Assembly (NCBI GenBank): GCA_027061995.1
Contig: JAMOUT010000075.1
Span: forward strand, 92 to 64,091
Length of the DNA stretch: 64,000 bases
Direction of reading: 5' to 3'
From: Candidatus Aminicenantes bacterium
GTDB lineage: Bacteria > Acidobacteriota > Aminicenantia > JAMOAD01
Positions within the stretch are counted from its first letter, which is position 1; the number at the start of each line of letters is the position of its first letter. The notes beneath the pieces were generated by a model. That model searched no databases and was not told where the DNA came from. It saw only the letters and a program-made list of their open reading frames with translations. Positions 1-64,000 of this stretch are shown piece by piece. The position numbers were made by a program, and so were the translations under genes.

Positions 1-72
1 TTTCTTCGATAATCCCCAATCTATTCATTTTGACAGGGTTTACAATAATATTTGCTCTGCTCTCAATAAAAT

Positions 73-124
73 TCTTTAACATTGAAAAAACTTAAAGAGA
101 TTGAAGTTAAAGCATATTCGGGGA
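73..124. repeat. Left copy of a ~52-bp imperfect direct repeat (ttaacattgaaaaaacttaaagagatNgaagtNaaagcatattcggg) flanking the TA cassette
   Basis: The same ~50 nt string with 3-4 mismatches recurs at 764-815. Seen directly in the sequence. Confidence 0.6.
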
Positions 125-185
125 TTATTAAAAATATTTTGTCTTATGATTTTTTTTATGCTATAATTTTTATAGGAGACAATAG

Positions 186-383
186 ATGAGAGTAATTATT
201 GATATTGAGGATAATAAAAAAGGGAAATCTTTTATTGAATTTATTAAAGAGCTTCCCTTTATAAAATTTAAGATTAAAGAGGATGGCAAAAGGGATAAAA
301 AAGGGGAATTTAGCGAATTATTCGGAATATGGAAAAACAGAGATATTACAAAGGAAAGTTTAAGAGAGGAAGCGTGGAGATAA
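186..383 (+). CDS. Putative antitoxin (VapB-like) of a type II TA pair
   Basis: A 65-aa charged ORF lies 3 nt upstream of a PIN-domain ORF, which is typical antitoxin-toxin operon geometry. There is no recognisable fold signature, so the call rests on position only. Confidence 0.45.
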   Translation: MRVIIDIEDNKKGKSFIEFIKELPFIKFKIKEDGKRDKKGEFSELFGIWKNRDITKESLREEAWR

Positions 384-386
384 TCA

Positions 387-758
387 ATGATTCTCTGCGA
401 TACTGATGTTATTATTGAGTATCTGAAAGGAAGCAAAAAGGCGAAAAGAGAACTTGAAAAAATAAAACTTAATAACATAACCCTTAGTAGTATAACTTTA
501 ATGGAAATTTATTTTGGAGCATTAAATAAAAAAGAGCTAAATAATATAAAAAGAGTTTTGGAAAATTTTAATATTTTAAAAGTTAACGAAGATATATCGG
601 ATCTGTCTATTGACTTAATTTTAAAGTATTCAAAAAGTCATGGTTTAAGGATTCCCGATTCATTAATAGGAGCTACGGCAATTTATTATGATGTCCCTCT
701 TTTTACATATAATACAAAAGATTTTCATTTTATTGAAAATTTAAGACTTTATAAATAA
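387..758 (+). CDS. vapC: PIN-domain ribonuclease toxin (VapC-like)
   Basis: N-terminal MILCDTDVIIEY carries the conserved Asp at position 5. It also has the PDSLIGATA and TYNTKDF acidic motifs characteristic of PIN/VapC. It is ~120 aa and tightly coupled to a small upstream ORF. Confidence 0.75.
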   Translation: MILCDTDVIIEYLKGSKKAKRELEKIKLNNITLSSITLMEIYFGALNKKELNNIKRVLENFNILKVNEDISDLSIDLILKYSKSHGLRIPDSLIGATAIYYDVPLFTYNTKDFHFIENLRLYK

Positions 759-763
759 TTTTT

Positions 764-815
764 AACATTGAAAAAACTTAAAGAGATAAAAGTCAAAGCA
801 TATTCGGGTTATAAA
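764..815. repeat. Right copy of the direct repeat flanking the TA cassette; overlaps the 5' end of ORF 768..1010
   Basis: Near-identical to 73-124. Confidence 0.6.
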
Positions 816-1010
816 GGAGATGAAAAACCTGTAAGTTTTAATTATCAAGGGGATGATTACAGTGTAAAAGAGATAATGGAATCCTGCAAACTATCTGAAA
901 AAAACAGCGCAATAATTTATAATGTTTTTAAAATCAAAACAACCGAAGGTAAAATTTTCAAACTTTATTATGATGATATATCCTGTAAATGGTTTTTGAA
1001 AACGGATTGA
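768..1010 (+). CDS. Hypothetical small protein (80 aa); 5' end duplicated at 73-124
   Basis: The ORF has a TTG start and no obvious RBS. Its first ~16 codons are duplicated upstream of the TA cassette, so it may be a disrupted or re-started gene. Confidence 0.3.
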   Translation: MKKLKEIKVKAYSGYKGDEKPVSFNYQGDDYSVKEIMESCKLSEKNSAIIYNVFKIKTTEGKIFKLYYDDISCKWFLKTD

Positions 1011-1013
1011 ACT

Positions 1014-2123
1014 CTATTTTAGTAAAGCTGTATATTCAAACCCTACCATAAAAGCATAACCTTTTTCCCCGTTTCTCCACGGTTCTTTGTATTCTCTTTC
1101 ATTTTCTTTGATTCCCGTTATTATCATGGAAAGATTTTTTGTCAGTGTTTTTCTGATTTTAAGAATAAATCTTTTTATATTTTGATCATGATAAATATTC
1201 CCTATTTTCTGCGGATAATACTCTCCGTAAGAGAGATTTATTATATTGCCCCTGTTTTCAAATTTAAAATTCAGATATCCCCCTCTTCCCTCTATCGGGG
1301 TTTTAAATTTATAAAAAATATTTCTGTAATAATAACTTTTATCCCAAAATATCTCATCTTCATTAAATTCCCGGTGAAACCCGTATTGATCATAGATAGC
1401 TTCTCCCGAAAGAGAAAAATGCCCGATTTTTAAAAGAAAATCAGCCCCGAGGTGGTTTTTGTATTCTTTTTGTTGCTCTGAGCCTATCCCATCATGAGCT
1501 TTTACGGAAACTCCGAGTTTAAAAAAATTAAAATCAAAACCGAATCTTGCTATTCCCGCTTTAAAAGAGTTTGTATCTCTGTTCTCTTCCCCATTGACAA
1601 TCGCAAGATCTATGGAAAATATAAACGGTTTCCAATGAAAAAAAACACCTGTTTCTCTTAATAAAATCGCTTCATCTCTTATAAAAGGGGAGCCGAATTT
1701 ATAATTATTTAAAAACAGAGGATAATTTATTCTGCCGAAGGGAGTTGGTTTTTTCCCGATTGATATTAACATATTTTTATTTTTATATCCTATTTCAATC
1801 TTTGATATCTCAAATGTCGGGATATTAAAATTTTCAATATAATTCTTTCTTTCACTGTCCATTAAAATATTTTTTCCGTAAGATTGATTTAAAAAAAATT
1901 CTGATTCTACGAAAAAGGAGTGACTTGAAATCTGTTTTTCTATATCTATTTTTATAACGGCTTCAACCCCGAAGGTCATCTCAAGCCCGCTCCAAAATAT
2001 CCGTTGGTCATTAACTAAATATCCCCTGAATACAGCGGAAATATCCATATCAGGTTTTTCGGAGGATAAAACCAAAGGTTGAATACAAAAAAACAGGATA
2101 AAAATAATAAGTATCTTTTTCAT
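1014..2123 (-). CDS. Secreted or outer-membrane hypothetical protein with N-terminal signal peptide
   Basis: MKKILIIFILFFCIQPLVLS looks like a signal peptide. The rest is rich in aromatic/glycine residues with alternating hydrophobic positions, consistent with a beta-rich OM protein. The product is not recognised. Confidence 0.45.
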   Translation of the reverse strand: MKKILIIFILFFCIQPLVLSSEKPDMDISAVFRGYLVNDQRIFWSGLEMTFGVEAVIKIDIEKQISSHSFFVESEFFLNQSYGKNILMDSERKNYIENFNIPTFEISKIEIGYKNKNMLISIGKKPTPFGRINYPLFLNNYKFGSPFIRDEAILLRETGVFFHWKPFIFSIDLAIVNGEENRDTNSFKAGIARFGFDFNFFKLGVSVKAHDGIGSEQQKEYKNHLGADFLLKIGHFSLSGEAIYDQYGFHREFNEDEIFWDKSYYYRNIFYKFKTPIEGRGGYLNFKFENRGNIINLSYGEYYPQKIGNIYHDQNIKRFILKIRKTLTKNLSMIITGIKENEREYKEPWRNGEKGYAFMVGFEYTALLK

Positions 2124-2252
2124 ATCGAAAAAATATTATAAAAAAAGATAATGGTTGTCAATATCAAGAGTTTAAAATATGTTGAAACTTATTGCTTCTT
2201 GACCAAAGCCCGATGTTAAACTATAATCAATTTACTATTAAAGGAGATTATT

Positions 2253-2720
2253 ATGGATAAAATCAATAGGATTATAGCTACCTTTTTTTACACGGGTTAT
2301 CTTCCGATAGCTCCCGGAACTTGGGCATCTTTGTTTACAACAATTATTCTGTTTTTTGTTCTCAAAACCCTGACACTTCCCATGTATCTGTTTGTTTTGG
2401 TATTTATTTTTATTATCGGAAGTGTGATATCCGATTATCTTTCAAAAAAATATAATGTTGAAGATCCGAGATGGATAGTTATTGACGAGGTCGTCGGGAT
2501 ATTGGTAACATTCCTTCCTTTCTATTATAAAGTTGTTTTTAATCCCAAGGCTCTGATAGTCGGGTTTTTCCTGTTCAGAATTTTTGATGTTATAAAACCT
2601 TTTCCTGTCAGCTGCGCCGATAAAAAAATCAAAAACGGATTCGGCATTATGTTTGACGATGTTCTTGCGGGAGTTTATGCGTCTATATTATTATTTTTGT
2701 TGAGAGGCTTTCTTGTATGA
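2253..2720 (+). CDS. pgpA: Phosphatidylglycerophosphatase A
   Basis: PgpA-family motifs are present: GTWASLF, IDEVVG and RIFDVIKPFP. The size is ~155 aa and an RBS (aaggag) precedes the ATG. Confidence 0.75.
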   Translation: MDKINRIIATFFYTGYLPIAPGTWASLFTTIILFFVLKTLTLPMYLFVLVFIFIIGSVISDYLSKKYNVEDPRWIVIDEVVGILVTFLPFYYKVVFNPKALIVGFFLFRIFDVIKPFPVSCADKKIKNGFGIMFDDVLAGVYASILLFLLRGFLV

Positions 2721-3958
2721 GAGCTGAAATCATAGCAATCGGCTCCGAACTTTTAACCCCGTATAAAACTGATACAAACTCATTGTATCTGACGGAAAAA
2801 CTTCTTGAAACCGGGATAAAAACAGATTATAAAACAATTGTCGGAGACAGTAGAGAAACTCTTTATAAAGCTGTAAAAGATGCTTCAAAAAGGGTTCAAC
2901 TAATAATTACGACAGGGGGATTAGGGCCTACGGAAGATGATATAACGAGAGAGGTTGTCGCTAATTTTCTTAAAAAAGAGTTAATTCTGCATGAAGATAT
3001 AGTTTCGGATATAAAAAAACATTTTTCATTCAGAAAACTCAAGATGCCTGAAATAAATATAAGGCAGGGTTTTGTGATTGACGGAGCCGAAATAATTAAA
3101 AACAGTGTAGGGACCGCCCCCGGGCAATGGTATGAAGATGAGAACATTAAAATTGCGATTCTTCCGGGTCCTCCTTCCGAGATGAAACCTATGGTTGAAA
3201 ATTTTCTGCTTAAAAAATTAAAAAAATATTCCTCTTTTCATTATAAAACAAGGAGCATGCGAATAGTAGGACTTACAGAATCCGCAGTTGAAGAAAAAAT
3301 AGAGGATATAATATCGGGATTAAAAAATCCGTGGGTTAATATACTCGCAATTCCCGGCCAGATAGAGATTAATATTATGGCACGGGGAAAAGAGGGCAAA
3401 GATGAAGCTCTTTTAAAAGGGGAAGAGGTTTTTAAAAAAGTTTACGATAGATTGAAAGAACATGTTTTTACACTTCAAAAGGATAAATTTGAAAAAGTTA
3501 TAGGAGAGATGCTTTTAAAATCAAAAAGGGATATCGCTGTTGCCGAAAGCTGCACGGGTGGTCTTCTTGCAAACAGAATAACGGATATATCGGGAAGTTC
3601 CGCTTATTTTGAAAGGGGTGTTGTTTCATATTCTAACAGAGCAAAGATAGAGATGTTAAAGGTAAAACAAGAGACAATCGAAAAGCATGGGGCTGTTTCA
3701 AAAGAGACCGCAAAAGAGATGGCGGAAGGGATAAGAAAACTTGCTGATACGCACTATGGAATCGGGATTACGGGGATAGCCGGACCTACCGGAGGAACTA
3801 TGGAAAAACCGGTGGGCCTTGTTTATATATCTCTTTCAACTCCCGAAAAAACCGAAGTTTTTCAATACAGATTCATAGGGAGAAGGGAAAAAATAAAATG
3901 GCAATCATCTCAACAAGCTCTTTATCATCTTTGGAAAGATTTGAAAGGGGATGAATAA
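2717..3958 (+). CDS. cinA: CinA-family protein (MoCF-binding N-domain plus C-terminal nicotinamide-nucleotide amidohydrolase domain)
   Basis: The N-terminus MRAEIIAIGSELLTPYKTDTN is typical of CinA. It has the C-terminal CinA/PncC domain and is ~410 aa. Confidence 0.85.
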   Translation: MRAEIIAIGSELLTPYKTDTNSLYLTEKLLETGIKTDYKTIVGDSRETLYKAVKDASKRVQLIITTGGLGPTEDDITREVVANFLKKELILHEDIVSDIKKHFSFRKLKMPEINIRQGFVIDGAEIIKNSVGTAPGQWYEDENIKIAILPGPPSEMKPMVENFLLKKLKKYSSFHYKTRSMRIVGLTESAVEEKIEDIISGLKNPWVNILAIPGQIEINIMARGKEGKDEALLKGEEVFKKVYDRLKEHVFTLQKDKFEKVIGEMLLKSKRDIAVAESCTGGLLANRITDISGSSAYFERGVVSYSNRAKIEMLKVKQETIEKHGAVSKETAKEMAEGIRKLADTHYGIGITGIAGPTGGTMEKPVGLVYISLSTPEKTEVFQYRFIGRREKIKWQSSQQALYHLWKDLKGDE

Positions 3959-4883
3959 TCGCTGTTTTCTCGGGCTTGGTTCTAATCTCGGGGATAAAAA
4001 AGAAAATCTCCGAAAAGCAAAAGAACTTTTAATACAAAAAAATATCAAAATAATTAATGAATCCACTATATATGAAACCAAACCAATGTATTATTCGGAG
4101 CAGGATAATTTTCTCAATCAGGTTATCGAGGTTAAAACAGATTATCAGCCCGATGAATTATTGGAAATAATATCCGAGATAGAAAAAAAATTAAAAAGGG
4201 TCAGAAAAATAAAATACGGTCCGAGAACAATTGATATCGATATCCTGTTCTACGGTGATAAGATAATAATGAGAGAAAATTTGATAATTCCTCACCATAG
4301 AATCATTGAGAGAGAATTTGTTCTTGAGCCCCTTTGTGAAATTGCCGGAGATTTTATCCATCCCGAACACAGAAAAACAATGTGCGAACTCAAGGAGGAA
4401 CTTATCCGAGAAAACAGGAAAACAAAATTTTTATGCGATGCAATGCTTGGTGATATTGCCGAATGGTTAAGATTAACGGGGTTTTTTGTTTTTTATAATC
4501 CTGATGCGGATGATAATGAATTGGTCAGGCTCTCCTCCGAAAAAGGGTATATACTTTTAACTCGTGATAAAGAATTGTCAAAAAGGAAAAATATAAATGC
4601 TTTATATATAGAATCAAAAGAATTCAAGGGAACAATCAGAGAAATTTTTAAAAAACTTAAACTTTCCATAGATGAAAAAGATATTTTTTCAAGATGCCCG
4701 ATATGCGGAGAAAAACTGATTGATATTGATAAAGATGAAGTCAAACTTTTTATTCCCATTAGAATTTATGAAGAGCATGATAAATTCAAAATGTGCAGAA
4801 AATGTGAGAAAATCTATTGGAAAGGGGAAAAATATAAAAATTTATACAATCAATATCTTGAAATAAAAGATATCTTAGAGTAA
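3951..4883 (+). CDS. folK: Fusion of 6-hydroxymethyl-7,8-dihydropterin pyrophosphokinase (HPPK, FolK) with a C-terminal Mut7-C/DUF82 PIN-like RNase domain and zinc ribbon
   Basis: The N-terminal half has HPPK motifs (GLGSNLGD, ETKPM, GPRTIDIDILFYGD, HPRxxEREFVLxPL). The C-terminal half (FLCDAMLGDIAEWLRLTGF...LLTRDKEL) plus CPICG...CRKCEK matches Mut7-C architecture. Confidence 0.7.
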   Translation: MNNRCFLGLGSNLGDKKENLRKAKELLIQKNIKIINESTIYETKPMYYSEQDNFLNQVIEVKTDYQPDELLEIISEIEKKLKRVRKIKYGPRTIDIDILFYGDKIIMRENLIIPHHRIIEREFVLEPLCEIAGDFIHPEHRKTMCELKEELIRENRKTKFLCDAMLGDIAEWLRLTGFFVFYNPDADDNELVRLSSEKGYILLTRDKELSKRKNINALYIESKEFKGTIREIFKKLKLSIDEKDIFSRCPICGEKLIDIDKDEVKLFIPIRIYEEHDKFKMCRKCEKIYWKGEKYKNLYNQYLEIKDILE

Positions 4884-4910
4884 AACATTACTTGTTTTAC
4901 TCTAAGATAT
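4870..4910. terminator. 18-bp perfect inverted repeat (hairpin) between convergent genes, overlapping the folK-fusion stop codon
   Basis: atatcttagagtaaaaca-ttact-tgttttactctaagatat. There is no long T-run, so it may act as a bidirectional terminator or as an RNA-stability element. Confidence 0.45.
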
Positions 4911-4947
4911 AACAATATTCTTTGATTCGGATAAAAAATTGTTTTAT

Positions 4948-6075
4948 TTATGCTGCCGCTGTTTTTTGTCCCTTCTTTTTAAATATAAGAAAGATTCCTC
5001 CTATAACAAGAACGGATACAACGAGAAGCGCTATAAGGCTATGGGCAATCATGGACACAATGATTATTATCAAACTAAAAATAAGTGCAAGAATAAAAGT
5101 TGCTATTCCTACCACGCTCCTTGTAACACTCCCGAGAAAAGGCAATATATCAAGTATTGCAAACAGAGGTCCGAAAAGAGCTTGAAATCCTCCCCACATT
5201 AAGAGGAATCCTATCAATCTCATTATCCATAACCAGAATTTATATTCTGTTTTCATGGTTGAAACAGCATCCTCTCTCGAACCATAAAACAATCTGTATA
5301 ATCTTTTCTTTCCTTTATAATAATAGGGAACAATATTTGAGCCCTCAATTTTACCGAAGATGGTTCCGTTAAAAGATTTATCCAAAGCACTATAACTTAT
5401 TTTCACATCTCCGAGCTTAGGTGAGGACAAAGAACCCTCCCCTTTATATATAATCCCGTTTGAAAGATACCCGTCTATATAATCATTGATTAACATCTCT
5501 TCAGTAATTGCAAGAGGATGAGAGGCGGGTAGGACAACCGATTTAATATCAATATTATAAACCCCGATTTTACCTGTTTCAGCTGTCCAAGTTTTCGGCT
5601 CCACCGGTAAAGGGGGATTTTCATGCCCTTGAGGGTGTTTGAAATTACTTGAATCCTGAGGTGAGCGTGTCCATCTTTTCAGATATTTGTAAGTTATAAC
5701 TTTTTCGGTTTTTCCGCCGAGTTTTTTCTTTGATTTTGTGCTTTTTTCTTCAACCCAAGCATACATCTCAACGGACCGGGACAACCTGGTATAAGGACCG
5801 GGTTTGATATAATCGGGATCACCGATATTTCCTTCACTTTCAAAAGTTCCCGTAATTGAAACAAATTTCCCGTTTAACGAAGGATCTAATTTTTCCGCTG
5901 AAGCGGGAATACTCATCTTTTCCGCAGCTTTACCCATGTTAACTCTTCCCTCGTTTTTCCAGAGAATAACAATAGCAATAATAATCATAATAATTCCGCC
6001 GAGAATCCCTTTAATGGAATTTCCGATATTACTACCTAAACCAATGGTTTCTTTTTCAGTAAATACATCCGGCAT
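4948..6075 (-). CDS. Integral membrane protein (N-terminal TM, large extracytoplasmic domain, C-terminal TM cluster), possibly TMEM43/DUF1625-like
   Basis: Hydrophobic segments lie near residue 25 and in the last ~100 aa. The family assignment is tentative. Confidence 0.4.
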   Translation of the reverse strand: MPDVFTEKETIGLGSNIGNSIKGILGGIIMIIIAIVILWKNEGRVNMGKAAEKMSIPASAEKLDPSLNGKFVSITGTFESEGNIGDPDYIKPGPYTRLSRSVEMYAWVEEKSTKSKKKLGGKTEKVITYKYLKRWTRSPQDSSNFKHPQGHENPPLPVEPKTWTAETGKIGVYNIDIKSVVLPASHPLAITEEMLINDYIDGYLSNGIIYKGEGSLSSPKLGDVKISYSALDKSFNGTIFGKIEGSNIVPYYYKGKKRLYRLFYGSREDAVSTMKTEYKFWLWIMRLIGFLLMWGGFQALFGPLFAILDILPFLGSVTRSVVGIATFILALIFSLIIIIVSMIAHSLIALLVVSVLVIGGIFLIFKKKGQKTAAA

Positions 6076-6206
6076 ACTACCTCCTTGTCTTTTATAATTT
6101 TACAAAAGAATATTAGCAAAAAAAAGATTTGATTTCAATAAAGTTTAAAAGATTTTATATGGTTCTCAAAATAATGATTTTAACTATTAAATATTCTATA
6201 ATGTTT

Positions 6207-6932
6207 TTATCTTGTTGTCATGAAATATAGATGATCCTGATAATAAAAATCTATTTTAGAACCGGGTGCGGTATATTCGGATAATCTGAAATGCCCCATG
6301 GGACCGACAACTTCAATATCAAATCTGTATTTTGTTCCAATTTTAAAAAGGGCCTTATCAATCTCTATACTTTCTCCGACAATGGTTCTATTAAAAATAG
6401 TCCTTCCCCCTTTTTTAAACTCTGTTATAGTTACTCTTGTATTCAACACTCTTCCCGTATAATTCCATCTAAATCTTATCGTTCTTGATAGAGTTCTTCC
6501 ACCTACGGGTATAACCGCATTCGGCTGAGGGAAAACCCATTCGATGATATTGTTAATTCTATATGTTCCGAGGATAATAGGTTTGCTTCTCCTTCTTTCT
6601 TTTGATATGGATGGAGATTGAAGATATGATATTATAATTTTTTTACCCGGTTGGACTTCATAATGGTAAGAAGTTCCGCTTGAATAATACCCCGCACCTC
6701 CTCCTTTAATTAATAATTCATTTAAGAAAATTTTAATATCATCTACTTTAACTCCCCCTCTGGTTATATTCAATGCTACATTAAGATATCCGAGATATGC
6801 AGAAAATCCTACAACTTTTAATTTTTTTGTAAGAGGAATTATTCTTGTTCTCGCTGAAACTTGTGAGATAAATGAAAAAAACAGAATCAATAAAAGAAAG
6901 ATGATTAGCATTTTTTGTTTTAAAAATTTCAT
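6207..6932 (-). CDS. Secreted hypothetical protein
   Basis: The signal peptide MKFLKQKMLIIFLLLILFFSFISQVSA is the only recognisable feature. No domain was identified. Confidence 0.45.
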   Translation of the reverse strand: MKFLKQKMLIIFLLLILFFSFISQVSARTRIIPLTKKLKVVGFSAYLGYLNVALNITRGGVKVDDIKIFLNELLIKGGGAGYYSSGTSYHYEVQPGKKIIISYLQSPSISKERRRSKPIILGTYRINNIIEWVFPQPNAVIPVGGRTLSRTIRFRWNYTGRVLNTRVTITEFKKGGRTIFNRTIVGESIEIDKALFKIGTKYRFDIEVVGPMGHFRLSEYTAPGSKIDFYYQDHLYFMTTR

Positions 6933-7151
6933 TTTATTCTCCTTTTATAATATAATAAAATATATAATCAATTTTCATACCGTAAGTTAAACAATGGAAA
7001 ACCTTGATATTAGTAAGTCCCTTGGTGGAAAATAAGTTATTCTTCGACAATTCTGTTTGAATAAATACAGAAATGACGAATTAAAATATTTTAATTCGAT
7101 TAATGAAATGATGTTATCTGAAATACATTATTTTAAACGCGAAAAAGTAAT

Positions 7152-8018
7152 TCAATTAATTTTGTTCAGATATTCCCCGTATTCATTATTAATCTCTTTT
7201 GCGAGTCTCAAAAGTTGCTTTTTATCTATATACCCCATTTTATATGCTATCTCTTCAATACAGGCGATTTTAAACCCTTGTCTCTCCTCTATGGTCTTAA
7301 TGAAAATCGATGCATCTATCAAGGATTCATAAGTTCCCGTATCAAGCCATGCATATCCTCTTCCGAGAAGCTCCACTTTTAATTTTCCTTTTTTAAGAAA
7401 TTCCTGATTTACGGCGGTTATTTCAAGCTCTCCCCTTTTTGATGGTTTTATTTTTTTCGCTATATCAATAACACTATTATCATATATATATAAACCTGTT
7501 ACCGCATAATTGCTTTCGGGATTTTGCGGTTTTTCCTCAATACTTGTAACATTGCCGTTTTTATCAAATTTAACAACTCCGTATCTTTCGGGGTCCTTTA
7601 CAAAATATCCGAAAACCACCCCGCCACCATTTTTCTCAACATGTTTTATTCCCGCGGTTAATATATCGGGAAGTCCGTGCCCGTAAAAAATATTATCTCC
7701 GAGAATCATTGCAATGCTATCGGAGCCAATGAACTGTTCCCCAATTATAAATGCCTGAGCAAGCCCCTCGGGTTTCGGTTGCACCTGATAAGATATCTTT
7801 AATCCTATCTGTGAACCATCATTAAGAAGTTCTTTAAATTTGGGTGTATCTTCCGGTGTCGATATTATAAGTATCTCTTTAATCCCCGAAAGCATCAATA
7901 CTGAAAGAGGGTAATAAATCATGGGTTTATTATAAACCGGAAGAAGTTGTTTACTTACGACCTTTGTTATAGGGTTAAGCCTTGAACCTGTTCCTCCGGC
8001 TAAAATTATCCCTTTCAC
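7152..8018 (-). CDS. rmlA: Glucose-1-phosphate thymidylyltransferase
   Basis: [38 protein letters not shown] is a near-canonical RmlA/RfbA N-terminus. The size is 288 aa. Confidence 0.9.
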
Positions 8019-8033
8019 TTTTTCTCCCTAAAT

Positions 8034-8768
8034 TTATAAATCCTTATAAAATCTTTTTTTAACATATTCAAACACAATATCAGCGGATTCTTCTATTGTA
8101 AGTTTTTCAGTATCAAGCAGGATTTCAGGATTTGCAGGTTCATCATAATCATCGGAAACTCCCGTAAAATTTTTTCTTTTTCCTTCAAGAGCCTCTTTGT
8201 AAACCCCTTTATCATCTCTTTTAATACATGTTTCAACGGAAGCTTTAACGAAAATTTCAATGAAATTCTTTGTCATCTCTTTAACACAATCTCGCGTCTC
8301 CTTATAGGGAGACACGAATGAAGCAACGACAGAGATTGAATTTTTTTGAAGAATCTTTATAAGAATTCCCACCCTTTTAAGATGAAGTTTTCTGCTTTCT
8401 CTGTCAAACCCGATTTCAGGAAGAAGATCTCTTATATCTTTACTATCTATTCTTTCAATGGGGATATACTCCCATTTTTTCAGTTTTTCATATACTTTAT
8501 CAGCTATTACGGTTTTCCCTGATTTGGGGAGCCCCGTAAACCATAGAACAAATGGTTCAATTTTTTTCTTTCCTATTTTGACTTTATTCCACAATCTTTC
8601 ATGAAGAAAATAAACCATTATTTTAATAACAAGTTCGATAAGTCCGGCAGCTATCGCCAGATCAAGTCTTCCGAAAAAAACAAAAATAATAATTGTTGTC
8701 GTTAAAGTGGCAAAAAATCTCCATGAAATCGCTTTTAAAAGTGATCTGAGTTTTGTTTCAATATACAT
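8034..8768 (-). CDS. cysC: Adenylylsulfate (APS) kinase with N-terminal ~70-aa two-helix membrane segment (DUF2061-like)
   Basis: A P-loop (GLPKSGKT) and the APS-kinase motif SFVSPYKETRD are present. The N-terminus MYIETKLRSLLKAISWRFFATLTTTIIIFVF... is hydrophobic. Confidence 0.75.
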   Translation of the reverse strand: MYIETKLRSLLKAISWRFFATLTTTIIIFVFFGRLDLAIAAGLIELVIKIMVYFLHERLWNKVKIGKKKIEPFVLWFTGLPKSGKTVIADKVYEKLKKWEYIPIERIDSKDIRDLLPEIGFDRESRKLHLKRVGILIKILQKNSISVVASFVSPYKETRDCVKEMTKNFIEIFVKASVETCIKRDDKGVYKEALEGKRKNFTGVSDDYDEPANPEILLDTEKLTIEESADIVFEYVKKRFYKDL

Positions 8769-8870
8769 TTATGAATTATAAATCAATGAATGAGCTTTGT
8801 AAAGATAGCCATATAAACTTCTTAATATGTATAGTAAAACAGTATTTAAATATTTTCTTTATACAAATAT

Positions 8871-10562
8871 TTAAAACTTCCTGAATTTTAAGATAGTAGC
8901 CACATATTGATTTTTATAAATCAGTTGCTTTTTAATTTTAAAATATCTTCCTTTCTTACTCTCTTTAAATAACATCCTCTTTAGTGCGACTTCTCCTGGC
9001 CTATCAATCGGATTCATATATCCGTCAAAAATTATATACTTAATTTTATATTTAATTATTTTTTTTAAAAAGAAATTCACAAGTTTATTATAATTATCAT
9101 AAATACTTTTCGTTTTAGGGATAAAATATATAATATTAACCTTTTTATTGAGATAATATCTGACGGTTGTTAAAGTGGAAAAGACGGCAATTCGGTCACC
9201 GGGTTTGATATGATTATTGTTAAGCCATTTTGCAATAACATAAGCCCCCCTATTAGGTGATAATAGATTGTATTTATACGCTTTTTTATAAGAGATTAAA
9301 TATATGTTCATAAAAAAAACAAAAAACAATATAAAAAAAATAGCTTTTTCGAAGATATGGATTCTATAATCTTTTATAAACAGATAAATGATAGGTGCGA
9401 TAAAAACAATGGAGATTAAGATAATGCTCGGAACAATAATTAATTTTACGAAACAGATATATAATACAAACAGATACAATATTATTCTTAAATAAAAAAA
9501 CGATTTTCCTTTTAACTTTTCTTTTAAGACTTTCAAACCATAAAACAATCCTACAAAACTTACGAAATAAAAGAGATAAATAAAAGATAAAAATCTTCGT
9601 ATATGGTGACTCGAAGATAAGGAAAATCTGTGAACCGTAAAAATATACCCTTTTGCAATAAAAAAGATACATTCATATAGTAAAACGGAAATGGCAAATC
9701 TTTTGTTTTTTTTATACAGATAATAAAAACCTACGGCAAATAAAATAATTAAAATAAACAGAAAACCCCAATGGATAAAAAGGGGTAATTTAGCAGGTAT
9801 AAAAAATAGAATAGCTGAATATATAATTGAAAAAAGTTGAAGCGGATTTTTAATAAAATAAAGGTATGATTTGGAATCAAAAATATATTGAATTTTTGAG
9901 ATTAATCTTGGGACTAATTTTATATAGAAAACCAGAAGTCCACCCGATATTATTAGAATAAACATAAGATATTTAACCCATATTTTTTTCTTAATCCTGA
10001 TGAAATTTACTATGTAACTAAAAAACAACAATATCCCCTCAAATCTTGTAAACACTCCCAATAAACTTGAGACAAACGAGGCGACATTTTTTTCTGTAAG
10101 AAAAAAATAAAATGATAATACAACAAAAAAAAGATAAAGAGAATCTGTCGTAGGGAACACAAAAAACTGTAAAAAAGGACTACTTAAAATAAAAATAACT
10201 CCAATAGAATAAAAATTCTCGGTGGTTTCTTTAAAAAGTTTGTATGAGAAAAATACAATCCCTACACTTGATAAAAAAGATATTAATTTTGCCCCGATAA
10301 TAAACCCATCATAATTAGAAAAGAGTAGATTAATAAAAGAACCAAGTATCCATAAAAATACGGGGAACAGAGGAGGAATAAATTTAAGTTTTAAATTGCC
10401 TGCAAATAATTTTTCAGCAGCAAAACAATATTTATAAAAATCGGGAGGAGCGAGATTTGTTATTTTAAAAAGTAATATTCCATTTAAAAAAGAGAACATT
10501 ATCAAGAAAAAAAGCGGGTTTTTTATAAGATTCAGTATCCTTTTTCTTATCTTTCCCATCAT
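8871..10562 (-). CDS. Polytopic membrane protein, GT-C-like (ArnT/PMT/oligosaccharyltransferase-like) with C-terminal soluble domain
   Basis: There are >10 predicted TM helices followed by a ~130-aa hydrophilic C-terminus. It sits in the glycan locus. The fold assignment is by architecture only. Confidence 0.4.
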   Translation of the reverse strand: MMGKIRKRILNLIKNPLFFLIMFSFLNGILLFKITNLAPPDFYKYCFAAEKLFAGNLKLKFIPPLFPVFLWILGSFINLLFSNYDGFIIGAKLISFLSSVGIVFFSYKLFKETTENFYSIGVIFILSSPFLQFFVFPTTDSLYLFFVVLSFYFFLTEKNVASFVSSLLGVFTRFEGILLFFSYIVNFIRIKKKIWVKYLMFILIISGGLLVFYIKLVPRLISKIQYIFDSKSYLYFIKNPLQLFSIIYSAILFFIPAKLPLFIHWGFLFILIILFAVGFYYLYKKNKRFAISVLLYECIFFIAKGYIFTVHRFSLSSSHHIRRFLSFIYLFYFVSFVGLFYGLKVLKEKLKGKSFFYLRIILYLFVLYICFVKLIIVPSIILISIVFIAPIIYLFIKDYRIHIFEKAIFFILFFVFFMNIYLISYKKAYKYNLLSPNRGAYVIAKWLNNNHIKPGDRIAVFSTLTTVRYYLNKKVNIIYFIPKTKSIYDNYNKLVNFFLKKIIKYKIKYIIFDGYMNPIDRPGEVALKRMLFKESKKGRYFKIKKQLIYKNQYVATILKFRKF

Positions 10563-10593
10563 TTTATATTATAAATTATATAAAATTTTTCAT

Positions 10594-11748
10594 CTATTTA
10601 TTTTCTTTCCCACCTTCAAGCAAAAAGGATAATAATGAAAAAAATAAAATTGAGAAAAAGAAAGCAGAAAAAATAATCAGTTTTTTATTTGTTTTTACCG
10701 GCCGGGCAGAAATAGTCAGGGGAGGATTAAATCTTATATCTTCATTATATACTTTTTTAAATTTTTCCACAGCCACGGATAGATCATTGTAAACTTTCTT
10801 TCCGATATCCCCTTTTAAATCAAGTTTTTTTAAAAAAAAGTCAAATTCTTTTAAAAATGTTCTATAAACATGAACAACCGTTTTCTTGTCTATTATCTTT
10901 TGTTTTAGCTCCCGAAAAAAAATAATTTTTATCTGTTCAATATCTTTATTCCTTTTATAAAAAGCCAAACTTTGTTTTAAATCGGCAATCTGAGACTCAA
11001 TCCCAACTATCTGATTTACGGGGGAAAGATACCTGTATCCCCCGTTATCCGTTGATACTAACTGAAAAGAATTCATTTTCCTTGAGTCAGGGTATTTTTT
11101 TAATATCATTAAGATATCCCCTTTCTTTTTCTCCAATAAATTTATATTAAATTTAGCATGAAATGTCTTATCATTATATTTTACGATCAAATCTTTGGAA
11201 CGATAATAATTAGAAGAAATATAATCATAAATCTTCTTATCAACAATGGATTCTCGAATAAAAGATCCAAGTAATTTGACAATTTCACCTGTTTTTTCAG
11301 GATTTTTGCATCTGTGTGAGATTTTTACCCCTATTATAAAATTTACTGTTTCATCCTTTATTTTACCAAAATTCTTTATATCTTCTTTTGTATATGCATA
11401 AATAGGCTTTATTGCTTTGCTCGGATTCACCTTTTTCATTCCGTCTATAATAAGACGGAGTTTATTTTTATCTTTCACATTATTGGATAAGAACCGATAA
11501 AAATTATCACGATCAGTGAATATCAAAGAATAATCCTTATAATCAATTAATGAAATTTTTTTACCTTTAGTTGAGAATCTCAAAATACCGTTGCATTTGT
11601 AATATTTAGGTAACATAAAAACAATAACAACGGACAAGAAAGTAATAATAAAAACACCCGATAAAATAAACAACTTTCTTTTCCATAAAATTCTAAACAA
11701 GTCAAATAAATCAATCTCATCATTAATATTTGTTTTTTCATTATTCAT
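10594..11748 (-). CDS. Wzz-like polysaccharide chain-length determinant / co-polymerase
   Basis: The N-terminus IDLFDLFRILWKRKLFILSGVFIITFL...PKYY matches the Wzz motif. A second TM lies at the extreme C-terminus. Confidence 0.55.
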   Translation of the reverse strand: MNNEKTNINDEIDLFDLFRILWKRKLFILSGVFIITFLSVVIVFMLPKYYKCNGILRFSTKGKKISLIDYKDYSLIFTDRDNFYRFLSNNVKDKNKLRLIIDGMKKVNPSKAIKPIYAYTKEDIKNFGKIKDETVNFIIGVKISHRCKNPEKTGEIVKLLGSFIRESIVDKKIYDYISSNYYRSKDLIVKYNDKTFHAKFNINLLEKKKGDILMILKKYPDSRKMNSFQLVSTDNGGYRYLSPVNQIVGIESQIADLKQSLAFYKRNKDIEQIKIIFFRELKQKIIDKKTVVHVYRTFLKEFDFFLKKLDLKGDIGKKVYNDLSVAVEKFKKVYNEDIRFNPPLTISARPVKTNKKLIIFSAFFFSILFFSLLSFLLEGGKENK

Positions 11749-11773
11749 AATCTTCCTCCGTATTTTAATAGGG

Positions 11774-12835
11774 TTAAAATTTTACATAATCTTTATAAGT
11801 CAATTTTATACCGGTTTCCAATGAGGTTTTTGCTTTCCAACCCAAATTATTTATCTTGGAAACATCAAGGAGTTTTCTCGGTGTTCCATCCGGTTTTGAG
11901 CTATCCCAATCAAGCTTTCCGTCAAACTCTACGATAGTTTTTACAATTTCGGCGAGTTTTTTTATTGTAATATCTTCCCCTGTTCCTATATTAATAAGCT
12001 CTCCTATATCATTATAATCGTATTTTTTCATAAGAAAAACAACTGCTTCCGCCAAATCATCAACAAATAAAAATTCCCTCTTCGGGGAACCGGTTCCCCA
12101 TAATTTAACAAAAACTTGCCCGTCATCTCCTTTTAAAATCCCGAATTTTTCAAGAAATTTCTTAATCTCCCCATCATTACCGGATAAAGGGAATTCTTTC
12201 ATCGGTCTCTTTTTAAAATCTTCTCTTATCTCCGAGAATTTGTCTTCGGATAATAATTTTGCAAGATGGAATTTCCTTATTAAGGCAGGCAAAACATGGG
12301 AGTTAAACAAATCATAATTATCGTTCCGACCATATAAGTTAGTGGGTTGAACAGCAAGATAATCCGTTCCATACTGCTCATTATAGTATCTGCACATCTT
12401 AATCCCCGCTATTTTTGCAAGAGCATAAGCTTCGTTTGTAGGTTCGAGAGGAGAGGTTAAAAGGGACTCCTCTTTCATAGGTTGAGGTGCAAGTCTCGGA
12501 TATATGCAAGAGCTTCCGAGAAAAAGAAGTTTTCGGACTCCGAACTTATATGCGGAATGAATTATATTTACCTGAATCAGAAGATTATTATAGATAAATT
12601 CGGCGGGATATGTTTTGTTTGACATAATCCCTCCCACTTTCGCAGCAGCAAGAAAAACATAATCGGGTTTTTCTTTTTCAAAAAAATCCTCAACGACTTT
12701 TTGTCTTTCCAAATCAAGTTCTGTATGGGTTTTAAGAATCAGGTTTTTGTAACCTTTTTTATTTAACTCTCTGACAATAGCTGAACCTACAAGCCCCTTA
12801 TGTCCTGCCACATAGATTTTATCCTCTTTTTTCAT
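11774..12835 (-). CDS. fcl: GDP-L-fucose synthase (GDP-4-keto-6-deoxymannose 3,5-epimerase/4-reductase)
   Basis: [19 protein letters not shown]...[32 protein letters not shown]...[31 protein letters not shown] is a close match to Fcl/GMER. Confidence 0.8.
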
Positions 12836-12856
12836 TTATACCTCCTCGGAAATTTT

Positions 12857-14140
12857 CTATAAAAAATATCCCTCTAACTCTTTTCCCACATCATGTATAA
12901 AAGGATGTCCTTCAAGAGCAAATCCATATGAATCAAGAAGAAGAGCGTTATCCTGTGAATGCATCCCTTCAAAAATAGATTCGGAATATTTTTCTTTTTT
13001 GGTAATTCCCGCTTTTAAATCAAACCCGTAGTTTGACAAAAGAACAATGTCGGGAGCTTTATCAAAGTATTTACCTTTGTAAATCTCCTCTTTGAAAAAA
13101 ACCTCTTTTATCACTTGCTTATTTTCTATTTCCAAACTTAAAAATCTCTTTTTTATCTCTTCTCTTATTTTATCATAATTTTTTTTCTTCACTTTTCCTT
13201 TTCCGTATTTACCTTCAAGATGTATGTATATTCTTGAAGGATCAAGAGCAAAAACAGTGGAATTTTCATCTATGCTCTTAAGATTTTTCGGATTTTCATC
13301 ATTAAATTTCAGATACCCCCACTCCTTGAGATATTGAGAAAGGTAAACCTCATATTTTAAAGAGGTGAAACCATGATCGGATAAGATTATAAAGGGAATC
13401 CCTTTTTTATCCATCTCATCGGTAATTTCACCTATTATTTCATCAACTTTTTTATAATACCCTATAAAATCATTATGGTTCGGATGGTTCAAATCATCTT
13501 TTGCCTTAAATAAAAAATGGTGAAGTCTGTCTGTTCCCGTTATGATAAAATAAAAAAGATTCCATTTTTCTTTTATCAGTTTTTTATACAATAAATATCT
13601 TTTATCAAGTGTCTCGTGAAGTTCTTTCATAAAATATTTTTTATCCTTTTTCCCCAAAGCTGTGTCAACATCAACCTTATAATCAATCTCTTTAAGATAT
13701 GATAAAAAATTCTTAGGATATACCGCGTTTTCCAAATCAAGAGCAACAAAACCGGAGATAAGATAACCGTTAATTTTTCTGACAGGATAAGTATTGGGAA
13801 GGTTTATTACAATGGATTTTTTTCCTTTTTTTTCTATCTTTTCCCACATTGTTTTAACAGGTAAAAGGGGAAAAGTGGGAAATCTATAACCGTAATTTTT
13901 ATTATTTATCTCCATGAATCCGTATATACCGTGTTCACCCGGATTCATTCCTGTCATAAAAGATGTCCATGAAACAGAGGAAATTTCGGGAACAGGAACC
14001 TGTGTTTTAATAAATTTGTATTTTTCAATCAATCTTTTAAAATTCGGCATTATCCCTTTTTCCGCAAATTCCTTAACAAGTTCAAAAGGAACACCGTCAA
14101 TCCCTATAATCATAAATTTTCTTGTTTTTTTAAAAAGCAT
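12857..14140 (-). CDS. Alkaline-phosphatase-superfamily enzyme (type I phosphodiesterase / nucleotide pyrophosphatase-like)
   Basis: MIIGIDGVPFEL...PVPEISSVSWTSFMTGMNPGEHGI is the PF01663-like metal-site region. The start is chosen at the internal Met preceded by GAGGGAA. The ORF track extends to 14167, so an alternative start at 14110 is possible. Confidence 0.5.
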   Translation of the reverse strand: MLFKKTRKFMIIGIDGVPFELVKEFAEKGIMPNFKRLIEKYKFIKTQVPVPEISSVSWTSFMTGMNPGEHGIYGFMEINNKNYGYRFPTFPLLPVKTMWEKIEKKGKKSIVINLPNTYPVRKINGYLISGFVALDLENAVYPKNFLSYLKEIDYKVDVDTALGKKDKKYFMKELHETLDKRYLLYKKLIKEKWNLFYFIITGTDRLHHFLFKAKDDLNHPNHNDFIGYYKKVDEIIGEITDEMDKKGIPFIILSDHGFTSLKYEVYLSQYLKEWGYLKFNDENPKNLKSIDENSTVFALDPSRIYIHLEGKYGKGKVKKKNYDKIREEIKKRFLSLEIENKQVIKEVFFKEEIYKGKYFDKAPDIVLLSNYGFDLKAGITKKEKYSESIFEGMHSQDNALLLDSYGFALEGHPFIHDVGKELEGYFL

Positions 14141-15113
14141 TCTTCCCTCTTTTTTTAAACCAATCATAGGTTAATTCAAGCCCCTTCTTCAAATTAATAT
14201 CAGGTTTAAACTCTAAAATTTTGTTTGCTTTTCGGATAGATGTCCAATTTCTCCTTATTTCCCCTTTTCTTTCAGGTTTATATTCCACTATTACATCCTC
14301 TTTGACAATATCTTTAATATATTTAACAAGTTGATTCACCGAAGTTTCCACTCCTGTTCCGAGTTGAAAAATCTCCCCACCGACTCCTTTTTTTTCTATC
14401 GCCCTTATAATCACATTCGCAAGATCTCCGGCATAAATAAAATCTCTTGTTTGATTGCCGTCCCCGTAAATATAGATACTCTTTTTCCCCATAATCCTTT
14501 TTAAAAATTCCGCCACTACACTCCCCTTATGATAGGAGTAAATACCATAAACATTTGAGAATCTCAAAACAACGGTATTAACTCCAAAGCTTCCGTAAAA
14601 AGCCTTGCAATACCCTTCTCCCGCTAACTTTGATGCCCCGTAAGGTGAAAGGGGGGAGGGGATTTTACCCTCATCAAGAGGGGGAAGTTGCTCTCCGAGC
14701 GGTGCGGCGGAGGAAGAAAAAACAAATTTCTTAATCTTATATTTTACGGAATAATTTAAAAGATTTAATATCCCCATAATATTTATCTCAGCATCACTAA
14801 AAGGGTTTTCAATGGAAGGAATTACCCCTGTTTGAGCCGCAAGATGAACAACAAAATCAGTTGCTTCAAAAATATTATCAAGCTTTTTATCTCTTACATC
14901 CCCTTTTATAAAGATAACATCCGCTTTTTCAGATAATCTTTCCGAATATTCAGCTTTATTTTTTTTTACTATATCTTTCAACAACTCCAAATTACCCGAT
15001 GAAAGATTATCAAGAATTATAATTTTATATTTTCCGATTTTTAAAATATAATCCGTAAGATTTAATCCTACAAACCCTGCTCCGCCTGAAATTAAGATTG
15101 TCTTTTTCATCAT
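14130..15113 (-). CDS. NAD-dependent nucleotide-sugar epimerase/dehydratase (GalE-like)
   Basis: Rossmann motif ILISGGAGFVGLNL. It belongs to the SDR extended family and is ~330 aa. Confidence 0.75.
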   Translation of the reverse strand: MMKKTILISGGAGFVGLNLTDYILKIGKYKIIILDNLSSGNLELLKDIVKKNKAEYSERLSEKADVIFIKGDVRDKKLDNIFEATDFVVHLAAQTGVIPSIENPFSDAEINIMGILNLLNYSVKYKIKKFVFSSSAAPLGEQLPPLDEGKIPSPLSPYGASKLAGEGYCKAFYGSFGVNTVVLRFSNVYGIYSYHKGSVVAEFLKRIMGKKSIYIYGDGNQTRDFIYAGDLANVIIRAIEKKGVGGEIFQLGTGVETSVNQLVKYIKDIVKEDVIVEYKPERKGEIRRNWTSIRKANKILEFKPDINLKKGLELTYDWFKKRGKNAF

Positions 15114-15745
15114 TTTAATATCTCTCTTAATACTATGAAGAACTGATTAAAATGCCTCCATGCAATCCCACGAGGTTTTTCAACCGGAATCTCTTTAATA
15201 TTAATCTCTTTTATTCTTGCCCTTTTTTTATAAAAAAATAAAACAAAAACTCCGCATGTGCATCCCCCTTTTAATTCTTCAATACCGTTCGCGAATGATT
15301 TTCTAAATGCTCTAAAGCCTGTCCCAGCATCATAAACACCTGTTTTAAGCCTTGTGATAAAAGAGATAATTCTTTCCGATATTCTGGGAATCTTTCTTCT
15401 TCTGCCGAGAACAAGGTCAGCTTTATCGTCGATAATCGGTTTTACAAGTTCTGAAATTCTGTTAGCAGGATGCTCGCCGTCAGCATCAATTGTTACTATA
15501 ATATCAGAATCTATTAAATTTATCCCTTTTATTATGTTTTTAAGATATCCTAAATTTCTCGAATTTTTTATAACCTTCGCCCCTTTTTCTTCCGATATTT
15601 GAGAAGTATTATCTTTACTTGCATCATCTATTACAACAACTTCATCAACATGTTTTTTTACATCATCTATAACTTTACCTATTCTTTTCTCTTCATTATA
15701 AGCGGGGATAAGCGCTGTAACTTTATACCTGTTATTTATTCCCAT
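15110..15745 (-). CDS. Family 2 glycosyltransferase (DPM1-like, polyprenyl-phosphate sugar synthase type)
   Basis: VTALIPAYNEE...VVVIDDASKDNT...TIDADGEHP are GT2 DxD-type motifs. It is a short 211-aa form. Confidence 0.7.
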   Translation of the reverse strand: MGINNRYKVTALIPAYNEEKRIGKVIDDVKKHVDEVVVIDDASKDNTSQISEEKGAKVIKNSRNLGYLKNIIKGINLIDSDIIVTIDADGEHPANRISELVKPIIDDKADLVLGRRRKIPRISERIISFITRLKTGVYDAGTGFRAFRKSFANGIEELKGGCTCGVFVLFFYKKRARIKEINIKEIPVEKPRGIAWRHFNQFFIVLREILK

Positions 15746-16079
15746 TATTTATTATTTTTATCGCATCATCTATAAGATTTGCGAGTTGCTTTTTTGATGA
15801 TGCTCCTATAATCTCTTTAATTTTCTTTCTCCCTTTAACAATCATGTAAGAGGGAACTCCCTGTATATCATAATCTCTTGCAATTTTTTTATTGATATCA
15901 ACATTCACTTTTACAAACTCAACTTTATCTTTATACATCTCAATTATATTGTTTAACAGAGGCTCCATCATTCTGCAAGGGGGACACCATACAGCCCAAA
16001 AATCAATAAAAACAGGCTTTGAACAATTTAATACTTTATCATAAAATTCCTTTTCATCGATAGTTTTAAGATCCCACAT
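15732..16079 (-). CDS. trxA: Thioredoxin
   Basis: The WCPPC active site (FWAVWCPPCRMMEP) is present. The size is 115 aa. Confidence 0.85.
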   Translation of the reverse strand: MWDLKTIDEKEFYDKVLNCSKPVFIDFWAVWCPPCRMMEPLLNNIIEMYKDKVEFVKVNVDINKKIARDYDIQGVPSYMIVKGRKKIKEIIGASSKKQLANLIDDAIKIINNGNK

Positions 16080-16095
16080 CTTATATATCCTTAAA

Positions 16096-17562
16096 TTAAA
16101 ATTTATCTATTATCTCAATGACTTTTGATTCTCTCTTCTCCCCCGACCAATGAGTTTTAGGAAGAATGACATGTTTTTTCTCCTCAATCCTTGCTTTAAT
16201 ATGAGGTTTTGTCAAAAGTTTAAACATTCTGTATATCTCCTCTTCAAGTTTAACATTGGGTTTAAAACCGAATTTATCGGGAAGATTTTTATATATGGCT
16301 TCATAAGGGTGTTCGTCAGCTTCGACTCTCGGATTTTCAAGTCTCTGAATCTTGGGAGCTAATCCGAATTCCTCTTTTCCGATTTTCGCCACGGTTGTAG
16401 CAAGTTCATACAGGGAATAAACCCCGGATAATTGGTTTACAACATCATAAACTCCCGGTGCCGGTGGATTATTTATAAGCCTTGTCATACATTGCATAGC
16501 ATCAGACAGAGCAAGAAACCCTCTCTTCTGATGTCCCGAACCATACAGAGTTAGGGGAATATCCACAATCGCTTGAGCAACGAACCTGTTTATAACTGTT
16601 CCAAACCATTCATCAACATCAAACCTTGTCCTTAAATCATCATCCTCTTCAAAAGCGGGAATATGAACTCCGTAGATAACTCCTTGCATTATGTCATAAG
16701 ATCTGAGCCACCAGTATTTACAAGCTTCGTAAACATTAAAAGTATCCTGCACTTTAGAAACATGGTAAAAACTAACGGGATCTCTCGGGGTTAATTCTCC
16801 TCCGAGACTCCACTCTCTATCTCCCCATTTTAAAACAGCGTCAGCGGGGAAAAGCCCCTCGAAAATAGGTCTTCCCGTAAGAGGAGTCCCGTATTCTCCC
16901 ATTGTTCCCAACTTTATTAAAGGGGTATTCGGAACAATATCCTTTATGGCGAAAAGGAGTCTTAGCGTTCCCATAACATTGTTGGTTTGAACAAAAACAG
17001 CATGCTCATCATCCACCATACTGTAAGGCGCAGACGGGTTTTCAGCATAATGAACTATCACATCGGGTTTTACCTCTTCAAGAAACTCCCTTAATCTGTT
17101 TCTATCCAAAAGATTTATCTCTCTGAAATTTATATTAATCCCGAGAACCTCTTTTGCTTTTCTTAATCTTTGTGTCATTCTTGCTATGGGAACTATTGTA
17201 TGAGAGCCTTTTTCCTTAACCCAATTTCTCCTGCTGTAATTATCTATTCCGCTTATCTCATAACCCAAACCACCGAGCCAAAGAGCAAGAGACCACCCGA
17301 GATAGCCGTCTATACCGAGTATCATAACTTTCATCTTTTTTAATTTATATCCGTATTCAGATTTTTCCCACTCGGGACATTCCTCAAAATTTACTGAAGA
17401 CGGGTCAAAAAAACCGAGGTCAGGTCTCCTTTTACACGAGCCCATATTAAACCCCTCTTCCACCTCACCGGCACTCTGTCCGCAAGCTCTGAAATCAACA
17501 CCGCCTTTAAATTCAAACATCGGACAATTCCAACATGTGTTATCAGCATTATGTTCATTCAT
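16096..17562 (-). CDS. sqdB: UDP-sulfoquinovose synthase-like enzyme (SQD1/SqdB/Agl3 family) with ~75-aa Cys-rich N-terminal extension
   Basis: MILGIDGYLGWSLALWL...IDNYSRR...TIVPIARMTQRL...VVHYAENPSAPYSM and FYHVSKVQD parallel the SQD1 motifs (GGDGYCGW, IDNLxRR, TPIASI, VVHFGEQRSAPYSM, YHLSKVHD). The extension carries C10, C13, C27, C43 and C62. Confidence 0.65.
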   Translation of the reverse strand: MNEHNADNTCWNCPMFEFKGGVDFRACGQSAGEVEEGFNMGSCKRRPDLGFFDPSSVNFEECPEWEKSEYGYKLKKMKVMILGIDGYLGWSLALWLGGLGYEISGIDNYSRRNWVKEKGSHTIVPIARMTQRLRKAKEVLGININFREINLLDRNRLREFLEEVKPDVIVHYAENPSAPYSMVDDEHAVFVQTNNVMGTLRLLFAIKDIVPNTPLIKLGTMGEYGTPLTGRPIFEGLFPADAVLKWGDREWSLGGELTPRDPVSFYHVSKVQDTFNVYEACKYWWLRSYDIMQGVIYGVHIPAFEEDDDLRTRFDVDEWFGTVINRFVAQAIVDIPLTLYGSGHQKRGFLALSDAMQCMTRLINNPPAPGVYDVVNQLSGVYSLYELATTVAKIGKEEFGLAPKIQRLENPRVEADEHPYEAIYKNLPDKFGFKPNVKLEEEIYRMFKLLTKPHIKARIEEKKHVILPKTHWSGEKRESKVIEIIDKF

Positions 17563-17654
17563 TAGATATCTCCTCCCTATTTAATAATTATATTTTATCA
17601 TAAAAAGCCATTAAATAATAATATTAATACTAATTTACAGTTAATTTTATGGAG

Positions 17655-19013
17655 CTATCTTCCATTAAAATTTAGGACTGTTTTTATTGTTTTAATTAAA
17701 ATAATCAAATCAAAAATAAAACTCATATTTTTTATATAGTATAATTCATACTTAAATTTTTCCATTTGTTGTTCTACGGTATTGATATATCCCATTTTTA
17801 CCTGCGACCAACCGGTAAGTCCGGGCTTGATAAAAAATCTCAAATCATAGAAAGGGATTTTCTCTTTCAGCATATCTGCAAAATATTTTCTTATCGGTCT
17901 ATTCCCGATTAAACTCATATCTCCCTTTAGGACATTAATTAATTGAGGTAATTCATCAAGCCTTGAAAATCTAAGAAATTTTCCTATTTTTGTTATTCTC
18001 GGATCATTTTTCCCGGACCATTTAGGTCCTGTTTCCTTTTCAGCATCAATAATCATAGTTCTGAATTTTATTAATTTAAAAGGTTTTTTATACCATCCCA
18101 ACCTCTCTTGTATAAAAAATACGGGTCCCCTTGAAGTAAGCTTAATTAAAAGGGGGATTATAAGAAAAACAGGAGATGAAAAAGCCAAGATTAATAGAGA
18201 TATTATAATATCAAACAATCTTTTAAGTTTATAATAAGAGGAGATATTAATAAGATAATTTTTTTCATAAACAATATGCCAAACATTCTCAAAGCTTATA
18301 TCAAAAATTTTCCCTGATAAACTCATATAAAAATTATCAAAATCATATATAAAAAATCCTTTGAATTTCAGTTCTATTATCTCTTCCATTTTATATTTTA
18401 TCTCTTTATTTTCGAGAGAGATAACAATGATATCATCTTTTCTGAAATTGCTTTCTATTTGTTCCACAAAACTCTTTATTTTATCATCGGTAACAAACTC
18501 AAACATAAAAAGAGGATTATTTTCAAATTCATTAATAATTATCTTTTGCAGCTTTTTCGAAAACCCTAAAAAAAACACCCTTTGTTTATTAATCTTTCTT
18601 TCAAATTTTGAGTAGAAAAAAAATCTTTGCAGTATAAGAAGGAGAAAATAAAAAGGAAAAATTAAAATAAATACCAATCTTCCGATAAAATAATACGGGA
18701 TAAAATAAAATATAAAACCAATAAAAATTGATACGAATACCAAAGAAAAGAAGATTTTAACAATATTCTTACTAAAATTACCAATCTCCCATCTTTCGTA
18801 AACTCCGAAAATATAAAAAGACAAAATTACCAAGGGAGATAAAATAAGATAAACGAGTAATATTTTTCTTAGAAGAACGCAAGAAAACACACTGCTATCA
18901 TACAAAGTTCTCGCAAAATAAGACAATATAATAGCCAATAAAAGAATTATTTGGTCCAAAAGGAGTAATTTAACCCTTACCTTGTTAAAAATATATGAAA
19001 AATAATCCTTCAT
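17655..19013 (-). CDS. Polyprenyl-phosphate hexose-1-phosphate transferase (WbaP/ExoY 'bacterial sugar transferase' family), initiating enzyme
   Basis: The C-terminal domain FDIIISLLILAFSSPVFLIIPLLIKLTSRGPVFFIQERLG...FKLIKFRTM...DELPQLINVLKGDMSLIGNRP is canonical PF02397. N-terminal TM helices are present. Confidence 0.85.
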   Translation of the reverse strand: MKDYFSYIFNKVRVKLLLLDQIILLLAIILSYFARTLYDSSVFSCVLLRKILLVYLILSPLVILSFYIFGVYERWEIGNFSKNIVKIFFSLVFVSIFIGFIFYFIPYYFIGRLVFILIFPFYFLLLILQRFFFYSKFERKINKQRVFFLGFSKKLQKIIINEFENNPLFMFEFVTDDKIKSFVEQIESNFRKDDIIVISLENKEIKYKMEEIIELKFKGFFIYDFDNFYMSLSGKIFDISFENVWHIVYEKNYLINISSYYKLKRLFDIIISLLILAFSSPVFLIIPLLIKLTSRGPVFFIQERLGWYKKPFKLIKFRTMIIDAEKETGPKWSGKNDPRITKIGKFLRFSRLDELPQLINVLKGDMSLIGNRPIRKYFADMLKEKIPFYDLRFFIKPGLTGWSQVKMGYINTVEQQMEKFKYELYYIKNMSFIFDLIILIKTIKTVLNFNGR

Positions 19014-20224
19014 TTTTCAATCAAAGACTTAAATGTATTATAATATTTTTCAATACTCTTTTTTCTGTCATATCTCTCAACAAAAATTTTTCTCAATGAT
19101 TTACCCTCCTCTTTTACAAGTTCTTTATTACTATAATATAACATAATATTTTCAATAAATCCATCCGAATCCCCTTCTTTAACAAATTTTCCGAGCTTGA
19201 ATTCATTAATAAAGTTAAAAATTTCATTCTCCTTATCACCGACTAAAATAAAAGGCTTGCCTACCGCAATAATTCCGTAAAACTTGGAGGGAAGCAATAA
19301 TCCTCCGATACCCTCTTTAATACTGATAAGAGATATATCCGCCATATTAAGGCTAAAATTCAAATCATTATACCTTTGATAAGGAAGAATCATTACATTT
19401 TTCAAACTATATTTTTTAATAAAATCTACTATCTGCTTTTTTTTAACTCCTCCGCCGATAAATTGGAAAATGATATTTTTTTCATTTTTGAATTTTTTAA
19501 TACCTTCTAATATGGTTTTAAACTCATGCCCCAGCCCCATATTTCCGGAATATTGAACTATGAATTTATCTTTTAGTGAAAATTTTTTAACGAACGGATT
19601 ATCTTCTTTTTTAACAGGAAAAAGCTTGTTTCCATCGGACCAATTAGGAATTATATTTATTTTATTTTTGTCAATATTATAATTGTTTAAAATAGTTTCT
19701 TTCATTTTATCTCCGAGAGAAATAACTTTATCCGCTCCGTTGAAAATCGTATTATTAATTTTTCTCAAAACTTTTGAAAAAACGGAATTCCCTCTCAACA
19801 TTTTTAACCGAATTTCTAATTCAGGGTGTAAATCTTCCACAACATATATTATTTTCGCTTTCTTTATTTTTCCCAGTAAAACCCCCACAAGAGCAATCAT
19901 CGGGGGCGAGGAAAAAACCATTATTATATCAATATTCTTAATAAACAAACCTTTGAATAAGACATTTATAAAAAAAGTTAACATCTCCGCTAATCTGTAA
20001 AACGAGGATCTGTTTTTCCCGTAAATATTATTAACTCTGTGAATTTTAATCCCTTTATATTCCTCAAATTTCTTATGTTTTTTCTCTCCATTATAACTAT
20101 TTCTCGAACATACAACAGATATATTAACACCTTTCGCTACCAAATCCTCGGATAATTCTGTTAAGAGTTGAGGAACGGAAGTGATATCAGGATAAAAATA
20201 TCTGTTAATTATTAGTATTCTCAA
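19010..20224 (-). CDS. Family 4 glycosyltransferase
   Basis: The N-terminus MRILIINRYFYPDITSVPQ is typical GT4. A C-terminal EX7E-like region is present. Confidence 0.75.
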   Translation of the reverse strand: MRILIINRYFYPDITSVPQLLTELSEDLVAKGVNISVVCSRNSYNGEKKHKKFEEYKGIKIHRVNNIYGKNRSSFYRLAEMLTFFINVLFKGLFIKNIDIIMVFSSPPMIALVGVLLGKIKKAKIIYVVEDLHPELEIRLKMLRGNSVFSKVLRKINNTIFNGADKVISLGDKMKETILNNYNIDKNKINIIPNWSDGNKLFPVKKEDNPFVKKFSLKDKFIVQYSGNMGLGHEFKTILEGIKKFKNEKNIIFQFIGGGVKKKQIVDFIKKYSLKNVMILPYQRYNDLNFSLNMADISLISIKEGIGGLLLPSKFYGIIAVGKPFILVGDKENEIFNFINEFKLGKFVKEGDSDGFIENIMLYYSNKELVKEEGKSLRKIFVERYDRKKSIEKYYNTFKSLIEK

Positions 20225-20239
20225 TTCTAATTTGTCTCC

Positions 20240-21418
20240 TTAAGTTTCACTATCTAATACTTTCTTTAATAATTTGATTATTCTGTTTGCCCTTTCCTCC
20301 TGGGAAGGAAAACTTTTTAATCTTTCATACCCTTTCTTCTTTAAATTATCCTGTAAATTAACATCTTTAATCAATTTATCAATTAGAAGAGCAGCTTTTT
20401 TACTCTTATAAGGATTAACATAAACCGCTGCATCTTTGCATATTTCTCTTGAAAATTTTTTATTTGAAACCACCAATGGTTTTCCACTCGCAAAAGCTTC
20501 AAGATAAGTAGCTGAAAAAGTTTCCAGTATGCTCGGAACAAAGACTATTTCGGCCTTTTCGTATAAGCCATATACCTCTTCATACGAATATGAACCGATG
20601 TTCTTAACAACATCACATACTTTATTCTTTTTTATTCTTTTCTTTACCTTTTTCCACACTTTTCCACTCTTCTTTAAAGTCAGAATAAAATTAAATTTAT
20701 AATCAGCTATTTCTTTTAATTCTTTTGCAATTGAGGGTATGGTTACATATGCTTTATGATAATAATCAGCACCAGGGCAAAAAATAACAAAATTCTTGTT
20801 AGGCTTTATTACCTCTTTTCCTTTTTGCAACCAGTTCTTATAATCATCAATAAATATTCTGTCAAAAGCATTCGGAATAACATAAGTCTTTTTTTCCGAG
20901 ATGAAGAGTCTTTTACAAAAGTTTTTTTTAGATTCTTCGGTTTGAAAAATCCAATGATCAGCCATTCTCGCATAATACATCTGATATAAGGTTAAAAGGA
21001 ATCTTTTTAGAATAGAAAAGAGATCTCCGAATACAAGAAAACTTCTAATATCTGAATGTGTTATATACGGATTACTGATTCCGAGAATATGTTTGATATT
21101 GAAATTAACATAAGCAGGGCCTGCCATAGTATAAACAGCATTTATATTATTTTGTTCGATAATTGCTATCAGATGTTTTCTACTTTTTTTATCTTTTGAG
21201 GGACTCTTGTGAAATACAAAGATTCTATCATTTTCCACCCCCCAACTTTTTAACAATTCAAAAACAGGTAAAGAAACCGCAAAAAACCATTTAATATCTC
21301 CTTTCCCCTTTATGAGAATATGCTTGATAAACAAAGCTGAATTTTTTAGAGGTCCCCCCATTATGTTCGTAGTCGAATTAAATAATATTCTTTTTTTTTC
21401 ATATGTCATCAAAAACAC
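20240..21418 (-). CDS. Glycosyltransferase (GT4-like C-terminal domain)
   Basis: EIVFVPSILETFSATYLEAFASGKPLVVSN resembles the GT4 donor-binding region. Confidence 0.55.
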   Translation of the reverse strand: MFLMTYEKKRILFNSTTNIMGGPLKNSALFIKHILIKGKGDIKWFFAVSLPVFELLKSWGVENDRIFVFHKSPSKDKKSRKHLIAIIEQNNINAVYTMAGPAYVNFNIKHILGISNPYITHSDIRSFLVFGDLFSILKRFLLTLYQMYYARMADHWIFQTEESKKNFCKRLFISEKKTYVIPNAFDRIFIDDYKNWLQKGKEVIKPNKNFVIFCPGADYYHKAYVTIPSIAKELKEIADYKFNFILTLKKSGKVWKKVKKRIKKNKVCDVVKNIGSYSYEEVYGLYEKAEIVFVPSILETFSATYLEAFASGKPLVVSNKKFSREICKDAAVYVNPYKSKKAALLIDKLIKDVNLQDNLKKKGYERLKSFPSQEERANRIIKLLKKVLDSET

Positions 21419-22543
21419 CTATTCTATGGAAACAACCGTTTGTTTTTTAAAAATAATATCGTAAATTTTTTCATATTTTCTTACCATCTTATCAATAGAA
21501 AACCGTTTTGATATTTTTCTTCGTGCATTTTTCCCAATCAAAATTCTTTTTTGCTTATCTTCCAATAAATTAATTATTTTCTTTGAAAAAGTATTATGAT
21601 CATTTATATCTACGAGAATACCATCAATATCATTTTCTATTAATTCTCTGTTAGCGGGGATGTCGGTTGTAATTACAGGTAATGAATAAGCCATAGCTTC
21701 GGAAACAGCGTTTGAAAATCCTTCTGAAAAAGTATGTAACACGAAAATATCGGACATTCTATATAAAGGTTCAATTGCTTTAACATTTCCCGGAAACTTT
21801 ATAAAATTTTCCAGACCTTTAGATTTAACAAAAGCCTCAACATTCTTTTTCAAAGGGCCGTCACCGGCAATAAAAAGATATATTTCCCTTTTTTCAAGTA
21901 TTTTACTGATTATCTTTACTAATACCTGATGTCCTTTTAACTCATCAAAACGACCGACACTTAGAATAATTGGGATTCCATCTTTTAAAAAATACTTTTT
22001 TAATGTTTCTTTTGGGGGAGAATAATGATTATTATTAACTTCCGGTACTCCATTGTAAACTATTCCTATTTTTCCTCTTTCTATTTTTAAGAAATCAACA
22101 CAATTGTTTTTAATTGCCTTTGAATTTACTACAACAAAATCAGCAACCCTGTGAGAAAACAAATCACAAATAGTCCATTTATTAAAATAACTAAAATGTT
22201 CTCCTCGCTGAGATGTTATTAATGAAATTTTTTTCCCCATGAACAACTTAATCATGCCCCCAAAAAAATTAGCTGTTGGTAATATAGTATGAACAATATC
22301 TATTTTTTTATCCTCAATAATTTTTTTTATTTGCCAAAATGATCCTATTATATTTTTGTAGTTTTTCACTCTAACAATATTTACCGAATCTTTTACTTCC
22401 TCGACAAAACTATTTTCATTGGTAAGCAGAATCAGATTTGGGGAAAAGGTGTTTTTATCAAGATTGTTTAACAAATATACAAGCTGTCGTTCAGATCCGC
22501 CTGTTTTTAAGGAGGGAATCATTAAGAGTAAATTAATTTTCAT
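21419..22543 (-). CDS. Family 4 glycosyltransferase
   Basis: KTGGSERQLVYLLNNL is at the N-terminus, followed by a C-terminal GT4 domain FSEGFSNAVSEAMAYSLPVITTD. Confidence 0.8.
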   Translation of the reverse strand: MKINLLLMIPSLKTGGSERQLVYLLNNLDKNTFSPNLILLTNENSFVEEVKDSVNIVRVKNYKNIIGSFWQIKKIIEDKKIDIVHTILPTANFFGGMIKLFMGKKISLITSQRGEHFSYFNKWTICDLFSHRVADFVVVNSKAIKNNCVDFLKIERGKIGIVYNGVPEVNNNHYSPPKETLKKYFLKDGIPIILSVGRFDELKGHQVLVKIISKILEKREIYLFIAGDGPLKKNVEAFVKSKGLENFIKFPGNVKAIEPLYRMSDIFVLHTFSEGFSNAVSEAMAYSLPVITTDIPANRELIENDIDGILVDINDHNTFSKKIINLLEDKQKRILIGKNARRKISKRFSIDKMVRKYEKIYDIIFKKQTVVSIE

Positions 22544-23909
22544 TGGATGAGAGATAAATGATTATCTGAAAAACAAAAACAAAGATTAGAAAAGGGAGTA
22601 AAAAAAAGGTTAACATTGAAATAGCACTTGCAAAATTTCTTGAAACAGAGAAAAAAATTAGTGTAACTATCAAAAGACTATAACCTATAAACTTAATCCT
22701 ACTTACCCTTAGCATTTTACAATACAAAATCTTTAATAATACTCCAAATAAAATAAATTCGAGAAAAAACAAGTTTTCTCCGAAATTCAATATAGAAGTT
22801 CCCAGCAAACTTGCATTATAAGTTATTCCAAATTCCTTATTTTTCGGAAAAAAATACTCATTGTAAAATTTTACAATACTAAAATTCGGCTTATTTTTCC
22901 AAATAAATTTTGGAACGAAGATTAAAACAGAGTGAAGATAGTTTCTCCCGTAGAAACGAATATCTAACGGATGGGTTAAGATAACAACATATTGCTCAGT
23001 GCTATAAAACATTTTTGTAATAATTCCTCTTAATTTTATGTCCATGCTTTTTTCATATTCTTTTTTTATATAATAGGATCTGAACACATGAAAAAGGAAA
23101 AATAACAAAAAAATAAAAAAGGATAAAAACATAATTTTCCTAAGTCTTATTTTCTTTATCTTATAATGGTAAATCATTAAAATCACTAAAATCGGTACGA
23201 ACACATGCCCTCTACTTCCCTCGAAAAGATACACTATCAAAAAAAAGCCAGTTAGAACGATTGTTAAAAAAGTAATTTTCTTATTTTTCAAATATGAAAA
23301 ATAGAAAAACATTATCATTCCAATAGGAGAAAAAAAACTCATCAAGAACAAAAATCCATGTCCACTAATGAAAAAAGTTCTTCTACCTAGATGGGTGAAA
23401 AAATAAATGGGATCAGACTTAATAATAAGAAAAAAAGAAAGAAAACCTGACAAAACAAATAGAATGGATAATATCTGACCATATAGATACCATCTGGTAG
23501 GAAGTTCGGGGGGTAACTTCTTTGAAACATCCCGCGAACTTTTTATCAAATATCCCATGTAAAAAGATAAAACAGCTATATTTATAAAAAAAAACATTTT
23601 AATTGCAAATGTAGTATTAAAAATATCTTTTGAAATATTTAGTGTGGGACCGTAAATAGTAATAAAGATAGGATGTATTAAATAAAAAAGCTGAAAAAGA
23701 AAAAGAAACAAAATGAAAGGGGAAAAGATATCGGTTAATCTGTTTTTCAAGAGTGTTAAAGGAATAATCCATTGAAAAAAAACACTTTCCGTAATTAAGA
23801 AATAAAGAAATATTGGAGATTTTTCTGAAAAAGTGAAAAATAAAAAATTTATAGAAACCATTATTAAATAATAAAAAACAAGATTAATCTTTTGTTTCTC
23901 TATCTTCAT
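22533..23909 (-). CDS. Polytopic membrane protein, candidate O-antigen/oligosaccharide repeat-unit polymerase (Wzy-like)
   Basis: There are ~10-12 TM helices with one larger loop. The start is chosen at the Met after GGAGGA (23909); the ORF track extends to 23957. The call rests on position within a Wzx/Wzy-type locus. Confidence 0.45.
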   Translation of the reverse strand: MKIEKQKINLVFYYLIMVSINFLFFTFSEKSPIFLYFLITESVFFQWIIPLTLLKNRLTDIFSPFILFLFLFQLFYLIHPIFITIYGPTLNISKDIFNTTFAIKMFFFINIAVLSFYMGYLIKSSRDVSKKLPPELPTRWYLYGQILSILFVLSGFLSFFLIIKSDPIYFFTHLGRRTFFISGHGFLFLMSFFSPIGMIMFFYFSYLKNKKITFLTIVLTGFFLIVYLFEGSRGHVFVPILVILMIYHYKIKKIRLRKIMFLSFFIFLLFFLFHVFRSYYIKKEYEKSMDIKLRGIITKMFYSTEQYVVILTHPLDIRFYGRNYLHSVLIFVPKFIWKNKPNFSIVKFYNEYFFPKNKEFGITYNASLLGTSILNFGENLFFLEFILFGVLLKILYCKMLRVSRIKFIGYSLLIVTLIFFSVSRNFASAISMLTFFLLPFLIFVFVFQIIIYLSSNEN

Positions 23910-25801
23910 AATAAAGAAATTTCCTCCGCCCATTTTAAAAACACATAAATAGTCCAAAGCTCAACACTAAAATTCTCTTTTTTATTGGAAAGGATGTTTT
24001 TAAGTTCCTTTTCGTTAAAAAAAATACTGGTTTTTTGGGGAAAGTTATTTAGATAGTGCACAATTTCATCTCGGACAAAGTTTTTCACCCATTTTTTTAA
24101 AGGAATACCAAATCCTTTCTTAGGTAAAGAAAATAATTCCTCTGGAATCTTATCTTTAAATGTTTCTTTTAATATCCACTTTGAAATGTTTCCCTTTAAT
24201 TTATATTCGGTAGGTATTTTCAAAGCAAATTCCACTATTCTATGGTCAAGGATAGGGACCCTAACTTCCAATGAATTTAACATACTCATCCTATCTACTT
24301 TTGTAAGTATGTCATTGACCATATAATTTTTTAAATCATGACACATATTCCATTGAGGAAGAGAAAACTCTTTCGTTAGATTTAGTTGCCCTGTGAAAAT
24401 AGAGGGGGAATAATTCTCTTCTATTTCTCTTTTAAATCCTTTACTATACAGAGATTTCTTTATTATTTTAGTCACCTGAAACATATGAGATATTATTTGC
24501 TCATCTCCCCTGGACGATAAAATTTCACAAAACTTGTATAATCTTCTTTTCTTTTTCGTAAAGTGAGAAACAAATTTCATAGTAGGACATAAAATTATCT
24601 TTTCTGATAAAAACCTTAAAGCATAAGGAATTTTTAAGTATTTTTCAAAATACTTTGAAAACATGTAAGGCCTTACATAACCCCCGAAATTTTCGTCTCC
24701 TCCGTCTCCGGAAAGCGAAACAGTAACTTTTTCTCGGGCATATTTTGAGACAAGATATGTAGGAATCATAGAATGGTCTGCAAACGGCTCATCCATCTGG
24801 TAAATTAGTTCCGGTATTATATCCCTAAAATTATCAAAAGATAAAATTTCTTCCGTATGCTCCGTTCCATACTTTTCCGCGGTCAATCTAGCATACTCTC
24901 TTTCATCTTTCTCCCCCTCAAAACCAATTGTAAAAGTTTTTACTGGTTTTGACGAAAGCTCAGCCATAGTGGCAACAACTATTGTTGAATCTATCCCACC
25001 GGAAAGAAAAGCACCCAGCGGCACATCGGAAATCATCCTTTTTTTTACCGAATCTTTCATCAATCCTCTCAAGATTTCTTTAATTTCGTTTATGTCTGTA
25101 ATTTTATCCCTACATGAACAATCTATCTCCCAGTATTTTATTTTTTTTATCGCCCCTGTTTTTAAATCATACCTAAGGTAATGGCCAGGTTCAAGTTTAT
25201 AGGAGTTTTTAAAAACTGTTGAGGGGTAAGGAATATATCCTAGAGAAAAGTAATCATTCAAACTTACAAAATCAATCTCTTTATCAAAATTTTGTAACTT
25301 GAAGAGGGCTTTAAGCTCAGAGGAAAAAGCCAATTGGCCCCCTTTATAAAAATAGAAAACAGGCTTTATACCTATTCTGTCTCTTATAAGGTATAGGATT
25401 CTATTTTTTAAATCAAGCAATCCAATAGCAAACATCCCATTAAGTTTGTTTACAAAATCAATTCCCCATTCTCTGTAAGCTTTCAGAATAACTTCGGTAT
25501 CCGATTTGGTTTTAAAAGAATATCCACCCTTTATAAGCTTTTCCCTAATCTCAAGGAAATTATATATTTCTCCATTAAAAACAATTACAAGATCATCTTC
25601 ATCTGACATAGGTTGATTTGCAGTGTCTGACAAATCAATAATGCTCAATCGCCTGTGTCCCAAACCTACCCATTTACCAGATGCTTGCGCTACAAAACTA
25701 CCTTCAGCATCCGGTCCTCGGTGTTTTATCTCTCCCGCCATTACAAGAAGCTCTTTTTTTTCTATCTTGTTAATGGAAATAACCCCACAAATCCCGCACA
25801 T
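23906..25801 (-). CDS. asnB: Asparagine synthase (glutamine-hydrolysing) homologue, probable sugar amidotransferase
   Basis: MCGICG is the N-terminal nucleophile. The SGGIDS PP-loop motif is present. The size is 631 aa. Confidence 0.85.
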   Translation of the reverse strand: MCGICGVISINKIEKKELLVMAGEIKHRGPDAEGSFVAQASGKWVGLGHRRLSIIDLSDTANQPMSDEDDLVIVFNGEIYNFLEIREKLIKGGYSFKTKSDTEVILKAYREWGIDFVNKLNGMFAIGLLDLKNRILYLIRDRIGIKPVFYFYKGGQLAFSSELKALFKLQNFDKEIDFVSLNDYFSLGYIPYPSTVFKNSYKLEPGHYLRYDLKTGAIKKIKYWEIDCSCRDKITDINEIKEILRGLMKDSVKKRMISDVPLGAFLSGGIDSTIVVATMAELSSKPVKTFTIGFEGEKDEREYARLTAEKYGTEHTEEILSFDNFRDIIPELIYQMDEPFADHSMIPTYLVSKYAREKVTVSLSGDGGDENFGGYVRPYMFSKYFEKYLKIPYALRFLSEKIILCPTMKFVSHFTKKKRRLYKFCEILSSRGDEQIISHMFQVTKIIKKSLYSKGFKREIEENYSPSIFTGQLNLTKEFSLPQWNMCHDLKNYMVNDILTKVDRMSMLNSLEVRVPILDHRIVEFALKIPTEYKLKGNISKWILKETFKDKIPEELFSLPKKGFGIPLKKWVKNFVRDEIVHYLNNFPQKTSIFFNEKELKNILSNKKENFSVELWTIYVFLKWAEEISLL

Positions 25802-25820
25802 TTTTTCTCCTTATTAAGTC

Positions 25821-26717
25821 TTAAATACCCTCAATAAATTCTTCAATTTCAGCACCTTTATTTAACCTATCCCTTAAAATAAGCTTGTTATTATTTTTTT
25901 GAAATACAGAAAGATTTTCTTTCTCTCTATTCTCTGTTATGAATAGGAGTCCGTCATCCTTTAATATGAGTTTTAGATTATTAACAATGTTTATAATCTC
26001 TTTTTTCTTCAAATAAACAAGGTTTAAAACATTTGCCACCTTAATAATATCAAGCTGCTCATGATTCCATGGTTCGGAGGTATCCCACTGTTCAATCCGT
26101 ATTTTGTCACTTTCTTCGACAAGTTTAAGAATCCTCCGATCCAAAAGCACAACATCCCTCCCGCTGTCTATATATCTTTTTTGATATTTCTTCCCTTTCA
26201 TCCTAAAATATCTTTTAGCAAGAAAAAAAACAGGAAAAAAACTTTTTTTATCAAGTAGAAAAGTCCAATGTTTATTGGCAACAATAAAGGATTTTCCCTT
26301 GGTATCATAAAAAAAGAAAGAGTTCTTTACTTTTACTATCTTCACATTAAATAAATAATCAGTTAAGTAAAAAGTTAAAAGATGTTTACGAAGCCTATAA
26401 AAAAGATATAATGATGAGACTCCCGTTGAAGCACCGACTTCCAATAAATTCACTTTTTTGGATTTAATTGTTTTTAGAATCAATTCATCTGTAAGTAAGT
26501 TTCTTTTATATAGAGTTGTTTTCCATGTTTTTTTATAGTAAATATGAGAAACTAATTCATTAAATTCTTCATTATCCAATTCCTCGGAATAAAATAATTT
26601 GTAAAGTGGAGGAATCTTAGGAAAAATATTTTTGAAAAGAAGATTGTTCCCATTATTATTATAATATATTAACGAATTTTTTATAAGAAAGTTTTTCAAG
26701 TTTTTCATTATATTCAT
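25821..26717 (-). CDS. Hypothetical protein, possible divergent SAM-dependent methyltransferase
   Basis: LEVGASTGVSS resembles MTase motif I. The rest is not recognised. Confidence 0.3.
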   Translation of the reverse strand: MNIMKNLKNFLIKNSLIYYNNNGNNLLFKNIFPKIPPLYKLFYSEELDNEEFNELVSHIYYKKTWKTTLYKRNLLTDELILKTIKSKKVNLLEVGASTGVSSLYLFYRLRKHLLTFYLTDYLFNVKIVKVKNSFFFYDTKGKSFIVANKHWTFLLDKKSFFPVFFLAKRYFRMKGKKYQKRYIDSGRDVVLLDRRILKLVEESDKIRIEQWDTSEPWNHEQLDIIKVANVLNLVYLKKKEIINIVNNLKLILKDDGLLFITENREKENLSVFQKNNNKLILRDRLNKGAEIEEFIEGI

Positions 26718-27472
26718 TTTTTTCTACCAATCACAACAAAATACGACCCTATTTTTAATGAATCAACAATCTTAAAAGGAAGTAACCATTTCATGGTTCT
26801 GTTCCCTAACCAATTATAATATCTATAAATTTTTTTTAAAAGTTTTCTTTTTCTAAAATTATAACCCAAGGAGATTAGTCCTATTTCCCTTAATTCCAAA
26901 ACTTCCAAATTGTTTTTTTCATAAACCTTTTTCAAATCTTTCTTATCAATAATAATATGTTTGTTAAATACCTCCTCGTCCAAAACTTTCTGAATTTTCC
27001 CCTGAATTCCCGTTAACTTAGGAACTCCGGTTATCAAAAGCCCGTCTTTTTTCAAAAAGGAAGAAAAAACCTTTATTATCTCATTATAATCCTCAAAATG
27101 TTCTATTACTCCAAAAGATGAGACTATATCAAATTTCTCTGAAAAATTCTCACCAAGTTTTGTAAAATCATTTTTCACAATATTAGCCTTTATATTTTCA
27201 AATCTTAGCCTATCCTTTATCAATTTTATGCCAGCATCAGAATAATCAACTCCCCATACTTCATAGCCATAGAACTTTTTAAAATATATAATCCATCTCG
27301 AATCTCCGCATCCGAGTTCAAGATACGAAAGATGACTTCCTTGTTTCAAAATTTCCTTAAAAATTTCAATTAGATGTTTCTCAATAATTCCATATCCACT
27401 CTTTTGCACAATTCTTGGCTTCCTCTTTTTTCCATAGTAGCTTTCCCAAAAAGTTTTATCGGTAAGTTTCAT
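26714..27472 (-). CDS. Class I SAM-dependent methyltransferase
   Basis: Motif I YLELGCGDSRW is present. The acidic motif VWGVDYSD follows with typical spacing. Confidence 0.7.
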   Translation of the reverse strand: MKLTDKTFWESYYGKKRKPRIVQKSGYGIIEKHLIEIFKEILKQGSHLSYLELGCGDSRWIIYFKKFYGYEVWGVDYSDAGIKLIKDRLRFENIKANIVKNDFTKLGENFSEKFDIVSSFGVIEHFEDYNEIIKVFSSFLKKDGLLITGVPKLTGIQGKIQKVLDEEVFNKHIIIDKKDLKKVYEKNNLEVLELREIGLISLGYNFRKRKLLKKIYRYYNWLGNRTMKWLLPFKIVDSLKIGSYFVVIGRKK

Positions 27473-27474
27473 TG

Positions 27475-28350
27475 TTAGTATTCCACTTTTTCCAATGAAA
27501 ACTCATCGGAAATCAGGGAAAAAGACCCCCCTATTATAGATGTTTTTGAAAAACATTTCCTATATAAAGCATAAAAAAGAATCATAATTTTAAAAGGAAT
27601 ACAAGAAAACAAATAATAGAGAAACAAACTTTTCACATCGAACCATTTGCCATATCTTTCTTTCTCCTCTCTATTAGAAAAACTGGTGTTCTTCCTATAA
27701 CTTACATCTAAAAAACATTCTTTAAATTCAATACCGGCAAATTCAAAGATTTTTATCAAAAGCTCAATATTTTTATTTTTAATGTCGGAATATTTGATAA
27801 AAAATACAGGAAATTTCCGAATTATTTTTTTCCTTGCTTTTTTTGATAAAATATAAAGAAGAACCTCTCTTGTCAAAGAACCCTTTATTCCTATTTTCTT
27901 TTGAAAATTAATCGCTGATTTAACATTATCAAGAAAAGCTCTTTCTATAATTATAAAGTTAGCATCAGGAAATTTTTTTTTGAGCTTAAAAAAATTTAAT
28001 ATGTGAGCTTTTTGTAACCACGCTTTTCCCCCTTCTTTTCTTGTGAAAGCATCCATGACAAACTCAAATACGGTGAGATAATCCTTAAAACGATTTTCAT
28101 ACAAAAGCTTCTTCTCAAGCCCTGTCAACCTGAAAAAATCACCCGAAGTAAAAGTTTCAACAAAAGCAATATAGTTATCAATCCTATTCAAAGTACCAAA
28201 AATCGATGGGAAAACTTCAAAAAGATTTGTTTCTACTATACCTCTGTGATATTCACTCTGTATGCCTTTAACTTTATCAGAGTTAAGAATAATATTCGAC
28301 AACCATTTTGTTCCCGAACGGTCTTTTCCTAATACAAAAATCCTTTTCAT
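27475..28350 (-). CDS. Sulfotransferase (PAPS-dependent)
   Basis: The N-terminal 5'-PSB-like loop VLGKDRSGTKWL matches sulfotransferase GxxRSGTT. The size is ~290 aa. APS kinase is encoded in the same locus. Confidence 0.55.
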   Translation of the reverse strand: MKRIFVLGKDRSGTKWLSNIILNSDKVKGIQSEYHRGIVETNLFEVFPSIFGTLNRIDNYIAFVETFTSGDFFRLTGLEKKLLYENRFKDYLTVFEFVMDAFTRKEGGKAWLQKAHILNFFKLKKKFPDANFIIIERAFLDNVKSAINFQKKIGIKGSLTREVLLYILSKKARKKIIRKFPVFFIKYSDIKNKNIELLIKIFEFAGIEFKECFLDVSYRKNTSFSNREEKERYGKWFDVKSLFLYYLFSCIPFKIMILFYALYRKCFSKTSIIGGSFSLISDEFSLEKVEY

Positions 28351-28352
28351 CT

Positions 28353-29858
28353 TTAACTACCTCCGAATATTCTACCTTTTATTGCATGAAACACAAATTG
28401 ATCCTCTTTTGGTAATTTAAATATGATTAAAAACAAAAAATACAAAGCAAGTTCTATGAAAATAGCGGTAACCAAAAAAAAGAAAGGAGCTTTTAGCAAA
28501 TAAATAAAATTTTTAAAAATAACAATAAATGCCAATGGAAAAATTAAGGACAATATTGGTTTTAAGTATTCTCTATCTAAAGGAAATATCCCAACAACAC
28601 TCTTGATATAAAACATCTTAATAAAATTAAAACCAATCAAACTAACCCCTGTGGATATACAAGCCCCAACTATTCCGTACTTGGGAATAAGTAAATAATT
28701 CAAAACTATATTGATTAAAACCATTGGTACCGAAAATAATAATTCTTTTTCTCTTTTCCCCAACATAATAAGCACATTTCCGACAGAGCCGGAAAATGAT
28801 AAAATTAACCAAATAATTGAAAAAATTATCAAGATAACCATACCTTGTCTATATTCCTTCTTAAAAACGCCCAAGATAATATCACTGTTTACGATAAAAA
28901 ACACGGAAAAAGGAAGAGTTAAGGTAAAAATCCATCTTGATACGATTTTGAACAACTTGTCTGCTTCTACGAATTCCTTTTTTACAAACAAGGAAGACAG
29001 AACAGGCGAGAAAATAGAATTAAATGAAAACCAAAATAAAAACAGTAAATAGCTAATTCTATAAACAAAAGAATAGATCCCCACTGATTTTGAAGTTTTA
29101 AAATAACCGAGCATAATAATATCTGTTTTATTTAAAATCATCACTGTAAAATACAAAAGAAGTATTGGAAAAGAGAACTTCAGTAACTCTTTTCCATCCC
29201 CTTTAACTTTTTTTAAGAAGACTTTAATGTTTAGCCTATAATTTAAAAGATAGAAACCGATGAAAACTGAAATCAAAGTAGAAAAAAGAAAAGCATAAAC
29301 AGCTGAATATAATCCAAACCCCAAATAATAAAGAAAAAGAAAAAGACCTAATGAAGATATTGGCTGAAGAATATCCTTTAAAAAAGCTGAATATTTCAAT
29401 TCCTTAAAACCTCTGAAAAAGGAGACTATCATGATTAACATTGCTTGAAAGACTAATACCAAGGAAAACAACCTTAGCAAACCAACCAAATCTTTATTCT
29501 TAAAAATATAGATGGAGACCTCTCTTGATGAAAAAAACATTAGCATCGCAAAAATTAAACTTAAGAAAAAAACAAAGAAGATCGAGAATCTTATTACCCA
29601 TTCTGTTTTTTCCAAATCCTTTTTCTCCATATATTCAGATATATATTTCACCGCTGTCATATTAAGACCGAAAATAGATAATACCGTTAAAACATTAACA
29701 ATGCTTAGCCCGAGACTATAGAGCCCGTATGATGCAGCTCCCAACAAATTTGCAATTAACAAATGATACAATGTCCTAAAAAAAGTTCCACCGAGCTGTC
29801 CTCCAAAACTTATCCCAGCATTCTTAACAATTAATTTAAGATTATCTTTCATATACAA
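28353..29858 (-). CDS. wzx: Wzx-type oligosaccharide flippase (MOP/PST family)
   Basis: It is 501 aa with ~12-14 TM helices. The N-terminal region is typical of the polysaccharide biosynthesis protein family. Confidence 0.7.
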   Translation of the reverse strand: MYMKDNLKLIVKNAGISFGGQLGGTFFRTLYHLLIANLLGAASYGLYSLGLSIVNVLTVLSIFGLNMTAVKYISEYMEKKDLEKTEWVIRFSIFFVFFLSLIFAMLMFFSSREVSIYIFKNKDLVGLLRLFSLVLVFQAMLIMIVSFFRGFKELKYSAFLKDILQPISSLGLFLFLYYLGFGLYSAVYAFLFSTLISVFIGFYLLNYRLNIKVFLKKVKGDGKELLKFSFPILLLYFTVMILNKTDIIMLGYFKTSKSVGIYSFVYRISYLLFLFWFSFNSIFSPVLSSLFVKKEFVEADKLFKIVSRWIFTLTLPFSVFFIVNSDIILGVFKKEYRQGMVILIIFSIIWLILSFSGSVGNVLIMLGKREKELLFSVPMVLINIVLNYLLIPKYGIVGACISTGVSLIGFNFIKMFYIKSVVGIFPLDREYLKPILSLIFPLAFIVIFKNFIYLLKAPFFFLVTAIFIELALYFLFLIIFKLPKEDQFVFHAIKGRIFGGS

Positions 29859-29861
29859 ATG

Positions 29862-31355
29862 TTATTCAACATAGCCTAATGATTTTATTTTCCGAATCTC
29901 TTTTTCCGAGGCTTTTTTCACGGTTGTTTTCCTTTTGATTTTCTTAAGCAGTTTGAATAAAATCCCTTTATATTTTCTTCTCAGAGATGTTCCCCTTAGT
30001 AAACTGTGAATCTCGTAAGGGTCATCAATTATGTTAAAGAATTCTTCAACACCGGTAGTCTTATAAATGTAATGATATCTTTTATCAATTATAGAATATT
30101 TATCACCTTTTTCATAAACAACATAATCCGGTATTTTTTTTAGCTGTTTTCTTGTTTTAAATACTTCCCTTTGTGCGAAGGAAAATGATTTATTGTATTT
30201 CTTGCCTGAGTTATAAATAAAGTGAATCAATGATTTCCCACTTAAAGTATCTTTTTCTTTATTATTCAGACTTAGAAGATCAATAATCGTAGGTAAAATA
30301 TCCGGATGTTCAACTACTTCGGTTATTTTCTTACCCATCTCTTTGTTGTTAAAATAGAAAATCAAAGGAATATGGATATGCTCCTTATATATATGTTTTG
30401 CATGAGTAAACCAATTATGATTGCCTAAACCTTCACCATGATCTCCGGTTATAATCCATAATGAATGTTTATTTAATCCTTTTTTTTCAAAATAAAAAAA
30501 AATTTCTCTTAAAACAGAATCCATATACATTATCTCTGCATCATAAAGATTAATCTGTTCATACATTATATCAATAGCACTCATTCCTTCATGTTTTAAA
30601 TCTCCCATCTCCTTAAAATATCTATTTTTCTCTCTATGTTTAAAAACTTCACCTTTGTAAACAAGGGGATTAATTCTATGTTCTTTTTCCCAAAAGTTTA
30701 TCATTTTCCTCTTATCTGTCAGGTTTTTAATCTTAGATAAAAAAATATTTGGAGGATAATAAGGTCTATGGGGATCAAACAGGTGAATCCAAATAAAGTG
30801 CTTATCTTTATTCTCTTTTTTTTTAAAACTTGAAAAATATTCCTTTATTTTCCGAAAAGTCAGTTTTGCATCTCTGTATTTTTTACCATATTTCTTTTTA
30901 ATCCTCGGGTCAATAGGTTCATTGTAAAAATCAAACCCTTGATATAAATTACATGCTCCAAACAAACCAACACTTGTAAAAGCATAAGTTTTAAACCCCT
31001 TTTCTTTTAAAATCTCAGCTATTGTTTGAAATCTCTCATCTAATTTAAACCAATTTTTCAAAACCCCGTGAATGCGAGGATAAAGCCCTGTGAAAATTGA
31101 TGAGTGAGCAGGGGCAGTCGAAGCAATGTTGGAGTAAGCATTATTAAAAATAATTCCTTCTTTAGCAAGATTATCAATGAATGGTGTTATTTTTCTTGGA
31201 TAACCATAGCAGCTTAAATGATCGGCTCTCAGAGTATCAATGGTTATTAAGAAGATATGATCTACCCTTATTTTCCCCCGTTTTTTTAACAAATAATAAG
31301 AAACAGATAACAATATTAATAATAGAGTGAAAAATAATAGTGTCTTTTTGTTCAT
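29862..31355 (-). CDS. Sulfatase-family (alkaline phosphatase superfamily) hydrolase/transferase, probably a phospho-substituent transferase rather than a true sulfatase
   Basis: A signal/TM segment is followed by ITIDTLRADHLSCYGYPR (the sulfatase metal site). The CxPxR formylglycine motif is absent (STAPAHSS instead). Confidence 0.55.
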   Translation of the reverse strand: MNKKTLLFFTLLLILLSVSYYLLKKRGKIRVDHIFLITIDTLRADHLSCYGYPRKITPFIDNLAKEGIIFNNAYSNIASTAPAHSSIFTGLYPRIHGVLKNWFKLDERFQTIAEILKEKGFKTYAFTSVGLFGACNLYQGFDFYNEPIDPRIKKKYGKKYRDAKLTFRKIKEYFSSFKKKENKDKHFIWIHLFDPHRPYYPPNIFLSKIKNLTDKRKMINFWEKEHRINPLVYKGEVFKHREKNRYFKEMGDLKHEGMSAIDIMYEQINLYDAEIMYMDSVLREIFFYFEKKGLNKHSLWIITGDHGEGLGNHNWFTHAKHIYKEHIHIPLIFYFNNKEMGKKITEVVEHPDILPTIIDLLSLNNKEKDTLSGKSLIHFIYNSGKKYNKSFSFAQREVFKTRKQLKKIPDYVVYEKGDKYSIIDKRYHYIYKTTGVEEFFNIIDDPYEIHSLLRGTSLRRKYKGILFKLLKKIKRKTTVKKASEKEIRKIKSLGYVE

Positions 31356-31398
31356 TTAAAATAGTCCTTCTTTGTCATAAACAGGTAATTTCTTGCCA

Positions 31399-32430
31399 TT
31401 AATTATTTTCTTTAAAAACATAATATTCTAAATACCATTCTACAAATTTTTTAATCCCTTCCTCAACTGATATAGAAGGTTTATAATTAAAATCTTTTAT
31501 TAGCTCCGATACATCTGCAAATGTCTTTGAAACATCCCCCGGCTGCATCGGTAAAAAATTCTTTTTTGCCTCTTTTCCCGTTATTTTTTCAATAGCTTTT
31601 ATGAAATCCATTAAACCCACGGGGCTACTGTTTCCGATATTATAGATTTTATAAATCTCTTTTTGTTTTTCTCCGTATCGGATTATCTTAAAAACCCCTT
31701 CGATTATATCATCTATATATGTAAAATCTCTTTCCATCTTGCCGTAATTATAGACATCAATTGGTTTATTCTCAGAAATCGCTTTGACAAATTTGAAAAG
31801 TGCCATGTCGGGTCTTCCCCATGGCCCGTAAACAGTAAAGAATCTTAATCCGGTTGTTTTTAAATCGAAGAGGTGACTGTAAGTATGCGCAAAAAGCTCG
31901 TCAGCTTTTTTTGTAGCTGCATAAAGTGATATGGGCTTATCAACATTATCGGTTTCCTTAAAAGGGATTTCTTTGTTTAAACCGTAAACCGACGAAGAGC
32001 TTGCATAAACAAGATGTTTAATATTATTTTTTTTACCGGCTTCAAGAATATTCATAAAACCCAAAATATTGCTGTTTATATATGAGTATGGATGAGTTAT
32101 GCTGTATCTGACCCCTGCCTGAGCCGCAAGATTGCAAACCATATCGAATTTTTCATTTTCAAAAAGGGAATCTACCTTTTCCTTATCTTCAAGATTAAGT
32201 TTAATAAATCTATAATTCTTGTATTTTGAGGATTTTATCAATTTGTCATATTCTATATTCTTCCTCTCTATACCACTCTCTTTCAATCTGCCGTATTTAA
32301 GCTCCACATCATAATAATCATTTATATTATCAAGACCAACTATCTCATAATTTTCAAGGGAAAGTCTTTTTACAAGATGAAAACCAATAAATCCTGCTGT
32401 TCCGGTGATTAAAATCTTATTTTTACTCAT
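31399..32430 (-). CDS. NAD-dependent epimerase, UDP-glucuronate 4-epimerase-like (CapI/Gla family)
   Basis: KILITGTAGFIGFHLVKRL...VGLDNINDYYDVELKYGRL is the characteristic N-terminus of the UDP-GlcA/GalA epimerase subgroup. Confidence 0.7.
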   Translation of the reverse strand: MSKNKILITGTAGFIGFHLVKRLSLENYEIVGLDNINDYYDVELKYGRLKESGIERKNIEYDKLIKSSKYKNYRFIKLNLEDKEKVDSLFENEKFDMVCNLAAQAGVRYSITHPYSYINSNILGFMNILEAGKKNNIKHLVYASSSSVYGLNKEIPFKETDNVDKPISLYAATKKADELFAHTYSHLFDLKTTGLRFFTVYGPWGRPDMALFKFVKAISENKPIDVYNYGKMERDFTYIDDIIEGVFKIIRYGEKQKEIYKIYNIGNSSPVGLMDFIKAIEKITGKEAKKNFLPMQPGDVSKTFADVSELIKDFNYKPSISVEEGIKKFVEWYLEYYVFKENN

Positions 32431-32602
32431 GTTCTATCTCCAAAATCATATAAGACAGGCTACCGCCCTTAACTTTTTTATTAATATTCATCTATTATCT
32501 TAATTAAAACCATAATAATTATAACAAATAATTATAACAATAATACCCTATTATGACAAGACTACTATATTCTCATACCCTAAAAATCGAATAATAAAAA
32601 CA

Positions 32603-32634
32603 AAAAAAGCCCTTCCGAAAGGAAGGGCTTTTTT
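32603..32634. terminator. Bidirectional rho-independent terminator (A-run, aagcccttcc-gaaa-ggaagggctt, T-run)
   Basis: A GC-rich 10-bp stem is flanked by A and T runs. It separates the family array from the glycan locus. Confidence 0.65.
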
Positions 32635-32653
32635 ATAAATTAATTTTTAGATC

Positions 32654-33793
32654 TTATCTTCTCCTCTTCATTTCTTTACCTTTAAGATTAATTTCCGTAG
32701 AAGCAAGGACTTCATGAGTTTCAGCATTCCTGTAAACAACCTTAAATCCTCCGATTCCGGGGCCAAGCTTCATGCCTGTATTTATTGTTACAAATCTCTT
32801 ATTAGTTCTCATCCCTAATCTTCTTTTCGCAATAAATCTTCCCGTTTCTCCCTTTAATACAAGACCTCTTTTTGTAATTTTCCCGATTGTTTTAATAGGC
32901 TCTTCTCCTCTATACAAAACTATTTCTATTTCGGCTCCACCTTTCGCTAATCTTTCTCTGAAAACAGGATTTTCAAATCTTTTAAGTTTATTAATTTCCA
33001 ATCTTAAGCATTGAGGACAATAGGGACCGGGCTGCGGACCATCAGGACCAAAAGGACCCCAAGGACCCCAACCTATAATTATGCGAGCATTTCTGAGTTT
33101 TTCTATAATCCACGGATCAATATGGATACCGTTATCACTGCAGTTATCACTAATTGTAAAAACATCGCCATTGTCATAGACAGCATTATCAACGGTTTTT
33201 ACTCTTACTACATAAGAACCATTGGGAATAGTGTTAGGAATTGTCCATGAGAAAGAACCGTCATTGGCAGTCGGATTTACTATGATAGTTTGCAAAGTAG
33301 TCAAATCAGTCTTATATAGCGTAATCTTAACACTATCATTCATGCTACCGCTCTTTGTCCATCTGATTGTGTGAGAACTTCCTTTCTCTAAACAATCTCC
33401 ACTACGCGGATCGGTTACCGTAATCGTGCCACCCGTCGGAGCAGATGTTGCGATATTGAAAACATCACTATCATCATAAACCTGATTATCAATTGTCTTT
33501 ACCCTGACAATATACTGACCGTTAGGAATGGAATTAGGAATTGTCCATGAGAAGGAACCATCATTAGCGGTCGGCCTAACTATTATCATTTGTAATGTCG
33601 TATGATCGGGTTTATACAGCGTAATTTTAACATTATTGTCCATACTACCGCTCTTTGTCCATCTGATAGTATATGTGCTTCCCTTGTGCCATGTTGAGCC
33701 CGAGTGGGGATTTGTTACTGTTATGCTTTGTGCATAACTCATTGCAGTTATGAAAACCGCAATCAATAAAAACAATAAAACTTTTTTCTTCAT
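32654..33793 (-). CDS. Secreted modular protein, family member 1: signal peptide, 2x Kre9/KNH-like ~90-aa domains, variable Gly/Pro-rich C-terminus
   Basis: The start is set at ATG 33793 after GGAGG. The signal peptide is MKKKVLLFLLIAVFITAMSYAQS. The repeats read ITVTNPHSGSTWHKGSTYTIRWTKSGSMDNNVKITLYKPDHTTLQMIIVRPTANDGSFSWTIPNSIPNGQYIVRVKT. Confidence 0.8.
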   Translation of the reverse strand: MKKKVLLFLLIAVFITAMSYAQSITVTNPHSGSTWHKGSTYTIRWTKSGSMDNNVKITLYKPDHTTLQMIIVRPTANDGSFSWTIPNSIPNGQYIVRVKTIDNQVYDDSDVFNIATSAPTGGTITVTDPRSGDCLEKGSSHTIRWTKSGSMNDSVKITLYKTDLTTLQTIIVNPTANDGSFSWTIPNTIPNGSYVVRVKTVDNAVYDNGDVFTISDNCSDNGIHIDPWIIEKLRNARIIIGWGPWGPFGPDGPQPGPYCPQCLRLEINKLKRFENPVFRERLAKGGAEIEIVLYRGEEPIKTIGKITKRGLVLKGETGRFIAKRRLGMRTNKRFVTINTGMKLGPGIGGFKVVYRNAETHEVLASTEINLKGKEMKRRR

Positions 33794-33828
33794 TTGAAAA
33801 CCTCCTTTAGTTTTTAATAAATAGTATA

Positions 33829-33845
33829 TGCATTTTTTGTGCCAT
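33829..33845 (-). promoter_or_regulatory. Sigma54-like -24/-12 element (minus strand reads TGGCACaaaaaaTGCA)
   Basis: The GG-N10-GC spacing is exact. It lies ~40 bp upstream of the start codon. The homologous element is conserved upstream of all family members. Confidence 0.45.
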
Positions 33846-33918
33846 AGCGCATTATTTAAGAAAACGGTTGATATCATTGCATTTTATTTTGTCCACCACT
33901 ATTCATCAAACAACCGAA

Positions 33919-33958
33919 CGACAGAATTGTCGGCCGGTTAGACAAAAATGTCGGCCGG
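33919..33958. promoter_or_regulatory. Tandem palindromic upstream sites (cGACAgaatTGTCggccgg / GACAaaaaTGTCggccgg), candidate enhancer/UAS
   Basis: A GACA-N4-TGTC dyad recurs upstream of every family member, 70-110 bp from the -24/-12 element. Confidence 0.45.
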
Positions 33959-34045
33959 TTTTAAAATTATTGACAAAAATGTTAATCTTCTCCGGAATTG
34001 TTTTCCCCTTTTGGCTATAATTATATTTGATTTCGCGTATTGATT

Positions 34046-34082
34046 TAAAAAAAAAGCCGCCTTTTCATCTGAAAAGGCGGCT
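34046..34082 (-). terminator. Rho-independent terminator of family member 2 (agccgccttttc-atct-gaaaaggcggct followed by a T-run on the minus strand)
   Basis: A 12-bp GC-rich stem is followed by a run of 9 T on the coding strand. Confidence 0.7.
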
Positions 34083-34103
34083 TATATATCTGATACGGTT
34101 TTT

Positions 34104-35621
34104 TTATTTCAGCATATCATTAATTGCTTTTCCACTTTTACTCATACTATTGTTATTCGGATTACAATCATCATTAGTTTTAAGATTATCAGCTCCTATA
34201 TCAGGGTCATATGTAAGATAAACTTTGAATGTGGGCGGAAACTCCCCTTCATTCGGAGAACTCGAATTCCAATCCATCTCATAGTTTATTGTGATAGTTT
34301 CTCCCGCTTTAAGATTCTGAAAATTTTTCGTTTTTAAGGGATGAGTAGGATCTCCCATATCCATAACTATCATCTGTTGGTTAGGGTGGCTTATGTAATC
34401 CGCATTGCCCACATTCTTAACTACCCCTGTAATTCTGACTTTCCCTCTGAATTGACTATACTTTCTTACTATACTAAATTTTATATCCACTACGGCAAGG
34501 TCAGGACACTTTTTAGTAAGCCTTGCATTTTGTAAAATCTTAGGGTTAATTGTAGTAATAAGTGAATTATTATAAACTCTTCCATGCTCCATACCTTTAA
34601 CTTTTAGTTCCTTTTCACCTATCGGGTTTTTACCGGAAAAAACCACCAATTTGTAACCGCGAGGATTCCTTCCCATCATTTCCTTTTGTTTAGGTGTTAA
34701 TCTTAAATCAAACATGCTCGGCATACTATTAAAAAAGACTCCTCCTCTTTTTACCATAGGTCTGAATACACCAAAATTATAAATGACCTCTCTTCCTTTC
34801 ATCAACTTTATAGTTACCGGCTGTTTAATGTTTGATTTCTCAAGAGCATTTTTAATACCACCGATTCCACGAATTCTGGGACCCGGTCCGTGCATGTAAA
34901 TAGCAAGTTCGGCAAGATTCAGGCTTGCACGAAAACGCCCGAAGTCAATAGAAGGAATTCCACTATCACAATTATTACTAATAGAAAAAATGTCACTATC
35001 ATCATATACGGTATTGTCAACTGTTTTTACTCTTACAACATAAGAACCTTCGGGAATAGAGTTCGGGACTACCCAAGTATAAGCACCATCATTGGCAGTC
35101 GGGTTTACTATGATAGTTTGTAAAGTAGTCAAATCAGTCTTATATAGCGTAATCTTAACACTATCATTCATACTACCGCTCTTTGTCCATGTGATCGTGT
35201 GAGAACTTCCTTTTTTCCAACAATCTCCACTATGCGGATCGGTTACCGTAATCGTGCCACCCGTCGGAGCAGGTGTTGCGATATTAAAAACAACACTATC
35301 ATCATAAACAGCATTGTCCATTGTCTTTACTCGGACAATATACTGGCCATCAGGAATGGAATTGGAAACCACCCACGAGAAAATGCCGTCATTAGCAGTC
35401 GGCCTAACTATTATCATTTGTAATGTCGTATGATCGGGTTTATACAGCGTAATTTTAACATTATTATCCATACTACCGCTCTTTGTCCAAGTGATATTAT
35501 AAGTGTTTCCCTTATACCATGTTGAACCCGAGTGGGGATTTGTAACGGTAATGCTTTGAGCATAACTAAAGGCAATCATAAAAACTGCAATTAAAAAAAT
35601 CATTAAAACTCTTTTCTTCAT
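34104..35621 (-). CDS. Secreted modular protein, family member 2: signal peptide, 2x Kre9/KNH-like domains, C-terminal CARDB-like domain
   Basis: MKKRVLMIFLIAVFMIAFSYAQS is followed by the same tandem domains. The C-terminal CPDLAVVDIKF...ITGVVKNVGNAD resembles CARDB. Confidence 0.8.
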   Translation of the reverse strand: MKKRVLMIFLIAVFMIAFSYAQSITVTNPHSGSTWYKGNTYNITWTKSGSMDNNVKITLYKPDHTTLQMIIVRPTANDGIFSWVVSNSIPDGQYIVRVKTMDNAVYDDSVVFNIATPAPTGGTITVTDPHSGDCWKKGSSHTITWTKSGSMNDSVKITLYKTDLTTLQTIIVNPTANDGAYTWVVPNSIPEGSYVVRVKTVDNTVYDDSDIFSISNNCDSGIPSIDFGRFRASLNLAELAIYMHGPGPRIRGIGGIKNALEKSNIKQPVTIKLMKGREVIYNFGVFRPMVKRGGVFFNSMPSMFDLRLTPKQKEMMGRNPRGYKLVVFSGKNPIGEKELKVKGMEHGRVYNNSLITTINPKILQNARLTKKCPDLAVVDIKFSIVRKYSQFRGKVRITGVVKNVGNADYISHPNQQMIVMDMGDPTHPLKTKNFQNLKAGETITINYEMDWNSSSPNEGEFPPTFKVYLTYDPDIGADNLKTNDDCNPNNNSMSKSGKAINDMLK

Positions 35622-35657
35622 TTGAAAACCTCCTATAGTTCCTTAATAAACAGTATA

Positions 35658-35674
35658 TACATTTTTTGTGCCAT
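35658..35674 (-). promoter_or_regulatory. Sigma54-like -24/-12 element (TGGCACaaaaaaTGTA)
   Basis: Paralogous to 33829-33845, with GT in place of GC at -12. Confidence 0.4.
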
Positions 35675-35750
35675 AGAGCATTATTTTAGAAAACGGTTGA
35701 TATCATTGCTTTTAATTTTGTTCTCCCTTATGCACTAAACGATGAATCGA

Positions 35751-35785
35751 CTAATATGTCGCCTAAACAGACAGAAATGTCAGTC
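35751..35785. promoter_or_regulatory. GACAgaaaTGTC dyad plus half-site, candidate UAS
   Basis: Same position relative to the promoter as in member 1. Confidence 0.4.
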
Positions 35786-35841
35786 AATTTTAAAATTATT
35801 TTCCCCTTTTGGATATGATTATGTTGCTTTAATATTGATTT

Positions 35842-35874
35842 AAAAAAGCCGCCTTTTCGTTGGAAAAGGCGGCT
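35842..35874 (-). terminator. Rho-independent terminator of family member 3 (agccgccttttc-gttg-gaaaaggcggct)
   Basis: The stem is nearly identical to the terminator at 34055-34082, so it was duplicated along with the gene. Confidence 0.7.
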
Positions 35875-35896
35875 CTATCTCTGAGACAGTTTTTAT

Positions 35897-37651
35897 TTAT
35901 TCAATAAAATCAAATACTGTGATATAGGTGCCTTCAACATTATGAGCCTTGATTGCTTTACTTGAAATAACATGGTTTTTATCTTTTATAACAAGCGCAT
36001 ACTTTATTAGCTTTCCGCACGGAGCTCTCTTAACCTTAACAACATATTTGTTGCTATACGGATAATAACAGGTAGAATTCATCATCTTTTTGTTTATGGG
36101 AATCTCTTTCAATCTTTCCCATGTTTTTGTTTTTTCTCTGTAATATTTAATATATGCTTCTTCGGCTCCGACAAAATCATACAGGAATGCAACCGTTCCT
36201 TCATTATGGTAAGTCACTCCTGTTTCAACTTTTTTTGTTTGATCGACGATTTTAAAACTTTTGATATAAGGTTTGCGTTTAACCCAAAGAATTGAATAAG
36301 AATTATTGTCTTTTCCTATTGATTCCATTTCGATTGTTATATCTCTGTATTTATCATGAATTTGAAAGGAACCTATGCTTGAGTCTTTTTTACTATCATA
36401 TGTTACCCAATTCTTTTTAGTTTTAGTATCATATATTTTACCCCTTACAGCATCAACAAAATTATAATAGATTAAAGGTGGAATTTGTCCGCAATTCACC
36501 CAAACAGTTTTATTTTTGGTATCTTTAAAAAAAAGTTTTGATTTTATATTTATATCTCCTCGCTTAACCTTTAAGTTTAACAAAGCCTTATTGTTATCTT
36601 CGTTCGCTTCGTCAATCAATCTGCTTGAATCAACCATAACCTGAAGAGTATAATAACCGGCTTTAGTATATTTAATATTGTTTAACCTGATAACAATTTG
36701 CTCATTCCTTTTTAAACCATATTTCACAAATCCTTTTGATATGCTATTGTCATTATTATAAGCATAGGTTTTAAAAAATTTATCTGCCGGAATATCATTC
36801 CCGATATTCTTTATTGTTACTTTAATGGAAAAAGGTCTGTTTGAATACAAGGTGGAAGGCTCTGTTTCAACTTTTATAATTTTAAGATCAGGTTTGTATT
36901 CCATGAATTTTTGCAATGGCTCCGCGAGAGTATTATTATATGTTTTTAATGTTGCAGTTTCCGGTTGATTATAATTGTCTTTGATAAAATCTGTCAAAGA
37001 ACTTCTTTTAATTGTAAAAACAGCACTATCATCATATACCTTGTTATTCATCGTTTTCACTCGGATAATATACTGTCCATCAGGTATGGAATTAGGAATT
37101 GTCCATGAGAAGGAACCATCATTGACGGTCGGCCTAACTATTATCATTTGTAATGTCGTATGATCGGGTTTATACAGCGTAATTTTAACATTATTGTCCA
37201 TGCTACCGCTCTTTGTCCATCTGATTGTGTGAGAACTTCCTTTCTCTAAACAATCTCCACTATGCGGATCGGTTACCGTAATCGTGCCACCCGTCGGAGC
37301 AGGTGTTGCGATATTAAAAACAACACTATCATCATAAACCTGATTATCAATTGTCTTTACCCTGACAATATACTGACCGTTAGGAATGGAATTAGGAATT
37401 GTCCATGAGAAGGAACCATCATTAGCGGTCGGCCTAACTATTATCATTTGTAATGTCGTATGATCGGGTTTATACAGCGTAATTTTAACATTATTGTCCA
37501 TACTACCGCTCTTTGTCCATCCGATAGTATATGTGCTTCCCTTGTGCCATGTCGAGCCCGAGTGGGGATTTGTAACGGTAATGCTTTGGGCATAACTAAA
37601 GGCAATCATAAAAACTGCAATTAACAATAACATTAATACTTTTCTTTTCAC
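35897..37651 (-). CDS. Secreted modular protein, family member 3: signal peptide, 2x Kre9/KNH-like domains, long variable C-terminus with CARDB-like segment
   Basis: MKRKVLMLLLIAVFMIAFSYAQS is the signal peptide (GTG start). KPDLKIIKVETEPSTLYSNRPFSIKVTIKNIGN is CARDB-like. The protein is 584 aa. Confidence 0.8.
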   Translation of the reverse strand: MKRKVLMLLLIAVFMIAFSYAQSITVTNPHSGSTWHKGSTYTIGWTKSGSMDNNVKITLYKPDHTTLQMIIVRPTANDGSFSWTIPNSIPNGQYIVRVKTIDNQVYDDSVVFNIATPAPTGGTITVTDPHSGDCLEKGSSHTIRWTKSGSMDNNVKITLYKPDHTTLQMIIVRPTVNDGSFSWTIPNSIPDGQYIIRVKTMNNKVYDDSAVFTIKRSSLTDFIKDNYNQPETATLKTYNNTLAEPLQKFMEYKPDLKIIKVETEPSTLYSNRPFSIKVTIKNIGNDIPADKFFKTYAYNNDNSISKGFVKYGLKRNEQIVIRLNNIKYTKAGYYTLQVMVDSSRLIDEANEDNNKALLNLKVKRGDINIKSKLFFKDTKNKTVWVNCGQIPPLIYYNFVDAVRGKIYDTKTKKNWVTYDSKKDSSIGSFQIHDKYRDITIEMESIGKDNNSYSILWVKRKPYIKSFKIVDQTKKVETGVTYHNEGTVAFLYDFVGAEEAYIKYYREKTKTWERLKEIPINKKMMNSTCYYPYSNKYVVKVKRAPCGKLIKYALVIKDKNHVISSKAIKAHNVEGTYITVFDFIE

Positions 37652-37687
37652 TCTTAATTCCTCCTTTAATTTTAATAAAAAAAATAT

Positions 37688-37703
37688 TCAATTTTTATAC
37701 CAA
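37688..37703 (-). promoter_or_regulatory. Sigma54-like element (TGGTATaaaaaTTGA)
   Basis: Conserved position. The region 37652-37710 is identical to 42305-42362. Confidence 0.35.
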
Positions 37704-37775
37704 AACATATTCTTCGGAAAAATATTTAACCGCCTCGTTCTTTATAAAAAAACAAAATACTACCTTAAATAGATT

Positions 37776-37810
37776 GACGACAATATTGTCTTATTAAAAA
37801 CAATTTTGTC
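37776..37810. promoter_or_regulatory. GACgACAATATTGTC palindrome plus ACAATTTTGTC, candidate UAS
   Basis: A perfect 12-bp dyad GACAATATTGTC is present. Confidence 0.45.
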
Positions 37811-38042
37811 TATAATCTATACAAAGGTGTTGGCATTTGTTTTGTTCCTTATGATTTTCCCCTTTTTATTTTATCTTTGATACATCCGTCTCGGTTTTTT
37901 AATATATTAAAAAGAATCATAATAAGAATATTATATTTACCCGTCTCATTCTCTTATGAATTTAATATTTCACAAAGAGTAAATAAAATATGACAAAAAA
38001 TTCTCTGAAACATCATTATTATTTTTATCTTACCCCGCCAGT

Positions 38043-38078
38043 AAAAAAAAAGAGGGCAAACTTCGTTTGCCCTCTTTT
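38043..38078. terminator. Bidirectional rho-independent terminator (aaagagggcaaac-ttcg-tttgccctcttt)
   Basis: A 13-bp stem is flanked by A-run and T-run, downstream of family member 4. Confidence 0.7.
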
Positions 38079-38106
38079 TATATCTTCGTTTTGTTATTAT
38101 TTCCTA

Positions 38107-39423
38107 CTATCTCTCCAGAACCTCTATCTCCATATAAACATTATCATAATAATCAACACACTTGTTATTATTATGAGAAAAGCTCTCATCCACTCCGGTG
38201 AAAATTATTCCGTGATTGAAAGAGGGATTTCTAACCCATTTTCTAACCAAAGACGATAAATTTCCCTGTGGATTTTCAATAAGCTCAATAGAAGCATTAA
38301 ACAGGTTACTAAAAGGTTTTGTGACCCTGTAAATTCTTAAGCCACAATAGTTCCCCTTATAATGATGGTAGTGAAGGGTAGCTTTTGTTATCAAACCTTT
38401 ACCCTTTAGCTTACTTACATCGAAAAAAGCATGGGCACGGTATGCTTCTCCATAATAATTATATGTTATCGAATCTTCTTTATAAGTATTTGCATAACCA
38501 ACCCTTAATTTTCCGTTACCAGGATCATCATATTTAAACCCCAGCACAAAAGGCGCTCCACCAATTATTGATGATTTTTTCTTATTTTTCCAATGATAAG
38601 TGTTCGTTGTTTTCGCATAAATTTTGTATTTATGAGTTTTTATAGAAGCAAAAATATGAAATGGCTTACTATATCCTACAGCACCATCCTTTTTCCTGAC
38701 TATTTTAATCCTATGATCTCCTATATATTTTATAACATTAGCAAACAGTCTCTCAGGAATCTTCCAATCATAAGTCTTAAGTTTTGATTTATCCCCCCAA
38801 CGAGAAAGGCTAATAAAACCTGCTCTAATAACCTTTTCGACCTCTTTTTTATCAAAACTCACAAGATAAATAGCAAATTCTTCTCCAGATTTTCCTTCCC
38901 ACTTAATCGTCATTGTGGAACCTTCCTTCCACTTGCCTCCGGTAGGACTAATAATGTTAATGGTCTTTAATTTGCCGTTTTTACCGGGATTCACCGCATC
39001 AAGAATGGCGCCAATGTTTTTACTATTATCAGGCTTAATTATGCCCGCATATTTTCCAACATTGGATAAAGAGTCAATTTTAAACACTTCTCCATCATCA
39101 TACACAGAATTATCCATTGTCTTAACTCTTACTAAGTATTTACCGCTCGGGATACTATTCGGGATTGTCCATAAAAATGACCCATTGTTGGGAGTAGGTT
39201 TTGCGATAATATAAATAAGAGACTTATGATCAGGTTTATAAAGAGTGATTTTAACCTGTGAATCCATGTTTCCACTCTTACTCCAAACAATCTTATAGGT
39301 ATTGCCTTTAATCCAGGTATTTTGGGAATTAGGCTTTTTGACAGTTATTGTCCCTGAACCTGAATAAGCAAATGCAACAAAAAATAAAATGACCACAACA
39401 AAAATTAAAAGTTTTTTTCTCAT
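38107..39423 (-). CDS. Secreted modular protein, family member 4: signal peptide, 1 divergent Kre9/KNH-like domain, different C-terminal beta-rich region
   Basis: The start is set at ATG 39423 after GAGGAGG. The signal peptide is MRKKLLIFVVVILFFVAFAYSGSG. The domain reads ITVKKPNSQNTWIKGNTYKIVWSKSGNMDSQVKITLYKPDHKSLIYIIAKPTPNNGSFLWTIPNSIPSGKYLVRVKT. Confidence 0.75.
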   Translation of the reverse strand: MRKKLLIFVVVILFFVAFAYSGSGTITVKKPNSQNTWIKGNTYKIVWSKSGNMDSQVKITLYKPDHKSLIYIIAKPTPNNGSFLWTIPNSIPSGKYLVRVKTMDNSVYDDGEVFKIDSLSNVGKYAGIIKPDNSKNIGAILDAVNPGKNGKLKTINIISPTGGKWKEGSTMTIKWEGKSGEEFAIYLVSFDKKEVEKVIRAGFISLSRWGDKSKLKTYDWKIPERLFANVIKYIGDHRIKIVRKKDGAVGYSKPFHIFASIKTHKYKIYAKTTNTYHWKNKKKSSIIGGAPFVLGFKYDDPGNGKLRVGYANTYKEDSITYNYYGEAYRAHAFFDVSKLKGKGLITKATLHYHHYKGNYCGLRIYRVTKPFSNLFNASIELIENPQGNLSSLVRKWVRNPSFNHGIIFTGVDESFSHNNNKCVDYYDNVYMEIEVLER

Positions 39424-39455
39424 TATAACCTCCTCTAAAAAAGTAAAAAAGTTTA

Positions 39456-39471
39456 TCAATTTTCATGCCAA
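39456..39471 (-). promoter_or_regulatory. Sigma54-like element (TGGCATgaaaaTTGA)
   Basis: Matches TGGCAYG-N4-TTGM. The gene start lies ~35 bp downstream. Confidence 0.4.
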
Positions 39472-39532
39472 AGTTTAAAACCATTGAATACACCAATATT
39501 TAACAAATAAAAAAAGATTTCTAAAAAATTTT

Positions 39533-39570
39533 GCCGACAATATTGTATGATAAAAAACATTTTTGTCGGG
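39533..39570. promoter_or_regulatory. GCCGACAATATTGTA and ACATTTTTGTCGGG dyads, candidate UAS
   Basis: Same motif class as the other members. Confidence 0.4.
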
Positions 39571-40858
39571 TTTCACTTGTTGAAAACTAAATGATAAATG
39601 TTATTTCGCCTGTTTTTTACACACGCCACCCAGCACTTTCTTTAAACAACCATAATAATTATTCTGCCGCTTCCATATAACTCTTAACCAAAGTTTCATA
39701 AAGATTTCTTTATCAGGAACCAACAGTTAAAACACTTTCATAATTACAATAAAATAATATTAAAACTATGACCATATCTTTCTCTTCAACTGTTTTTTTT
39801 CTTTTTGAATGTATTCAAAAGTTTTTTAGTTTACCTGTCATCTTTATTTTTTACCTTCCCTTTTTTATTTATTAAAAATTGCATAACTTCAAACTTTCAA
39901 CTTTGTTTTTGCACGATTGTTTCTTTCTTTATCTTCCCTAACAGTATGATAAGGGGCTATCTTATCTCAAGCCAAACATCTTTTAAGATATAAATCCACT
40001 CTTTTCTTTCTACAGCGTTAAATTTCCCGAGGGCAATTGATAGGATATTGAGGTATTTTATTCCTTTGGTTTATATAAAGAATTTATGTTTAGTAGGTTC
40101 CAAGACTTTTTCCCTATATTTTTACGCCACCTCATACTTTTTCTTTACTAATTATTAACTTTCGGAGTCATTAACCATACAATGAGATCATGTAGAGTTT
40201 CTCTTGATACAGTCATATCTTTACGCTTGCATTCATCTCCCCGTTTTTTGACCACCTTATGGTATATGAATGAACACTCTTCATACCAAGTATTACACAA
40301 TATCGAAGCTGTTACTATAATACTCTGCAAATGCCCCAGAGAGGATAAACATCATAATAAATAAACATTATAATTTTTTTTCTATCATTTTAGACATACA
40401 AAATTCATGAAATATAGGTTTAATCTTTATGCCATACTATTTATTATTATATTAATGCTTTAAATATTATTTAATAACTATATTTAAACTATTTTTAATA
40501 ATTAATTTGCAAGGTTAGCTAAAAAAAGACAAAAAAATCTATAAATAATTATATTTATACATTGCTGTCCTATAAGATTCAGAGTGTCCAAAAGAGAGTA
40601 ATATCAAGAGTTAACGAAAAAGATAAGTAAGATTTCTTTTTTTACTCTATTAAAAAAGTTAATCAATTTTCATATAATTAGTCCTTTCTAATTATTAGTC
40701 GAGTGTTCTCCTTATGAAAAAATTAAAATTTTGTAATGACGGCGGTTAAACATCTCGGATATACAATTTTCTTTTGAAAATATAGCAGAATCAACAATCG
40801 TTTTTTTGTCCAAAAAAATCCTTTCATTTTTCCTTTCTTTTATATTATTAAAATTTTT

Positions 40859-42304
40859 TTAATTAGAGCATTTTTTCTTTCCTGTATTATGAACAGGTGC
40901 TCCCACACCTACAACTTTTATATAAGTTTTAACTAAATTGTTCCCAATAGAACGCTCCGCACAATCACTGTTAATCGGGCAAACTACATAAACAGCAACT
41001 TTTCTTACCCCCGATAAAAACCATCTGTTCTCTACAGTATAGGATCTATGACCTCCCGGAGAGATTTTTGGTAAACTAAAAATTTTGGGAGGGTCCGGAG
41101 GGAGAGTGGGATCATGCACTATATTCTTTATCAAAATCTGTAAATTACATCTACTGCAGGAATTTTGATCTCCGATGTTTTTTACATCAACATTTAATAT
41201 TACTTTTTTACCGGGAGCCACCTCTTTTTTATCATCCACACAAACAATAAGATCAGGAAGACCTTTTGTAAAAATTGTCTTTATAATTTTATTATTATCA
41301 TACCTCTTTTCTCGAACTCCTCTGCTCTCATTAACAGTATAAGTAAAAATGTATCTACCCTTCTTCTTAAAATAAAAATCAGCTTTCCAATTAACACTTC
41401 CACCTCGAGAAATATTAGAAAAGATATGTTTTATCACTTTTGTATAATTTTCAGGTCCATTAACAACAAGTTTTGTTTCAACATTATTCACACCCTTTAA
41501 ACCCATATTCCCCACTTTAACTTTAAACTCAGTTTTATTAACAGTTCCTCCGACAGGTGCAAGAGAGGCCTCCCGAATATAAAGATCGGGTAGAGATATA
41601 ATTTCTGTAGCCGGGTTGTTCCCAATGATAATATTGTCAAGAAGATTATCAATATAAAAAAGTTTGCTCTCTGTTGAAATTCCCCCTCCTATAGTTTTTA
41701 TTTTAATTAAATATTTTCCATTATCCAAAACTGACGGAATCCTCCACATATAAAAATTTTCCCCGAGATTATTTTCACAAGATGAGACAACATCCATAAC
41801 AAAGGATACGCCATGTCCAGCTTGCTTATAAAGCTTAATTTTCACCTGTGAAGACATATCCCCTTCCCTTTTCCATCTTATTTTATAAGTTCTGTTCTTT
41901 CTTAATTTTTCTCCACTTAAAGGGAAAATCATGGTTAGCTTAGGTTGAATAACCGATTCAGAGATTGTAAAATTATCGGAATCATCATAAACCTGATTAT
42001 CAATTGTCTTTACCCTGACAATATACTGACCGTTAGGAATGGAATTAGGAATTGTCCATGAGAAGGAACCATCATTAGCGGTCGGCCTAACTATTATCAT
42101 TTGTAATGTCGTATGATCGGGTTTATACAGCGTAATTTTAACATTATTGTCCATACTACCGCTCTTTGTCCATCCGATAGTATATGTGCTTCCCTTGTGC
42201 CATGTCGAGCCCGAGTGGGGATTTGTAACGGTAATGCTTTGGGCATAACTAAAGGCAATCATAAAAACTGCAATTAACAATAACATTAATACTTTTCTTT
42301 TCAC
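40859..42304 (-). CDS. Secreted modular protein, family member 5: signal peptide, 1 canonical plus 1 divergent Kre9/KNH-like domain, 2 CARDB-like domains, Cys-rich C-terminus
   Basis: The 5' ~350 nt are identical to member 3. LPDLYIREASLAPVGG...KVKVGNMG and LPDLIVCVDDKKEVAPGKKVILNVDVKNIGD are CARDB-like. Confidence 0.8.
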   Translation of the reverse strand: MKRKVLMLLLIAVFMIAFSYAQSITVTNPHSGSTWHKGSTYTIGWTKSGSMDNNVKITLYKPDHTTLQMIIVRPTANDGSFSWTIPNSIPNGQYIVRVKTIDNQVYDDSDNFTISESVIQPKLTMIFPLSGEKLRKNRTYKIRWKREGDMSSQVKIKLYKQAGHGVSFVMDVVSSCENNLGENFYMWRIPSVLDNGKYLIKIKTIGGGISTESKLFYIDNLLDNIIIGNNPATEIISLPDLYIREASLAPVGGTVNKTEFKVKVGNMGLKGVNNVETKLVVNGPENYTKVIKHIFSNISRGGSVNWKADFYFKKKGRYIFTYTVNESRGVREKRYDNNKIIKTIFTKGLPDLIVCVDDKKEVAPGKKVILNVDVKNIGDQNSCSRCNLQILIKNIVHDPTLPPDPPKIFSLPKISPGGHRSYTVENRWFLSGVRKVAVYVVCPINSDCAERSIGNNLVKTYIKVVGVGAPVHNTGKKKCSN

Positions 42305-42339
42305 TCTTAATTCCTCCTTTAATTTTAATAAAAAAAATA

Positions 42340-42355
42340 TTCAATTTTTATGCCA
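42340..42355 (-). promoter_or_regulatory. Sigma54-like element (TGGCATaaaaaTTGA)
   Basis: Identical context to member 3. Confidence 0.4.
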
Positions 42356-42430
42356 AAATGTTTTATTTGTTAAAAATATCATAAAATATTAAATAACATT
42401 AAAAACAATTTTTTTGGTAACAAGTAAAAT

Positions 42431-42448
42431 ACAACAATTTTGTCGATT
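42431..42448. promoter_or_regulatory. ACAACAATTTTGTCG dyad, candidate UAS
   Basis: Same motif class. Confidence 0.35.
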
Positions 42449-42612
42449 CAAATACAATTACAATAAGTGGCCTTCATGTAGAACAATCACGGTTTTCAAC
42501 CAAAATATCTTTTTGTTAAAATTAATATAAGTATTTAGTAATAGAAAAGCGTTCATTGCTAAAATTATAATATAAAATAAAAGATAAAAACATCCCTGAA
42601 TAACAAGTTTAT

Positions 42613-43869
42613 CTATTTCAATTTGAACACATGGATAATGGGTTTATCCTTATCAACATAAGGTTCCGCAATATAAAGATATCCCCTATCTCTATCAAAA
42701 GCAACAGCTCCCAAATGATCTTTTTGCTGATTGGAATTTATATGAAAAAGATATTTATCTATGTTCAAACTTGTGTATGGCTGAGGTTCATAAGGTTTAG
42801 ACCTTCCTTCTATGACCTTTTTAAAATCATCGGGATCATAAAACAGGATAATGCCGTCAAGATAGGTTGACCACCAACCTCTATTATCACATTCAAGACA
42901 GGGTCCATCCTGATTCCCGTACCAGCACTCACCTCTCCCCTTTGTTCCAACAAAAACAACGGCAGCTTTATCTCCCTTGGTCAACCATACGGCTCCCTGC
43001 CATTCATCCGAATTATGATAATTTTTCATCTTGTGTTGAGTTTGATCAAGATCCTCTGTTGAAGTATATTTTAAAAGAGTTTTAAAATTGAGTTTTGTCC
43101 CGTTTGAGGGGGGATTACCCTGTTTCCAGGGGGCGACGGCAAAGAGAGAAGGTCCTTGTCCCGACCACCCTCCGTCTCTGAATCTTCCTGTGGCAAGCTG
43201 ATAACCATCTATATATTCATCAGCCCAATTTTTCGGAATTTCAAACATATAATCATTAGTGCAATATTCATGATGAGGTGTATCAATATACCAATTACCC
43301 GCTTTTTTTGGATTTGATAAATCAAGTTCACACCGGCCGTGAGTTAGATCGGAAGGTTCCTGATAATGTTGTCCGATACAGAAATAGAGTTTTGCCGAAT
43401 TTTGATTTTCCTGCTTGGGAAGATATGTAATGCCCACTCTCGGAATCTCATAATTTGAGATATTAAGGATATCCTTGAATTTCTGTATTGTTTTTGCTCT
43501 CGGTAATTCGGAAAGAACCTTATTTTTTGAAATAACGGGTTTTGGAATACTTATTTCCGATATTCTATATTCCCAAGCATGTCCTGTTCCATAAAGGGAA
43601 CCCGGGTATCCGTCATTTTCTCCGTTTTTATCCCCTTCGGGACAATAAGTAAGAGCAAATCCTCCCCATTCCCAACTGTTAACTATCTCTCCTGTTCCAT
43701 CAGGCAATCTGAATGCTCCCATATACTCCAAATCGGAAGGTTGTATCAGTTGAGTGGGGATAGGGATGTTACTATTATTCGTATCTTCATCATTACCATT
43801 TTCAGTAGCTTTATTGCAATTGAACGCTAATAAAATTAAAAACAAAAATAATATAAAATATTTTTTCAT
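42613..43869 (-). CDS. Secreted hypothetical protein (signal peptide; unrelated to the family) embedded in the array
   Basis: MKKYFILFLFLILLAFNCNK has a signal peptide with a non-canonical lipobox. No Kre9-like domain is present. It starts 13 bp after the upstream terminator. Confidence 0.5.
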   Translation of the reverse strand: MKKYFILFLFLILLAFNCNKATENGNDEDTNNSNIPIPTQLIQPSDLEYMGAFRLPDGTGEIVNSWEWGGFALTYCPEGDKNGENDGYPGSLYGTGHAWEYRISEISIPKPVISKNKVLSELPRAKTIQKFKDILNISNYEIPRVGITYLPKQENQNSAKLYFCIGQHYQEPSDLTHGRCELDLSNPKKAGNWYIDTPHHEYCTNDYMFEIPKNWADEYIDGYQLATGRFRDGGWSGQGPSLFAVAPWKQGNPPSNGTKLNFKTLLKYTSTEDLDQTQHKMKNYHNSDEWQGAVWLTKGDKAAVVFVGTKGRGECWYGNQDGPCLECDNRGWWSTYLDGIILFYDPDDFKKVIEGRSKPYEPQPYTSLNIDKYLFHINSNQQKDHLGAVAFDRDRGYLYIAEPYVDKDKPIIHVFKLK

Positions 43870-43881
43870 TTTAAATAACCC

Positions 43882-43910
43882 AAAGCGGGAGAGTTTTACT
43901 CTCCCGCTTT
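43882..43910 (-). terminator. Rho-independent terminator of family member 6 (aaagcgggagag-tttt-actctcccgcttt)
   Basis: A 12-bp GC-rich stem is followed by U-rich sequence on the minus strand. Confidence 0.6.
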
Positions 43911-43928
43911 ATTTATTATATACAGATA

Positions 43929-45353
43929 TCAGAACAAACGAACGCCTACTCTATAGCGATTATTCTCCTTATCAGATTCGCATCTTGTAATTCTACTTGT
44001 GATGGTTATATACATAGTATAGTGTCCCGCTTTTAATCTGGGATGAACAGAATGTTTTTTGCTCGGGTGACCGAATATTTTATTAAAGCTTATCACTTTT
44101 TCTTCATTACGATCAAACTTGAATGGCCCATAAGTTCCATTGGCACCTTCTATTTCTTGAAAACCACCCTTATAAAGTTCCCATTTTACAAATACATTAT
44201 ACAAAGATGAATAACCGGAACCTCCTGCTTTGGCATGAATTTTAAATTTCACTCGCCAGCGATGGGAAGGTCTTCCGTAAACTTTTTTAATTTTAAAATC
44301 ACTTATTCTGGTAATCATCAAATCTGCATCAGTTACATATATTTTCTTAATTAGTTTATTGTTTCTTTCATCTGTTTCAGTAATTTCGTTCTCAGGATCA
44401 ACTTGTATATAAACGCTTGTTCCGCAAAGATTAACGCCTTCCAAATCCGAGCGATGAACAAGGCATATGTTAAGTTGACTGTTAGCGTTTAATCGGATAT
44501 TATCCTTATTTATATTAAAACGCCTCATAGGCTGATTGTCGGGAATAACTAAAACGCGATACTTAAAAGGTCCATTATAAGCGCTATAATAATTTTTTAT
44601 ATTAGCTCCGATACATCCGTCAAAAGATCTTGAGAAAAAGATATCTTTCACTTCGAAATCGCGCATAATTCTAAGGTTGTGCCCCAGATAATCTCCAAGG
44701 GTACTGCTTGCTATATTAAAAATTTCGCTATCATCATATACGGCATTATCCATTGTCTTTACCCTTACTACATACTGTCCATTAGGTACACTTGAAGGAA
44801 TACTCCATGAATACGAACCATTATTTGCTGTCGGTCTTACTATTATTGTCTCAAGAGTTTCTCCATCAGTATGGTAAAGCGTTATCTTTACCTGACTATC
44901 CATTGCTCCTGTCTTAGTCCATCTTATCGTATAAGAATGACTGTCTCCTTTATACCATGTTTCTCTACTAGGAGAGGTTACATTTATTGATGCTGCGGGC
45001 GCATTGGCGATAGTAAAAACAGCACTTTCTCCGTAAACGGCATTATCCATAGTTTTTACTCTTACTACATACTGACCTGCATGAACGCTTGTCGGAATAC
45101 TCCATGAATACGAACCATTATTTGCTGTTGGTCTTACTATTATTGTCTCAAGAGTTTCTCTGTCAGTATGGTAAAGAGTTATCTTTACCTGACTATCCAT
45201 TGCTCCTGTCTTAGTCCATCTTATCGTATAAGAATGACTGTCTCCTTTATACCATGTTTCTCCCGAATGTGGGGAAGTTACTGTTATTGTCTGTGAAAAA
45301 CATAGTACCCCCATAATCATTACTACAAAAAACAAAAATAATTTTTTCTTCAT
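43929..45353 (-). CDS. Secreted modular protein, family member 6: signal peptide, 2x Kre9/KNH-like domains (divergent subtype), variable C-terminus
   Basis: The signal peptide is MKKKLFLFFVVMIMGVLCFSQT. The repeats read ITVTSPHSGETWYKGDSHSYTIRWTKTGAMDSQVKITLYHTD.ETLETIIVRPTANNGSYSWSIP.SV..GQYVVRVKT. Confidence 0.8.
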   Translation of the reverse strand: MKKKLFLFFVVMIMGVLCFSQTITVTSPHSGETWYKGDSHSYTIRWTKTGAMDSQVKITLYHTDRETLETIIVRPTANNGSYSWSIPTSVHAGQYVVRVKTMDNAVYGESAVFTIANAPAASINVTSPSRETWYKGDSHSYTIRWTKTGAMDSQVKITLYHTDGETLETIIVRPTANNGSYSWSIPSSVPNGQYVVRVKTMDNAVYDDSEIFNIASSTLGDYLGHNLRIMRDFEVKDIFFSRSFDGCIGANIKNYYSAYNGPFKYRVLVIPDNQPMRRFNINKDNIRLNANSQLNICLVHRSDLEGVNLCGTSVYIQVDPENEITETDERNNKLIKKIYVTDADLMITRISDFKIKKVYGRPSHRWRVKFKIHAKAGGSGYSSLYNVFVKWELYKGGFQEIEGANGTYGPFKFDRNEEKVISFNKIFGHPSKKHSVHPRLKAGHYTMYITITSRITRCESDKENNRYRVGVRLF

Positions 45354-45392
45354 GATCTTTTACCTCCTTTATTTGTTAATATAATAACCTTA

Positions 45393-45407
45393 TCAAATTC
45401 TATGCCA
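45393..45407 (-). promoter_or_regulatory. Sigma54-like element (TGGCATagaatTTGA)
   Basis: Conserved motif and spacing. Confidence 0.4.
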
Positions 45408-45480
45408 CAATCTCTTTTGCGATAAAAAAGCTTAATTCTATTCTTTCTTCAGGAAAACAACTTTTTCATTTTTTTATAAT

Positions 45481-45517
45481 TTCGACATTATTGTTATATT
45501 AACAACGAAATTGTTAA
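45481..45517. promoter_or_regulatory. TTCGACATTATTGTT / AACAACGAAATTGTT degenerate dyads, candidate UAS
   Basis: Degenerate version of the GACA-N4-TGTC site. Confidence 0.3.
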
Positions 45518-46288
45518 GCTTTTCAATTAAATTCTTTTATTTCGAAACAGTACTATAAGCTTATAATCAGAGTTATCAATTTTATTCTATATAAATCTGT
45601 TGAAAGAGAAAAAGCGACACCTCATATATATTCACTTATATTAATTATTCCTTTAGTATTAGTTAGCAAAACTTTAACTCCCTTATAGTCGAACAATTTT
45701 AACCGGAGTAATCTTATCTTCCCTTTTTTATCAATCTTAGGGATATTGTTTTCCTGCTTTTTACTCAAAAAAATATTATTCTTTATTATTAGTCGGTAAT
45801 TTAGTTATACAATTAACAAAACGGTCAAATCCTTTTAAATATTCTTTATTATATTAAAGGGTGTTACATATAAATTTTTTAACATGGTTAATTATTGCAG
45901 GCTCACAATGATTTTAAAAAACTGTGATAAAAATACAAATATTTTTGAGCCTACTTAAATATATTTTTTTTAAACATTAAAATTAACTATAATTCAATCT
46001 TAATTGTATTAACTGCGGGAGCAAAACGAATTTTACTTTCCAAAACCCCTGTTTTAGCAATTACAATAAGTTTAGGACATACTCTTTTATGGATACCGAA
46101 AAATAATTTTTATGTGCTTAATTTAATTTCCCCTTTACAAATATTAGCACAATGATTTGATTTGTCTGTTTCCAATCGAATATCTTTTCCCTTTTTATCT
46201 TTACTCTTATTTTTTATTTTTTACCGCATTTTCTTCTCTTTCTCATTCTTTAAACATTATTAAAAACAAACTATTTCACTTCCCCTTA

Positions 46289-47317
46289 TTAATTATCAGA
46301 ACCTGAGTTAAATTTTGTTTTATTTATAATTGTTTTCTTTGTCTTTATCTTTTTTAAAGGAGATACCGATAGCTTTGTAATAGTAAAAACTCCGCTATCA
46401 TCAGAATATTTACCATCCTTTGTTCTTATCCTGATAAAATATTTACCCGAGGGAATAGTTGCGGGAATCTTCCACTTATAATCTTTTGCACTGGTTGGAT
46501 ATCGTCTTGTTATAATAGTTTGCAATTTTTTATTATCCGCTCTGTAAAGAGAAAGCTCAATGTAAGGATCAAGCTTTGACAATGACATTGTAAACCATCC
46601 GATATCATATTTCAGACCTTGATACCATTTAAAGCCTTTTTCAGGGGTTTGTAATTTTAAGGTAGGTGGAATATCAAGTATATAAAAAACATCACTGAAA
46701 GCAGAGACTCTCCCATCCGTGGTTATTACTTTAACAACATACTGTCCTTCAGGTATTGAAGAAGAAATATTCCATCTATAATTACCACTGTTCCGCACTC
46801 TTCTTGCAATTTCGGTTTGTAAAGTTCTTTTATCAGGCTTAAATAAAAATATGTTCACATATCTGTCCATGGAAAACAAACGCATCCAGGCTATGTCAAG
46901 CACATCCAATCCTTTATAAAATTTTTGATTTTTATAAGGAGCTTGAATAGCTATGGCAGGTGCAGGCTCTTTAACAGTAAAGTATCCGCTGTTCCCTGAA
47001 ACAGCAGTATTAGTCCCTACTATTTTTATATAATAGGAGCCCGGTTTTAAATTTGTCGGAACTAACCATTTGTAATTTCCATTATTAAAAACATTATTTC
47101 CTATGTCCAGCACTTTCCCTTGTTTATCACACAAATAGATATTAATATGAGAAATAATGTGTTTTTTAATTGTCATTTTCCATTTTACCGGAACATATGA
47201 TTCCCAAGTCCAAACACTTCCTGATTTGGGAGAAACCACATTAATTCTACCCGCAGAATAGAGCACACTTCCTAACACAAAGAGGACCAACAAACTTACA
47301 AAAATTTTTTTGTTCAT
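46289..47317 (-). CDS. Secreted modular protein, family member 7: signal peptide plus 3 divergent Kre9/KNH-like domains, short basic C-terminus
   Basis: The signal peptide is MNKKIFVSLLVLFVLGSVLYSAG. Three repeats follow the pattern W..G..Y.I.W......YV.I.L....K.LQT.I.RR......Y.W.I....P.G.Y.V.V.T.DG. Confidence 0.7.
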   Translation of the reverse strand: MNKKIFVSLLVLFVLGSVLYSAGRINVVSPKSGSVWTWESYVPVKWKMTIKKHIISHINIYLCDKQGKVLDIGNNVFNNGNYKWLVPTNLKPGSYYIKIVGTNTAVSGNSGYFTVKEPAPAIAIQAPYKNQKFYKGLDVLDIAWMRLFSMDRYVNIFLFKPDKRTLQTEIARRVRNSGNYRWNISSSIPEGQYVVKVITTDGRVSAFSDVFYILDIPPTLKLQTPEKGFKWYQGLKYDIGWFTMSLSKLDPYIELSLYRADNKKLQTIITRRYPTSAKDYKWKIPATIPSGKYFIRIRTKDGKYSDDSGVFTITKLSVSPLKKIKTKKTIINKTKFNSGSDN

Positions 47318-47340
47318 TTTAACCTCCTAATAAAAAGCTA

Positions 47341-47356
47341 TCAAATACCATGCCAA
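47341..47356 (-). promoter_or_regulatory. Sigma54-like element (TGGCATggtatTTGA)
   Basis: Conserved motif ~25 bp upstream of the start codon. Confidence 0.4.
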
Positions 47357-47444
47357 AAAAAGATACCTCTCCATAAATAAATTTATTGTTTTTACTATTA
47401 CTTTCTTTCAGGGCAATCTTTACCTCAAGTATCTATCGCCATTT

Positions 47445-47475
47445 ATGTCGATATGCATACATTTTTGTCAATTTT
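47445..47475. promoter_or_regulatory. ATGTCGATAT / CATTTTTGTCAA partial dyads, candidate UAS
   Basis: Weaker version of the site. Confidence 0.25.
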
Positions 47476-47689
47476 AAAAGTTCAATTACTTCTTAACTGA
47501 TTTTCAAAATATTCTTAATTTCCTGTCCACACTTTAAGAAAATGCGTCTTTTGGATTATATAAATTTAAAAAAAGAAAATTAATCTATGGCTTGCTGCTA
47601 CTACCATTAAGTTTTTTATTTTTAAAATATTGGATTTATTGCTTTCTCTTGCACTATTATAAAGGTAAACTTTCATTTAAATTCATACA

Positions 47690-47880
47690 TCTTTCAGTGA
47701 ATGGAACCATGGAGTTCTCTTACAAAATGAATCTTTCCAGACCCCGGAAGGAGTAAGTATATCATGGTGAGTCATTCCTTTTGTCCGTATATAGAATCTT
47801 AATTTTGCAGCATCGGATATTTTTGTTCCTATATTTCTAATTCCCACAAAAATATTACTTCTAAAAAAGGTTCCTATACT
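47690..47880 (-). pseudogene. Decayed remnant of a further family member (CARDB-like fragment ...VGIRNIGTKISDAAKLRFYI...) retaining its own promoter/UAS
   Basis: The minus-strand translation gives a CARDB-like NIGxxxxxAxxxxxxFY segment before stop codons. The conserved promoter motif lies at 47901-47916 and a perfect palindrome at 47984-47999, with no intact ORF. Confidence 0.4.
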
Positions 47881-47900
47881 TTCTTAAATTAAATTTGTTT

Positions 47901-47916
47901 TCAAAATATCATGCCA
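47901..47916 (-). promoter_or_regulatory. Orphan sigma54-like element (TGGCATgatatTTTG) upstream of the remnant
   Basis: Same motif as the other members, with no intact downstream gene. Confidence 0.35.
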
Positions 47917-47983
47917 TAATAATTCTGTATCATAAAAAGTTATTAATATTTACTAATAGAGCAATGAACCATCATCATGTAAC

Positions 47984-48014
47984 ACGACAATATTGTCGTT
48001 CAGGGAACAAAATT
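47984..48014. promoter_or_regulatory. Perfect 16-bp palindrome ACGACAATATTGTCGT plus AACAAAATTGTA, candidate UAS
   Basis: This is the best copy of the dyad in the window. Confidence 0.45.
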
Positions 48015-48046
48015 GTAAGCAAATTGATTAACAAAAAACCATGTTT

Positions 48047-48529
48047 TTAACTCTGAACTTTATCTCTCTTTTTACTTTTTCTCACAAGATACAACCCTAT
48101 GATAATAACAAATATCACTATGGTATTTGTTGCAATCTCTTTTATGTATAAATCCATGGAATCGGGGGTAATATTTTCTATAGGTTTTGCGGATAAAATT
48201 AAAATTTTTCTGACACTTGATATTATCCCTATAATTAAAAAGGGCTCCACATTAATATTCTTTGTTTTAAGATAATCATAAATAAGCCACAGAACTTCGA
48301 GAATAATCATTGCAAGAAGAAGTTCATGCAAAATAATCACGGAACTTTCAATTAAATCTTTCGTTTCCACATATTTGTTTATCCCTTTTATAATGGAATG
48401 AATAACAACCGCAAAAGCGGTAATCAGAAGAACAAAAGCTATAAAAACATGGATATAATCATCAATTTTTTCAAGAAAACTAACAATCTTTTTTGAAAGC
48501 ATATTTTTTAATAACAAATTAAGAAACAA
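48047..48529 (-). CDS. Small integral membrane protein (4 TM), possibly PsiE-like
   Basis: 160 aa with four hydrophobic helices and a basic C-terminus. The family assignment is tentative. Confidence 0.4.
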   Translation of the reverse strand: MFLNLLLKNMLSKKIVSFLEKIDDYIHVFIAFVLLITAFAVVIHSIIKGINKYVETKDLIESSVIILHELLLAMIILEVLWLIYDYLKTKNINVEPFLIIGIISSVRKILILSAKPIENITPDSMDLYIKEIATNTIVIFVIIIGLYLVRKSKKRDKVQS

Positions 48530-48745
48530 ATGTCAAATAAGCGAACTATTTTCTTCCATATTACTTGTTCTGATAATTAACAACCGTCTTTTTTGATATT
48601 CTGTCCCTGTAAATTTCAGGGACAAAAGTGAACTTATTTAATTTTATAATATTTATCAGGTTTATGTTATAATATCACTTTTATGAAATACGGATATTTT
48701 CTATCATATAATTAAAATATAAAAAATCGGAGAAGGGAAATCATT

Positions 48746-50563
48746 ATGAAAAAAATTAGGAATATTGCAATTATCGCACATGTTGATCATGGAAAGACAA
48801 CTTTGATTGATGCGATTTTAAAACAAACGGGTGTTTTCAGACAGAATCAGAAGATTGAAGAGAGGGTAATGGATTCAAATACTCTTGAAAAGGAGAGGGG
48901 GATAACGATTTTTTCAAAAAACGCATCATTTTTTTATAAAGATTATAAGATAAATATTGTGGATACTCCCGGGCATGCTGATTTTGGCGGAGAGGTTCAA
49001 AGAATCCTGAATATGGTGGATTCAGTTTTATTATTGGTAGATGCTTTTGAGGGTCCGATGCCTCAGACAAAATATGTTCTGAAAAAATCTCTTGAAAAAG
49101 GGTTGAATCCCATTGTTGTGATAAATAAGATTGACAGAGTTAATGCAAAACCCGAGGAGGTTTTGGATGCTGTTCTTGATCTGTTTATAGAATTAAATGC
49201 AAATGATAATCAACTTGATTTTCCCGTTGTTTATGCCACTGCAAAGGATGGAATAGCAAAATATGAGCTTTCCGATTCAAACAATGACTTAACTCCGCTC
49301 TTTGAAACAATAATATCCAATGTAAAGGAACCGGAAGGAGATGTTAATAAACCTCTTCAACTCTTAATTTCAACTATCGGATATGATAATTACATAGGTA
49401 AAATAGGGACGGGGAAAATTATAAACGGTAAAGTAAAAAAGGGGGAAGAGGTATTACTTATCAATAAAAAAGAGGAAAAACTATTATTTAAAATTTCGGA
49501 AGTTTTTACTTATAGCGGAATAAAAAGGGTGAGCATAAAGGAGGCTCATGCGGGAGACATTGTATCCATAGCAGGGACAAATTCAATAGATATAGGAAAC
49601 AGTATAACGGACAAAGAACACCCTGTCTTATTGCCCTCCATTGATATTGATGAACCGACAATGGCGATGACCTTTATGGTAAATGATTCCCCGTTTGCGG
49701 GTAAAGACGGGAAATATATCTCATCAAGACAAATCCTTGAAAGGCTTGAAAGGGAGCTTTTATCAAATGTAAGCTTAAAACTTGAAGAAACGGAATCAAA
49801 AGGGGCTTTTATTCTGAAAGGGAGAGGAACACTGCAATTGTCAATATTAATTGAAAATATGAGAAGAGAGGGATATGAATTTCAAGTTTCAAAACCGAAA
49901 GTGATTTATAAAAATATAGACGGAAAACAGTATGAACCTATGGAACTTGCGGTTATAGATGTCGCCGAGGAGTATTCGGGCGTTGTTATCGAAATGTTCG
50001 GATTAAGAAAAGGGGAGCTTCAAAATATGATTCATTATAACAATGGTTATATAAGGCTGGAGTTTAAAATTCCGGCGAGAGGTCTTATTGGGTTAAACGG
50101 AGAATTTTTAACGGCAACAAGAGGAACCGGAATATTAAATCATACTTTTCTTAAATATGAACCGGACAAAGGGGAGATAAACAAGAATCAAAAAGGGGTT
50201 CTTGTATCATTGACAGCCGGAACATCGGTGGCTTATGCCCTGTTTAATCTTCAAGCAAGGGGAACTATGTTTATAAATCCGGGAGTGGCTGTTTATCCGG
50301 GTTTGATAATAGGGGAACATAGTAAAGATAATGATTTAACCGTTAATGTGTGTAAAACAAAAAAGCTGACTAATATGAGAGCCGCAGGCTCCGATGATGC
50401 CATTAAGCTTAATCCCCCGAAAAGATTTACTTTAGAGCAAGCTCTTGAATATATAGAAGATGATGAGCTTTTGGAGATAACACCAAAAAATATCAGAATG
50501 AGAAAAAAAATATTGGATGCGAATAAGAGGAAAAAAAACATTAGATTTGAAAAAGCGGTGTAA
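48746..50563 (+). CDS. typA: Translational GTPase TypA/BipA
   Basis: AHVDHGKTTL, DTPGHADF and NKIDR are the G-motifs. The length of 605 aa and the domain order are typical of BipA. The RBS ggagaaggg is present. Confidence 0.95.
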   Translation: MKKIRNIAIIAHVDHGKTTLIDAILKQTGVFRQNQKIEERVMDSNTLEKERGITIFSKNASFFYKDYKINIVDTPGHADFGGEVQRILNMVDSVLLLVDAFEGPMPQTKYVLKKSLEKGLNPIVVINKIDRVNAKPEEVLDAVLDLFIELNANDNQLDFPVVYATAKDGIAKYELSDSNNDLTPLFETIISNVKEPEGDVNKPLQLLISTIGYDNYIGKIGTGKIINGKVKKGEEVLLINKKEEKLLFKISEVFTYSGIKRVSIKEAHAGDIVSIAGTNSIDIGNSITDKEHPVLLPSIDIDEPTMAMTFMVNDSPFAGKDGKYISSRQILERLERELLSNVSLKLEETESKGAFILKGRGTLQLSILIENMRREGYEFQVSKPKVIYKNIDGKQYEPMELAVIDVAEEYSGVVIEMFGLRKGELQNMIHYNNGYIRLEFKIPARGLIGLNGEFLTATRGTGILNHTFLKYEPDKGEINKNQKGVLVSLTAGTSVAYALFNLQARGTMFINPGVAVYPGLIIGEHSKDNDLTVNVCKTKKLTNMRAAGSDDAIKLNPPKRFTLEQALEYIEDDELLEITPKNIRMRKKILDANKRKKNIRFEKAV

Positions 50564-50690
50564 ACACGCTTGATCTGTTTATTCCAAATATATTAACAAT
50601 ATATCTATTATTATTTTCATTAAAAAATTTTAAAAAGGCTTCTTTAAAAAACAATTAAATAGTGATAATATTATTAATGTAGGAGGAGAT

Positions 50691-52799
50691 ATGAGGAAGA
50701 ATATCAAAACTTTTATAATAATTTTGTTTTTACTATTTTCATCCTCTTTAATAAATGCGGATCGAAAAAAGAATATAAAAACAAAAATAAATAATGTTAG
50801 AACGCTGCATTATGACCTGAATCTTATTGTAAAACCGGAACTTAAGTATCTTTCGGGGTCTCTTGAAATGAATTTCCATCAGGTTAAAGAAGCTTTTTTT
50901 CTCCTTGATAAACGAGCAATGATTTCAAGGATTACTACGGACAGCACTAAAACAAGGATTAAACTTATAAAGGATATGAATACAATAAAGAAATTGAAAT
51001 TTAATAGTGAGATAAAGATAGAGGATATATTAAATAATGTAAAAATTTATCTTGTTTATCTTGACGATGAAAAAGATAATTTCTCAAAACTTACGATAGA
51101 TTACAGAATAATATATAGCGGCAATACAAACAATCGAATGGATTTCTCTCATCTTGAAATTCAAGGAAATAATTCGGGAATAATCAATAAAAAGGGGATA
51201 TATCTTGTCGGTGGAAGTTATTGGTATCCCTATTTTCCTGGACCTTTGGGGACTTACAAACTGAAGGTTAATATATCCAAACCTTACTCTGTTGTATCGG
51301 AAGGAGAGATGACTATGCTTGATCAAGGTTTAAACAGAGTTTTTTCCTTTAATGTTTTTTATCCTCTTGAATTTCTTGACCTTGTCGGGGGGGATTATAT
51401 TGTAAATGAAGAAAGTTATAAAGGGAAAAAGATAGGAACATATTTCTTTCTTCCCGACTCCAAATATTCCGATATGTATATAAAAAAGACAAAAGAATTT
51501 TTGGATCTTTATGAAACTTTGTTTACTCCCTACCCTTTTACAAAATTCTTAATAGTTGAAAATTTTCTTCAGACGGGTTACGGAATGTCCTCTTTTACAC
51601 TTCTCGGAAACAGAGTTATCCCTCTTCCGTTTATTGTTACAACCTCTCTCGGTCATGAGATTTTACATAATTGGTGGGGTAATTCCGTTTATGTTGATTA
51701 TTCTCAAGGAAATTGGTGCGAAGGGCTTACGGTTTTGTATGCGGATTATTATTATGCGAATCAAAGAAACAAAGGAAAAGATTATAGGTTTCAGATATTA
51801 AAGGATTATTATTCTTATGTAAACAATGACAATGAGATTGCAATAAAAGATTTTTTATCAAGGACAAATCCTGCCGATAGAACAATAGGTTACGGCAAGA
51901 GTATGATGTTTTTTTATATGTTAAGAAATTTAATCGGTAAAGAAAACTTTGAACAGGGATTAAAAGAATTTGCCGTAAAATACAGATTTAGGAAAGCTTC
52001 TTTTTCCGATATTAAAAATATTATGGAGAAATATTATAAACAAGACCTGGGATGGTTTTTCGAGCAGTGGATAAACAGAAAGGGAGCGATTCAATTAAAA
52101 ATAGAATTATTAAACAAGAGAAAAAGAGTAAAGGAATATATAGTGGAGATTAGAATATCTCAGCTTCAAGAGGGTCCCCCCTATATTTCAGATATCCCGA
52201 CAAAAATAACCTCTGCAAACGGAGAAAGTATAAAATATAATATAAAAATTAATGAAAAGGTTCAGGAGATAAAGCTTGCTTTTAACCAAAATCCTGTTAC
52301 CATACAGTTTGATCCTGACTATGAGTTATTCAGAAAACTTTATAAGTCCGAAGTCCCCCCCTCAATCTCCATTTTCATTGGTAAAGATCCCGTCTCCATA
52401 GAAACATCGGGAAGCAGATTTGCCGAGAGAATAAAAAATAATTTTCCGAATAAAAAAATTCAACCTGACGGGTTAAACAAAGTAATAATTAACCCTTCTT
52501 TTGAGGTTATGAAAGAAAAATTGAGCAGAGCCGGATTCTATGTAAAGGGAAACAAAGTGGAAATAAACGGATATTATTATGATATAAGAGAGCTTAATAT
52601 TGTTTTAACGAATAAAGAGGGGGATTTGTTTTACCTTTTGATATACTCGACTAATTTTGATTTTCCCGAAAAAACACTGTATAAAATTACCCACTATGGT
52701 AAATACGGAGTTCTTATTTGGGACAAAAACCTAACTCTTATTAAAAAGGTTCTACTCAAACCGAGAGTTTTTCCTTTAAGGATTAACTTGGGTAATTAA
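50691..52799 (+). CDS. Secreted zinc metallopeptidase, M1 (aminopeptidase N)-like
   Basis: A signal peptide is present. GHEILHNWWGN...E gives HExxH-X18-E, and YAD lies downstream as in M1. Confidence 0.6.
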   Translation: MRKNIKTFIIILFLLFSSSLINADRKKNIKTKINNVRTLHYDLNLIVKPELKYLSGSLEMNFHQVKEAFFLLDKRAMISRITTDSTKTRIKLIKDMNTIKKLKFNSEIKIEDILNNVKIYLVYLDDEKDNFSKLTIDYRIIYSGNTNNRMDFSHLEIQGNNSGIINKKGIYLVGGSYWYPYFPGPLGTYKLKVNISKPYSVVSEGEMTMLDQGLNRVFSFNVFYPLEFLDLVGGDYIVNEESYKGKKIGTYFFLPDSKYSDMYIKKTKEFLDLYETLFTPYPFTKFLIVENFLQTGYGMSSFTLLGNRVIPLPFIVTTSLGHEILHNWWGNSVYVDYSQGNWCEGLTVLYADYYYANQRNKGKDYRFQILKDYYSYVNNDNEIAIKDFLSRTNPADRTIGYGKSMMFFYMLRNLIGKENFEQGLKEFAVKYRFRKASFSDIKNIMEKYYKQDLGWFFEQWINRKGAIQLKIELLNKRKRVKEYIVEIRISQLQEGPPYISDIPTKITSANGESIKYNIKINEKVQEIKLAFNQNPVTIQFDPDYELFRKLYKSEVPPSISIFIGKDPVSIETSGSRFAERIKNNFPNKKIQPDGLNKVIINPSFEVMKEKLSRAGFYVKGNKVEINGYYYDIRELNIVLTNKEGDLFYLLIYSTNFDFPEKTLYKITHYGKYGVLIWDKNLTLIKKVLLKPRVFPLRINLGN

Positions 52800-52987
52800 A
52801 AAATATAAGATATTTAATCTCACCTTTCAACGGTTTATTCTATTTTTGTCTTAAACCTTTCTTAATACAAAAGATAGTTTATCATCTTGTTTTATGGCAT
52901 TTGTAATTTCAAACTTGTTATTTTCCTTGACAAAAAACGGTTTTTTTTATATGCTTGATAACAATTTATTTTATTATGGAAGGGAAA

Positions 52988-54319
52988 ATGAATAAAAAAA
53001 CATTTCCGAAAGGTATTCATCCTCCTGATAAAAAGGAGCTTTCTAAAGATTTTAAAACAGAGTTTTTTCCGGCTCCCTCTACAATCGTTATACCTCTTCA
53101 TCAACATATCGGAGCTCCCGCAGAACCGCTTGTCAACAAAAAAGACAGGGTTCTGAAAGGGCAAAAGATAGGTGAAGCCAAAGGATTTATATCAGCCCCG
53201 ATTCATGCGTCCGTATCGGGAACAGTTAAATCGATTGAGCCTCATCTTACTCCGAGTGGGAAAAAAATTATGTCTGTTATCATAACTAATGATGGAGAAG
53301 ATGAAATTCATCCGGACATTAAGCCATTAAAAGATGATATTTCATCATATTCTCCCGAAGAGGTTAGAACAGCTGTCCGAGATGCCGGAATCGTTGGTTT
53401 GGGTGGAGCTGCATTCCCCACTTCGGTGAAACTTTCACCCCCCAAGGAATTTCCTGTTGACACTGTAATACTCAATGGTGCCGAATGCGAGCCTTATCTT
53501 ACAACAGACTACAGGTTGATGCTTGAAAAAACCGATGAACTTATTATCGGTGCAGAGATTCTTAAAGAAACTGTCGGAGCCTCTAAAATCTATATTGGAA
53601 TTGAAGATAATAAAGAGGATTTGATTTCTCTTTACGCTGAAAAATTGAAAGGAAGAGCTGATTTTGAGGTTGCCCCGTTAAAGACAAAGTATCCTCAAGG
53701 GGGAGAAAAAATGTTGGTAAAAGCTATTCTCGGAAGAGAAGTTCCGACCGGCGGACTTCCTTTTCATGTCGGAGTTCTCGTTCAAAATGTGGGCACAACC
53801 TATGCTGTTTATGAAACACTGAAAACAGGAATGCCCCTTATTGAAAGAGGACTAACCATTACCGGAGAAGGGATAAAAACACCTAAGAATCTGTCTGTCA
53901 GAATAGGAACTATGTTTAAGGATATTGTTGAATTTTCCGGCGGATATGCGGGGAATCCCGGCAAACTTATAATGGGCGGCCCCATGATGGGAATTTCCCA
54001 ATATACTGACAATGTTCCCGTTATAAAAGCTACTTCGGGAATTCTTGTTCTTCCCGATGAAGAGATTCCACATAAAAAAGAGTATCCTTGTATAAGCTGT
54101 AATTCTTGTGTTGATCATTGCCCTATGAACCTTGTTCCTACAAGAATAGTGAAGTTAGCACAGAATAAACTATTTGAAGAATCTAAAAAATGGGGACTTC
54201 TTGATTGTATTGAATGCGGAACCTGTTCTTATGTGTGCCCCGCGAATATCCCTCTCGTTCATTGGATTAGATACGGTAAAAACGAATTAATGAAATTAAG
54301 AAAAAAATCGGAGAAATAA
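52988..54319 (+). CDS. rnfC: Rnf electron transport complex subunit C
   Basis: GLGGAAFPT is the NADH-binding region. Two 4Fe-4S motifs are present (CISCNSCVDHCP, CIECGTCSYVCP). The start is set at the ATG after GGAAGGG; the ORF track begins at the TTG at 52955. Confidence 0.9.
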   Translation: MNKKTFPKGIHPPDKKELSKDFKTEFFPAPSTIVIPLHQHIGAPAEPLVNKKDRVLKGQKIGEAKGFISAPIHASVSGTVKSIEPHLTPSGKKIMSVIITNDGEDEIHPDIKPLKDDISSYSPEEVRTAVRDAGIVGLGGAAFPTSVKLSPPKEFPVDTVILNGAECEPYLTTDYRLMLEKTDELIIGAEILKETVGASKIYIGIEDNKEDLISLYAEKLKGRADFEVAPLKTKYPQGGEKMLVKAILGREVPTGGLPFHVGVLVQNVGTTYAVYETLKTGMPLIERGLTITGEGIKTPKNLSVRIGTMFKDIVEFSGGYAGNPGKLIMGGPMMGISQYTDNVPVIKATSGILVLPDEEIPHKKEYPCISCNSCVDHCPMNLVPTRIVKLAQNKLFEESKKWGLLDCIECGTCSYVCPANIPLVHWIRYGKNELMKLRKKSEK

Positions 54320-54320
54320 G

Positions 54321-55292
54321 ATGGAAAAACAATATGCAAGTGATTTTAAAATATCCTCTTCTCCCCATTTGAGAGGGAAAGAGAGTGTCCCAAAAATTAT
54401 GTATTGGGTAGTTGGTATTCTAATGCTTCCCGTTGCATCCTCGATTTATTTTTTCGGAATGAATGCTGTCCGAATTCTCCTTATCTCCGTTATTGTTTCT
54501 CTTTTGACCGAATATATATTTCTTGTGTCAAGAAAAAAAGATATATCATTGCTTTTCGATGGATCTGCTATCATTACGGGTATCCTTCTTGCACTTACTT
54601 TACCTCCGGGACTCAAAAGTTCTTATGTTGTGATAGGAGCCTTCGTATCAATAGCTCTCGGAAAACAGGTTTTCGGAGGACTCGGCTATAACATGTTTAA
54701 CCCCGCTCTTGTCGGGAGGGCTTTTCTTCAAGCATCTTTTCCCGTTGCGATGACAACCTGGATTCCACCTGTAATACAAAAGATGGTTGATGCAAAAACA
54801 TTTGCAACCCCTCTCGGAGGTTTTAAATTCTCCCATATTTTAACCCCTTATAAAAATCTTCTTATCGGCAATACCGGAGGTTCTTTGGGAGAAACATCGG
54901 CTATTCTTTTAATAGTCGGGGGAATTATCCTTTTAATAAAAAAATATATTGACTGGAAAATTCCTACGGGAATTTTATTAACGGTTTTTGTTTTAGAGGG
55001 AGGTTTATATCTTATTAATCCCGAAAAATATGCGAACCCTCTGTTTCATATTTTAGCGGGCGGTCTTTTACTCGGAGCTTTTTTTATGGCAACCGATATG
55101 GTTACATCTCCGATTACACCGAAAGGGACATGGATATATGCTGTCGGAATAGGTGTTCTTGTCGTATTAATAAGAGTATTCGGAGGGTTACCCGAAGGGG
55201 TAATGTATTCAATTTTAATAATGAATGCGTTTGTTCCATTGTTAAATAGATATACAAGACCCAAAATACTCGGCGAAGGGGGTAAAAAATGA
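54321..55292 (+). CDS. rnfD: Rnf complex subunit D
   Basis: Polytopic NqrB/RnfD family. Operon context supports the call. Confidence 0.85.
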   Translation: MEKQYASDFKISSSPHLRGKESVPKIMYWVVGILMLPVASSIYFFGMNAVRILLISVIVSLLTEYIFLVSRKKDISLLFDGSAIITGILLALTLPPGLKSSYVVIGAFVSIALGKQVFGGLGYNMFNPALVGRAFLQASFPVAMTTWIPPVIQKMVDAKTFATPLGGFKFSHILTPYKNLLIGNTGGSLGETSAILLIVGGIILLIKKYIDWKIPTGILLTVFVLEGGLYLINPEKYANPLFHILAGGLLLGAFFMATDMVTSPITPKGTWIYAVGIGVLVVLIRVFGGLPEGVMYSILIMNAFVPLLNRYTRPKILGEGGKK

Positions 55293-55855
55293 AATCAAGA
55301 ATCTATATGGTTTTTGTATTGACTTTTGTTGCGGTTATTTCAAGCGGCCTCCTTGCTTATTTTGCGGTTTATACTCAACCTTACATTGAAAAAAACAAGA
55401 AGAAAGAGATAGACAAGGCGATAATGGAGGTTATTCCCGGAGTAAAACAAAGTGAGCCCATAGTTAATGAAAGTAAATTCAAAATTTTTAAAGGGCTTGA
55501 TGAAAAAGGGGAAATTATAGGTTATGCCGTTTATACCATTGGAACCGGTTTTCAGGATATGATTACCGTTATGTTCGGCATAGATAAAGATTTGAAAACT
55601 CTCTTTAGCCTTAAAGTCCTTGATCAAAAAGAGACTCCGGGGCTTGGAGCCAAGATAACGGATGATACTGAATTTTTAAGATTTTGGAAGAATAGAAATA
55701 TAGAAGAAGGGATTAGATTGGCTAAACATCTAAAAGAGATGAAAGAATTAAAAATTAATGAAGTTAATGCTATTTCAGGAGCAACAATCTCTTCGAGAGC
55801 GGTCGTTAAAATAATTAATGATGCTCTGCAAAAAGTTAAAAAGGAGGTCAAATAA
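55289..55855 (+). CDS. rnfG: Rnf complex subunit G (FMN-binding)
   Basis: An N-terminal TM is present. SGATISSRAV is the FMN-attachment Thr motif. Confidence 0.85.
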   Translation: MKSRIYMVFVLTFVAVISSGLLAYFAVYTQPYIEKNKKKEIDKAIMEVIPGVKQSEPIVNESKFKIFKGLDEKGEIIGYAVYTIGTGFQDMITVMFGIDKDLKTLFSLKVLDQKETPGLGAKITDDTEFLRFWKNRNIEEGIRLAKHLKEMKELKINEVNAISGATISSRAVVKIINDALQKVKKEVK

Positions 55856-56469
55856 TGGCTTCTAAAGAAAATAGTTATTTTTCGGATTTTATAAAAGGTT
55901 TATGGAAGGAAAATCCCGTTCTTGTTCAATTTCTCGGGATGTGTCCCACGCTTGCCGTTACAAATGCGGTCGTAAATGCCATAGCAATGTCCGCGGCTGT
56001 TATTTTTGTTCTTGTGGCTTCGGCGATAATAATCTCCCTAATTAGAAAATTTATCCCGGCGCAAGTGAGAATAGCGTCTTTTATTGTTGTAATAGCCACC
56101 TTTGTTACCATGGCTGACCGATATCTTGCCGCATTTTATCCTGAGCTTAGTAAAGCTCTCGGTCCTTTCATCCCTCTTATTGTTGTTAATTGTATAATCC
56201 TCGGAAGGATGGAGGCTTTTGCTTCTAAAAATAATGTTGGTCGCTCTATTCTTGATGCTCTCGGTATGAGTTTCGGTTTTGCGATAGGCTTATTATTAAT
56301 GAGCACTTTCAGAGAGATTCTCGGGAATGGAACATGGCTCGGTTATGAAGTTCTCGGAAATTGGTGGGATAAATGGATGGTTATGATTCTTCCTCCCGGA
56401 GCATTTCTCACACTCGGAACAATAGTAGGTGTCTCAAAATTCCTGCAGACTAAATTTAAAAAGGCATAA
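55855..56469 (+). CDS. rnfE: Rnf complex subunit E
   Basis: NqrD/RnfE family with motif GMCPTLAVT. Confidence 0.85.
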   Translation: MASKENSYFSDFIKGLWKENPVLVQFLGMCPTLAVTNAVVNAIAMSAAVIFVLVASAIIISLIRKFIPAQVRIASFIVVIATFVTMADRYLAAFYPELSKALGPFIPLIVVNCIILGRMEAFASKNNVGRSILDALGMSFGFAIGLLLMSTFREILGNGTWLGYEVLGNWWDKWMVMILPPGAFLTLGTIVGVSKFLQTKFKKA

Positions 56470-56480
56470 GGAGGTTGTAA

Positions 56481-57056
56481 ATGAATTTATTAATAATTTT
56501 TATCTCTGCATTACTGATAAATAATTTTGTTCTCTCCTATTTCCTCGGGATATGTCCTTTTCTCGGAGTTTCAAATAAATTAAGCTCTGCTGTTTCGATG
56601 GGAATGGCGGTTACTTTTGTTATGACGATTACAGCTGTTGTTACATGGCCTATATATCATCTTATTCTTGTCCCCTATCATTTGGAATTTCTTGAAATTG
56701 TCTCTTTTATACTTGTTATCGCAGCACTTGTTCAATTCGTTGAGATGTTTATAAGAAAAACATCCGAATCATTGTATGAAGCGCTGGGGATATATCTTCC
56801 GTTAATAACAACTAATTGCGCTATCCTTGGTTTTGCTTTAATAGCCGTTCTAAAAAACTATACATATTTGGAAACGATTGTATTCGGAGTTGCCGCAGGA
56901 CTCGGATTTACTCTTGCCCTTGTTATTATGGCGGGGATAAGGGAGGAACTTGATTTTGCGGATGTTCCCGAATCTTTGAAAGGACCCGGGATAACTCTTC
57001 TTGTCGCTGGAATACTTGCCCTGTCTTTTATGGGTTTTGCAGGACTTATAAAGTGA
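56481..57056 (+). CDS. rnfA: Rnf complex subunit A
   Basis: NqrE/RnfA family with motif LGICPFLGVS. Confidence 0.85.
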   Translation: MNLLIIFISALLINNFVLSYFLGICPFLGVSNKLSSAVSMGMAVTFVMTITAVVTWPIYHLILVPYHLEFLEIVSFILVIAALVQFVEMFIRKTSESLYEALGIYLPLITTNCAILGFALIAVLKNYTYLETIVFGVAAGLGFTLALVIMAGIREELDFADVPESLKGPGITLLVAGILALSFMGFAGLIK

Positions 57057-57063
57057 GGTTAAA

Positions 57064-57921
57064 ATGTCTGTATTAATAATATCAATAATAACGCTGGGAG
57101 CACTTGCTTTACTTTTTGCAGTGATTCTTGCCATAGCCGATATTAAATTAAGAGTTGAAGTAGATCCTAAAATAGAGGAGATAGACGGGATTTTACCGCA
57201 GGCAAATTGCGGTGGATGCGGATACCCTGGTTGTAAAAATTATGCGACTGCTATCGTGAACAAGGGAGAGGATATAAACAAGTGTGCCCCCGGAGGTCAG
57301 GAAATAACCGATTTGATTGCTAAGATAATGGGACTTGAAGCAACGGCTACCGAAAAAGTGGTTGCAAGAGTTCATTGCAGAGGAACCGAGGAAGCCGCTA
57401 AAAGAAAAGGGGTATATGAAGGAGTTAAAACATGTCGAGCGGTTGCATTGGTAGGCTCGGGAGACAAACTTTGCGATTGGGGTTGTCTCGGATACGGAGA
57501 TTGCGAGGAGGAATGTCCTTTTGACGCTATCACAATGACTGACGAGGGTTTACCATATGTTGACGAAGAAAAATGCACGGGATGCGGAATATGTGTTGAT
57601 GTTTGCCCTAAAGATATACTCGAGCTTCATCCTATTGATGAAAATATTATGATTTTTTGCAGATCTCAGGATCCTCCGAAACAATCAAGGGCTGTATGCA
57701 AAAACGCTTGTATCGCATGTAATATATGTGTAAGGAAATGCCCGACAGGGGCTCTTGAAATGGGAAATAATTTGGTTGAAGTTGTTGAACCTGAAAAATT
57801 CACAGAAGAGTGTTACGGAGGAATAGATAAATGTCCTACGGGAGCGATTAATTTTGTTCATCCCGAAAAAATTAAAAGAGAAAATAAAACAGTTGAAATA
57901 ATAATAAAGAAAAAGGAATGA
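57064..57921 (+). CDS. rnfB: Rnf complex subunit B (polyferredoxin)
   Basis: An N-terminal TM is followed by a CxxC..C cluster and multiple 4Fe-4S ferredoxin motifs. Confidence 0.85.
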   Translation: MSVLIISIITLGALALLFAVILAIADIKLRVEVDPKIEEIDGILPQANCGGCGYPGCKNYATAIVNKGEDINKCAPGGQEITDLIAKIMGLEATATEKVVARVHCRGTEEAAKRKGVYEGVKTCRAVALVGSGDKLCDWGCLGYGDCEEECPFDAITMTDEGLPYVDEEKCTGCGICVDVCPKDILELHPIDENIMIFCRSQDPPKQSRAVCKNACIACNICVRKCPTGALEMGNNLVEVVEPEKFTEECYGGIDKCPTGAINFVHPEKIKRENKTVEIIIKKKE

Positions 57922-58334
57922 AAAAAGAGGAAGGAATAATCACACGAATAGAGGGTAAATTCGCTTATGTAAAACCTTCTGATCCGGCTCTGTGTAAAAA
58001 ATGCTCCCTTTCCGCATTATGCGCAATGAATTCATCTCAAGAGATTAAGATGATAAATATTGCAGGTGCAAAGGAAAAAGATAGTGTTATTTTTGATTTG
58101 GATTTTGATGAATTAAACACAAGATTTATTAAATTCTTAACCTTTGCCCTTTTTATGCTACTCGCAGGTCTTTTGATAGGATATGTGATAGGTCAAAAAA
58201 CAGGTATTCAAAAAGAGGTATTATCTGTAATGGGCGGAGGTTTATTCTTATTCTTCGTATATTTAATCTATAATAATAAAGAAAAAGATGAGAAAAAATT
58301 ACCAAAAATCGTAGAAATACAAAAGGAGGAATAA
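57918..58334 (+). CDS. RseC/MucC-family small membrane protein (SoxR-reducing/Rnf-associated)
   Basis: An N-terminal Cys motif (CKKCSLSALC) is followed by two C-terminal TM helices. It is translationally coupled to rnfB (ATGA overlap). Confidence 0.55.
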   Translation: MKKEEGIITRIEGKFAYVKPSDPALCKKCSLSALCAMNSSQEIKMINIAGAKEKDSVIFDLDFDELNTRFIKFLTFALFMLLAGLLIGYVIGQKTGIQKEVLSVMGGGLFLFFVYLIYNNKEKDEKKLPKIVEIQKEE

Positions 58335-58335
58335 A

Positions 58336-59088
58336 ATGGGAATTACAAGAAGAGATTTTTTAAAAGTATTGGGAGTTTCGACGCTACCTTTGTTAAACTT
58401 TAAAAATATTATAAATGACAACAAGGAGTTGGAATTCAAAATTATAACGGCAAAACCCGTTGAATCATTGGTTTTATTATTAAATCAATTAAAAAACTCG
58501 GGTGAAAAGAATATATCTTTATACGGAGTAAACGGAGAAGCCTTAAATATCCTGAAATATGTTCTCAACAGAACCAAAAGCGGTATATATAAGGGAGGAT
58601 CTAACTCTTTATGGAATTCCTCTTTGATGGCTGTTCTGGAAGTTAAAAGAGTTGCATATACAAAACCGGGATTTACAATGTTATCCGACAATAGAATTCT
58701 CGACCCGAGAACCGGAGCCTTTTCAAATATAGCAGGAAAAATATATTCCGAGGATAAAGCCGACTATGAAATCACATTAAAAATAAGCTCTATTGCCGAT
58801 AAGACTGTAAAAAAACCGGGGACAAAAGCTAAAATCTTGATAAACGGAAGAACGAAAGGTTTTATTAACCTAAGTAAGAATGAAAAACTCTCATTTTCAA
58901 CAAATCTCGGAAAAATTAAAATAGTATCCGAATCGGGTAAAGTCAGAGTTGAGGAAAGTTCTTGTAAACATAAAATTTGTATGCATAGAGGTGCTATATC
59001 AAATGGCGGAGAGAAATTAATTTGCGCACCCCAAAAAGTTATTGTGGAGGTTGTAGGAAAATCCATAGTTGACTCGATTGTAGGTTAA
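58336..59088 (+). CDS. Tat-signal exported hypothetical protein with C-terminal Cys cluster
   Basis: MGITRRDFLKVLGV is a twin-arginine motif. The C-terminal CKHKICMH...LICAP is a Cys cluster. The family is not recognised. Confidence 0.45.
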   Translation: MGITRRDFLKVLGVSTLPLLNFKNIINDNKELEFKIITAKPVESLVLLLNQLKNSGEKNISLYGVNGEALNILKYVLNRTKSGIYKGGSNSLWNSSLMAVLEVKRVAYTKPGFTMLSDNRILDPRTGAFSNIAGKIYSEDKADYEITLKISSIADKTVKKPGTKAKILINGRTKGFINLSKNEKLSFSTNLGKIKIVSESGKVRVEESSCKHKICMHRGAISNGGEKLICAPQKVIVEVVGKSIVDSIVG

Positions 59089-59097
59089 CAAAATTTA

Positions 59098-60384
59098 ATG
59101 AACAAATCTTTATCTCTTGTTTTCATAATATTGGTAAGTATTATTTCATTTTCTTCCGATTTTAATAAATATTTTGAAAATAACACATTATTTATAAATC
59201 TTACTCATTCGGGAAATGCAATAAGGGAAGAATATTCAATAAAAAATTTCAGACAAACGGATTTTTGGGCAGGTCCGTTAAACAATATCATTGATGATAT
59301 GGCTTTGGGCAAATATAAATTCGAGGTTTATGACAATGATTCAAATAAACTTATTTATTCCACATCTTATTCATCACTTTTTAGCGAATGGCAAACTATC
59401 GAAGAATCAAAAAGACTTTATAAAAGTTTTGAAGAAACAGTCAAAATCCCTTTTCCGAAAAAAACAGTTAGGATAAAAATACTCTCAAGAGATAAAAAAG
59501 GAAGATTTAAACAGGTTTTTTCCTTTGATTTTAATAAATCAAAGGATATTATTAGTAAGGAAATACCTTTAAACCATAGAATAATAAAATTCGGTAAAAT
59601 AAAAGATTGTAATAAAGCGGTTGATATTTTAATTATTGGAGAAGGATATTTAAAATCTGATAAAAATAAGTTTAAAAAAGATTTTTACAAGTTCTCAAAA
59701 GAGTTTTTTTCCATTAGCCCTTATAAAAATAACCGAGATAAAATCAATATCAGAGGGTTGTTTATCCCTTCGCAAGAGAGAGAACCGGATGATCCCGAAA
59801 GAGATATTTATCATAGGACAATGTTTGACACTACCTTTTATACTTTTAAATTACCCCGATATCTTAATTCGTTCTCAATTCATAAACTTTATTTTTTTGC
59901 TTCTGCTGTTCCTTATGATACTATAATGATTATGGTAAACACAAAAAAATATGGAGGAGCGGGAATTTATAATTTTTATTCTATATTTCCCTCAGACAAC
60001 AAGGCTTCAAAATATGTTTTTCTTCATGAATTCGGACATAATTTCGGAGGTCTGGGAGATGAATATTATTCATCAAAAGTAACTTATTCCGATTTTTATC
60101 CGAAAGGGGTTGAACCATGGGAGCCTAACATAACCGCTTTATTAAGTAAAAAAGTGAAATGGCAAAAATTTATTACAAAAAACATCCCCGTTCCCACACC
60201 TGATATAAAAAAATACAGAGATAAAGTCGGCGCTTTCGAAGGAGCGGGATATGTGGCGAGAGGATTATACAGACCTACGAATAATTGCATTATGTATAAT
60301 AAAGATGCGGGTAAATTTTGCCCTGTTTGTGAGCATGCGATTAAGCGAAGAATAAAATTTTATTCAGATGAAAAATATAAATAA
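59098..60384 (+). CDS. Secreted zinc metallopeptidase, M64 (IgA-peptidase)-like
   Basis: A signal peptide is present. HEFGHNFGGLGDEYY matches the M64 HExxH...DEY signature. Confidence 0.55.
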   Translation: MNKSLSLVFIILVSIISFSSDFNKYFENNTLFINLTHSGNAIREEYSIKNFRQTDFWAGPLNNIIDDMALGKYKFEVYDNDSNKLIYSTSYSSLFSEWQTIEESKRLYKSFEETVKIPFPKKTVRIKILSRDKKGRFKQVFSFDFNKSKDIISKEIPLNHRIIKFGKIKDCNKAVDILIIGEGYLKSDKNKFKKDFYKFSKEFFSISPYKNNRDKINIRGLFIPSQEREPDDPERDIYHRTMFDTTFYTFKLPRYLNSFSIHKLYFFASAVPYDTIMIMVNTKKYGGAGIYNFYSIFPSDNKASKYVFLHEFGHNFGGLGDEYYSSKVTYSDFYPKGVEPWEPNITALLSKKVKWQKFITKNIPVPTPDIKKYRDKVGAFEGAGYVARGLYRPTNNCIMYNKDAGKFCPVCEHAIKRRIKFYSDEKYK

Positions 60385-60393
60385 GGAAAAAAA

Positions 60394-60690
60394 ATGATAA
60401 TACAGTGTCCGAATTGCGGAGTTGATCAAGAGTTTGATAAGGATTACCCTTATTGTTCCAACTGCGGATTATATCTTAATCCTGATGAAAAGAAAAAGAG
60501 AAAAAACACTGCGGGAGAAAACATAAAAGGGGTGGGGATAATTATGTTTTTTCTTTTTATTTTACTATTCTTTTTCGTATCAAGATTTTACGGAGGAGCG
60601 GGAATGATAATCTCTTTTCTCGTTTTTCTTCTCGGTGTTGTCCGTAAAAACAATGAAAAAGATAAAAAAATGCCTGAAAGTGATGGTTAA
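60394..60690 (+). CDS. Zinc-ribbon membrane protein
   Basis: CPNCG...CSNCG is a zinc ribbon. One TM is present. Confidence 0.4.
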   Translation: MIIQCPNCGVDQEFDKDYPYCSNCGLYLNPDEKKKRKNTAGENIKGVGIIMFFLFILLFFFVSRFYGGAGMIISFLVFLLGVVRKNNEKDKKMPESDG

Positions 60691-61340
60691 AGATAATAAA
60701 TATTATCCGATATGAATTTGATGATATCCATATTATGAGATATGAAAATCAAAGTGAAGCCATAAGTTTTTTTTAGTCTGAGAATAAGTTCTATGATTTG
60801 AGCTTGTAATATAACATCAAGACCTCTTAATACTTCATCCATAACTATAAGCTCCGGCATCAGTATAAGAGCTCTTGCAATCGATATTCGTTGTCTTTGT
60901 CCTCCGCTCATCTCATACGGGTATCTTTTCAGAAAATCCTCCGTTAAACCGACAGCTTCAAGAGCTTCAACCACTTTACCCCTTTTATAAGGAAGTTTAT
61001 GAATTATGTAAGGCTCTTTCATGATAAATTCAACATTATATTTTGGATTAAAACTTGAAGAGGAGTTTTGTAAAACTATCTGAATCTTTTTTCTGAAAGC
61101 TTTCATATTATGCTTCATCCATTCGGAGACTTTCACCCCTTTAAACAGAATATCTCCCGTATCCAGTTTTTCAAGACCCAATAAAATTTTTGCAAGAGTG
61201 GATTTTCCTTTTCCCGAAGGACCGACAATTGAAAAAATTTCTCCTGTCTTAACCTTAAAATTTACATCTTTCAAGATTATCTTATCTTCGTATTTTTTTG
61301 AAAGATTAATTACCTCTATAATCGATTCTTTATTTCTCAC
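60687..61340 (-). CDS. ABC transporter ATP-binding protein
   Basis: Walker A (GPSGKGKST), the signature LSGGQRQRISIARAL and Walker B (LIVMDE) are present. Confidence 0.9.
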   Translation of the reverse strand: MRNKESIIEVINLSKKYEDKIILKDVNFKVKTGEIFSIVGPSGKGKSTLAKILLGLEKLDTGDILFKGVKVSEWMKHNMKAFRKKIQIVLQNSSSSFNPKYNVEFIMKEPYIIHKLPYKRGKVVEALEAVGLTEDFLKRYPYEMSGGQRQRISIARALILMPELIVMDEVLRGLDVILQAQIIELILRLKKTYGFTLIFISHNMDIIKFISDNIYYL

Positions 61341-62461
61341 TTAAGTAATTCTTCCCTTTTAAATTCCCTTTTCATGGAAAATTCACTCATATCAAAGGAA
61401 AAACTATTGTCCATAATATAATTAGCCAGTAATTTCCCTGTTGCAGGTCCTAACATAAAACCGTGTCCGCTCATTCCTCCCGCAATAAAGTATCCCTCTA
61501 TATCCGTTTTATCTATAATCGGATTACCGTCAGGAGTCATTGTGTATGAACCCGCCCATTGTCTTAACACCTGTGCTTTTTTAATATCGGGAACTAATCT
61601 GACAGCTCTTCTGCTCATCTCATACAAAAACTCAAAAGATTCATTAGTTGATTTCCCCGGATGACTCGGTTTCGGGGTATAGCATCCTATTATTTGTCCG
61701 TTTAATCTCTGATTGAAATAACAACCGTCTTTTCTATAATCAACAAGCATCGGATCAAAAAACTTTTTCAATCGAGTTGTTATAAATGCTTCATGCTTTT
61801 CAGGTGCAAAGGGGAGGGGATAATCTATTGTCATTGACAGGTCTCCGGCCCAGGGACCTGCGGCATTTATAACAATATCACTTTCTATTATTTTTCCGTC
61901 TTTAAGTTTAACCCCTTTAATTTTACCTCCCTTTTCCAATAATGTTTCAACTTCAGTGTCCATTCTAATTTCCCCTCTGTTTTTTATTATCCCTTTAAAG
62001 TATCCTTTTAAAACAAGAAAAGGGTAAGCCTGCCCGTCTTCATTTGAATAAGCTCCTCCTATAACTCCGTCGGTATTCATCTGCGGAACAAGTTTTTTAA
62101 TCTTTCGGGGATCCAGATAATCGACTTTTATTCCGAAATTTTTTTGAAGTTCTATATTCTTTTTAAAAATTTTCACCTCATCATCGGTAAAAGCAAGAAG
62201 GAGGTAACCTGTTTGAGCATATTCAACCGAAAAACCGAATTCTTTTTCCATCTCTTTAAAAAGCCTGACACTTTCCATTGCAAGTTTAATTGTTCCCGGA
62301 GTGGAAAATTGTTGTCTGATTCCCCCTATACATCTACCGGTGGAACCGCTGCCAATATGGCTTTTTTCAAGCAGCAGGATTTTTTTCTTTTTAGAAAGAT
62401 AGTATCCTGTTGATAAGCCTAATATTCCGCCTCCAACTATTATAGCATCATATTTTTCCAT
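61337..62461 (-). CDS. FAD-dependent oxidoreductase (DAO family, glycine/D-amino-acid/sarcosine oxidase-like)
   Basis: YDAIIVGGGILGLSTGYYL is a dinucleotide-binding motif. The size is 374 aa. Confidence 0.75.
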   Translation of the reverse strand: MEKYDAIIVGGGILGLSTGYYLSKKKKILLLEKSHIGSGSTGRCIGGIRQQFSTPGTIKLAMESVRLFKEMEKEFGFSVEYAQTGYLLLAFTDDEVKIFKKNIELQKNFGIKVDYLDPRKIKKLVPQMNTDGVIGGAYSNEDGQAYPFLVLKGYFKGIIKNRGEIRMDTEVETLLEKGGKIKGVKLKDGKIIESDIVINAAGPWAGDLSMTIDYPLPFAPEKHEAFITTRLKKFFDPMLVDYRKDGCYFNQRLNGQIIGCYTPKPSHPGKSTNESFEFLYEMSRRAVRLVPDIKKAQVLRQWAGSYTMTPDGNPIIDKTDIEGYFIAGGMSGHGFMLGPATGKLLANYIMDNSFSFDMSEFSMKREFKREELLK

Positions 62462-62621
62462 TAATCACCTCGTCAATATAATATGATTTTAATAAAAAAC
62501 AGAGATTAATTCAATAAAACAAGAAACAAATTAACTTTAATTGATACGATTCATTCTATGAATTAAAATATGCGAATAAGTAAATTTGGAGATATTATCT
62601 GATTTTTGATATAATTCCAGT

Positions 62622-63485
62622 ATGAAGGATAATATTAAATATGAGATAAAAAATTACTTTTTTATTGTTATAGGGTCACTCATTTTAGCACTCTCATATG
62701 CTCTGTTTATAATCCCTTTCCATATTGTTCCCGGAGGTGTTTCAGGGATCGCTATTATATTAAACTACTTTTTCAAAACTCCTGTTGGAATCGTAACAAT
62801 AATATTAAATCTTCCCATACTATATATTGGGGTAAAAAAACTCGGGAGAGATTATGGAGTTAAATCAGTGGTCGGGATTGCTCTGTCATATCTTACAATA
62901 GATTTGTTTTACGAACTTCTGGGTTTTAAAAATATACACGCAACTAACAACGAGATTCTTGCAGCAATTTACGGTGGTGTTTTGCTTGGGGTAGGCTTAG
63001 GTATCGTTTTCAAAGGGAGAGCTTCCACCGGAGGAACGGATGTTATAGGGATGATAATCAACAAATATACGGGAATAAGTATAGGTATGGCTATTTTATT
63101 TATTGATTCTATCATAATATCAGGATCCGGCTTTGCTTATAAAAGCCTTGAAGCCCCCCTTATAGGATATCTTACCCTTTTCGTATCAAGTAAAGCGATT
63201 GATTTTATACTCGAAGGGTGGAATTATGCTAAAATGGCTTTTATAATCACGGATAAGGATGAAGAGGTCAGAAAATTGATTTCTGACACTATTAACAGAA
63301 GCGGAACAATTTTTCACGGAGAAACTCTTTATAAAAGGGAGAATAAAAATATTATTATGACAGTTATCACAAGAAAACAGTTTCCCACTCTAAGGCAGGA
63401 GATAAGAAAAATTGATCCGGATGCATTTGTTATAATAACAGATGTTTACGAAGTTCTCGGAAAGGGTTTTAGAAAAAGGATATAA
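62622..63485 (+). CDS. YitT-family membrane protein (DUF161 plus C-terminal DUF2179)
   Basis: Five TM helices are followed by a soluble C-terminal domain. The length is typical. Confidence 0.7.
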   Translation: MKDNIKYEIKNYFFIVIGSLILALSYALFIIPFHIVPGGVSGIAIILNYFFKTPVGIVTIILNLPILYIGVKKLGRDYGVKSVVGIALSYLTIDLFYELLGFKNIHATNNEILAAIYGGVLLGVGLGIVFKGRASTGGTDVIGMIINKYTGISIGMAILFIDSIIISGSGFAYKSLEAPLIGYLTLFVSSKAIDFILEGWNYAKMAFIITDKDEEVRKLISDTINRSGTIFHGETLYKRENKNIIMTVITRKQFPTLRQEIRKIDPDAFVIITDVYEVLGKGFRKRI

Positions 63486-63944
63486 TTATTTTTTTCTCCA
63501 AATCGATTGTTTTCGTTTAACAAGCTCTTCTATGGGAACTCCCAATTTAACAAGGGTGTTTTTTATTGATATTTTAAGATCGGGAATAGATTGATTATAA
63601 AGTTCCATAAGCAATGGTTTTGCTTCCGTAATATTCAGCAGGGTAATCAAATCCAATAAAACCACTCTTGTTTCTCTCTTTTGAAAAGGATTTTTCATCT
63701 CATTAAGGAGATATTTTTTTATAAACTCCTTTTCCCTTTGTTTTAAAATAGAACTATCTTTTCTCAAAATTTCCCTGACTTTGAATATTATATTTTTATC
63801 TGTTTTTAATTTATTTATCGTAAGTATAAGTTCCTCTCTTAGTGTTTTCTTAAATTCAAGGTTTTTATATCTTTTTTCCATCTCTTTTTCAACATCCTTA
63901 ATCATCCTTATTATATCCGTCATATCTTTTGATAGATTTAACAA
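63486..63944 (-). CDS. Hypothetical charged/alpha-helical protein
   Basis: ORF only. No motif was recognised. Confidence 0.3.
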   Translation of the reverse strand: MLNLSKDMTDIIRMIKDVEKEMEKRYKNLEFKKTLREELILTINKLKTDKNIIFKVREILRKDSSILKQREKEFIKKYLLNEMKNPFQKRETRVVLLDLITLLNITEAKPLLMELYNQSIPDLKISIKNTLVKLGVPIEELVKRKQSIWRKK

Positions 63945-64000
63945 AAGCTTTTGTTTATCTTTTAATTCCCCTATTATAAGTTTTTTTTGTTGTTTGGAGG

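Follow-up and report, generated by a model that had tools for sequence, protein, structure and literature searches.

The 64,000-nucleotide stretch of Candidatus Aminicenantes DNA analysed here (the window) carries a tight operon, well supported, in which five genes on the minus strand encode an SQD1-like synthase, a CxPC thioredoxin, a small GT2 glycosyltransferase, a second SDR and a PF01663 enzyme. The synthase gene (16096..17562) is a real open reading frame of 488 aa. A dedicated thioredoxin (15732..16079; 115 aa; TIGR01068, 99.5 bits against a cut-off of 96.8) begins 16 nt past the synthase stop codon with an AAGGA of its own, and has the motif WCPPC rather than the canonical WCGPC. Its stop is overlapped by the glycosyltransferase gene (15110..15745; 211 aa; Pfam Glycos_transf_2), whose product resembles polyprenyl-phosphate sugar transferases, although its best NCBIfam matches (AglJ, PpgS and Dol-P hexose transferase) all fall below their cut-offs. 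This gene in turn overlaps by 4 nt the one for a GalE-like SDR epimerase/dehydratase (14130..15113; 327 aa; Pfam Epimerase/GDP_Man_Dehyd). The final gene (12857..14167; 436 aa) encodes an 'AlkP superfamily phosphohydrolase/phosphomutase' of family PF01663 (Pfam Phosphodiest, 142.7 bits against a gathering threshold of 23). Directly 5' of the synthase, an initiating sugar-phosphate transferase (Bac_transf in Pfam; 17655..19013, minus strand) is encoded, and Pfam matches place the whole cassette within an EPS/O-antigen-type glycan cluster extending from about 7150 to 32430. That the cluster belongs to an Aminicenantes-like anaerobe and serves its cell-surface glycan is well supported. An Rnf operon is also present in the window.

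The catalytic part of the synthase occupies residues 77-488 (16096..17334, minus strand, stop codon included). A sequence-only reading of this DNA had placed its beginning at about residue 78, and the SQD1-like match indeed covers residues 77-473 (PDB 1i24/1qrr, E about 1e-80), over which identity to SQD1, SqdB and Agl3 is about 38-45%. The Pfam Epimerase match covers residues 79-373, and the top Foldseek match is 1qrr, with a TM score of 0.87 normalised to the target. As in the known enzymes, the fold is that of an extended SDR with a GxxGxxG site for NAD (G83xxG86xxG89, invariant in the family) and a histidine after the catalytic tyrosine. The [ST]-M-G...Y-x3-K signature that separates sulfoquinovose synthases from other NS-SDRs (PMC8987622) is kept as the invariant T220-M221-G222 and Y266-H267-x2-K270. 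Mutagenesis of Agl3 showed that His95, Met145, Glu147 and Tyr148 are essential (PMC4388408), and these are conserved here as H171, M221, E223 and Y224. It is thus well supported by sequence and predicted structure that the protein is a sulfosugar-nucleotide synthase of the SQD1 type, with 6-sulfonation of a UDP-sugar as its predicted reaction.

Several features nevertheless set the window family apart from SQD1, SqdB and Agl3: a 76-aa head with five cysteines, a longer conserved loop (residues 227-262) and a proline in place of Arg101, as well as an obligate operon linkage to thioredoxin and the PF01663 enzyme and a location in glycan clusters, not in sulfolipid (sqdX/SQD2) clusters. The arginine lies in EQRSAPY of SQD1; the corresponding Pro176 (E-N/C-P-SAPY) is invariant in 121 family members, whereas Agl3 loses its activity when Arg101 is changed to alanine (R101A; PMC4388408). 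Some of these differences could be taken to mean that the chemistry itself has changed, the SDR making a 4-keto-5,6-ene to which sulfide or persulfide, delivered through an Fe-S centre or a cysteine relay, would add to give a 6-thio sugar, with thioredoxin resolving an enzyme-S-S-sugar intermediate. The loss of an arginine essential in Agl3 would fit such a change, as would the family-specific loop, which is modelled by AF2 with low confidence, and a score of 432 bits over residues 77-472 against the NCBIfam equivalog UDPsulfquin_syn (NF041015), whose cut-off is 575; a requirement for a reductant would likewise fit release of a disulfide-linked product. However, the remaining catalytic residues of SQD1 and Agl3 and the diagnostic TMG are retained (PMC8987622), and the loci repeatedly contain PAPS and sulfation genes, not carriers of sulfide or persulfide. 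We regard a change of this kind as very improbable.

The five-cysteine domain occupies residues 1-76 (17335..17562, minus strand). If translation really began at Met77, the 76 codons before it would be untranslated and the domain an artefact of annotation, but no point in favour of this was found. A Shine-Dalgarno sequence, GGGAGGAG (17570..17577, minus strand), stands 7 nt 5' of the ATG at 17562; direct reading of the sequence finds none before Met77, and no in-frame start 5' of Met1. Comparison of codons 1-76 with those of the nearest orthologue, also from Aminicenantes, gave 28 synonymous and 6 non-synonymous differences. Furthermore, hundreds of orthologues keep the extension and its cysteines without exception, and the AF2 prediction gives it a fold of high confidence (pLDDT 84-97, except in a variable loop at residues 26-36). 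Both ways in which the extension might have proved spurious, namely its absence from the orthologues of related genomes and a strong ribosome-binding site at an internal methionine, are thus contradicted. We reject the later start, to which we give next to no credence, on the ribosome-binding sequence, the pattern of codon substitution and the conservation among orthologues; by the same comparisons, the extension is a genuine and selectively maintained module. In the protein collection, which does contain the neighbouring proteins, no entry is identical to the window protein, whichever of five candidate starts is assumed.

Exactly five cysteines lie within the 76 residues (C10-x2-C13-x13-C27-x15-C43-x18-C62), along with an RP(E/D)LG motif C-terminal to C43 and CP(E/Q)W at C62, and acidic residues (14 D/E) outnumber basic ones (9 K/R), as expected from the earlier description of an acidic segment with a CxxC pair and three further cysteines. 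Across 34 fused and stand-alone sequences the only invariant columns are the five cysteines, G50 and P54, and the cysteines are also invariant among 121 aligned sequences. The module occurs too as a separate protein of 70-100 aa, and it is well supported that it is an autonomous unit of about 75 residues, joined without a linker to the SQD1-type SDR. A known domain was sought for residues 1-76 and rejected, since there was no match in Pfam (E up to 0.1), in NCBIfam (E up to 0.01-0.1) or among PDB sequences (E up to 10). An exhaustive search of 1.84 billion representative proteins with a module HMM gave 44 clusters at E up to 0.001, and those whose sequences were inspected were the fused family, the stand-alone version, or fragments or chimeras of it. 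A further cluster, P0212, is a protein of 1544 aa whose repeats align to only part of the module profile.

The suggestion that the extension might have the geometry of a rubredoxin or a zinc ribbon did not survive: those folds have two CxxC knuckles and a beta-hairpin, whereas the module has a single CxxC, its other three cysteines are isolated, and there is no fold match to either. Its only fold match, a weak one, is to the [4Fe-4S] small subunit of 4-hydroxyphenylacetate decarboxylase (2y8n_B, HPAD gamma). By inspection only, the C-x2-C-x13-C-x(about 17)-C-P of that subunit resembles the C10-x2-C13-x13-C27-x15-C43...C62-P63 of the module, but sequence homology is not detectable (hhalign probability 0.2%), Foldseek finds nothing, the module has five candidate ligands against four, and the partner enzymes are unrelated.

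The domain is not confined to this genome. It had been called unique, and the absence of any such domain from plant SQD1, noted at the same time, holds and extends to archaeal Agl3; uniqueness, however, is rejected, since at least 225 species-level genomes encode full-length homologues (480-520 aa), of which nearly all of the best 120 align over 96-100% of the query, extension included. All 80 of the hosts inspected are uncultivated, and hosts include Planctomycetota (Fuerstiella-like members among them), Omnitrophota, Chloroflexota, Aminicenantes and Asgard archaea. The five-cysteine domain thus defines a family of enzymes that is widespread among uncultured bacteria and archaea but has gone unstudied; full-text literature searches found no account of the family, the domain or the operon.

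Conservation of gene order points to the partners of the synthase. Adjacency of the thioredoxin gene, already remarked upon in this window, recurs directly 3' of the fused gene (on the same strand and no more than 500 nt away) at 99 of 100 loci, 62/62 from genomes and 37/38 from metagenomes, which marks this thioredoxin as a true partner of the synthase in function. Its motif at related loci is CPPC in 66 cases, another CxPC in 6 and a monothiol CxPS in 5; a further 5, read by eye, are CPPC, CVPC or CLAC. Given a genuine, maintained cysteine module and a partner thioredoxin, a metal or redox role for the module is plausible, and it may, as first suggested, deliver or generate sulfite. The strongest partner, though, is one that had been passed over, the PF01663 enzyme. 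Its gene lies upstream of the fused gene, within 700 nt, at 96 of 108 loci (55/65 and 41/43), and adjoins the stand-alone cysteine module at 9 of 12, so that it accompanies the module even where no SQD1 is nearby. Eight aligned members of the subfamily conserve the metal-ligand and serine-nucleophile motifs (GIDG, PEISS(V)SW..TG, TGTDRLHHF, SDHG and (M/K)H(S/T)). No protein joining PF01663 to the module or to thioredoxin turned up among the best 120 PF01663 homologues or among the module domain matches. The module represents a new family of cysteine-rich domains, with an AlkP-type enzyme as its apparent main partner. As for the other genes, a second SDR lies 0.3-1.7 kb 3' of the synthase in most related loci, and a GT2 gene lies downstream in 10 of 45. 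A '...RLxxLGY[ILM]' C-terminal tail is common to unrelated proteins in 46 related loci.

A partnership of this sort could be purely architectural. The module would then hold zinc or a structural Fe-S centre and serve only to dock the synthase onto PF01663 and further proteins in a multi-enzyme complex that builds the glycan, sulfite would come from the free cellular pool, and thioredoxin would act as a non-redox subunit or chaperone, or simply keep the thiols in reduced form. The stand-alone module, tied to PF01663 with neither SQD1 nor thioredoxin nearby, agrees with this, as do the existence of monothiol thioredoxin variants, the shared C-terminal tail, which suggests assembly of a complex, and the fact that no catalytic role is proven for the small Fe-S subunits of glycyl-radical enzymes, to which the one fold match belongs. 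Nevertheless, thioredoxin at 99 of 100 loci, with the nucleophile of CxPC always there, is hard to explain without thiol chemistry. Moreover, a Cys4 site would need one cysteine fewer than the five that are invariant, and the universal loss of Arg101 in the SDR suggests that the nucleophile is handled differently. On balance we consider an architectural role possible but somewhat unlikely.

Alternatively, the module may sense oxidation, through an O2-labile cluster or a zinc thiolate, and shut the synthase off until thioredoxin re-activates it. Many of the hosts are anaerobes, the window has its Rnf operon, and cysteine-rich domains serviced by thioredoxin are known as regulators or turnover devices, the zinc finger of class II ribonucleotide reductase being an example (PMC5704485). 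A switch would leave unexplained, however, both why the module stays tightly linked to PF01663 at loci that lack SQD1 and thioredoxin and why Arg101 has become proline. The family is also found in Fuerstiella-like Planctomycetota, and Fuerstiella is an aerobic genus. Such a switch seems quite improbable to us.

The sulfur genes of the window bear on where the nucleophile might come from. An APS kinase had been noted in the locus, and a DUF2061-APS kinase fusion is indeed encoded at 8034..8768 (minus strand; Pfam and NCBIfam apsK), but the weight placed on it is doubtful because the same glycan cluster contains a conventional PAPS-type sulfotransferase (PF13469; 27475..28350, minus strand; Pfam) and because sat/cysC occur in only 3 of 80 related loci. 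This sulfotransferase is the likely user of the product of APS kinase, whose presence it explains more simply; a role for the kinase as a dedicated partner of the synthase was, on the same two grounds, judged unlikely. The reported lack of an APS or PAPS reductase holds good: neither reductase domain, nor that of ATP sulfurylase, was found in the 52 scanned of the 54 window ORFs of at least 110 aa, and PF01507 (PAPS_reduct) matched neither the synthase nor any scanned ORF.

Taking these observations together, we infer that the best explanation, with a probability of roughly 0.4, is a relay, built on a metal or on thiols, that draws on thioredoxin to supply the sulfur nucleophile to the synthase. 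Four of the five invariant cysteines would bind a metal centre, for which the preferred candidate is a [4Fe-4S] cluster, since 4-hydroxyphenylacetate decarboxylase has a similar C-x2-C-x13-C...CP spacing in its HiPIP-like small subunit. The leftover thiol or thiols may serve as the relay for a sulfur oxyanion, for example as S-sulfocysteine, and the enzyme would then have no need of free sulfite. The PF01663 partner may process either a nucleotide-bound sulfur donor (APS or PAPS) or the nucleotide by-product, and the sulfosugar nucleotide would be epimerised, transferred by the GT2 enzyme and built into the glycan.

How far this resembles known systems varies. In CysH, four cysteines hold a [4Fe-4S] cluster while a single catalytic cysteine forms S-sulfocysteine, which thioredoxin resolves to free sulfite. 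Five invariant cysteines and a dedicated thioredoxin beside a predicted sulfite-consuming enzyme follow the same logic, but the likeness is one of logic only: the synthase has no PF01507 domain and no sequence similarity to CysH, and nucleotide binding would fall to PF01663 or to a small sulfotransferase-like protein. A bolder form of the relay would make the five-cysteine module, thioredoxin and the PF01663 enzyme a sulfur-donor machine non-homologous to CysH, in which the sulfuryl group of APS or PAPS passes to a cysteine, thioredoxin reduces it and nascent sulfite enters the SQD1-type active site, with a 199-aa sulfotransferase-like PAPS binder added in Planctomycetota; we hold this fuller version to be unlikely. 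The association of plant SQD1 with ferredoxin-dependent glutamate synthase has been proposed to help the enzyme use its sulfur donor. That complex, too, joins a UDP-sulfoquinovose synthase to an accessory redox protein (PMC4388408), but it is non-covalent and its partner is an unrelated flavo-Fe-S protein, whereas the window synthase has a fused mini-domain, a dedicated thioredoxin and PF01663. Finally, in class II ribonucleotide reductase, a cysteine-rich zinc-finger tail shuttles reducing equivalents between thioredoxin and the active site (PMC5704485). Both systems pair a small cysteine-rich appendage with thioredoxin, although the reductase tail is C-terminal, zinc-bound and unrelated in sequence to the module, and its reaction is reductive where SQD1 chemistry is redox-neutral.

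A single enzyme family builds the carbon-sulfur bond of sulfoquinovose, and the in vivo source of its sulfur is still unsettled (PMC4388408; PMC13436972). The locus brings to light a large and entirely uncharacterised branch of that family, broad in its phylogenetic spread, whose synthases have gained a five-cysteine domain, and the linkage of a fused synthase to thioredoxin and PF01663 may show how the hosts feed sulfur into sugars; the question of the sulfur donor becomes directly testable using three or four recombinant proteins. The findings further suggest that sulfonated sugars enter the surface glycans of non-phototrophic bacteria and archaea, most of them anaerobic. If the non-CysH donor machine were real, the long-standing question of which sulfur donor UDP-sulfoquinovose synthases use in vivo would be answered for much of the uncultured biosphere, Asgard archaea included, and sulfonated surface glycans, if indeed made, would supply sediments with organosulfonates from a source so far left out of account.

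The minus-strand ORF 16096..17562 encodes an SQD1-like protein of 488 aa (hereafter the synthase). Arabidopsis SQD1 (1i24/1qrr) aligns to its residues 77-473 (E about 1e-80) and the Pfam Epimerase domain covers residues 79-373, in agreement with the sequence-only reading, which placed the start of the catalytic domain at about residue 78. That reading had also described a Cys-rich, acidic extension ahead of this domain, and residues 1-76 indeed carry a net negative charge and five Cys (C10-x2-C13, C27, C43 and C62). As one way in which the extension could prove spurious, it named a true start at an internal Met with a strong ribosome-binding site. However, the ATG at 17562 is preceded by GGGAGGAG at a distance of 7 nt, no ribosome-binding site was found in AAATTAAAAAAG, the stretch preceding Met77, and codons 1-76 differ from those of the closest orthologue (Aminicenantes locus L015) by 28 synonymous and only 6 non-synonymous changes. 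These observations exclude a mis-called start; the reading frame upstream of the ATG is closed by stop codons, and the start at 17562 is secure. The exact synthase sequence was absent from a collection of 15 billion proteins, with five alternative starts tried; its thioredoxin (Trx) and PF01663 neighbours are on record (P0337 and P0217, respectively), both on a 120,289-bp public contig.

The extension, or module, had been proposed to be unique, but it is not. A search of 5.8 billion proteins returned synthase homologues in the thousands, and the best 120 are mostly 480-520 aa long, share 66-97% identity and nearly all include the extension, spanning 96-100% of the query. Absence from orthologues had been named as a refutation, but all five Cys are invariant in alignments of 25 and 121 sequences, in the context TCWNCP...G.VDFRACGQ...C.RRP.lG..P....F..CP.W. 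In a scan of one genome per species, at least 225 genomes carry it. Each of the 80 carriers listed is a MAG or a single-cell genome; they represent Planctomycetota (some of them Kuenenia- or Fuerstiella-like), Omnitrophota, Chloroflexota, Aminicenantes, Acetothermia, Thermodesulfobacteriota, Poribacteria, Auribacterota, Hydrothermarchaeales and Promethearchaeota. Against Aminicenantes MAGs, the N-terminal domain in the window is 89-92% identical, which makes this group the probable source of the window.

The SDR domain retains GxxGxxG, the His after the catalytic Tyr, and the TMG...YxxxK signature that sets UDP-sulfoquinovose synthases apart from other nucleotide-sugar SDRs (PMC8987622). The residues required in Agl3 by mutagenesis (H95, M145, E147, Y148, Y182 and K186; PMC4388408) are all kept. 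However, the synthase scores 432 bits, below the NCBIfam equivalog cut-off of 575, its conserved loop 227-262 is longer and poorly modelled, and every family member has Pro in place of Arg101 of SQD1 and Agl3, where the R101A mutant of Agl3 is inactive (PMC4388408). Because of these three features, we regard the protein as an SQD1-type enzyme in which nucleophile handling has probably changed, and as a putative, not a proven, UDP-sulfoquinovose synthase. Alternatively, the SDR may use a different nucleophile and make, for example, a 6-thio sugar.

Several related proteins are unusual in architecture. In P0195 (845 aa), we read an intein-like insertion of ~350 aa that interrupts the catalytic KLG|TMGEYG motif precisely at the active-site Thr; two ORFs of comparable length, in L071 (2856-5408, 851 aa) and L144 (857 aa), probably carry the same insertion. 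P0191 (102 aa) is chimeric: the module's first 22 residues (MHNAHKTCWNCPAIDLAGKVDF) are joined directly to Trx at WASWCPPC. This junction could reflect an assembly artefact or a deletion between the VDF(R/W)A strings, which are similar.

We screened the ORFs of 80 genome loci with purpose-built profiles, and used 76 metagenome loci as a second, independent set. The module is fused to the SDR in 79 of the 80 genome loci. All 62 genome loci with enough flank have a same-strand Trx gene no more than 500 nt downstream, and a gene of the PF01663 (alkaline-phosphatase, AlkP) subfamily lies within 700 nt upstream in 55 of 65, or on either side in 40 of 45. Fused genes in the metagenome set gave corresponding counts of 37/38 (Trx) and 41/43 (PF01663 upstream). 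Where the module stands alone as a separate protein, PF01663 is directly upstream in L009, L012, L014, L095 and five of seven further loci with usable flank, Trx was found in none of nine loci, and no SQD1-like gene was found within 5 kb. The exception is L097/L098, where a non-extended SQD1-like gene (400 aa) lies 6 kb upstream in the same operon. Thus, the module has two partners: it is tied almost always to PF01663, and a dedicated Trx is added when it is fused to the SDR. All PF01663 partners belong to a single subfamily (34-63% identity) in which the bimetal ligands and a Ser nucleophile are intact. Their database name is only 'AlkP superfamily phosphohydrolase/phosphomutase', and we found no close solved structure.

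Proteins of different families in 46 related loci end alike: an acidic stretch leads into (E)[RK]L[RK]xLGY[ILM]-COOH, a C-terminal tail suggestive of a common docking or targeting peptide. This tail ends 48 of 12,635 ORFs in the whole set of related loci, none of the 417 in the window, and is absent from the Aminicenantes relatives of the window. Among its bearers are RHH proteins, small unknown proteins encoded upstream of PF01663, a PF01663 paralogue, one Trx (L050) and one synthase (L033); further examples are L091:7458-8519, L009:7430-7645 and 7855-8061, L043:3827-5359 and L025:14840-16636.

In the window, the synthase gene is followed on the minus strand by the expected adjoining Trx (15732..16079, WCPPC), which begins 16 nt past its stop, then by a GT2 of 211 aa that resembles polyprenyl-phosphate sugar transferases, a GalE-like SDR and the PF01663 gene (12857..14167). 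Overlaps or very short gaps between these genes indicate a single operon. It is embedded in a large glycan cluster that also holds an initiating sugar transferase, GT4s, a polymerase, a flippase, a PF13469 sulfotransferase (27475-28350, minus strand) and, on the other side of the flippase, a PF00884 sulfatase-family protein (29862-31355, minus strand). Given these last two genes in the cluster, the surface polymer is probably O-sulfated; possibly it is sulfonated too. The sequence-only reading was right to place APS kinase in the locus (8034-8768, minus strand, fused to an N-terminal DUF2061 predicted membrane domain) and to report no APS/PAPS reductase; neither that domain nor ATP sulfurylase was found in any scanned window ORF. 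The kinase is explained more simply by the conventional sulfotransferase of the cluster than by the synthase cassette.

Elsewhere in the window, seven paralogous genes in tandem downstream of the glycan cluster (32654-47317, minus strand) encode proteins with N-terminal Kre9_KNH Ig-like domains, some with CARDB; an unannotated 418-aa ORF lies among them. The Rnf-type operon at 52955-57921 (plus strand) is complete (RnfC, D, G, E, A, B) and precedes an RseC/MucC-like gene; it fits an anaerobic host. A single ORF (3951-4883, plus strand) combines HPPK (folate biosynthesis) and Mut7-C RNase domains.

SQD1 chemistry is redox-neutral, and the obligate Trx therefore suggests a reductive step in the supply of the sulfur donor, although the module may instead be a redox switch. 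Most loci have WCPPC as the Trx active site. Four species from three phyla have a monothiol version, WC(L/V/I)PSQ, in which Ser takes the place of the resolving Cys (L003:6191-6523, L041:11490-11822, L043:8205-8546 and L058:2694-3065); thus, what stays constant is the first, nucleophilic Cys. In 31 of the 80 loci, all from Planctomycetota, a 199-aa PF13469 sulfotransferase-like protein with the PAPS-binding motif GLPRSGTS directly follows Trx (for example, L091:11902-12501), and in L020 (2513-3742) the two share one uninterrupted stop-to-stop frame. Genes for ATP sulfurylase, for APS kinase and for a second PF01663 paralogue, divergent from the partner subfamily (24-28% identity), adjoin the cassette in L043 (1763-8546), L018 (4036-12995) and L050; the same genes, plus a TauE-family transporter, adjoin the stand-alone module in L009 (4620-11148). 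Overall, only about 4% of cassettes have sat/cysC nearby. The five invariant Cys of the module recall the four-plus-one pattern of Fe-S APS reductases, and an Arg adjoins C43. Given these Cys, this Arg and the sulfur-gene associations, we favour a model, every step of which we infer from comparative genomics and structure prediction, in which a thiol relay on the module feeds sulfite to the SDR. The relay, stabilized by metal, would carry a sulfur oxyanion and, together with Trx, would free sulfite at the SDR active site, while the substrate of PF01663 would be the nucleotide donor or its by-product. The module may, alternatively, be a structural or assembly domain.

We found no description of the synthase family, the five-Cys domain or the operon in the literature, and we rate the synthase as a known kind of enzyme carrying a new domain family. 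A recent review still regards sulfite in free form as the donor, noting that experimental proof in cyanobacteria is lacking (PMC13436972), and the Agl3 study states that how sulfite is transferred in vivo is still unknown (PMC4388408). Together, the synthase, its module, Trx and PF01663 make the question of the sulfur donor testable.

Follow-up and report, generated by a model that had tools for sequence, protein, structure and literature searches.

The locus is a row of seven intact paralogous genes (A to G) spanning 32654-47317 on the minus strand of the window, the 64-kb stretch of DNA analysed here. Two decayed copies and one unrelated gene, X, accompany the family, and no additional family copies were found in the rest of the 64-kb window. 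The genes and the neighbouring locus are:

7152-32430, minus strand: Wzx/Wzy-type exopolysaccharide (EPS) locus, adjoining the array on the same strand
32654-33796, minus strand: gene A, 380 aa; signal peptide, two Kre9_KNH domains, A/B-class C-terminal module (PG-rich Cys linker, ~100-aa domain, basic tail KRRR)
34104-35621, minus strand: gene B, 505 aa; signal peptide, two Kre9_KNH domains, A/B-class alpha/beta module, CARDB-like beta-sandwich
35897-37651, minus strand: gene C, 584 aa, GTG start; signal peptide, two Kre9_KNH domains, CARDB, then a 225-aa C-terminal region without domain assignment
38107-39426, minus strand: gene D, 439 aa; signal peptide, one clear and one degenerate Kre9_KNH domain, DNRLRE-like C-terminal domain
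~39871-40411, minus strand: pseudogene psi1, a fragment with signal-peptide and Kre9 sequence joined to an E-class CARDB C-terminus, located by tblastn
40859-42304, minus strand: gene E, 481 aa, GTG start; signal peptide, two to three Kre9_KNH domains, two CARDB
42613-43869, minus strand: gene X, 418 aa, lipoprotein (lipobox LAFNC) with a five-bladed beta-propeller, interrupting the family row
43929-45353, minus strand: gene F, 474 aa; signal peptide, two Kre9_KNH domains, F-class C-terminus with a weak CARDB signal
46289-47317, minus strand: gene G, 342 aa; signal peptide, three Kre9_KNH domains, short basic tail
~47629-47874, minus strand: pseudogene psi2, an E-class CARDB C-terminal fragment with in-frame stops

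The sequence-only reading had counted eight like units. Seven are indeed intact paralogues; the eighth intact ORF is gene X, an unrelated lipoprotein that lacks a Kre9 domain and is not a family member, although it is conserved as the immediate downstream neighbour of the F-class gene. A single decayed copy had been claimed where two are present, both E-class remnants. Psi1 carries several stops and frameshifts and has a degraded promoter remnant, TGGCATAAAGATTA, just 5′ of it; psi2 was found by tblastn with P0034 and L003 922-2295 as queries (E 2e-15). A start of gene A at 33877 was rejected, as the extension is translated promoter, and the true start is 33796. The join of N-module to C-terminus in gene C is borne out by an independent assembly, L002. 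Near-identical N-terminal sequence and the same three-domain layout make L007 4362-5387 the likely orthologue of gene G.

The long non-coding spacers that had been remarked on are real: the median intergenic gap is 308 bp within the array, whereas it is 10 bp in the rest of the window. They exist mostly because each gene has a predicted sigma-54 promoter and putative activator sites in front of it. Every unit has the same order: one or more GACA-N4-TGTC palindromes, a sigma-54-type -24/-12 element, a GGAGG Shine-Dalgarno sequence and the ORF. A strong intrinsic terminator follows five of the seven genes (A, B, C, D and F). The elements are:

32603-32634, minus strand: intrinsic terminator after A
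33830-33844, minus strand: sigma-54-type -24/-12 element of A, TGGCACAAAAAATGC
33920-33983, minus strand: putative activator (bEBP) sites of A, three GACA-N4-TGTC palindromes
34054-34083, minus strand: intrinsic terminator after B
35659-35673, minus strand: -24/-12 element of B
35749-35781, minus strand: putative bEBP sites of B
~35842-35873, minus strand: intrinsic terminator after C
37688-37702, minus strand: -24/-12 element of C
37779-37810, minus strand: putative bEBP sites of C
38047-38079, minus strand: intrinsic terminator after D
39456-39470, minus strand: -24/-12 element of D
39536-39567, minus strand: putative bEBP sites of D
42341-42355, minus strand: -24/-12 element of E
42433-42444, minus strand: putative bEBP site of E
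43881-43911, minus strand: intrinsic terminator after F
45393-45407, minus strand: -24/-12 element of F
45484-45495, minus strand: putative bEBP site of F
47341-47355, minus strand: -24/-12 element of G
47438-47469, minus strand: putative bEBP sites of G

The -24/-12 pattern, TGGCAY-N5-WTGM, stands in front of all seven genes and ends 23-39 nt before the start codon. The strict pattern has one other match in the 64 kb, which is intragenic. Across 158 kb (the window plus related loci), 36 of 50 matches lie just upstream of family genes, a zone that makes up 3% of the sequence and in which about 1.5 matches would be expected. The GG, TGGCA and TTG core of these 36 sites was set by the search pattern, so their invariance is not independent evidence; what speaks independently for sigma-54 elements is that the matches are enriched at this location and sit at a fixed distance. 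Several elements in a related array, L006, are canonical (TGGCACGGAATTTGCA). Counting against the assignment, over the 36 sites the -12 dinucleotide GA is far commoner than the canonical GC (A 22, C 8, T 6).

The palindromes number one to three per gene, lie 77-139 nt upstream of the -24 element and usually form pairs 20-21 bp apart. Exact GACA-N4-TGTC occurs five times in the window against 0.21 expected. With one mismatch allowed, 42 of 82 matches fall in the -130 to -60 zones, where 1.5 would be expected from their 1.8% share of the sequence. Because the genes are paralogues, some of the likeness between their upstream regions could reflect inheritance and not selection; against that, the -24/-12 and palindrome motifs are kept across genomes and where flanking sequence has diverged. 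The palindrome, -24/-12 and GGAGG layout recurs in four related arrays (among them L003 with at least 12 genes, L006 with 10 and L007 with 11), mostly from MAGs labelled Aminicenantes, some of these labels being inconsistent. Members without the -24/-12 motif look operonic, as they lie within ~130 bp, and mostly within 50 bp, of the previous gene.

From this arrangement we strongly infer that each member is a single-gene unit under its own sigma-54 switch. With a sigma-54 element and palindromes at every gene, the members would be silent by default. No rpoN or GAFTGA-type activator gene was found in the window, the related loci or the 10 kb to the right, and a single enhancer-binding protein, encoded elsewhere, would switch all members on together via RpoN, which is assumed to be present in the genome. 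The per-gene promoter with its activator sites, absent from the sequence-only reading, is the most informative feature of the locus.

The common part of the proteins is N-terminal. Each has a Sec/signal-peptidase-I type leader followed by one to three Ig-like domains of the Kre9_KNH type (Pfam PF10342), which scores above the gathering threshold in all seven proteins (E 3e-13 to 1e-25, two to three stretches each). The Pfam search thus agreed with the Kre9_KNH and CARDB assignments made from raw sequence. The signal peptides, described as almost identical throughout, are so only in A, B, C and E; the first module of D, F and G is ~60% or less identical. The module had also been taken for an export/anchor module, a role that the analysis did not support. 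It is a generic extracellular Ig-like "stalk" repeat, common to thousands of giant proteins: its profile matches 16,432 cluster representatives, many of them proteins of 1,000-6,900 aa with 10-57 tandem copies. No PEP-CTERM, LPXTG, T9SS CTD or lipobox signal and no SLH-type domain was found in the family proteins, and beyond the Sec leader they have no recognisable outer-membrane or secretion signal.

Over their first ~214 aa, A, B and C show 81-86% identity. Between about -35 and about +315 (~350 nt), genes C and E do not differ at all (100% identity), after which identity drops to ~50%. The E N-module is 52% identical to its L007 orthologue versus 91-97% to paralogues in its own genome. These identities show that gene conversion homogenises A, B, C and E across the promoter-proximal region and the first N-module, leaving few differences there. 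The N-module evolves in concert, and the C-terminus is not the diversifying part.

Gene conversion in a tandem array with a common 5′ module and different 3′ modules is also what one would look for in the kind of family that the sequence-only reading had in mind: variable surface adhesins or S-layer-type proteins with an export/anchor module joined to diversified distal domains. Cassette recombination would then yield antigenic or phase variation. The pseudogene fragments could serve as donor cassettes, and CARDB is named for cell-adhesion-related proteins. However, conversion here homogenises N-modules and does not shuffle C-termini. Nor do the C-termini differ completely, as had been stated: A and B have in common an unmatched alpha/beta module, and four proteins have CARDB-type sandwiches, C and E with CARDB itself and B and F with a CARDB-like form. 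Across genomes the C-termini fall into ~20 conserved classes with counterparts 40-71% identical (E 71% to L007 15358-16791, B 60-62%, C 55% to P0003); by this measure the classes clearly persist across species and are not the highly variable distal domains of such adhesins. Three independent assemblies are colinear where they overlap, at 99.96-99.99% identity. The array also lacks a single expression site, since each member comes with a complete promoter, Shine-Dalgarno sequence and start codon of its own and, in most cases, a terminator. No invertible-promoter architecture, convincing inverted repeats around promoters or recombinase gene was found, and no anchoring motif or SLH-type domain. 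We regard a variable adhesin family as improbable.

The conserved N-termini, divergent C-termini, tandem order and decayed fragments also give the array a superficial likeness to polymorphic toxins or effectors, in which a conserved N-terminal trafficking region carries alternative toxic C-terminal domains. The C-termini that can be assigned are of beta-sandwich binding type (CARDB, DNRLRE-like) rather than nucleases, deaminases or peptidases. The spacers hold promoters, terminators and pseudogene remnants, with no small immunity-type ORFs after the genes, and no T5SS, T6SS, T7SS or Rhs/PT-type trafficking domains were found. This evidence largely refutes a toxin array, which we consider extremely unlikely.

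The surface-glycan locus noted next to the array is a genuine Wzx/Wzy-type polysaccharide locus. It encodes RmlA, APS kinase, Wzz, epimerases, GT2/GT4 glycosyltransferases, a priming sugar transferase, Wzy polymerase, Asn synthase, a methyltransferase, a sulfotransferase, a flippase and sulfatase-like proteins, and its polysaccharide is probably sulfated. Array and EPS locus are adjacent in two genomes, this one and L006.

The EPS locus might be only a neighbour if the proteins were secreted or surface glycan- or polymer-binding foraging proteins, akin to the accessory binding proteins of polysaccharide-utilisation systems, with the sigma-54 promoters switched by nutrient status. Sigma-54 is a classic controller of nutrient-responsive genes. 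Kre9_KNH modules occur elsewhere with T9SS tails, PKD and FN3 domains and fused to secreted hydrolases (C1A and C10 proteases, a chitobiase-type domain, a metallophosphatase). Gene D carries a DNRLRE-like domain, a sub-threshold match (NCBIfam NF033679, 28.1 bits versus a cut-off of 34), and domains of this type are common in carbohydrate-active proteins. The fold neighbours of the embedded gene X propeller include GH43, GH32 and GH62 enzymes; gene X has no glycoside-hydrolase sequence signature, however, and neither the array nor its flanks contain a catalytic domain, a transporter or a TonB-dependent receptor. Together with the adjacency to the EPS locus kept in L006, this makes a nutrient-acquisition role unlikely, in our judgement.

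On balance, the array probably encodes secreted binding proteins of beta-sandwich type that are co-regulated as a sigma-54 regulon and tied to the adjacent EPS locus. It would be a lineage-specific multigene family of secreted all-beta proteins in an uncultured bacterium, probably a member of the Aminicenantes, laid out as tandem, independent sigma-54-dependent transcription units. In the weakest step of this model, the exported products may act with the adjacent EPS as binding or scaffolding components, as cell-envelope or matrix proteins. The common N-modules could be spacers or domains for a common partner, and the C-termini are predicted to supply different binding specificities.

As the earlier reading held, no characterised bacterial system matches: homologues are all labelled hypothetical, and the PF10342 literature found is entirely fungal, so function cannot be transferred to the array proteins. 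The founders of PF10342, fungal Kre9/Knh1 and Ser-Thr-rich GPI-anchored (SGP1-type) proteins, have the same Pfam domain and are likewise secreted or cell-wall-associated. They come from eukaryotes, mostly have one domain, and carry O-glycosylation in Ser/Thr-rich regions as well as a GPI anchor, whereas the array proteins have one to three tandem copies and bacterial C-terminal modules, with no Ser/Thr-rich tract or hydrophobic C-terminal anchor. The giant bacterial Ig-like surface proteins have the same module, and some of them open, like the array proteins, with a signal peptide followed by the module; a T9SS sorting tail at the end, or PKD or FN3 domains, are present in some. In the array, by contrast, many small proteins (342-584 aa) carry one to three repeats apiece; each has its own transcription unit, predicted to be under sigma-54 control, and a distinct C-terminal module.

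A functional analogy for an EPS with cognate scaffold proteins is found in Vibrio cholerae, where the rbm matrix-protein genes lie between the vps EPS clusters, are co-regulated with the EPS genes and encode secreted beta-sandwich or lectin-type matrix proteins. The rbm genes are not known to have any sequence relationship to the array, to form a tandem paralogue array or to be regulated by a classical sigma-54 promoter before each gene.

The organisation of the array appears analogous to that of the PEP-CTERM families, without the PEP-CTERM tail. Those families have single-gene operons with upstream regions of more than 200 nt, an activator site and a sigma-54 motif, EPS loci, sigma-54 regulation through PrsK/PrsR/PrsT, and a sorting module that is more alike within species (Haft et al. 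2006, PMC1569441). Like the PEP-CTERM/exosortase (EpsH) system, the array consists of lineage-expanded secreted paralogues in presumably diderm environmental bacteria, in mostly single-gene operons with non-coding upstream regions of more than 200 nt. An activator motif ~60-100 nt before the sigma-54 -24/-12 element, which itself lies a few tens of nt ahead of the start codon, a tie to EPS biosynthesis loci, a common module closer within than between genomes, and few other recognisable domains complete the likeness. Unlike in PEP-CTERM proteins, the common module is N-terminal (signal peptide plus Kre9_KNH) instead of a ~24-aa C-terminal PEP-TM-basic sorting tail; such a tail is absent from all 113 family members. 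The window ORFs scanned yielded no exosortase, and the GAFTGA motif of a PrsR-type activator was absent from all window ORFs of at least 80 aa. The activator motif is a GACA-N4-TGTC palindrome rather than the TTTACA-containing motif of Proteobacteria, and the genes form one tight tandem array. The layout thus resembles a known sugar-coat-associated protein system but stands outside it, and what is new here is the per-gene sigma-54 layout, the gene conversion of the N-module, the stable C-terminal classes and the recognition of the module as a common repeat.

In the best-supported picture, genes A-G would form a regulon of secreted multi-beta-sandwich proteins, gated by sigma-54 and an enhancer-binding protein (bEBP). 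The array itself is a real feature and not an artefact. The sequence-only reading had counted eight consecutive units, seven paralogues and one decayed copy. Seven intact paralogues stand, an eighth intact open reading frame (X) has no kin among A-G, and two decayed copies, psi1 and psi2, are present. No further family copies occur in the window outside the array.

Genes and decayed copies of the array (window coordinates)
32654-33796, minus strand, gene A, intact paralogue
34104-35621, minus strand, gene B, intact paralogue
35897-37651, minus strand, gene C, intact paralogue
38107-39426, minus strand, gene D, intact paralogue
~39871-40411, psi1, E-class remnant with stops and frameshifts
40859-42304, minus strand, gene E, intact paralogue
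42613-43869, X, intact open reading frame for a lipoprotein
43929-45353, minus strand, gene F, intact paralogue
46289-47317, minus strand, gene G, intact paralogue
~47629-47874, psi2, E-class remnant with stops and frameshifts

Sigma-54 promoters carry GG at -24 and GC at -12, 10 nt apart (TGGCAC-N5-TTGCW), shortly upstream of the gene. An element of the form TGGCA(C/T)-N5-(T/A)TG(C/A/T), with GG-N10-G spacing, precedes all seven window genes; 23-39 nt, including a GGAGG Shine-Dalgarno sequence, separate it from the start codon. A strict pattern, with C or A at -12, matches six of the seven (the element of B, ending ATGT, needs T allowed at -12) and has a single match elsewhere in the 64 kb, which is intragenic. 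Over 158 kb of the window and related loci, the element has 50 matches. The stretches directly upstream of family genes amount to 3% of this sequence; chance would place about 1.5 matches there, and 36 were found. For most family genes of other genomes, the start of the element lies a near-constant 48-53 nt from the start codon, and several sites in L006, a related locus, have the textbook consensus (for example TGGCACGGAATTTGCA). The -12 dinucleotide is GA at 22 of the 36 sites, the canonical GC at 8 and GT at 6. The spacing and the GG, TGGCA and TTG core occur in 36/36 sites because the search pattern fixed them, so their invariance is not independent evidence. Independent support for a sigma-54-type promoter comes instead from the strong positional enrichment and the fixed distance to the start codon. 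Family members without the element lie within ~130 bp of the preceding gene, mostly less than 50 bp, and are presumably co-transcribed with it. Searches of the window, of the related loci and of the 10 kb that follow the window on its right found neither an rpoN gene nor a GAFTGA-type activator gene.

GACA-N4-TGTC palindromes precede the -24 element by 75-139 nt, and they often form pairs with a spacing of 20-21 bp, or two helical turns. The window has five exact copies, where 0.21 would be expected. Allowing one mismatch gives 82 matches; 42 of these lie in the -130..-60 zones, which cover 1.8% of the sequence (~1.5 expected, ~28-fold enrichment). As putative bEBP upstream activator sequences (UAS), the palindromes lie within the ~70-150 nt upstream that is typical of the sigma-54 promoter class. 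Five of the seven genes (A, B, C, D and F) have a strong intrinsic terminator at the 3' end. The order of parts in every member is thus UAS, sigma-54-type promoter, Shine-Dalgarno sequence and open reading frame, closed by the terminator in those five. This layout and the two pseudogenes explain most of the length of the spacers, which the sequence-only reading had remarked on and which is borne out by a median intergenic gap of 308 bp in the array versus 10 bp elsewhere in the window.

The promoter region can also be mistaken for coding sequence. A 27-aa N-terminal extension on the open reading frame of A (33797-33877) is promoter read as protein, MISTVFLNNALWHKKCIYYLLKTKGGF, and this pseudo-peptide recurs with stops upstream of B (~35641-35706) and E (~42317-42379). 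The "conservation" of MISTVFLNNALWHKKCIYYLLKTKGGF is an artefact of translating a conserved sigma-54 promoter region, and gene callers may over-extend open reading frames of the family in this way.

A further box, AAAAGGGGAAAA, was considered as a conserved site. Exact copies precede the activator sites in A, B and C only, and arrays in other genomes do not have the box; limited as it is to these recent duplicates, it was not treated as conserved, and its sharing probably reflects their common ancestry.

Exact matches to the AAAAGGGGAAAA box
34001-34012, minus strand, upstream of A
35799-35810, minus strand, upstream of B
37855-37866, minus strand, upstream of C

An orphan perfect palindrome, GACAATATTGTC (47986-47997), with the same sequence as the activator site of C, is found ~630 nt upstream of the G promoter, between psi2 and the PsiE gene, and may be left over from a unit since lost. 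The spacer at 45520-46288 (~770 bp, from G to the F regulatory region) holds no open reading frame, Rfam match or family remnant. No RNA family reached Rfam gathering thresholds in the window, a 935-bp spacer was also empty at E <= 0.1, and searches for rRNA and tRNA in the window (~31% G+C) were negative. In L009, a related locus from an Aminicenantes MAG, a perfect sigma-54 consensus, TGGCATGATATTTGCA (6317-6331), lies ~375 nt upstream of an open reading frame whose secreted product is not of the family; the repeat upstream of this site is of another type, CGAATTTCG. This site suggests a lineage that may use sigma-54 with several activators and further regulons.

Profile searches upheld the Kre9-like and CARDB calls of the sequence-only reading. 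All seven proteins score well above the PF10342 (Kre9_KNH) gathering score of 24.6 bits, at 50.7-90.7 bits in 2-3 stretches each, and C and E exceed the PF07705 (CARDB) gathering score of 22.7 bits, with F sub-threshold. The N-module, of Kre9_KNH type, is a very common extracellular repeat: in an exhaustive profile search it matched 16,432 cluster representatives, 1,795 of them at E <= 1e-30. Many of the matches are giant proteins with 10-57 copies, and some have T9SS tails, PKD, FN3 or enzyme domains. The array gives bacterial Kre9_KNH-type modules, common as they are (~16,000 cluster representatives) and uncharacterised, their first genomic context.

The C-terminus of D is weakly DNRLRE-like (28 bits versus a cut-off of 34), and the last 225 aa of C were assigned to no family by Pfam or PDB sequence search. 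The C-termini as a whole, together with X, gave nothing beyond CARDB and the weak DNRLRE match in Pfam and NCBIfam (E <= 0.1) or in single-sequence and profile searches of the PDB. Polymorphic toxins are essentially excluded as an explanation of the array, as the C-termini are of beta-sandwich type or lack assignment and no conserved small open reading frames lie downstream. Sorting signals were also sought. A PEP, TM-like or LPXTG tail occurs in 0/113 family members, NCBIfam gave no match to the PEP-CTERM tail, and no PEP-CTERM, LPXTG, T9SS-CTD or lipobox signals were found in family members. The T9SS sorting-domain models (TIGR04183 / PF18962) gave sub-threshold matches of 14-22 bits against a cut-off of 23; T9SS cargo was rejected because these lie inside Kre9 domains (residues ~56-104 or 153-202), not at the C-terminus.

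The two ends of the proteins have different histories. DNA alignment of C and E gives 100% identity from about -35 to about +315, a tract of ~350 nt, and ~50% thereafter, while A/C and A/B have other block patterns of identity. Such mosaic blocks indicate gene conversion. The C-terminus of E is 71% identical to its orthologue in the related locus L007, yet its first N-module is 52% identical to that orthologue and 91-97% identical to the in-genome paralogues A and C. Over the N-terminal ~214 aa, A, B and C are 81-86% identical, with D, F and G more distant. Read from these alignments, the family evolves in concert and does so within its 5' module, a clear example of concerted evolution restricted to that part of a gene family. 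Gene conversion keeps the shared N-modules uniform.

The C-termini had been described as highly variable, and this description did not survive comparison across genomes. The 88 family proteins sort into ~20 C-terminal classes. None of the classes in the window is unique to it, and identities to counterparts in other genomes are 60-62% for B, 55% for C, 71% for E, 40% for F, ~40% for A and ~36% for D. The proposal of a variable surface adhesin is only partly supported; it keeps its Kre9_KNH and CARDB domains and loses its hypervariable C-termini. Antigenic or phase variation, for example through invertible promoters, is weakly supported: the inverted repeats present are imperfect, AT-rich, 73-88% complementary and without consistent placement around promoters, and no site-specific recombinase open reading frame was found. 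The C-termini of the regulon would instead supply a fixed repertoire of putative binding functions. Nutrient capture by such binding proteins is a plausible alternative role.

The family extends well beyond this contig. Proteins identical to those of the window occur on a MAG contig and in two other assemblies (L001 and L002), which are colinear with the window at 99.96-99.99% identity. Both end exactly at repeated N-modules, with breakpoints inside the array at window 37643 (end of L002) and 45233 (end of L001). Since short-read assemblies break at near-identical N-modules, the family is likely under-assembled, and so probably under-represented, in MAGs. A scan of species-representative genomes found it on long contigs labelled Candidatus Aminicenantes, and on contigs labelled Dojkabacteria, Persephonella and Clostridia (L004, L005, L006), which are short apart from one of 20 kb. 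These share both the family and the regulatory motifs with the window, and may be mis-binned, with Aminicenantes as the probable source. All long related contigs have the family in a tandem array, of at least 12 genes in L003, 10 in L006 and 11 in L007; L004 has 4 family genes within 6.5 kb.

The flanks of the array offer a possible context for its function. On the same strand upstream (~7-32 kb) lies a Wzx/Wzy-type polysaccharide locus that also encodes an APS kinase, a sulfotransferase and sulfatase/phosphodiesterase-like proteins, so that the polysaccharide is probably sulfated.

Sulfation-related genes of the exopolysaccharide (EPS) locus (window coordinates)
8034-8768, sulfation-related gene
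27475-28350, sulfation-related gene
29862-31355, sulfation-related gene

The L006 array likewise ends beside a sulfatase-like gene and an 82%-identical epimerase. The opposite flank of the window array is housekeeping (PsiE, BipA, M1 peptidase, Rnf complex). The A-G proteins probably work with the neighbouring exopolysaccharide, where they would have an envelope or matrix role.

X is a conserved companion of the array. Its orthologue in L003 is 74% identical and again directly follows an F-class gene. More than 2,281 relatives form a family without annotation; the best 120 are ~50-80% identical, and the named nearest are from Aminicenantes or Acidobacteriota. X is modelled with high confidence (pLDDT 91.9) as a five-bladed beta-propeller, and Foldseek with this model returned generic propellers only. 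We take Pfam Glu_cyclase_2 to be the relevant family for plant-type glutaminyl cyclase (QC). By sequence X does not belong to it, having no Pfam or NCBIfam match at E <= 0.1, and a profile of its family finds no QC among PDB sequences. The catalytic residues of one such enzyme, CpQC, are E69, N155 and K225, and a Q-rule and lipoprotein plant-type cyclases are described in Bacteroidetes (PMC5837995). By a crude, pattern-based predictor of cleavage sites, 62 of 79 family members have Gln at +1 after the predicted cut (...YS/A, then Q[ST]ITVT), among them A, B, C, E, F and most relatives (for example window 33728-33796). The trait recalls the Bacteroidetes Q-rule and is here family-specific; an organism-wide rule was rejected, as ~5 other signal-peptide proteins of the window lack Gln at +1. 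The coincidence of propeller fold and Gln at +1 is suggestive, a low-probability lead. It is tempting to speculate, as a long shot, that signal peptide, Gln at +1 and Kre9-like module together make up a hitherto unrecognised targeting or attachment device that puts changeable C-terminal binding modules on the cell's own sulfated exopolysaccharide, with X as a dedicated maturation enzyme, such as a divergent glutaminyl cyclase making pyroglutamate. If true, this would be a family-specific Q-rule outside Bacteroidetes.

Aminicenantes are abundant and uncultured, and their cell envelope and gene regulation are almost wholly uncharted. What the array provides is a concrete, testable regulon: each genome would have at least 7-12 secreted proteins under common control, through a sigma-54-type promoter and a palindromic activator site of 12 bp. 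The main additions to the sequence-only reading are this sigma-54 architecture, an organisation like that of PEP-CTERM systems and the evidence that the family evolves in concert.

Unlike fungal Kre9/Knh1 or SGP1-type cell-wall proteins, which combine an O-glycosylated Ser/Thr-rich region with a GPI-anchor signal, the A-G proteins have no Ser/Thr-rich tract and no hydrophobic C-terminal tail (0/113), and their context is bacterial. The closest described system is the PEP-CTERM/EpsH families, whose genes mostly form operons of their own behind a long upstream region with an activator site and a sigma-54 motif; the families are associated with EPS loci, and their shared module is alike within species (Haft et al., PMC1569441). 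The array has in common with them its single-gene units, an activator site and a sigma-54-type motif in a long upstream region, an EPS locus beside it and a shared module that varies little within species. It differs in having no C-terminal PEP motif-TM helix-basic cluster (TIGR02595), and no exosortase (EpsH/Xrt), which such systems usually encode in the EPS locus, was found among the glycan-locus and left-flank open reading frames scanned (1014-2123, 4948-32430); one GT4 has a sub-threshold match to the XrtA-associated glycosyltransferase model (186 bits versus a cut-off of 409). PEP-CTERM membership thus fails on both defining features, and by analogy the array would work like that system without belonging to it. 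The design principle of PEP-CTERM proteins, in which EPS-locus-associated paralogues are each a tightly gated sigma-54 single-gene operon, would here extend to an unrelated protein family, probably in a different phylum. This suggests that the architecture is convergent and functionally meaningful.

Follow-up and report, generated by a model that had tools for sequence, protein, structure and literature searches.

Gene conversion between paralogs is exemplified by the bab and sab genes of Helicobacter pylori. In the Mycoplasma vlp, vsp and vsa families and in Neisseria pilE/pilS, variation relies on phase-variable promoters, on one expression site combined with silent cassettes, or on a dedicated invertase. 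The array described here resembles the latter systems in that a conserved 5' part (promoter, signal peptide, N-terminus) is followed by variable C-terminal parts in a clustered family, but it has no phase-variable promoters, no silent cassettes and, among the ORFs of at least 150 aa, no invertase, and its C-termini are stable orthologs. Bacterial multigene families known to evolve in concert through gene conversion include the tuf and rRNA copies, and long-lasting cases have been catalogued (PMC6053082); in Mycobacterium tuberculosis, the PE_PGRS pairs and conversion at outbreak scale are further examples (PMC1762029, PMC12046097). As in known gene-conversion families, in the array paralogs within a genome are more similar than orthologs, identical tracts are mosaic, identity extends to synonymous sites and exchange takes place between dispersed or tandem direct repeats. 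Unlike in these families, only a 5' module (leader, signal peptide, Ig-like domains) is homogenised, the 3' halves are unrelated in sequence, and exchange appears to occur also between intragenic domain repeats.

The Cwp family of Clostridioides difficile combines a constant CWB2 anchoring module with variable functional domains, and its genes lie directly upstream of the locus for the glycan ligand PSII (PMC4973711). The array, too, encodes secreted proteins in which a repeated module is constant and other domains vary, and it lies directly next to a large locus for surface-polysaccharide biosynthesis, a synteny kept in three genomes. However, no CWB2 or SLH domains were found in it with Pfam, its constant module is Kre9_KNH and the host is presumably diderm; a functional parallel with Cwp may at most be hypothesized. 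The fungal Kre9/Knh1 and SGP1-type proteins are the founding members of PF10342 (PMC8079714, PMC12091936). They share this domain with the array proteins and are also secreted or cell surface-associated, but they are GPI-anchored or O-glycosylated and single-domain, while the array domains are bacterial, tandem and fused to CARDB-like modules. Our literature searches returned no description of such conversion for the Kre9_KNH array family or for the phylum.

Organization of the array

The window, i.e. the whole stretch of 64,000 nucleotides of a Candidatus Aminicenantes contig which was analyzed, carries a minus-strand tandem array that, according to the ORF list, Pfam and tblastn, consists of seven intact paralogs (m1-m7) and two decayed copies (Table 1), and not of the five members counted in the initial annotation. 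Each paralog encodes a signal peptide, one to three Kre9_KNH Ig-like domains scoring 51-91 bits (Pfam cut-off 24.6) and a distinct C-terminus. The AlphaFold model of m2 has a pLDDT of 86, the two Kre9_KNH domains of m6 are 89% identical at the DNA level, and m4 shows no homogenisation with the rest of the array. The embedded 418-aa gene, without a Pfam match, was used as a single-copy ortholog anchor. The m1 gene adjoins an epimerase gene, and the array adjoins a sulfated-polysaccharide locus.

Table 1. Coordinates of the genes, shared tracts and signals of the array.
Feature	Position	Strand	Description
m1	32654-33793	-	signal peptide, 2 Kre9_KNH, 160-aa C-terminus; 379 aa; ORF list; PF10342 E=5e-23
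m2	34104-35621	-	signal peptide, 2 Kre9_KNH, alpha/beta middle domain, C-terminal beta-sandwich; 505 aa; ORF list, Pfam
m3	35897-37651	-	GTG start; signal peptide, 2 Kre9_KNH, CARDB, unknown C-terminus; 584 aa; ORF list, Pfam
m4	38107-39423	-	signal peptide, 1 Kre9_KNH, unknown C-terminus; 438 aa; ORF list, Pfam
Kre9 domain 1 pseudogene remnant	40180-40380	-	stop codon and frameshift; tblastn E=3.5e-8
Promoter-like TGGCATAAAGATTAA by this remnant	40420-40434		promoter-motif match
m5	40859-42304	-	GTG start; signal peptide, Kre9_KNH, divergent second Kre9, CARDB x2; 481 aa; ORF list, Pfam
Embedded unrelated gene	42613-43869	-	418 aa; probable lipoprotein signal
m6	43929-45353	-	signal peptide, 2 Kre9_KNH, C-terminus; 474 aa; ORF list, Pfam
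m7	46289-47317	-	signal peptide, 3 Kre9_KNH; 342 aa; array ends here; Pfam
CARDB-like C-terminal domain pseudogene remnant	47629-47865	-	internal stop codons; tblastn E=2.6e-5 vs S_L4_1423
Exact 371-nt tract in m3	37328-37698	-	equals m5 tract; -47 to +324 relative to start codon
Exact 371-nt tract in m5	41981-42351	-	equals m3 tract 37328-37698
Exact 198-nt tract in m1 domain 1	33466-33663	-	equals m3 37324-37521
Exact 91-nt tract, m2 domain 1/domain 2 linker	35219-35309	-	equals m3 37249-37339
Chimeric part of m3 domain 2	37086-37201	-	114/116 nt equal m3's own domain 1 (37386-37501)
Older m1/m2 homology block	33141-34108 vs 34969-35901	-	971 nt, 81.5% identity, blastn
m1 sigma54-like -24/-12 element	33829-33844	-	TGGCAC-N6-TGCA
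Sigma54-like elements, other members	m2 35658-35673; m3 37687-37702; m4 39456-39470; m5 42340-42355; m6 45393-45407; m7 47341-47355
Paired GACA-N4-TGTC palindromes upstream of m1	33920-33952	.
Equivalent palindrome pairs/sites	m2 35749-35781; m3 37779-37810; m4 39536-39567; m5 42433-42444; m6 45484-45495; m7 47438-47469
m2 intrinsic terminator	34054-34083	-	13-bp stem then U-tract; -21.9 kcal/mol, z-score -7.3
m3 intrinsic terminator	35846-35875	-	-23.4 kcal/mol, z-score -6.3

Each of the seven paralogs carries a complete ORF with a start codon, preceded by a ribosome-binding site and a promoter-like element of its own, and in most of them a terminator follows. The sigma54-like elements, most of which read TGGCAY-N5-TTGA in m2-m7, precede the start codons by 38-54 nt. 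Palindromes of the type GACA-N4-TGTC are far more frequent than expected (five exact matches vs 0.21, and 20 vs 2.8 with at most one mismatch). Their distance from the start codons, about 128/148 nt, is constant, which holds for the window as well as for the arrays L003/L004, L017 and L018, and in L020 and L022 the upstream palindromes are similar, although more degenerate. They are candidate enhancer-binding-protein sites.

The initial annotation proposed C-terminal swapping under a constant export module, with antigenic or functional variation. Programmed antigenic or phase variation would mean that one expressed copy is rewritten through cassette conversion or site-specific recombination. 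The conserved 5' and variable 3' parts, reminiscent of Mycoplasma and Neisseria, speak in its favor, and the palindromes that precede each copy might, in principle, act as recombination sites. However, the fixed distance of the palindromes from the -24/-12-type element is that of activator sites, and in L022 one family member adjoins an NtrC-type activator. None of the copies is silent, all of them are direct repeats in which no flanking inverted repeats were found, and no recombinase, invertase, reverse transcriptase or transposase is present among the ORFs of at least 150 aa in the window. The C-termini are, moreover, stable across species. We therefore regard such a program as very improbable and the proposal of C-terminal swapping as unsupported.

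Shared tracts and their mosaic structure

Within the exact tract shared by m3 and m5 lie the -12 promoter element, the leader, the ribosome-binding site and the sequences for the signal peptide and domain 1, and an exact repeat of 371 nt cannot arise by chance in 64 kb. These two members are 98.0% identical over 399 nt (blastn), and their leaders (37652-37710 vs 42305-42362) share 47 nt exactly and 55/59 overall, the extent to which the equality of leader and promoter noted initially holds. The identity of m1 to m5 is exact over 194 nt within its 198-nt tract, but over its first 60 nt, which code for the signal peptide, m1 matches m3/m5 at only 75%. m2 is 80-93% identical to the other members per 60-nt bin (about 87% overall), with longest exact runs of 68-91 nt. 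The initially described similarity of the 5' ~330 nt of m1, m2, m3 and m5 is confirmed as real, but m2 is not identical to the others. Exchange has also left its mark within a gene: m3 domain 2 is a chimera, its 5' part resembling m1 domain 2 and the remainder domain 1. The older m1/m2 block takes in both domains, the signal peptide, all of the intergenic region and the upstream gene's terminator; the second-domain blocks inside it, initially called near-identical, are 87% identical. The two terminator hairpins have identical 13-bp stems but different loops, and they belong to the upstream genes m2 and m3 and not to m1 and m2. The 3' parts were said to be unrelated, and indeed they show no mutual blastn similarity and BLASTP E-values of at least 0.007, but Pfam places CARDB in both m3 and m5, which indicates that some of them are distant homologs.

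The shared blocks are mosaic, with an alternating nearest relative. A Sawyer-type permutation test on polymorphic sites gave a global p of 1e-4 and pairwise p values from 1e-4 to 0.0095 (five of six pairs at 1e-4). The best-supported pairing switches at least five times across 666 nt, and site partitions change to m2=m3 at the 91-nt linker tract. Inside the tracts dS is 0-0.09, while in neighboring segments of the same gene pairs it is 0.4-1.44: it is 0 (signal peptide) and 0.04 (domain 1) in the m3/m5 tract, 0.087 for domain 1 with the 198-nt tract of m1 as against 1.44 for the signal-peptide codons next to it, and 0.40-0.62 in the m1/m2 block. Identity between members also reaches into non-coding DNA. 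Without any recombination, the sequences might be kept alike by purifying selection or codon bias acting on an essential domain, and the m1/m2 module is under purifying selection where diverged (dN/dS about 0.17-0.32). However, identity takes in every synonymous site of the 371-nt tract and 47 nt of leader outside the coding sequence, tract ends are abrupt, and orthologs are only 56-59% identical in the same domain. Synonymous and non-coding identity refute selection or codon bias as the sole cause, and we attach a negligible probability to it.

Comparison with other genomes

Orthologs were defined by C-terminus and synteny (gene order) in the single well-sampled sister genome, a 'Candidatus Aminicenantes' MAG only about 75% identical. 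The m1 ortholog S_L3_14578 (S_14578) is 47% identical over its full length, the m2 ortholog S_10001 (P0023 in the feature list) 61%, and the m3 ortholog T_L17_3488, from a third metagenome, 50%. The sister MAG also contains orthologs of m4 (S_16807) and m6 (S_13933), orthology of m5 and m4 being based on 29-38% identity, and the anchor gene shares 75% amino-acid identity with its positional counterpart in the sister array. The C-terminal parts are therefore conserved orthologs whose relative order is kept. In the N-modules, paralogs within the window genome are 83-94% identical (aa) compared to 56-59% for sister-genome orthologs, the nearest relative of each window Kre9 domain is another window domain, and the domain trees split window from sister with bootstrap 0.99 (protein) and 0.98 (DNA). 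All this upholds the initially suggested concerted evolution through recombination or gene conversion.

Near-identical 5' blocks could also be attributed to recent duplication of a promoter-signal peptide-domain cassette with later replacement or shuffling of 3' halves. Duplication does occur in such arrays, as a 2843-nt tandem two-gene unit is duplicated in one sister-population assembly (copies 98.4% identical). In addition, m2 orthologs have either a single N-terminal Kre9 domain or two (396-409 aa vs about 495 aa), and the C-terminal ~140-aa domain of m2 is modular, as it also exists as a stand-alone protein in many phyla. Still, m1, m2, m4, m6 and the 418-aa gene have positional orthologs despite only about 75% identity, so that genes with the present C-termini are older than the genome split. 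Simple duplication neither produces the alternating m1/m2/m3 mosaic nor explains the dS contrast (1.44 vs 0.087) between signal-peptide codons and domain 1 of one gene pair. Cassette duplication with 3' shuffling is consequently disfavored and, in our estimate, unlikely; as the source of the m1/m2 similarity it is unsupported, as each of the two has a separate sister-genome ortholog.

That conversion is ongoing, as initially claimed, is supported mainly by the sister lineage. Assemblies L002 and L003 of that population are identical over about 21 kb except in Kre9-domain DNA. Among their differences is a patch of roughly 50 nt where 11 linked changes occur and paralogous donors can be named: one assembly has the sequence of domain 2 of the same gene, the other that of a domain of a paralog. 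The two assemblies also differ by the 2843-nt two-gene duplication. In the window's own population four of 11 inter-assembly differences fall in Kre9 DNA (~13% of sequence; p about 0.04 by our binomial estimate), a weak enrichment.

All compared genomes are short-read metagenome assemblies, in which repeat regions may assemble as paralog or strain chimeras, so that assembly noise might account for the segregating patch and for some of the micro-mosaic. Could the blocks themselves be diverged repeats collapsed or consensus-mixed during assembly? The window comes from a metagenomic contig of 120,289 nt, and an independent megahit assembly has three differences in m5 domain 1 and breaks exactly within the repeats, 94 nt into the m3 and m5 coding sequences. 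Such breaks are, however, expected from a real repeat and require one longer than the 141-nt k-mer. The megahit contigs L001, L019 and L023 tile positions 24104-55353, repeat copies of m1-m7 included, at 99.89-99.99% identity, comparable but less extreme homogenisation is found in three other arrays from other samples, and collapse cannot yield the 81% m1/m2 block or the domain tree. An artefact is thus very unlikely.

Conclusions

Segmental gene conversion among the array copies is very probably the cause of the near-identical 5' blocks. The seven paralogs of this chromosomal array would be separately transcribed and encode Sec-exported proteins with a constant N-module and their own evolutionarily old C-terminal domains. 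Repeated non-reciprocal, homology-dependent recombination between direct-repeat copies, and also between two domain repeats inside one gene, would yield the near-identical blocks; the RecA-type mechanism, the direction that each event took and a possible selective advantage are inferred. Conversion tracts would be about 50-400 nt long, begin in the promoter/leader region or within the module, and end at the last Kre9 domain, where homology stops. With tracts confined to the homologous 5' part, the 5' module would evolve in concert within each genome and the 3' parts diverge as ordinary orthologs. Exchange is probably strongest among the most similar copies, m1, m2, m3 and m5, with m4, m6 and m7 largely outside it, and unequal crossing-over on the same repeats may lead to copy gain and loss. 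As an instance of concerted evolution the array is clean but ordinary, and it is not a switching system; a known process acts here in an undescribed gene family.

Members of the array and their protein architecture

All seven members of the array carry a Sec-type signal peptide at the N-terminus (MKKK..., a hydrophobic core and SYAQ|S), followed by one to three copies of the Ig-like Kre9_KNH domain (PF10342), which Pfam detected in 7/7 members with 50.7-90.7 bits (gathering threshold 24.6 bits). We refer to this part as the N-module. The C-terminal regions differ between members: CARDB (PF07705, gathering threshold 22.7 bits) was found in m3 (48.8 bits) and m5 (53.6 bits), the match in m6 was below the threshold (18.8 bits), and m1, m2 and m4 were without a Pfam family match. 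The AlphaFold model of m2 (pLDDT 86) consists of two beta-sandwiches, an alpha/beta middle domain and a C-terminal beta-sandwich. When searched against the PDB with Foldseek it gave generic multi-Ig matches only (complement C3, adhesins, an S-layer protein), without a functional lead, and solved structures searched with a profile of the m2 family yielded no match. The last ~140 aa of m2 (34104-34520) represent a widespread beta-sandwich domain without a Pfam family, which is also present as a stand-alone protein of ~185-300 aa in Cyanobacteria, Thermodesulfovibrio, Oligoflexia, Saprospiraceae and other groups. A few sources name these stand-alone homologs "CARDB domain-containing" or "protease inhibitor I42 family".

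Besides the complete members, the long spacers of the array contain two decayed ones, which indicate that the array is under birth-and-death turnover. The gene embedded between m5 and m6 is unrelated to the family and is used here as an anchor. Its homologs (L006-L016, 40-54% identical) come from metagenome-assembled genomes (MAGs) labelled Anaerolineales, Micrarchaeota, Promethearchaeota, Acidobacteria and Kosmotogaceae, an oddly broad distribution.

Table. Features of the Kre9_KNH array and its surroundings (window positions; members from ORF listing and Pfam, decayed members from tblastn)
Feature	Position	Strand	Remark
m1	32654-33793	minus	
m2	34104-35621	minus	
m3	35897-37651	minus	
m4	38107-39423	minus	
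m5	40859-42304	minus	
m6	43929-45353	minus	
m7	46289-47317	minus	
Anchor gene	42613-43869	minus	418 aa; no Pfam match
Decayed Kre9 domain	~40180-40380	minus	stop and frameshift; remnant promoter-like element, up to 40434
Decayed CARDB-like remnant	47629-47865	minus	stop codons
Sigma54-like element, m1	33829-33844	minus	
Sigma54-like element, m2	35658-35673	minus	
Sigma54-like element, m3	37687-37702	minus	
Sigma54-like element, m4	39456-39470	minus	
Sigma54-like element, m5	42340-42355	minus	
Sigma54-like element, m6	45393-45407	minus	
Sigma54-like element, m7	47341-47355	minus	
GACA-N4-TGTC sites	33920-33983		
GACA-N4-TGTC sites	35749-35781		
GACA-N4-TGTC sites	37779-37810		
GACA-N4-TGTC sites	39536-39567		
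GACA-N4-TGTC site	42433-42444		
GACA-N4-TGTC site	45484-45495		
GACA-N4-TGTC sites	47438-47469		
GACA-N4-TGTC site	47986-47997		
Polysaccharide locus	~7150-32430	minus	directly downstream of array
APS kinase	8034-8768		in polysaccharide locus
Sulfotransferase	27475-28350		in polysaccharide locus

Shared blocks and probable segmental gene conversion

The initial annotation described the 5' ends of m1, m2, m3 and m5 as identical or nearly so. The shared blocks were confirmed, but the similarity of m2 was overstated and the family is larger than was listed there. Members m3 and m5 share 371 exact nucleotides (37328-37698 equals 41981-42351), from position -47 to codon 108, after which identity drops to background level; upstream the tract terminates at a single mismatch within the sigma54-like -24 element. 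In m1 the likeness holds for domain 1, with 198 exact nt shared with m3 and 194 with m5, but its signal-peptide codons are just 75% identical to those of m3 and m5. The 5' end of m2 is only 80-93% (about 87%) identical to the others. The resemblance of the second domains of m1 and m2 is real and lies inside an older block of 971 nt, 81.5% identical, which covers both domains, the signal peptide and the complete upstream intergenic region as far as the terminator of the preceding gene. The terminator hairpins in the m1/m2 region are also alike, with identical 13-bp stems, and both are strong terminators. As noted initially, the parts coding for the C-termini are dissimilar, with no similarity in DNA and at best a marginal one in protein.

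Three contigs of an independent megahit assembly (L001, L019 and L023) tile 24104-55353 at 99.89-99.99% identity to the window. The megahit contigs stop 94 nt inside the coding sequences of m3 and m5, as is characteristic of a true repeat longer than the assembler's k-mer of 141 nt. Along 13.1 kb of L023 all four differences from the window fall within 160 nt (48865-49024), where the BipA/TypA gene begins, and may represent a small patch, imported or strain-variant, that is unconnected with the array.

The identity of the 5' blocks very probably arose by segmental gene conversion. Mosaicism, synonymous divergence, comparison with relatives and variation in the sister lineage all point to this process, in accordance with the recombination or concerted evolution proposed initially. 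When m1, m2 and m3 were aligned over 666 nt and the sites partitioned, the closest pair switched repeatedly: m1=m2 was supported at sites 0-23, m2=m3 at 18-77, m1=m3 at 95-311, m2=m3 at 328-388, m1=m3 at 403-449 and m1=m2 from 453 onward. When the polymorphic sites were permuted in a Sawyer-type test, the runs of identity proved significantly long (global p=1e-4). A chimera is also present within m3, whose second domain resembles domain 2 of m1 in its 5' part and is identical to domain 1 at 114/116 positions in its 3' part. Synonymous divergence (dS) within the tracts is 0-0.09, compared with 0.4-1.44 in neighboring parts of the same gene pairs; between m1 and m3, for example, it is 1.44 in the signal peptide and 0.087 in domain 1. 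Identity extends to non-coding DNA, i.e. to 47 nt of the upstream leader. Selection at the protein level is therefore ruled out as its cause, since synonymous and non-coding sites are identical too.

The third codon position is richer in GC in the exchanging Kre9 modules (34-39%) than in the C-terminal parts (25-30%) of m1-m6 and the members in the sister loci L003/L004, the window mean GC being 32%. This difference is suggestive of, and compatible with, GC-biased gene conversion, and is confounded by amino-acid composition.

Comparison with relatives and populations

Among public genomes, the one closest to the window is a MAG labelled 'Candidatus Aminicenantes bacterium', 74-75% identical in the amino acids of the anchor gene and ~75% in the DNA of common genes, and the window is therefore probably from an Aminicenantes-like organism. 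The array of this MAG is syntenic, has at least 15 members and adjoins the same epimerase and flippase genes. A search of genome contigs anchored on the 418-aa gene gave 11 loci, and solely in this sister MAG was a Kre9 array found alongside. By C-terminus and position, sister orthologs could be assigned to m1, m2, m4, m6 and the anchor gene; a full-length ortholog of m3, 50% identical, was found in a third metagenome. Amino-acid identity of N-modules is 83-94% between paralogs and 56-59% between orthologs, the nearest relative of each Kre9 domain of the window is another window domain, and domain trees, of protein as well as DNA, split the window from the sister with bootstrap 0.98-0.99.

The sister population was assembled by two different projects, and over ~21 kb these assemblies differ solely inside Kre9-domain DNA. 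In a patch of ~50 nt with 11 linked differences, one assembly carries the gene's own second domain and the other the domain of a paralog, and in one of them a two-gene unit is also duplicated in tandem (2843 nt). Conversion, which the initial annotation called ongoing, is thus likely to be so but is not proven, because these variants come from short-read assemblies and may in part reflect the assembling itself. Of the 11 differences between assemblies in the window's own population, four lie in Kre9 DNA, which is a weak enrichment. We rejected a SNP of L001 in domain 1 of m1 as evidence of conversion, as it is a single SNP without a paralogous donor. Exact-sequence searches with m5 and m3 gave no further contigs, and scans of metagenome contigs with the N-module alignment or with 30 nt taken from the shared block in domain 1 found no match. 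Homogenised blocks demonstrably allow unequal crossing-over, by which copies are born and lost; the sister duplication and the two window pseudogenes are examples.

Antigenic or programmed variation

Swapping of C-termini under a constant export module as antigenic variation, suggested initially, is not supported. The C-termini are stable positional orthologs, each copy is an entire gene with a promoter of its own and mostly a terminator of its own, and neither machinery for switching, looked for among ORFs of at least 150 aa, nor a layout for it was found. In all seven members a complete ORF with a start codon is preceded by a ribosome-binding site and a promoter-like element, and terminators follow m1, m2, m3, m4 and m6. 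Conversion from silent cassettes (pilE/pilS or vlsE type) operates with one expression site and promoterless, truncated silent cassettes, which are absent from the window array. Inversion and shufflon systems (Mycoplasma vsa, Bacteroides invertible promoters) depend on a dedicated recombinase and inverted-repeat sites, neither of which was found in the window, where the members are all in direct orientation and the sole inverted repeats are weak AT-rich matches or terminators. Pfam detected no recombinase, reverse transcriptase or transposase among window ORFs of at least 150 aa, and we therefore rejected a diversity-generating retroelement, a shufflon and a transposon.

Promoter elements and regulation

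A sigma54-like -24/-12 element is situated 38-54 nt upstream of the start codon in 7/7 members, in most of them as TGGCAY-N5-TTGA and in m1 and m2 as the variant TGGCAC-N6-TGCA/TGTA. The TGGCAY element is likewise present upstream of most members in four other arrays. Compared with the canonical sigma54 promoter (-24 GG and -12 GC, TGGCAC-N5-TTGC), the GG position and the spacing fit, while the -12 part is non-canonical in the window; the canonical TTGC was found only in L022, a locus of a more distant relative with one family member, where TGGCAT-N5-TTGC is accompanied by a similar palindrome pair. In the window the palindromes, GACA-N4-TGTC, occur at distances of ~128 and ~148 nt before the start codons and at most members form pairs 20-21 nt apart. 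The window contains five exact copies (0.21 expected) and 20 with at most one mismatch (2.8 expected). They sit upstream of family members, with the exception of an in-frame AACATTATTGTC recurring in repeated Kre9-domain DNA and three isolated one-mismatch matches. Their arrangement and distances are the same in the sister loci L003/L004 and in two further loci with family members (L017, L018). As the motifs are conserved even amid unrelated surrounding DNA, they are maintained by selection and not by conversion alone.

The palindromes are candidate sites for an enhancer-binding protein. An NtrC-type activator gene (Response_reg, Sigma54_activat and HTH_8; L022:11997-13385) directly follows the Kre9_KNH member of L022, a neighbor which would fit sigma54 control of the family. 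Neither rpoN nor a cognate enhancer-binding protein was found in the 64-kb window. We infer that the members may form a common regulon of sigma54 and an enhancer-binding protein.

Polysaccharide neighborhood and significance

The large polysaccharide locus encodes Wzz, an initiating sugar transferase, GT2/GT4 glycosyltransferases, a flippase and epimerases, together with sulfatase/phosphodiesterase-type enzymes. With the APS kinase and sulfotransferase, this predicted gene content points to a sulfated surface glycan. On its opposite side the array is flanked by housekeeping genes, those for BipA and the Rnf complex. Array and polysaccharide locus are neighbors in three genomes (the window, the sister locus L003 and the further locus L020).

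Gene families with a conserved 5' and a variable 3' part occur in mycoplasmas and Helicobacter. That gene conversion drives concerted evolution in bacteria is well established (PMC6053082, PMC1762029, PMC12046097), and the mechanism itself is not new. What is new here are the bacterial Kre9_KNH array family, its conserved regulatory architecture and its constant polysaccharide-locus linkage in three genomes; our literature searches on Aminicenantes with Kre9 and on PF10342 in bacteria found nothing. The array is a clear and well-delimited case of segmental concerted evolution in an uncultured phylum, in which tracts, donors and escape copies can be identified and the regulatory architecture is conserved. 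The locus is useful for long-read population study of recombination in environmental bacteria, and it is also a warning that arrays of this kind fragment short-read assemblies and may be put together wrongly.

From these results a secreted bacterial Kre9_KNH family, previously undescribed and consistently linked to a polysaccharide locus, is delineated. This linkage recalls the Cwp/PSII system of C. difficile (PMC4973711) and leads us to a glycan-binding reading, which as a whole we consider rather improbable: Kre9_KNH would be a surface-attachment or glycan-binding module with the lineage-specific sulfated polysaccharide of the adjacent ~24-kb locus as ligand, conversion would keep the members matched as the glycan changes, and the whole set would be one sigma54/enhancer-binding-protein regulon acting through the paired GACA-N4-TGTC sites. 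In anchor-module families with CWB2 or SLH the repeats bind a secondary cell-wall polymer, and the window array, where Pfam found no CWB2 or SLH repeats, resembles them in gene-neighborhood logic only (PMC4973711). If the glycan-binding reading were true, the array would be a Gram-negative analogue of C. difficile Cwp/PSII, built with a domain hitherto studied only in fungi.
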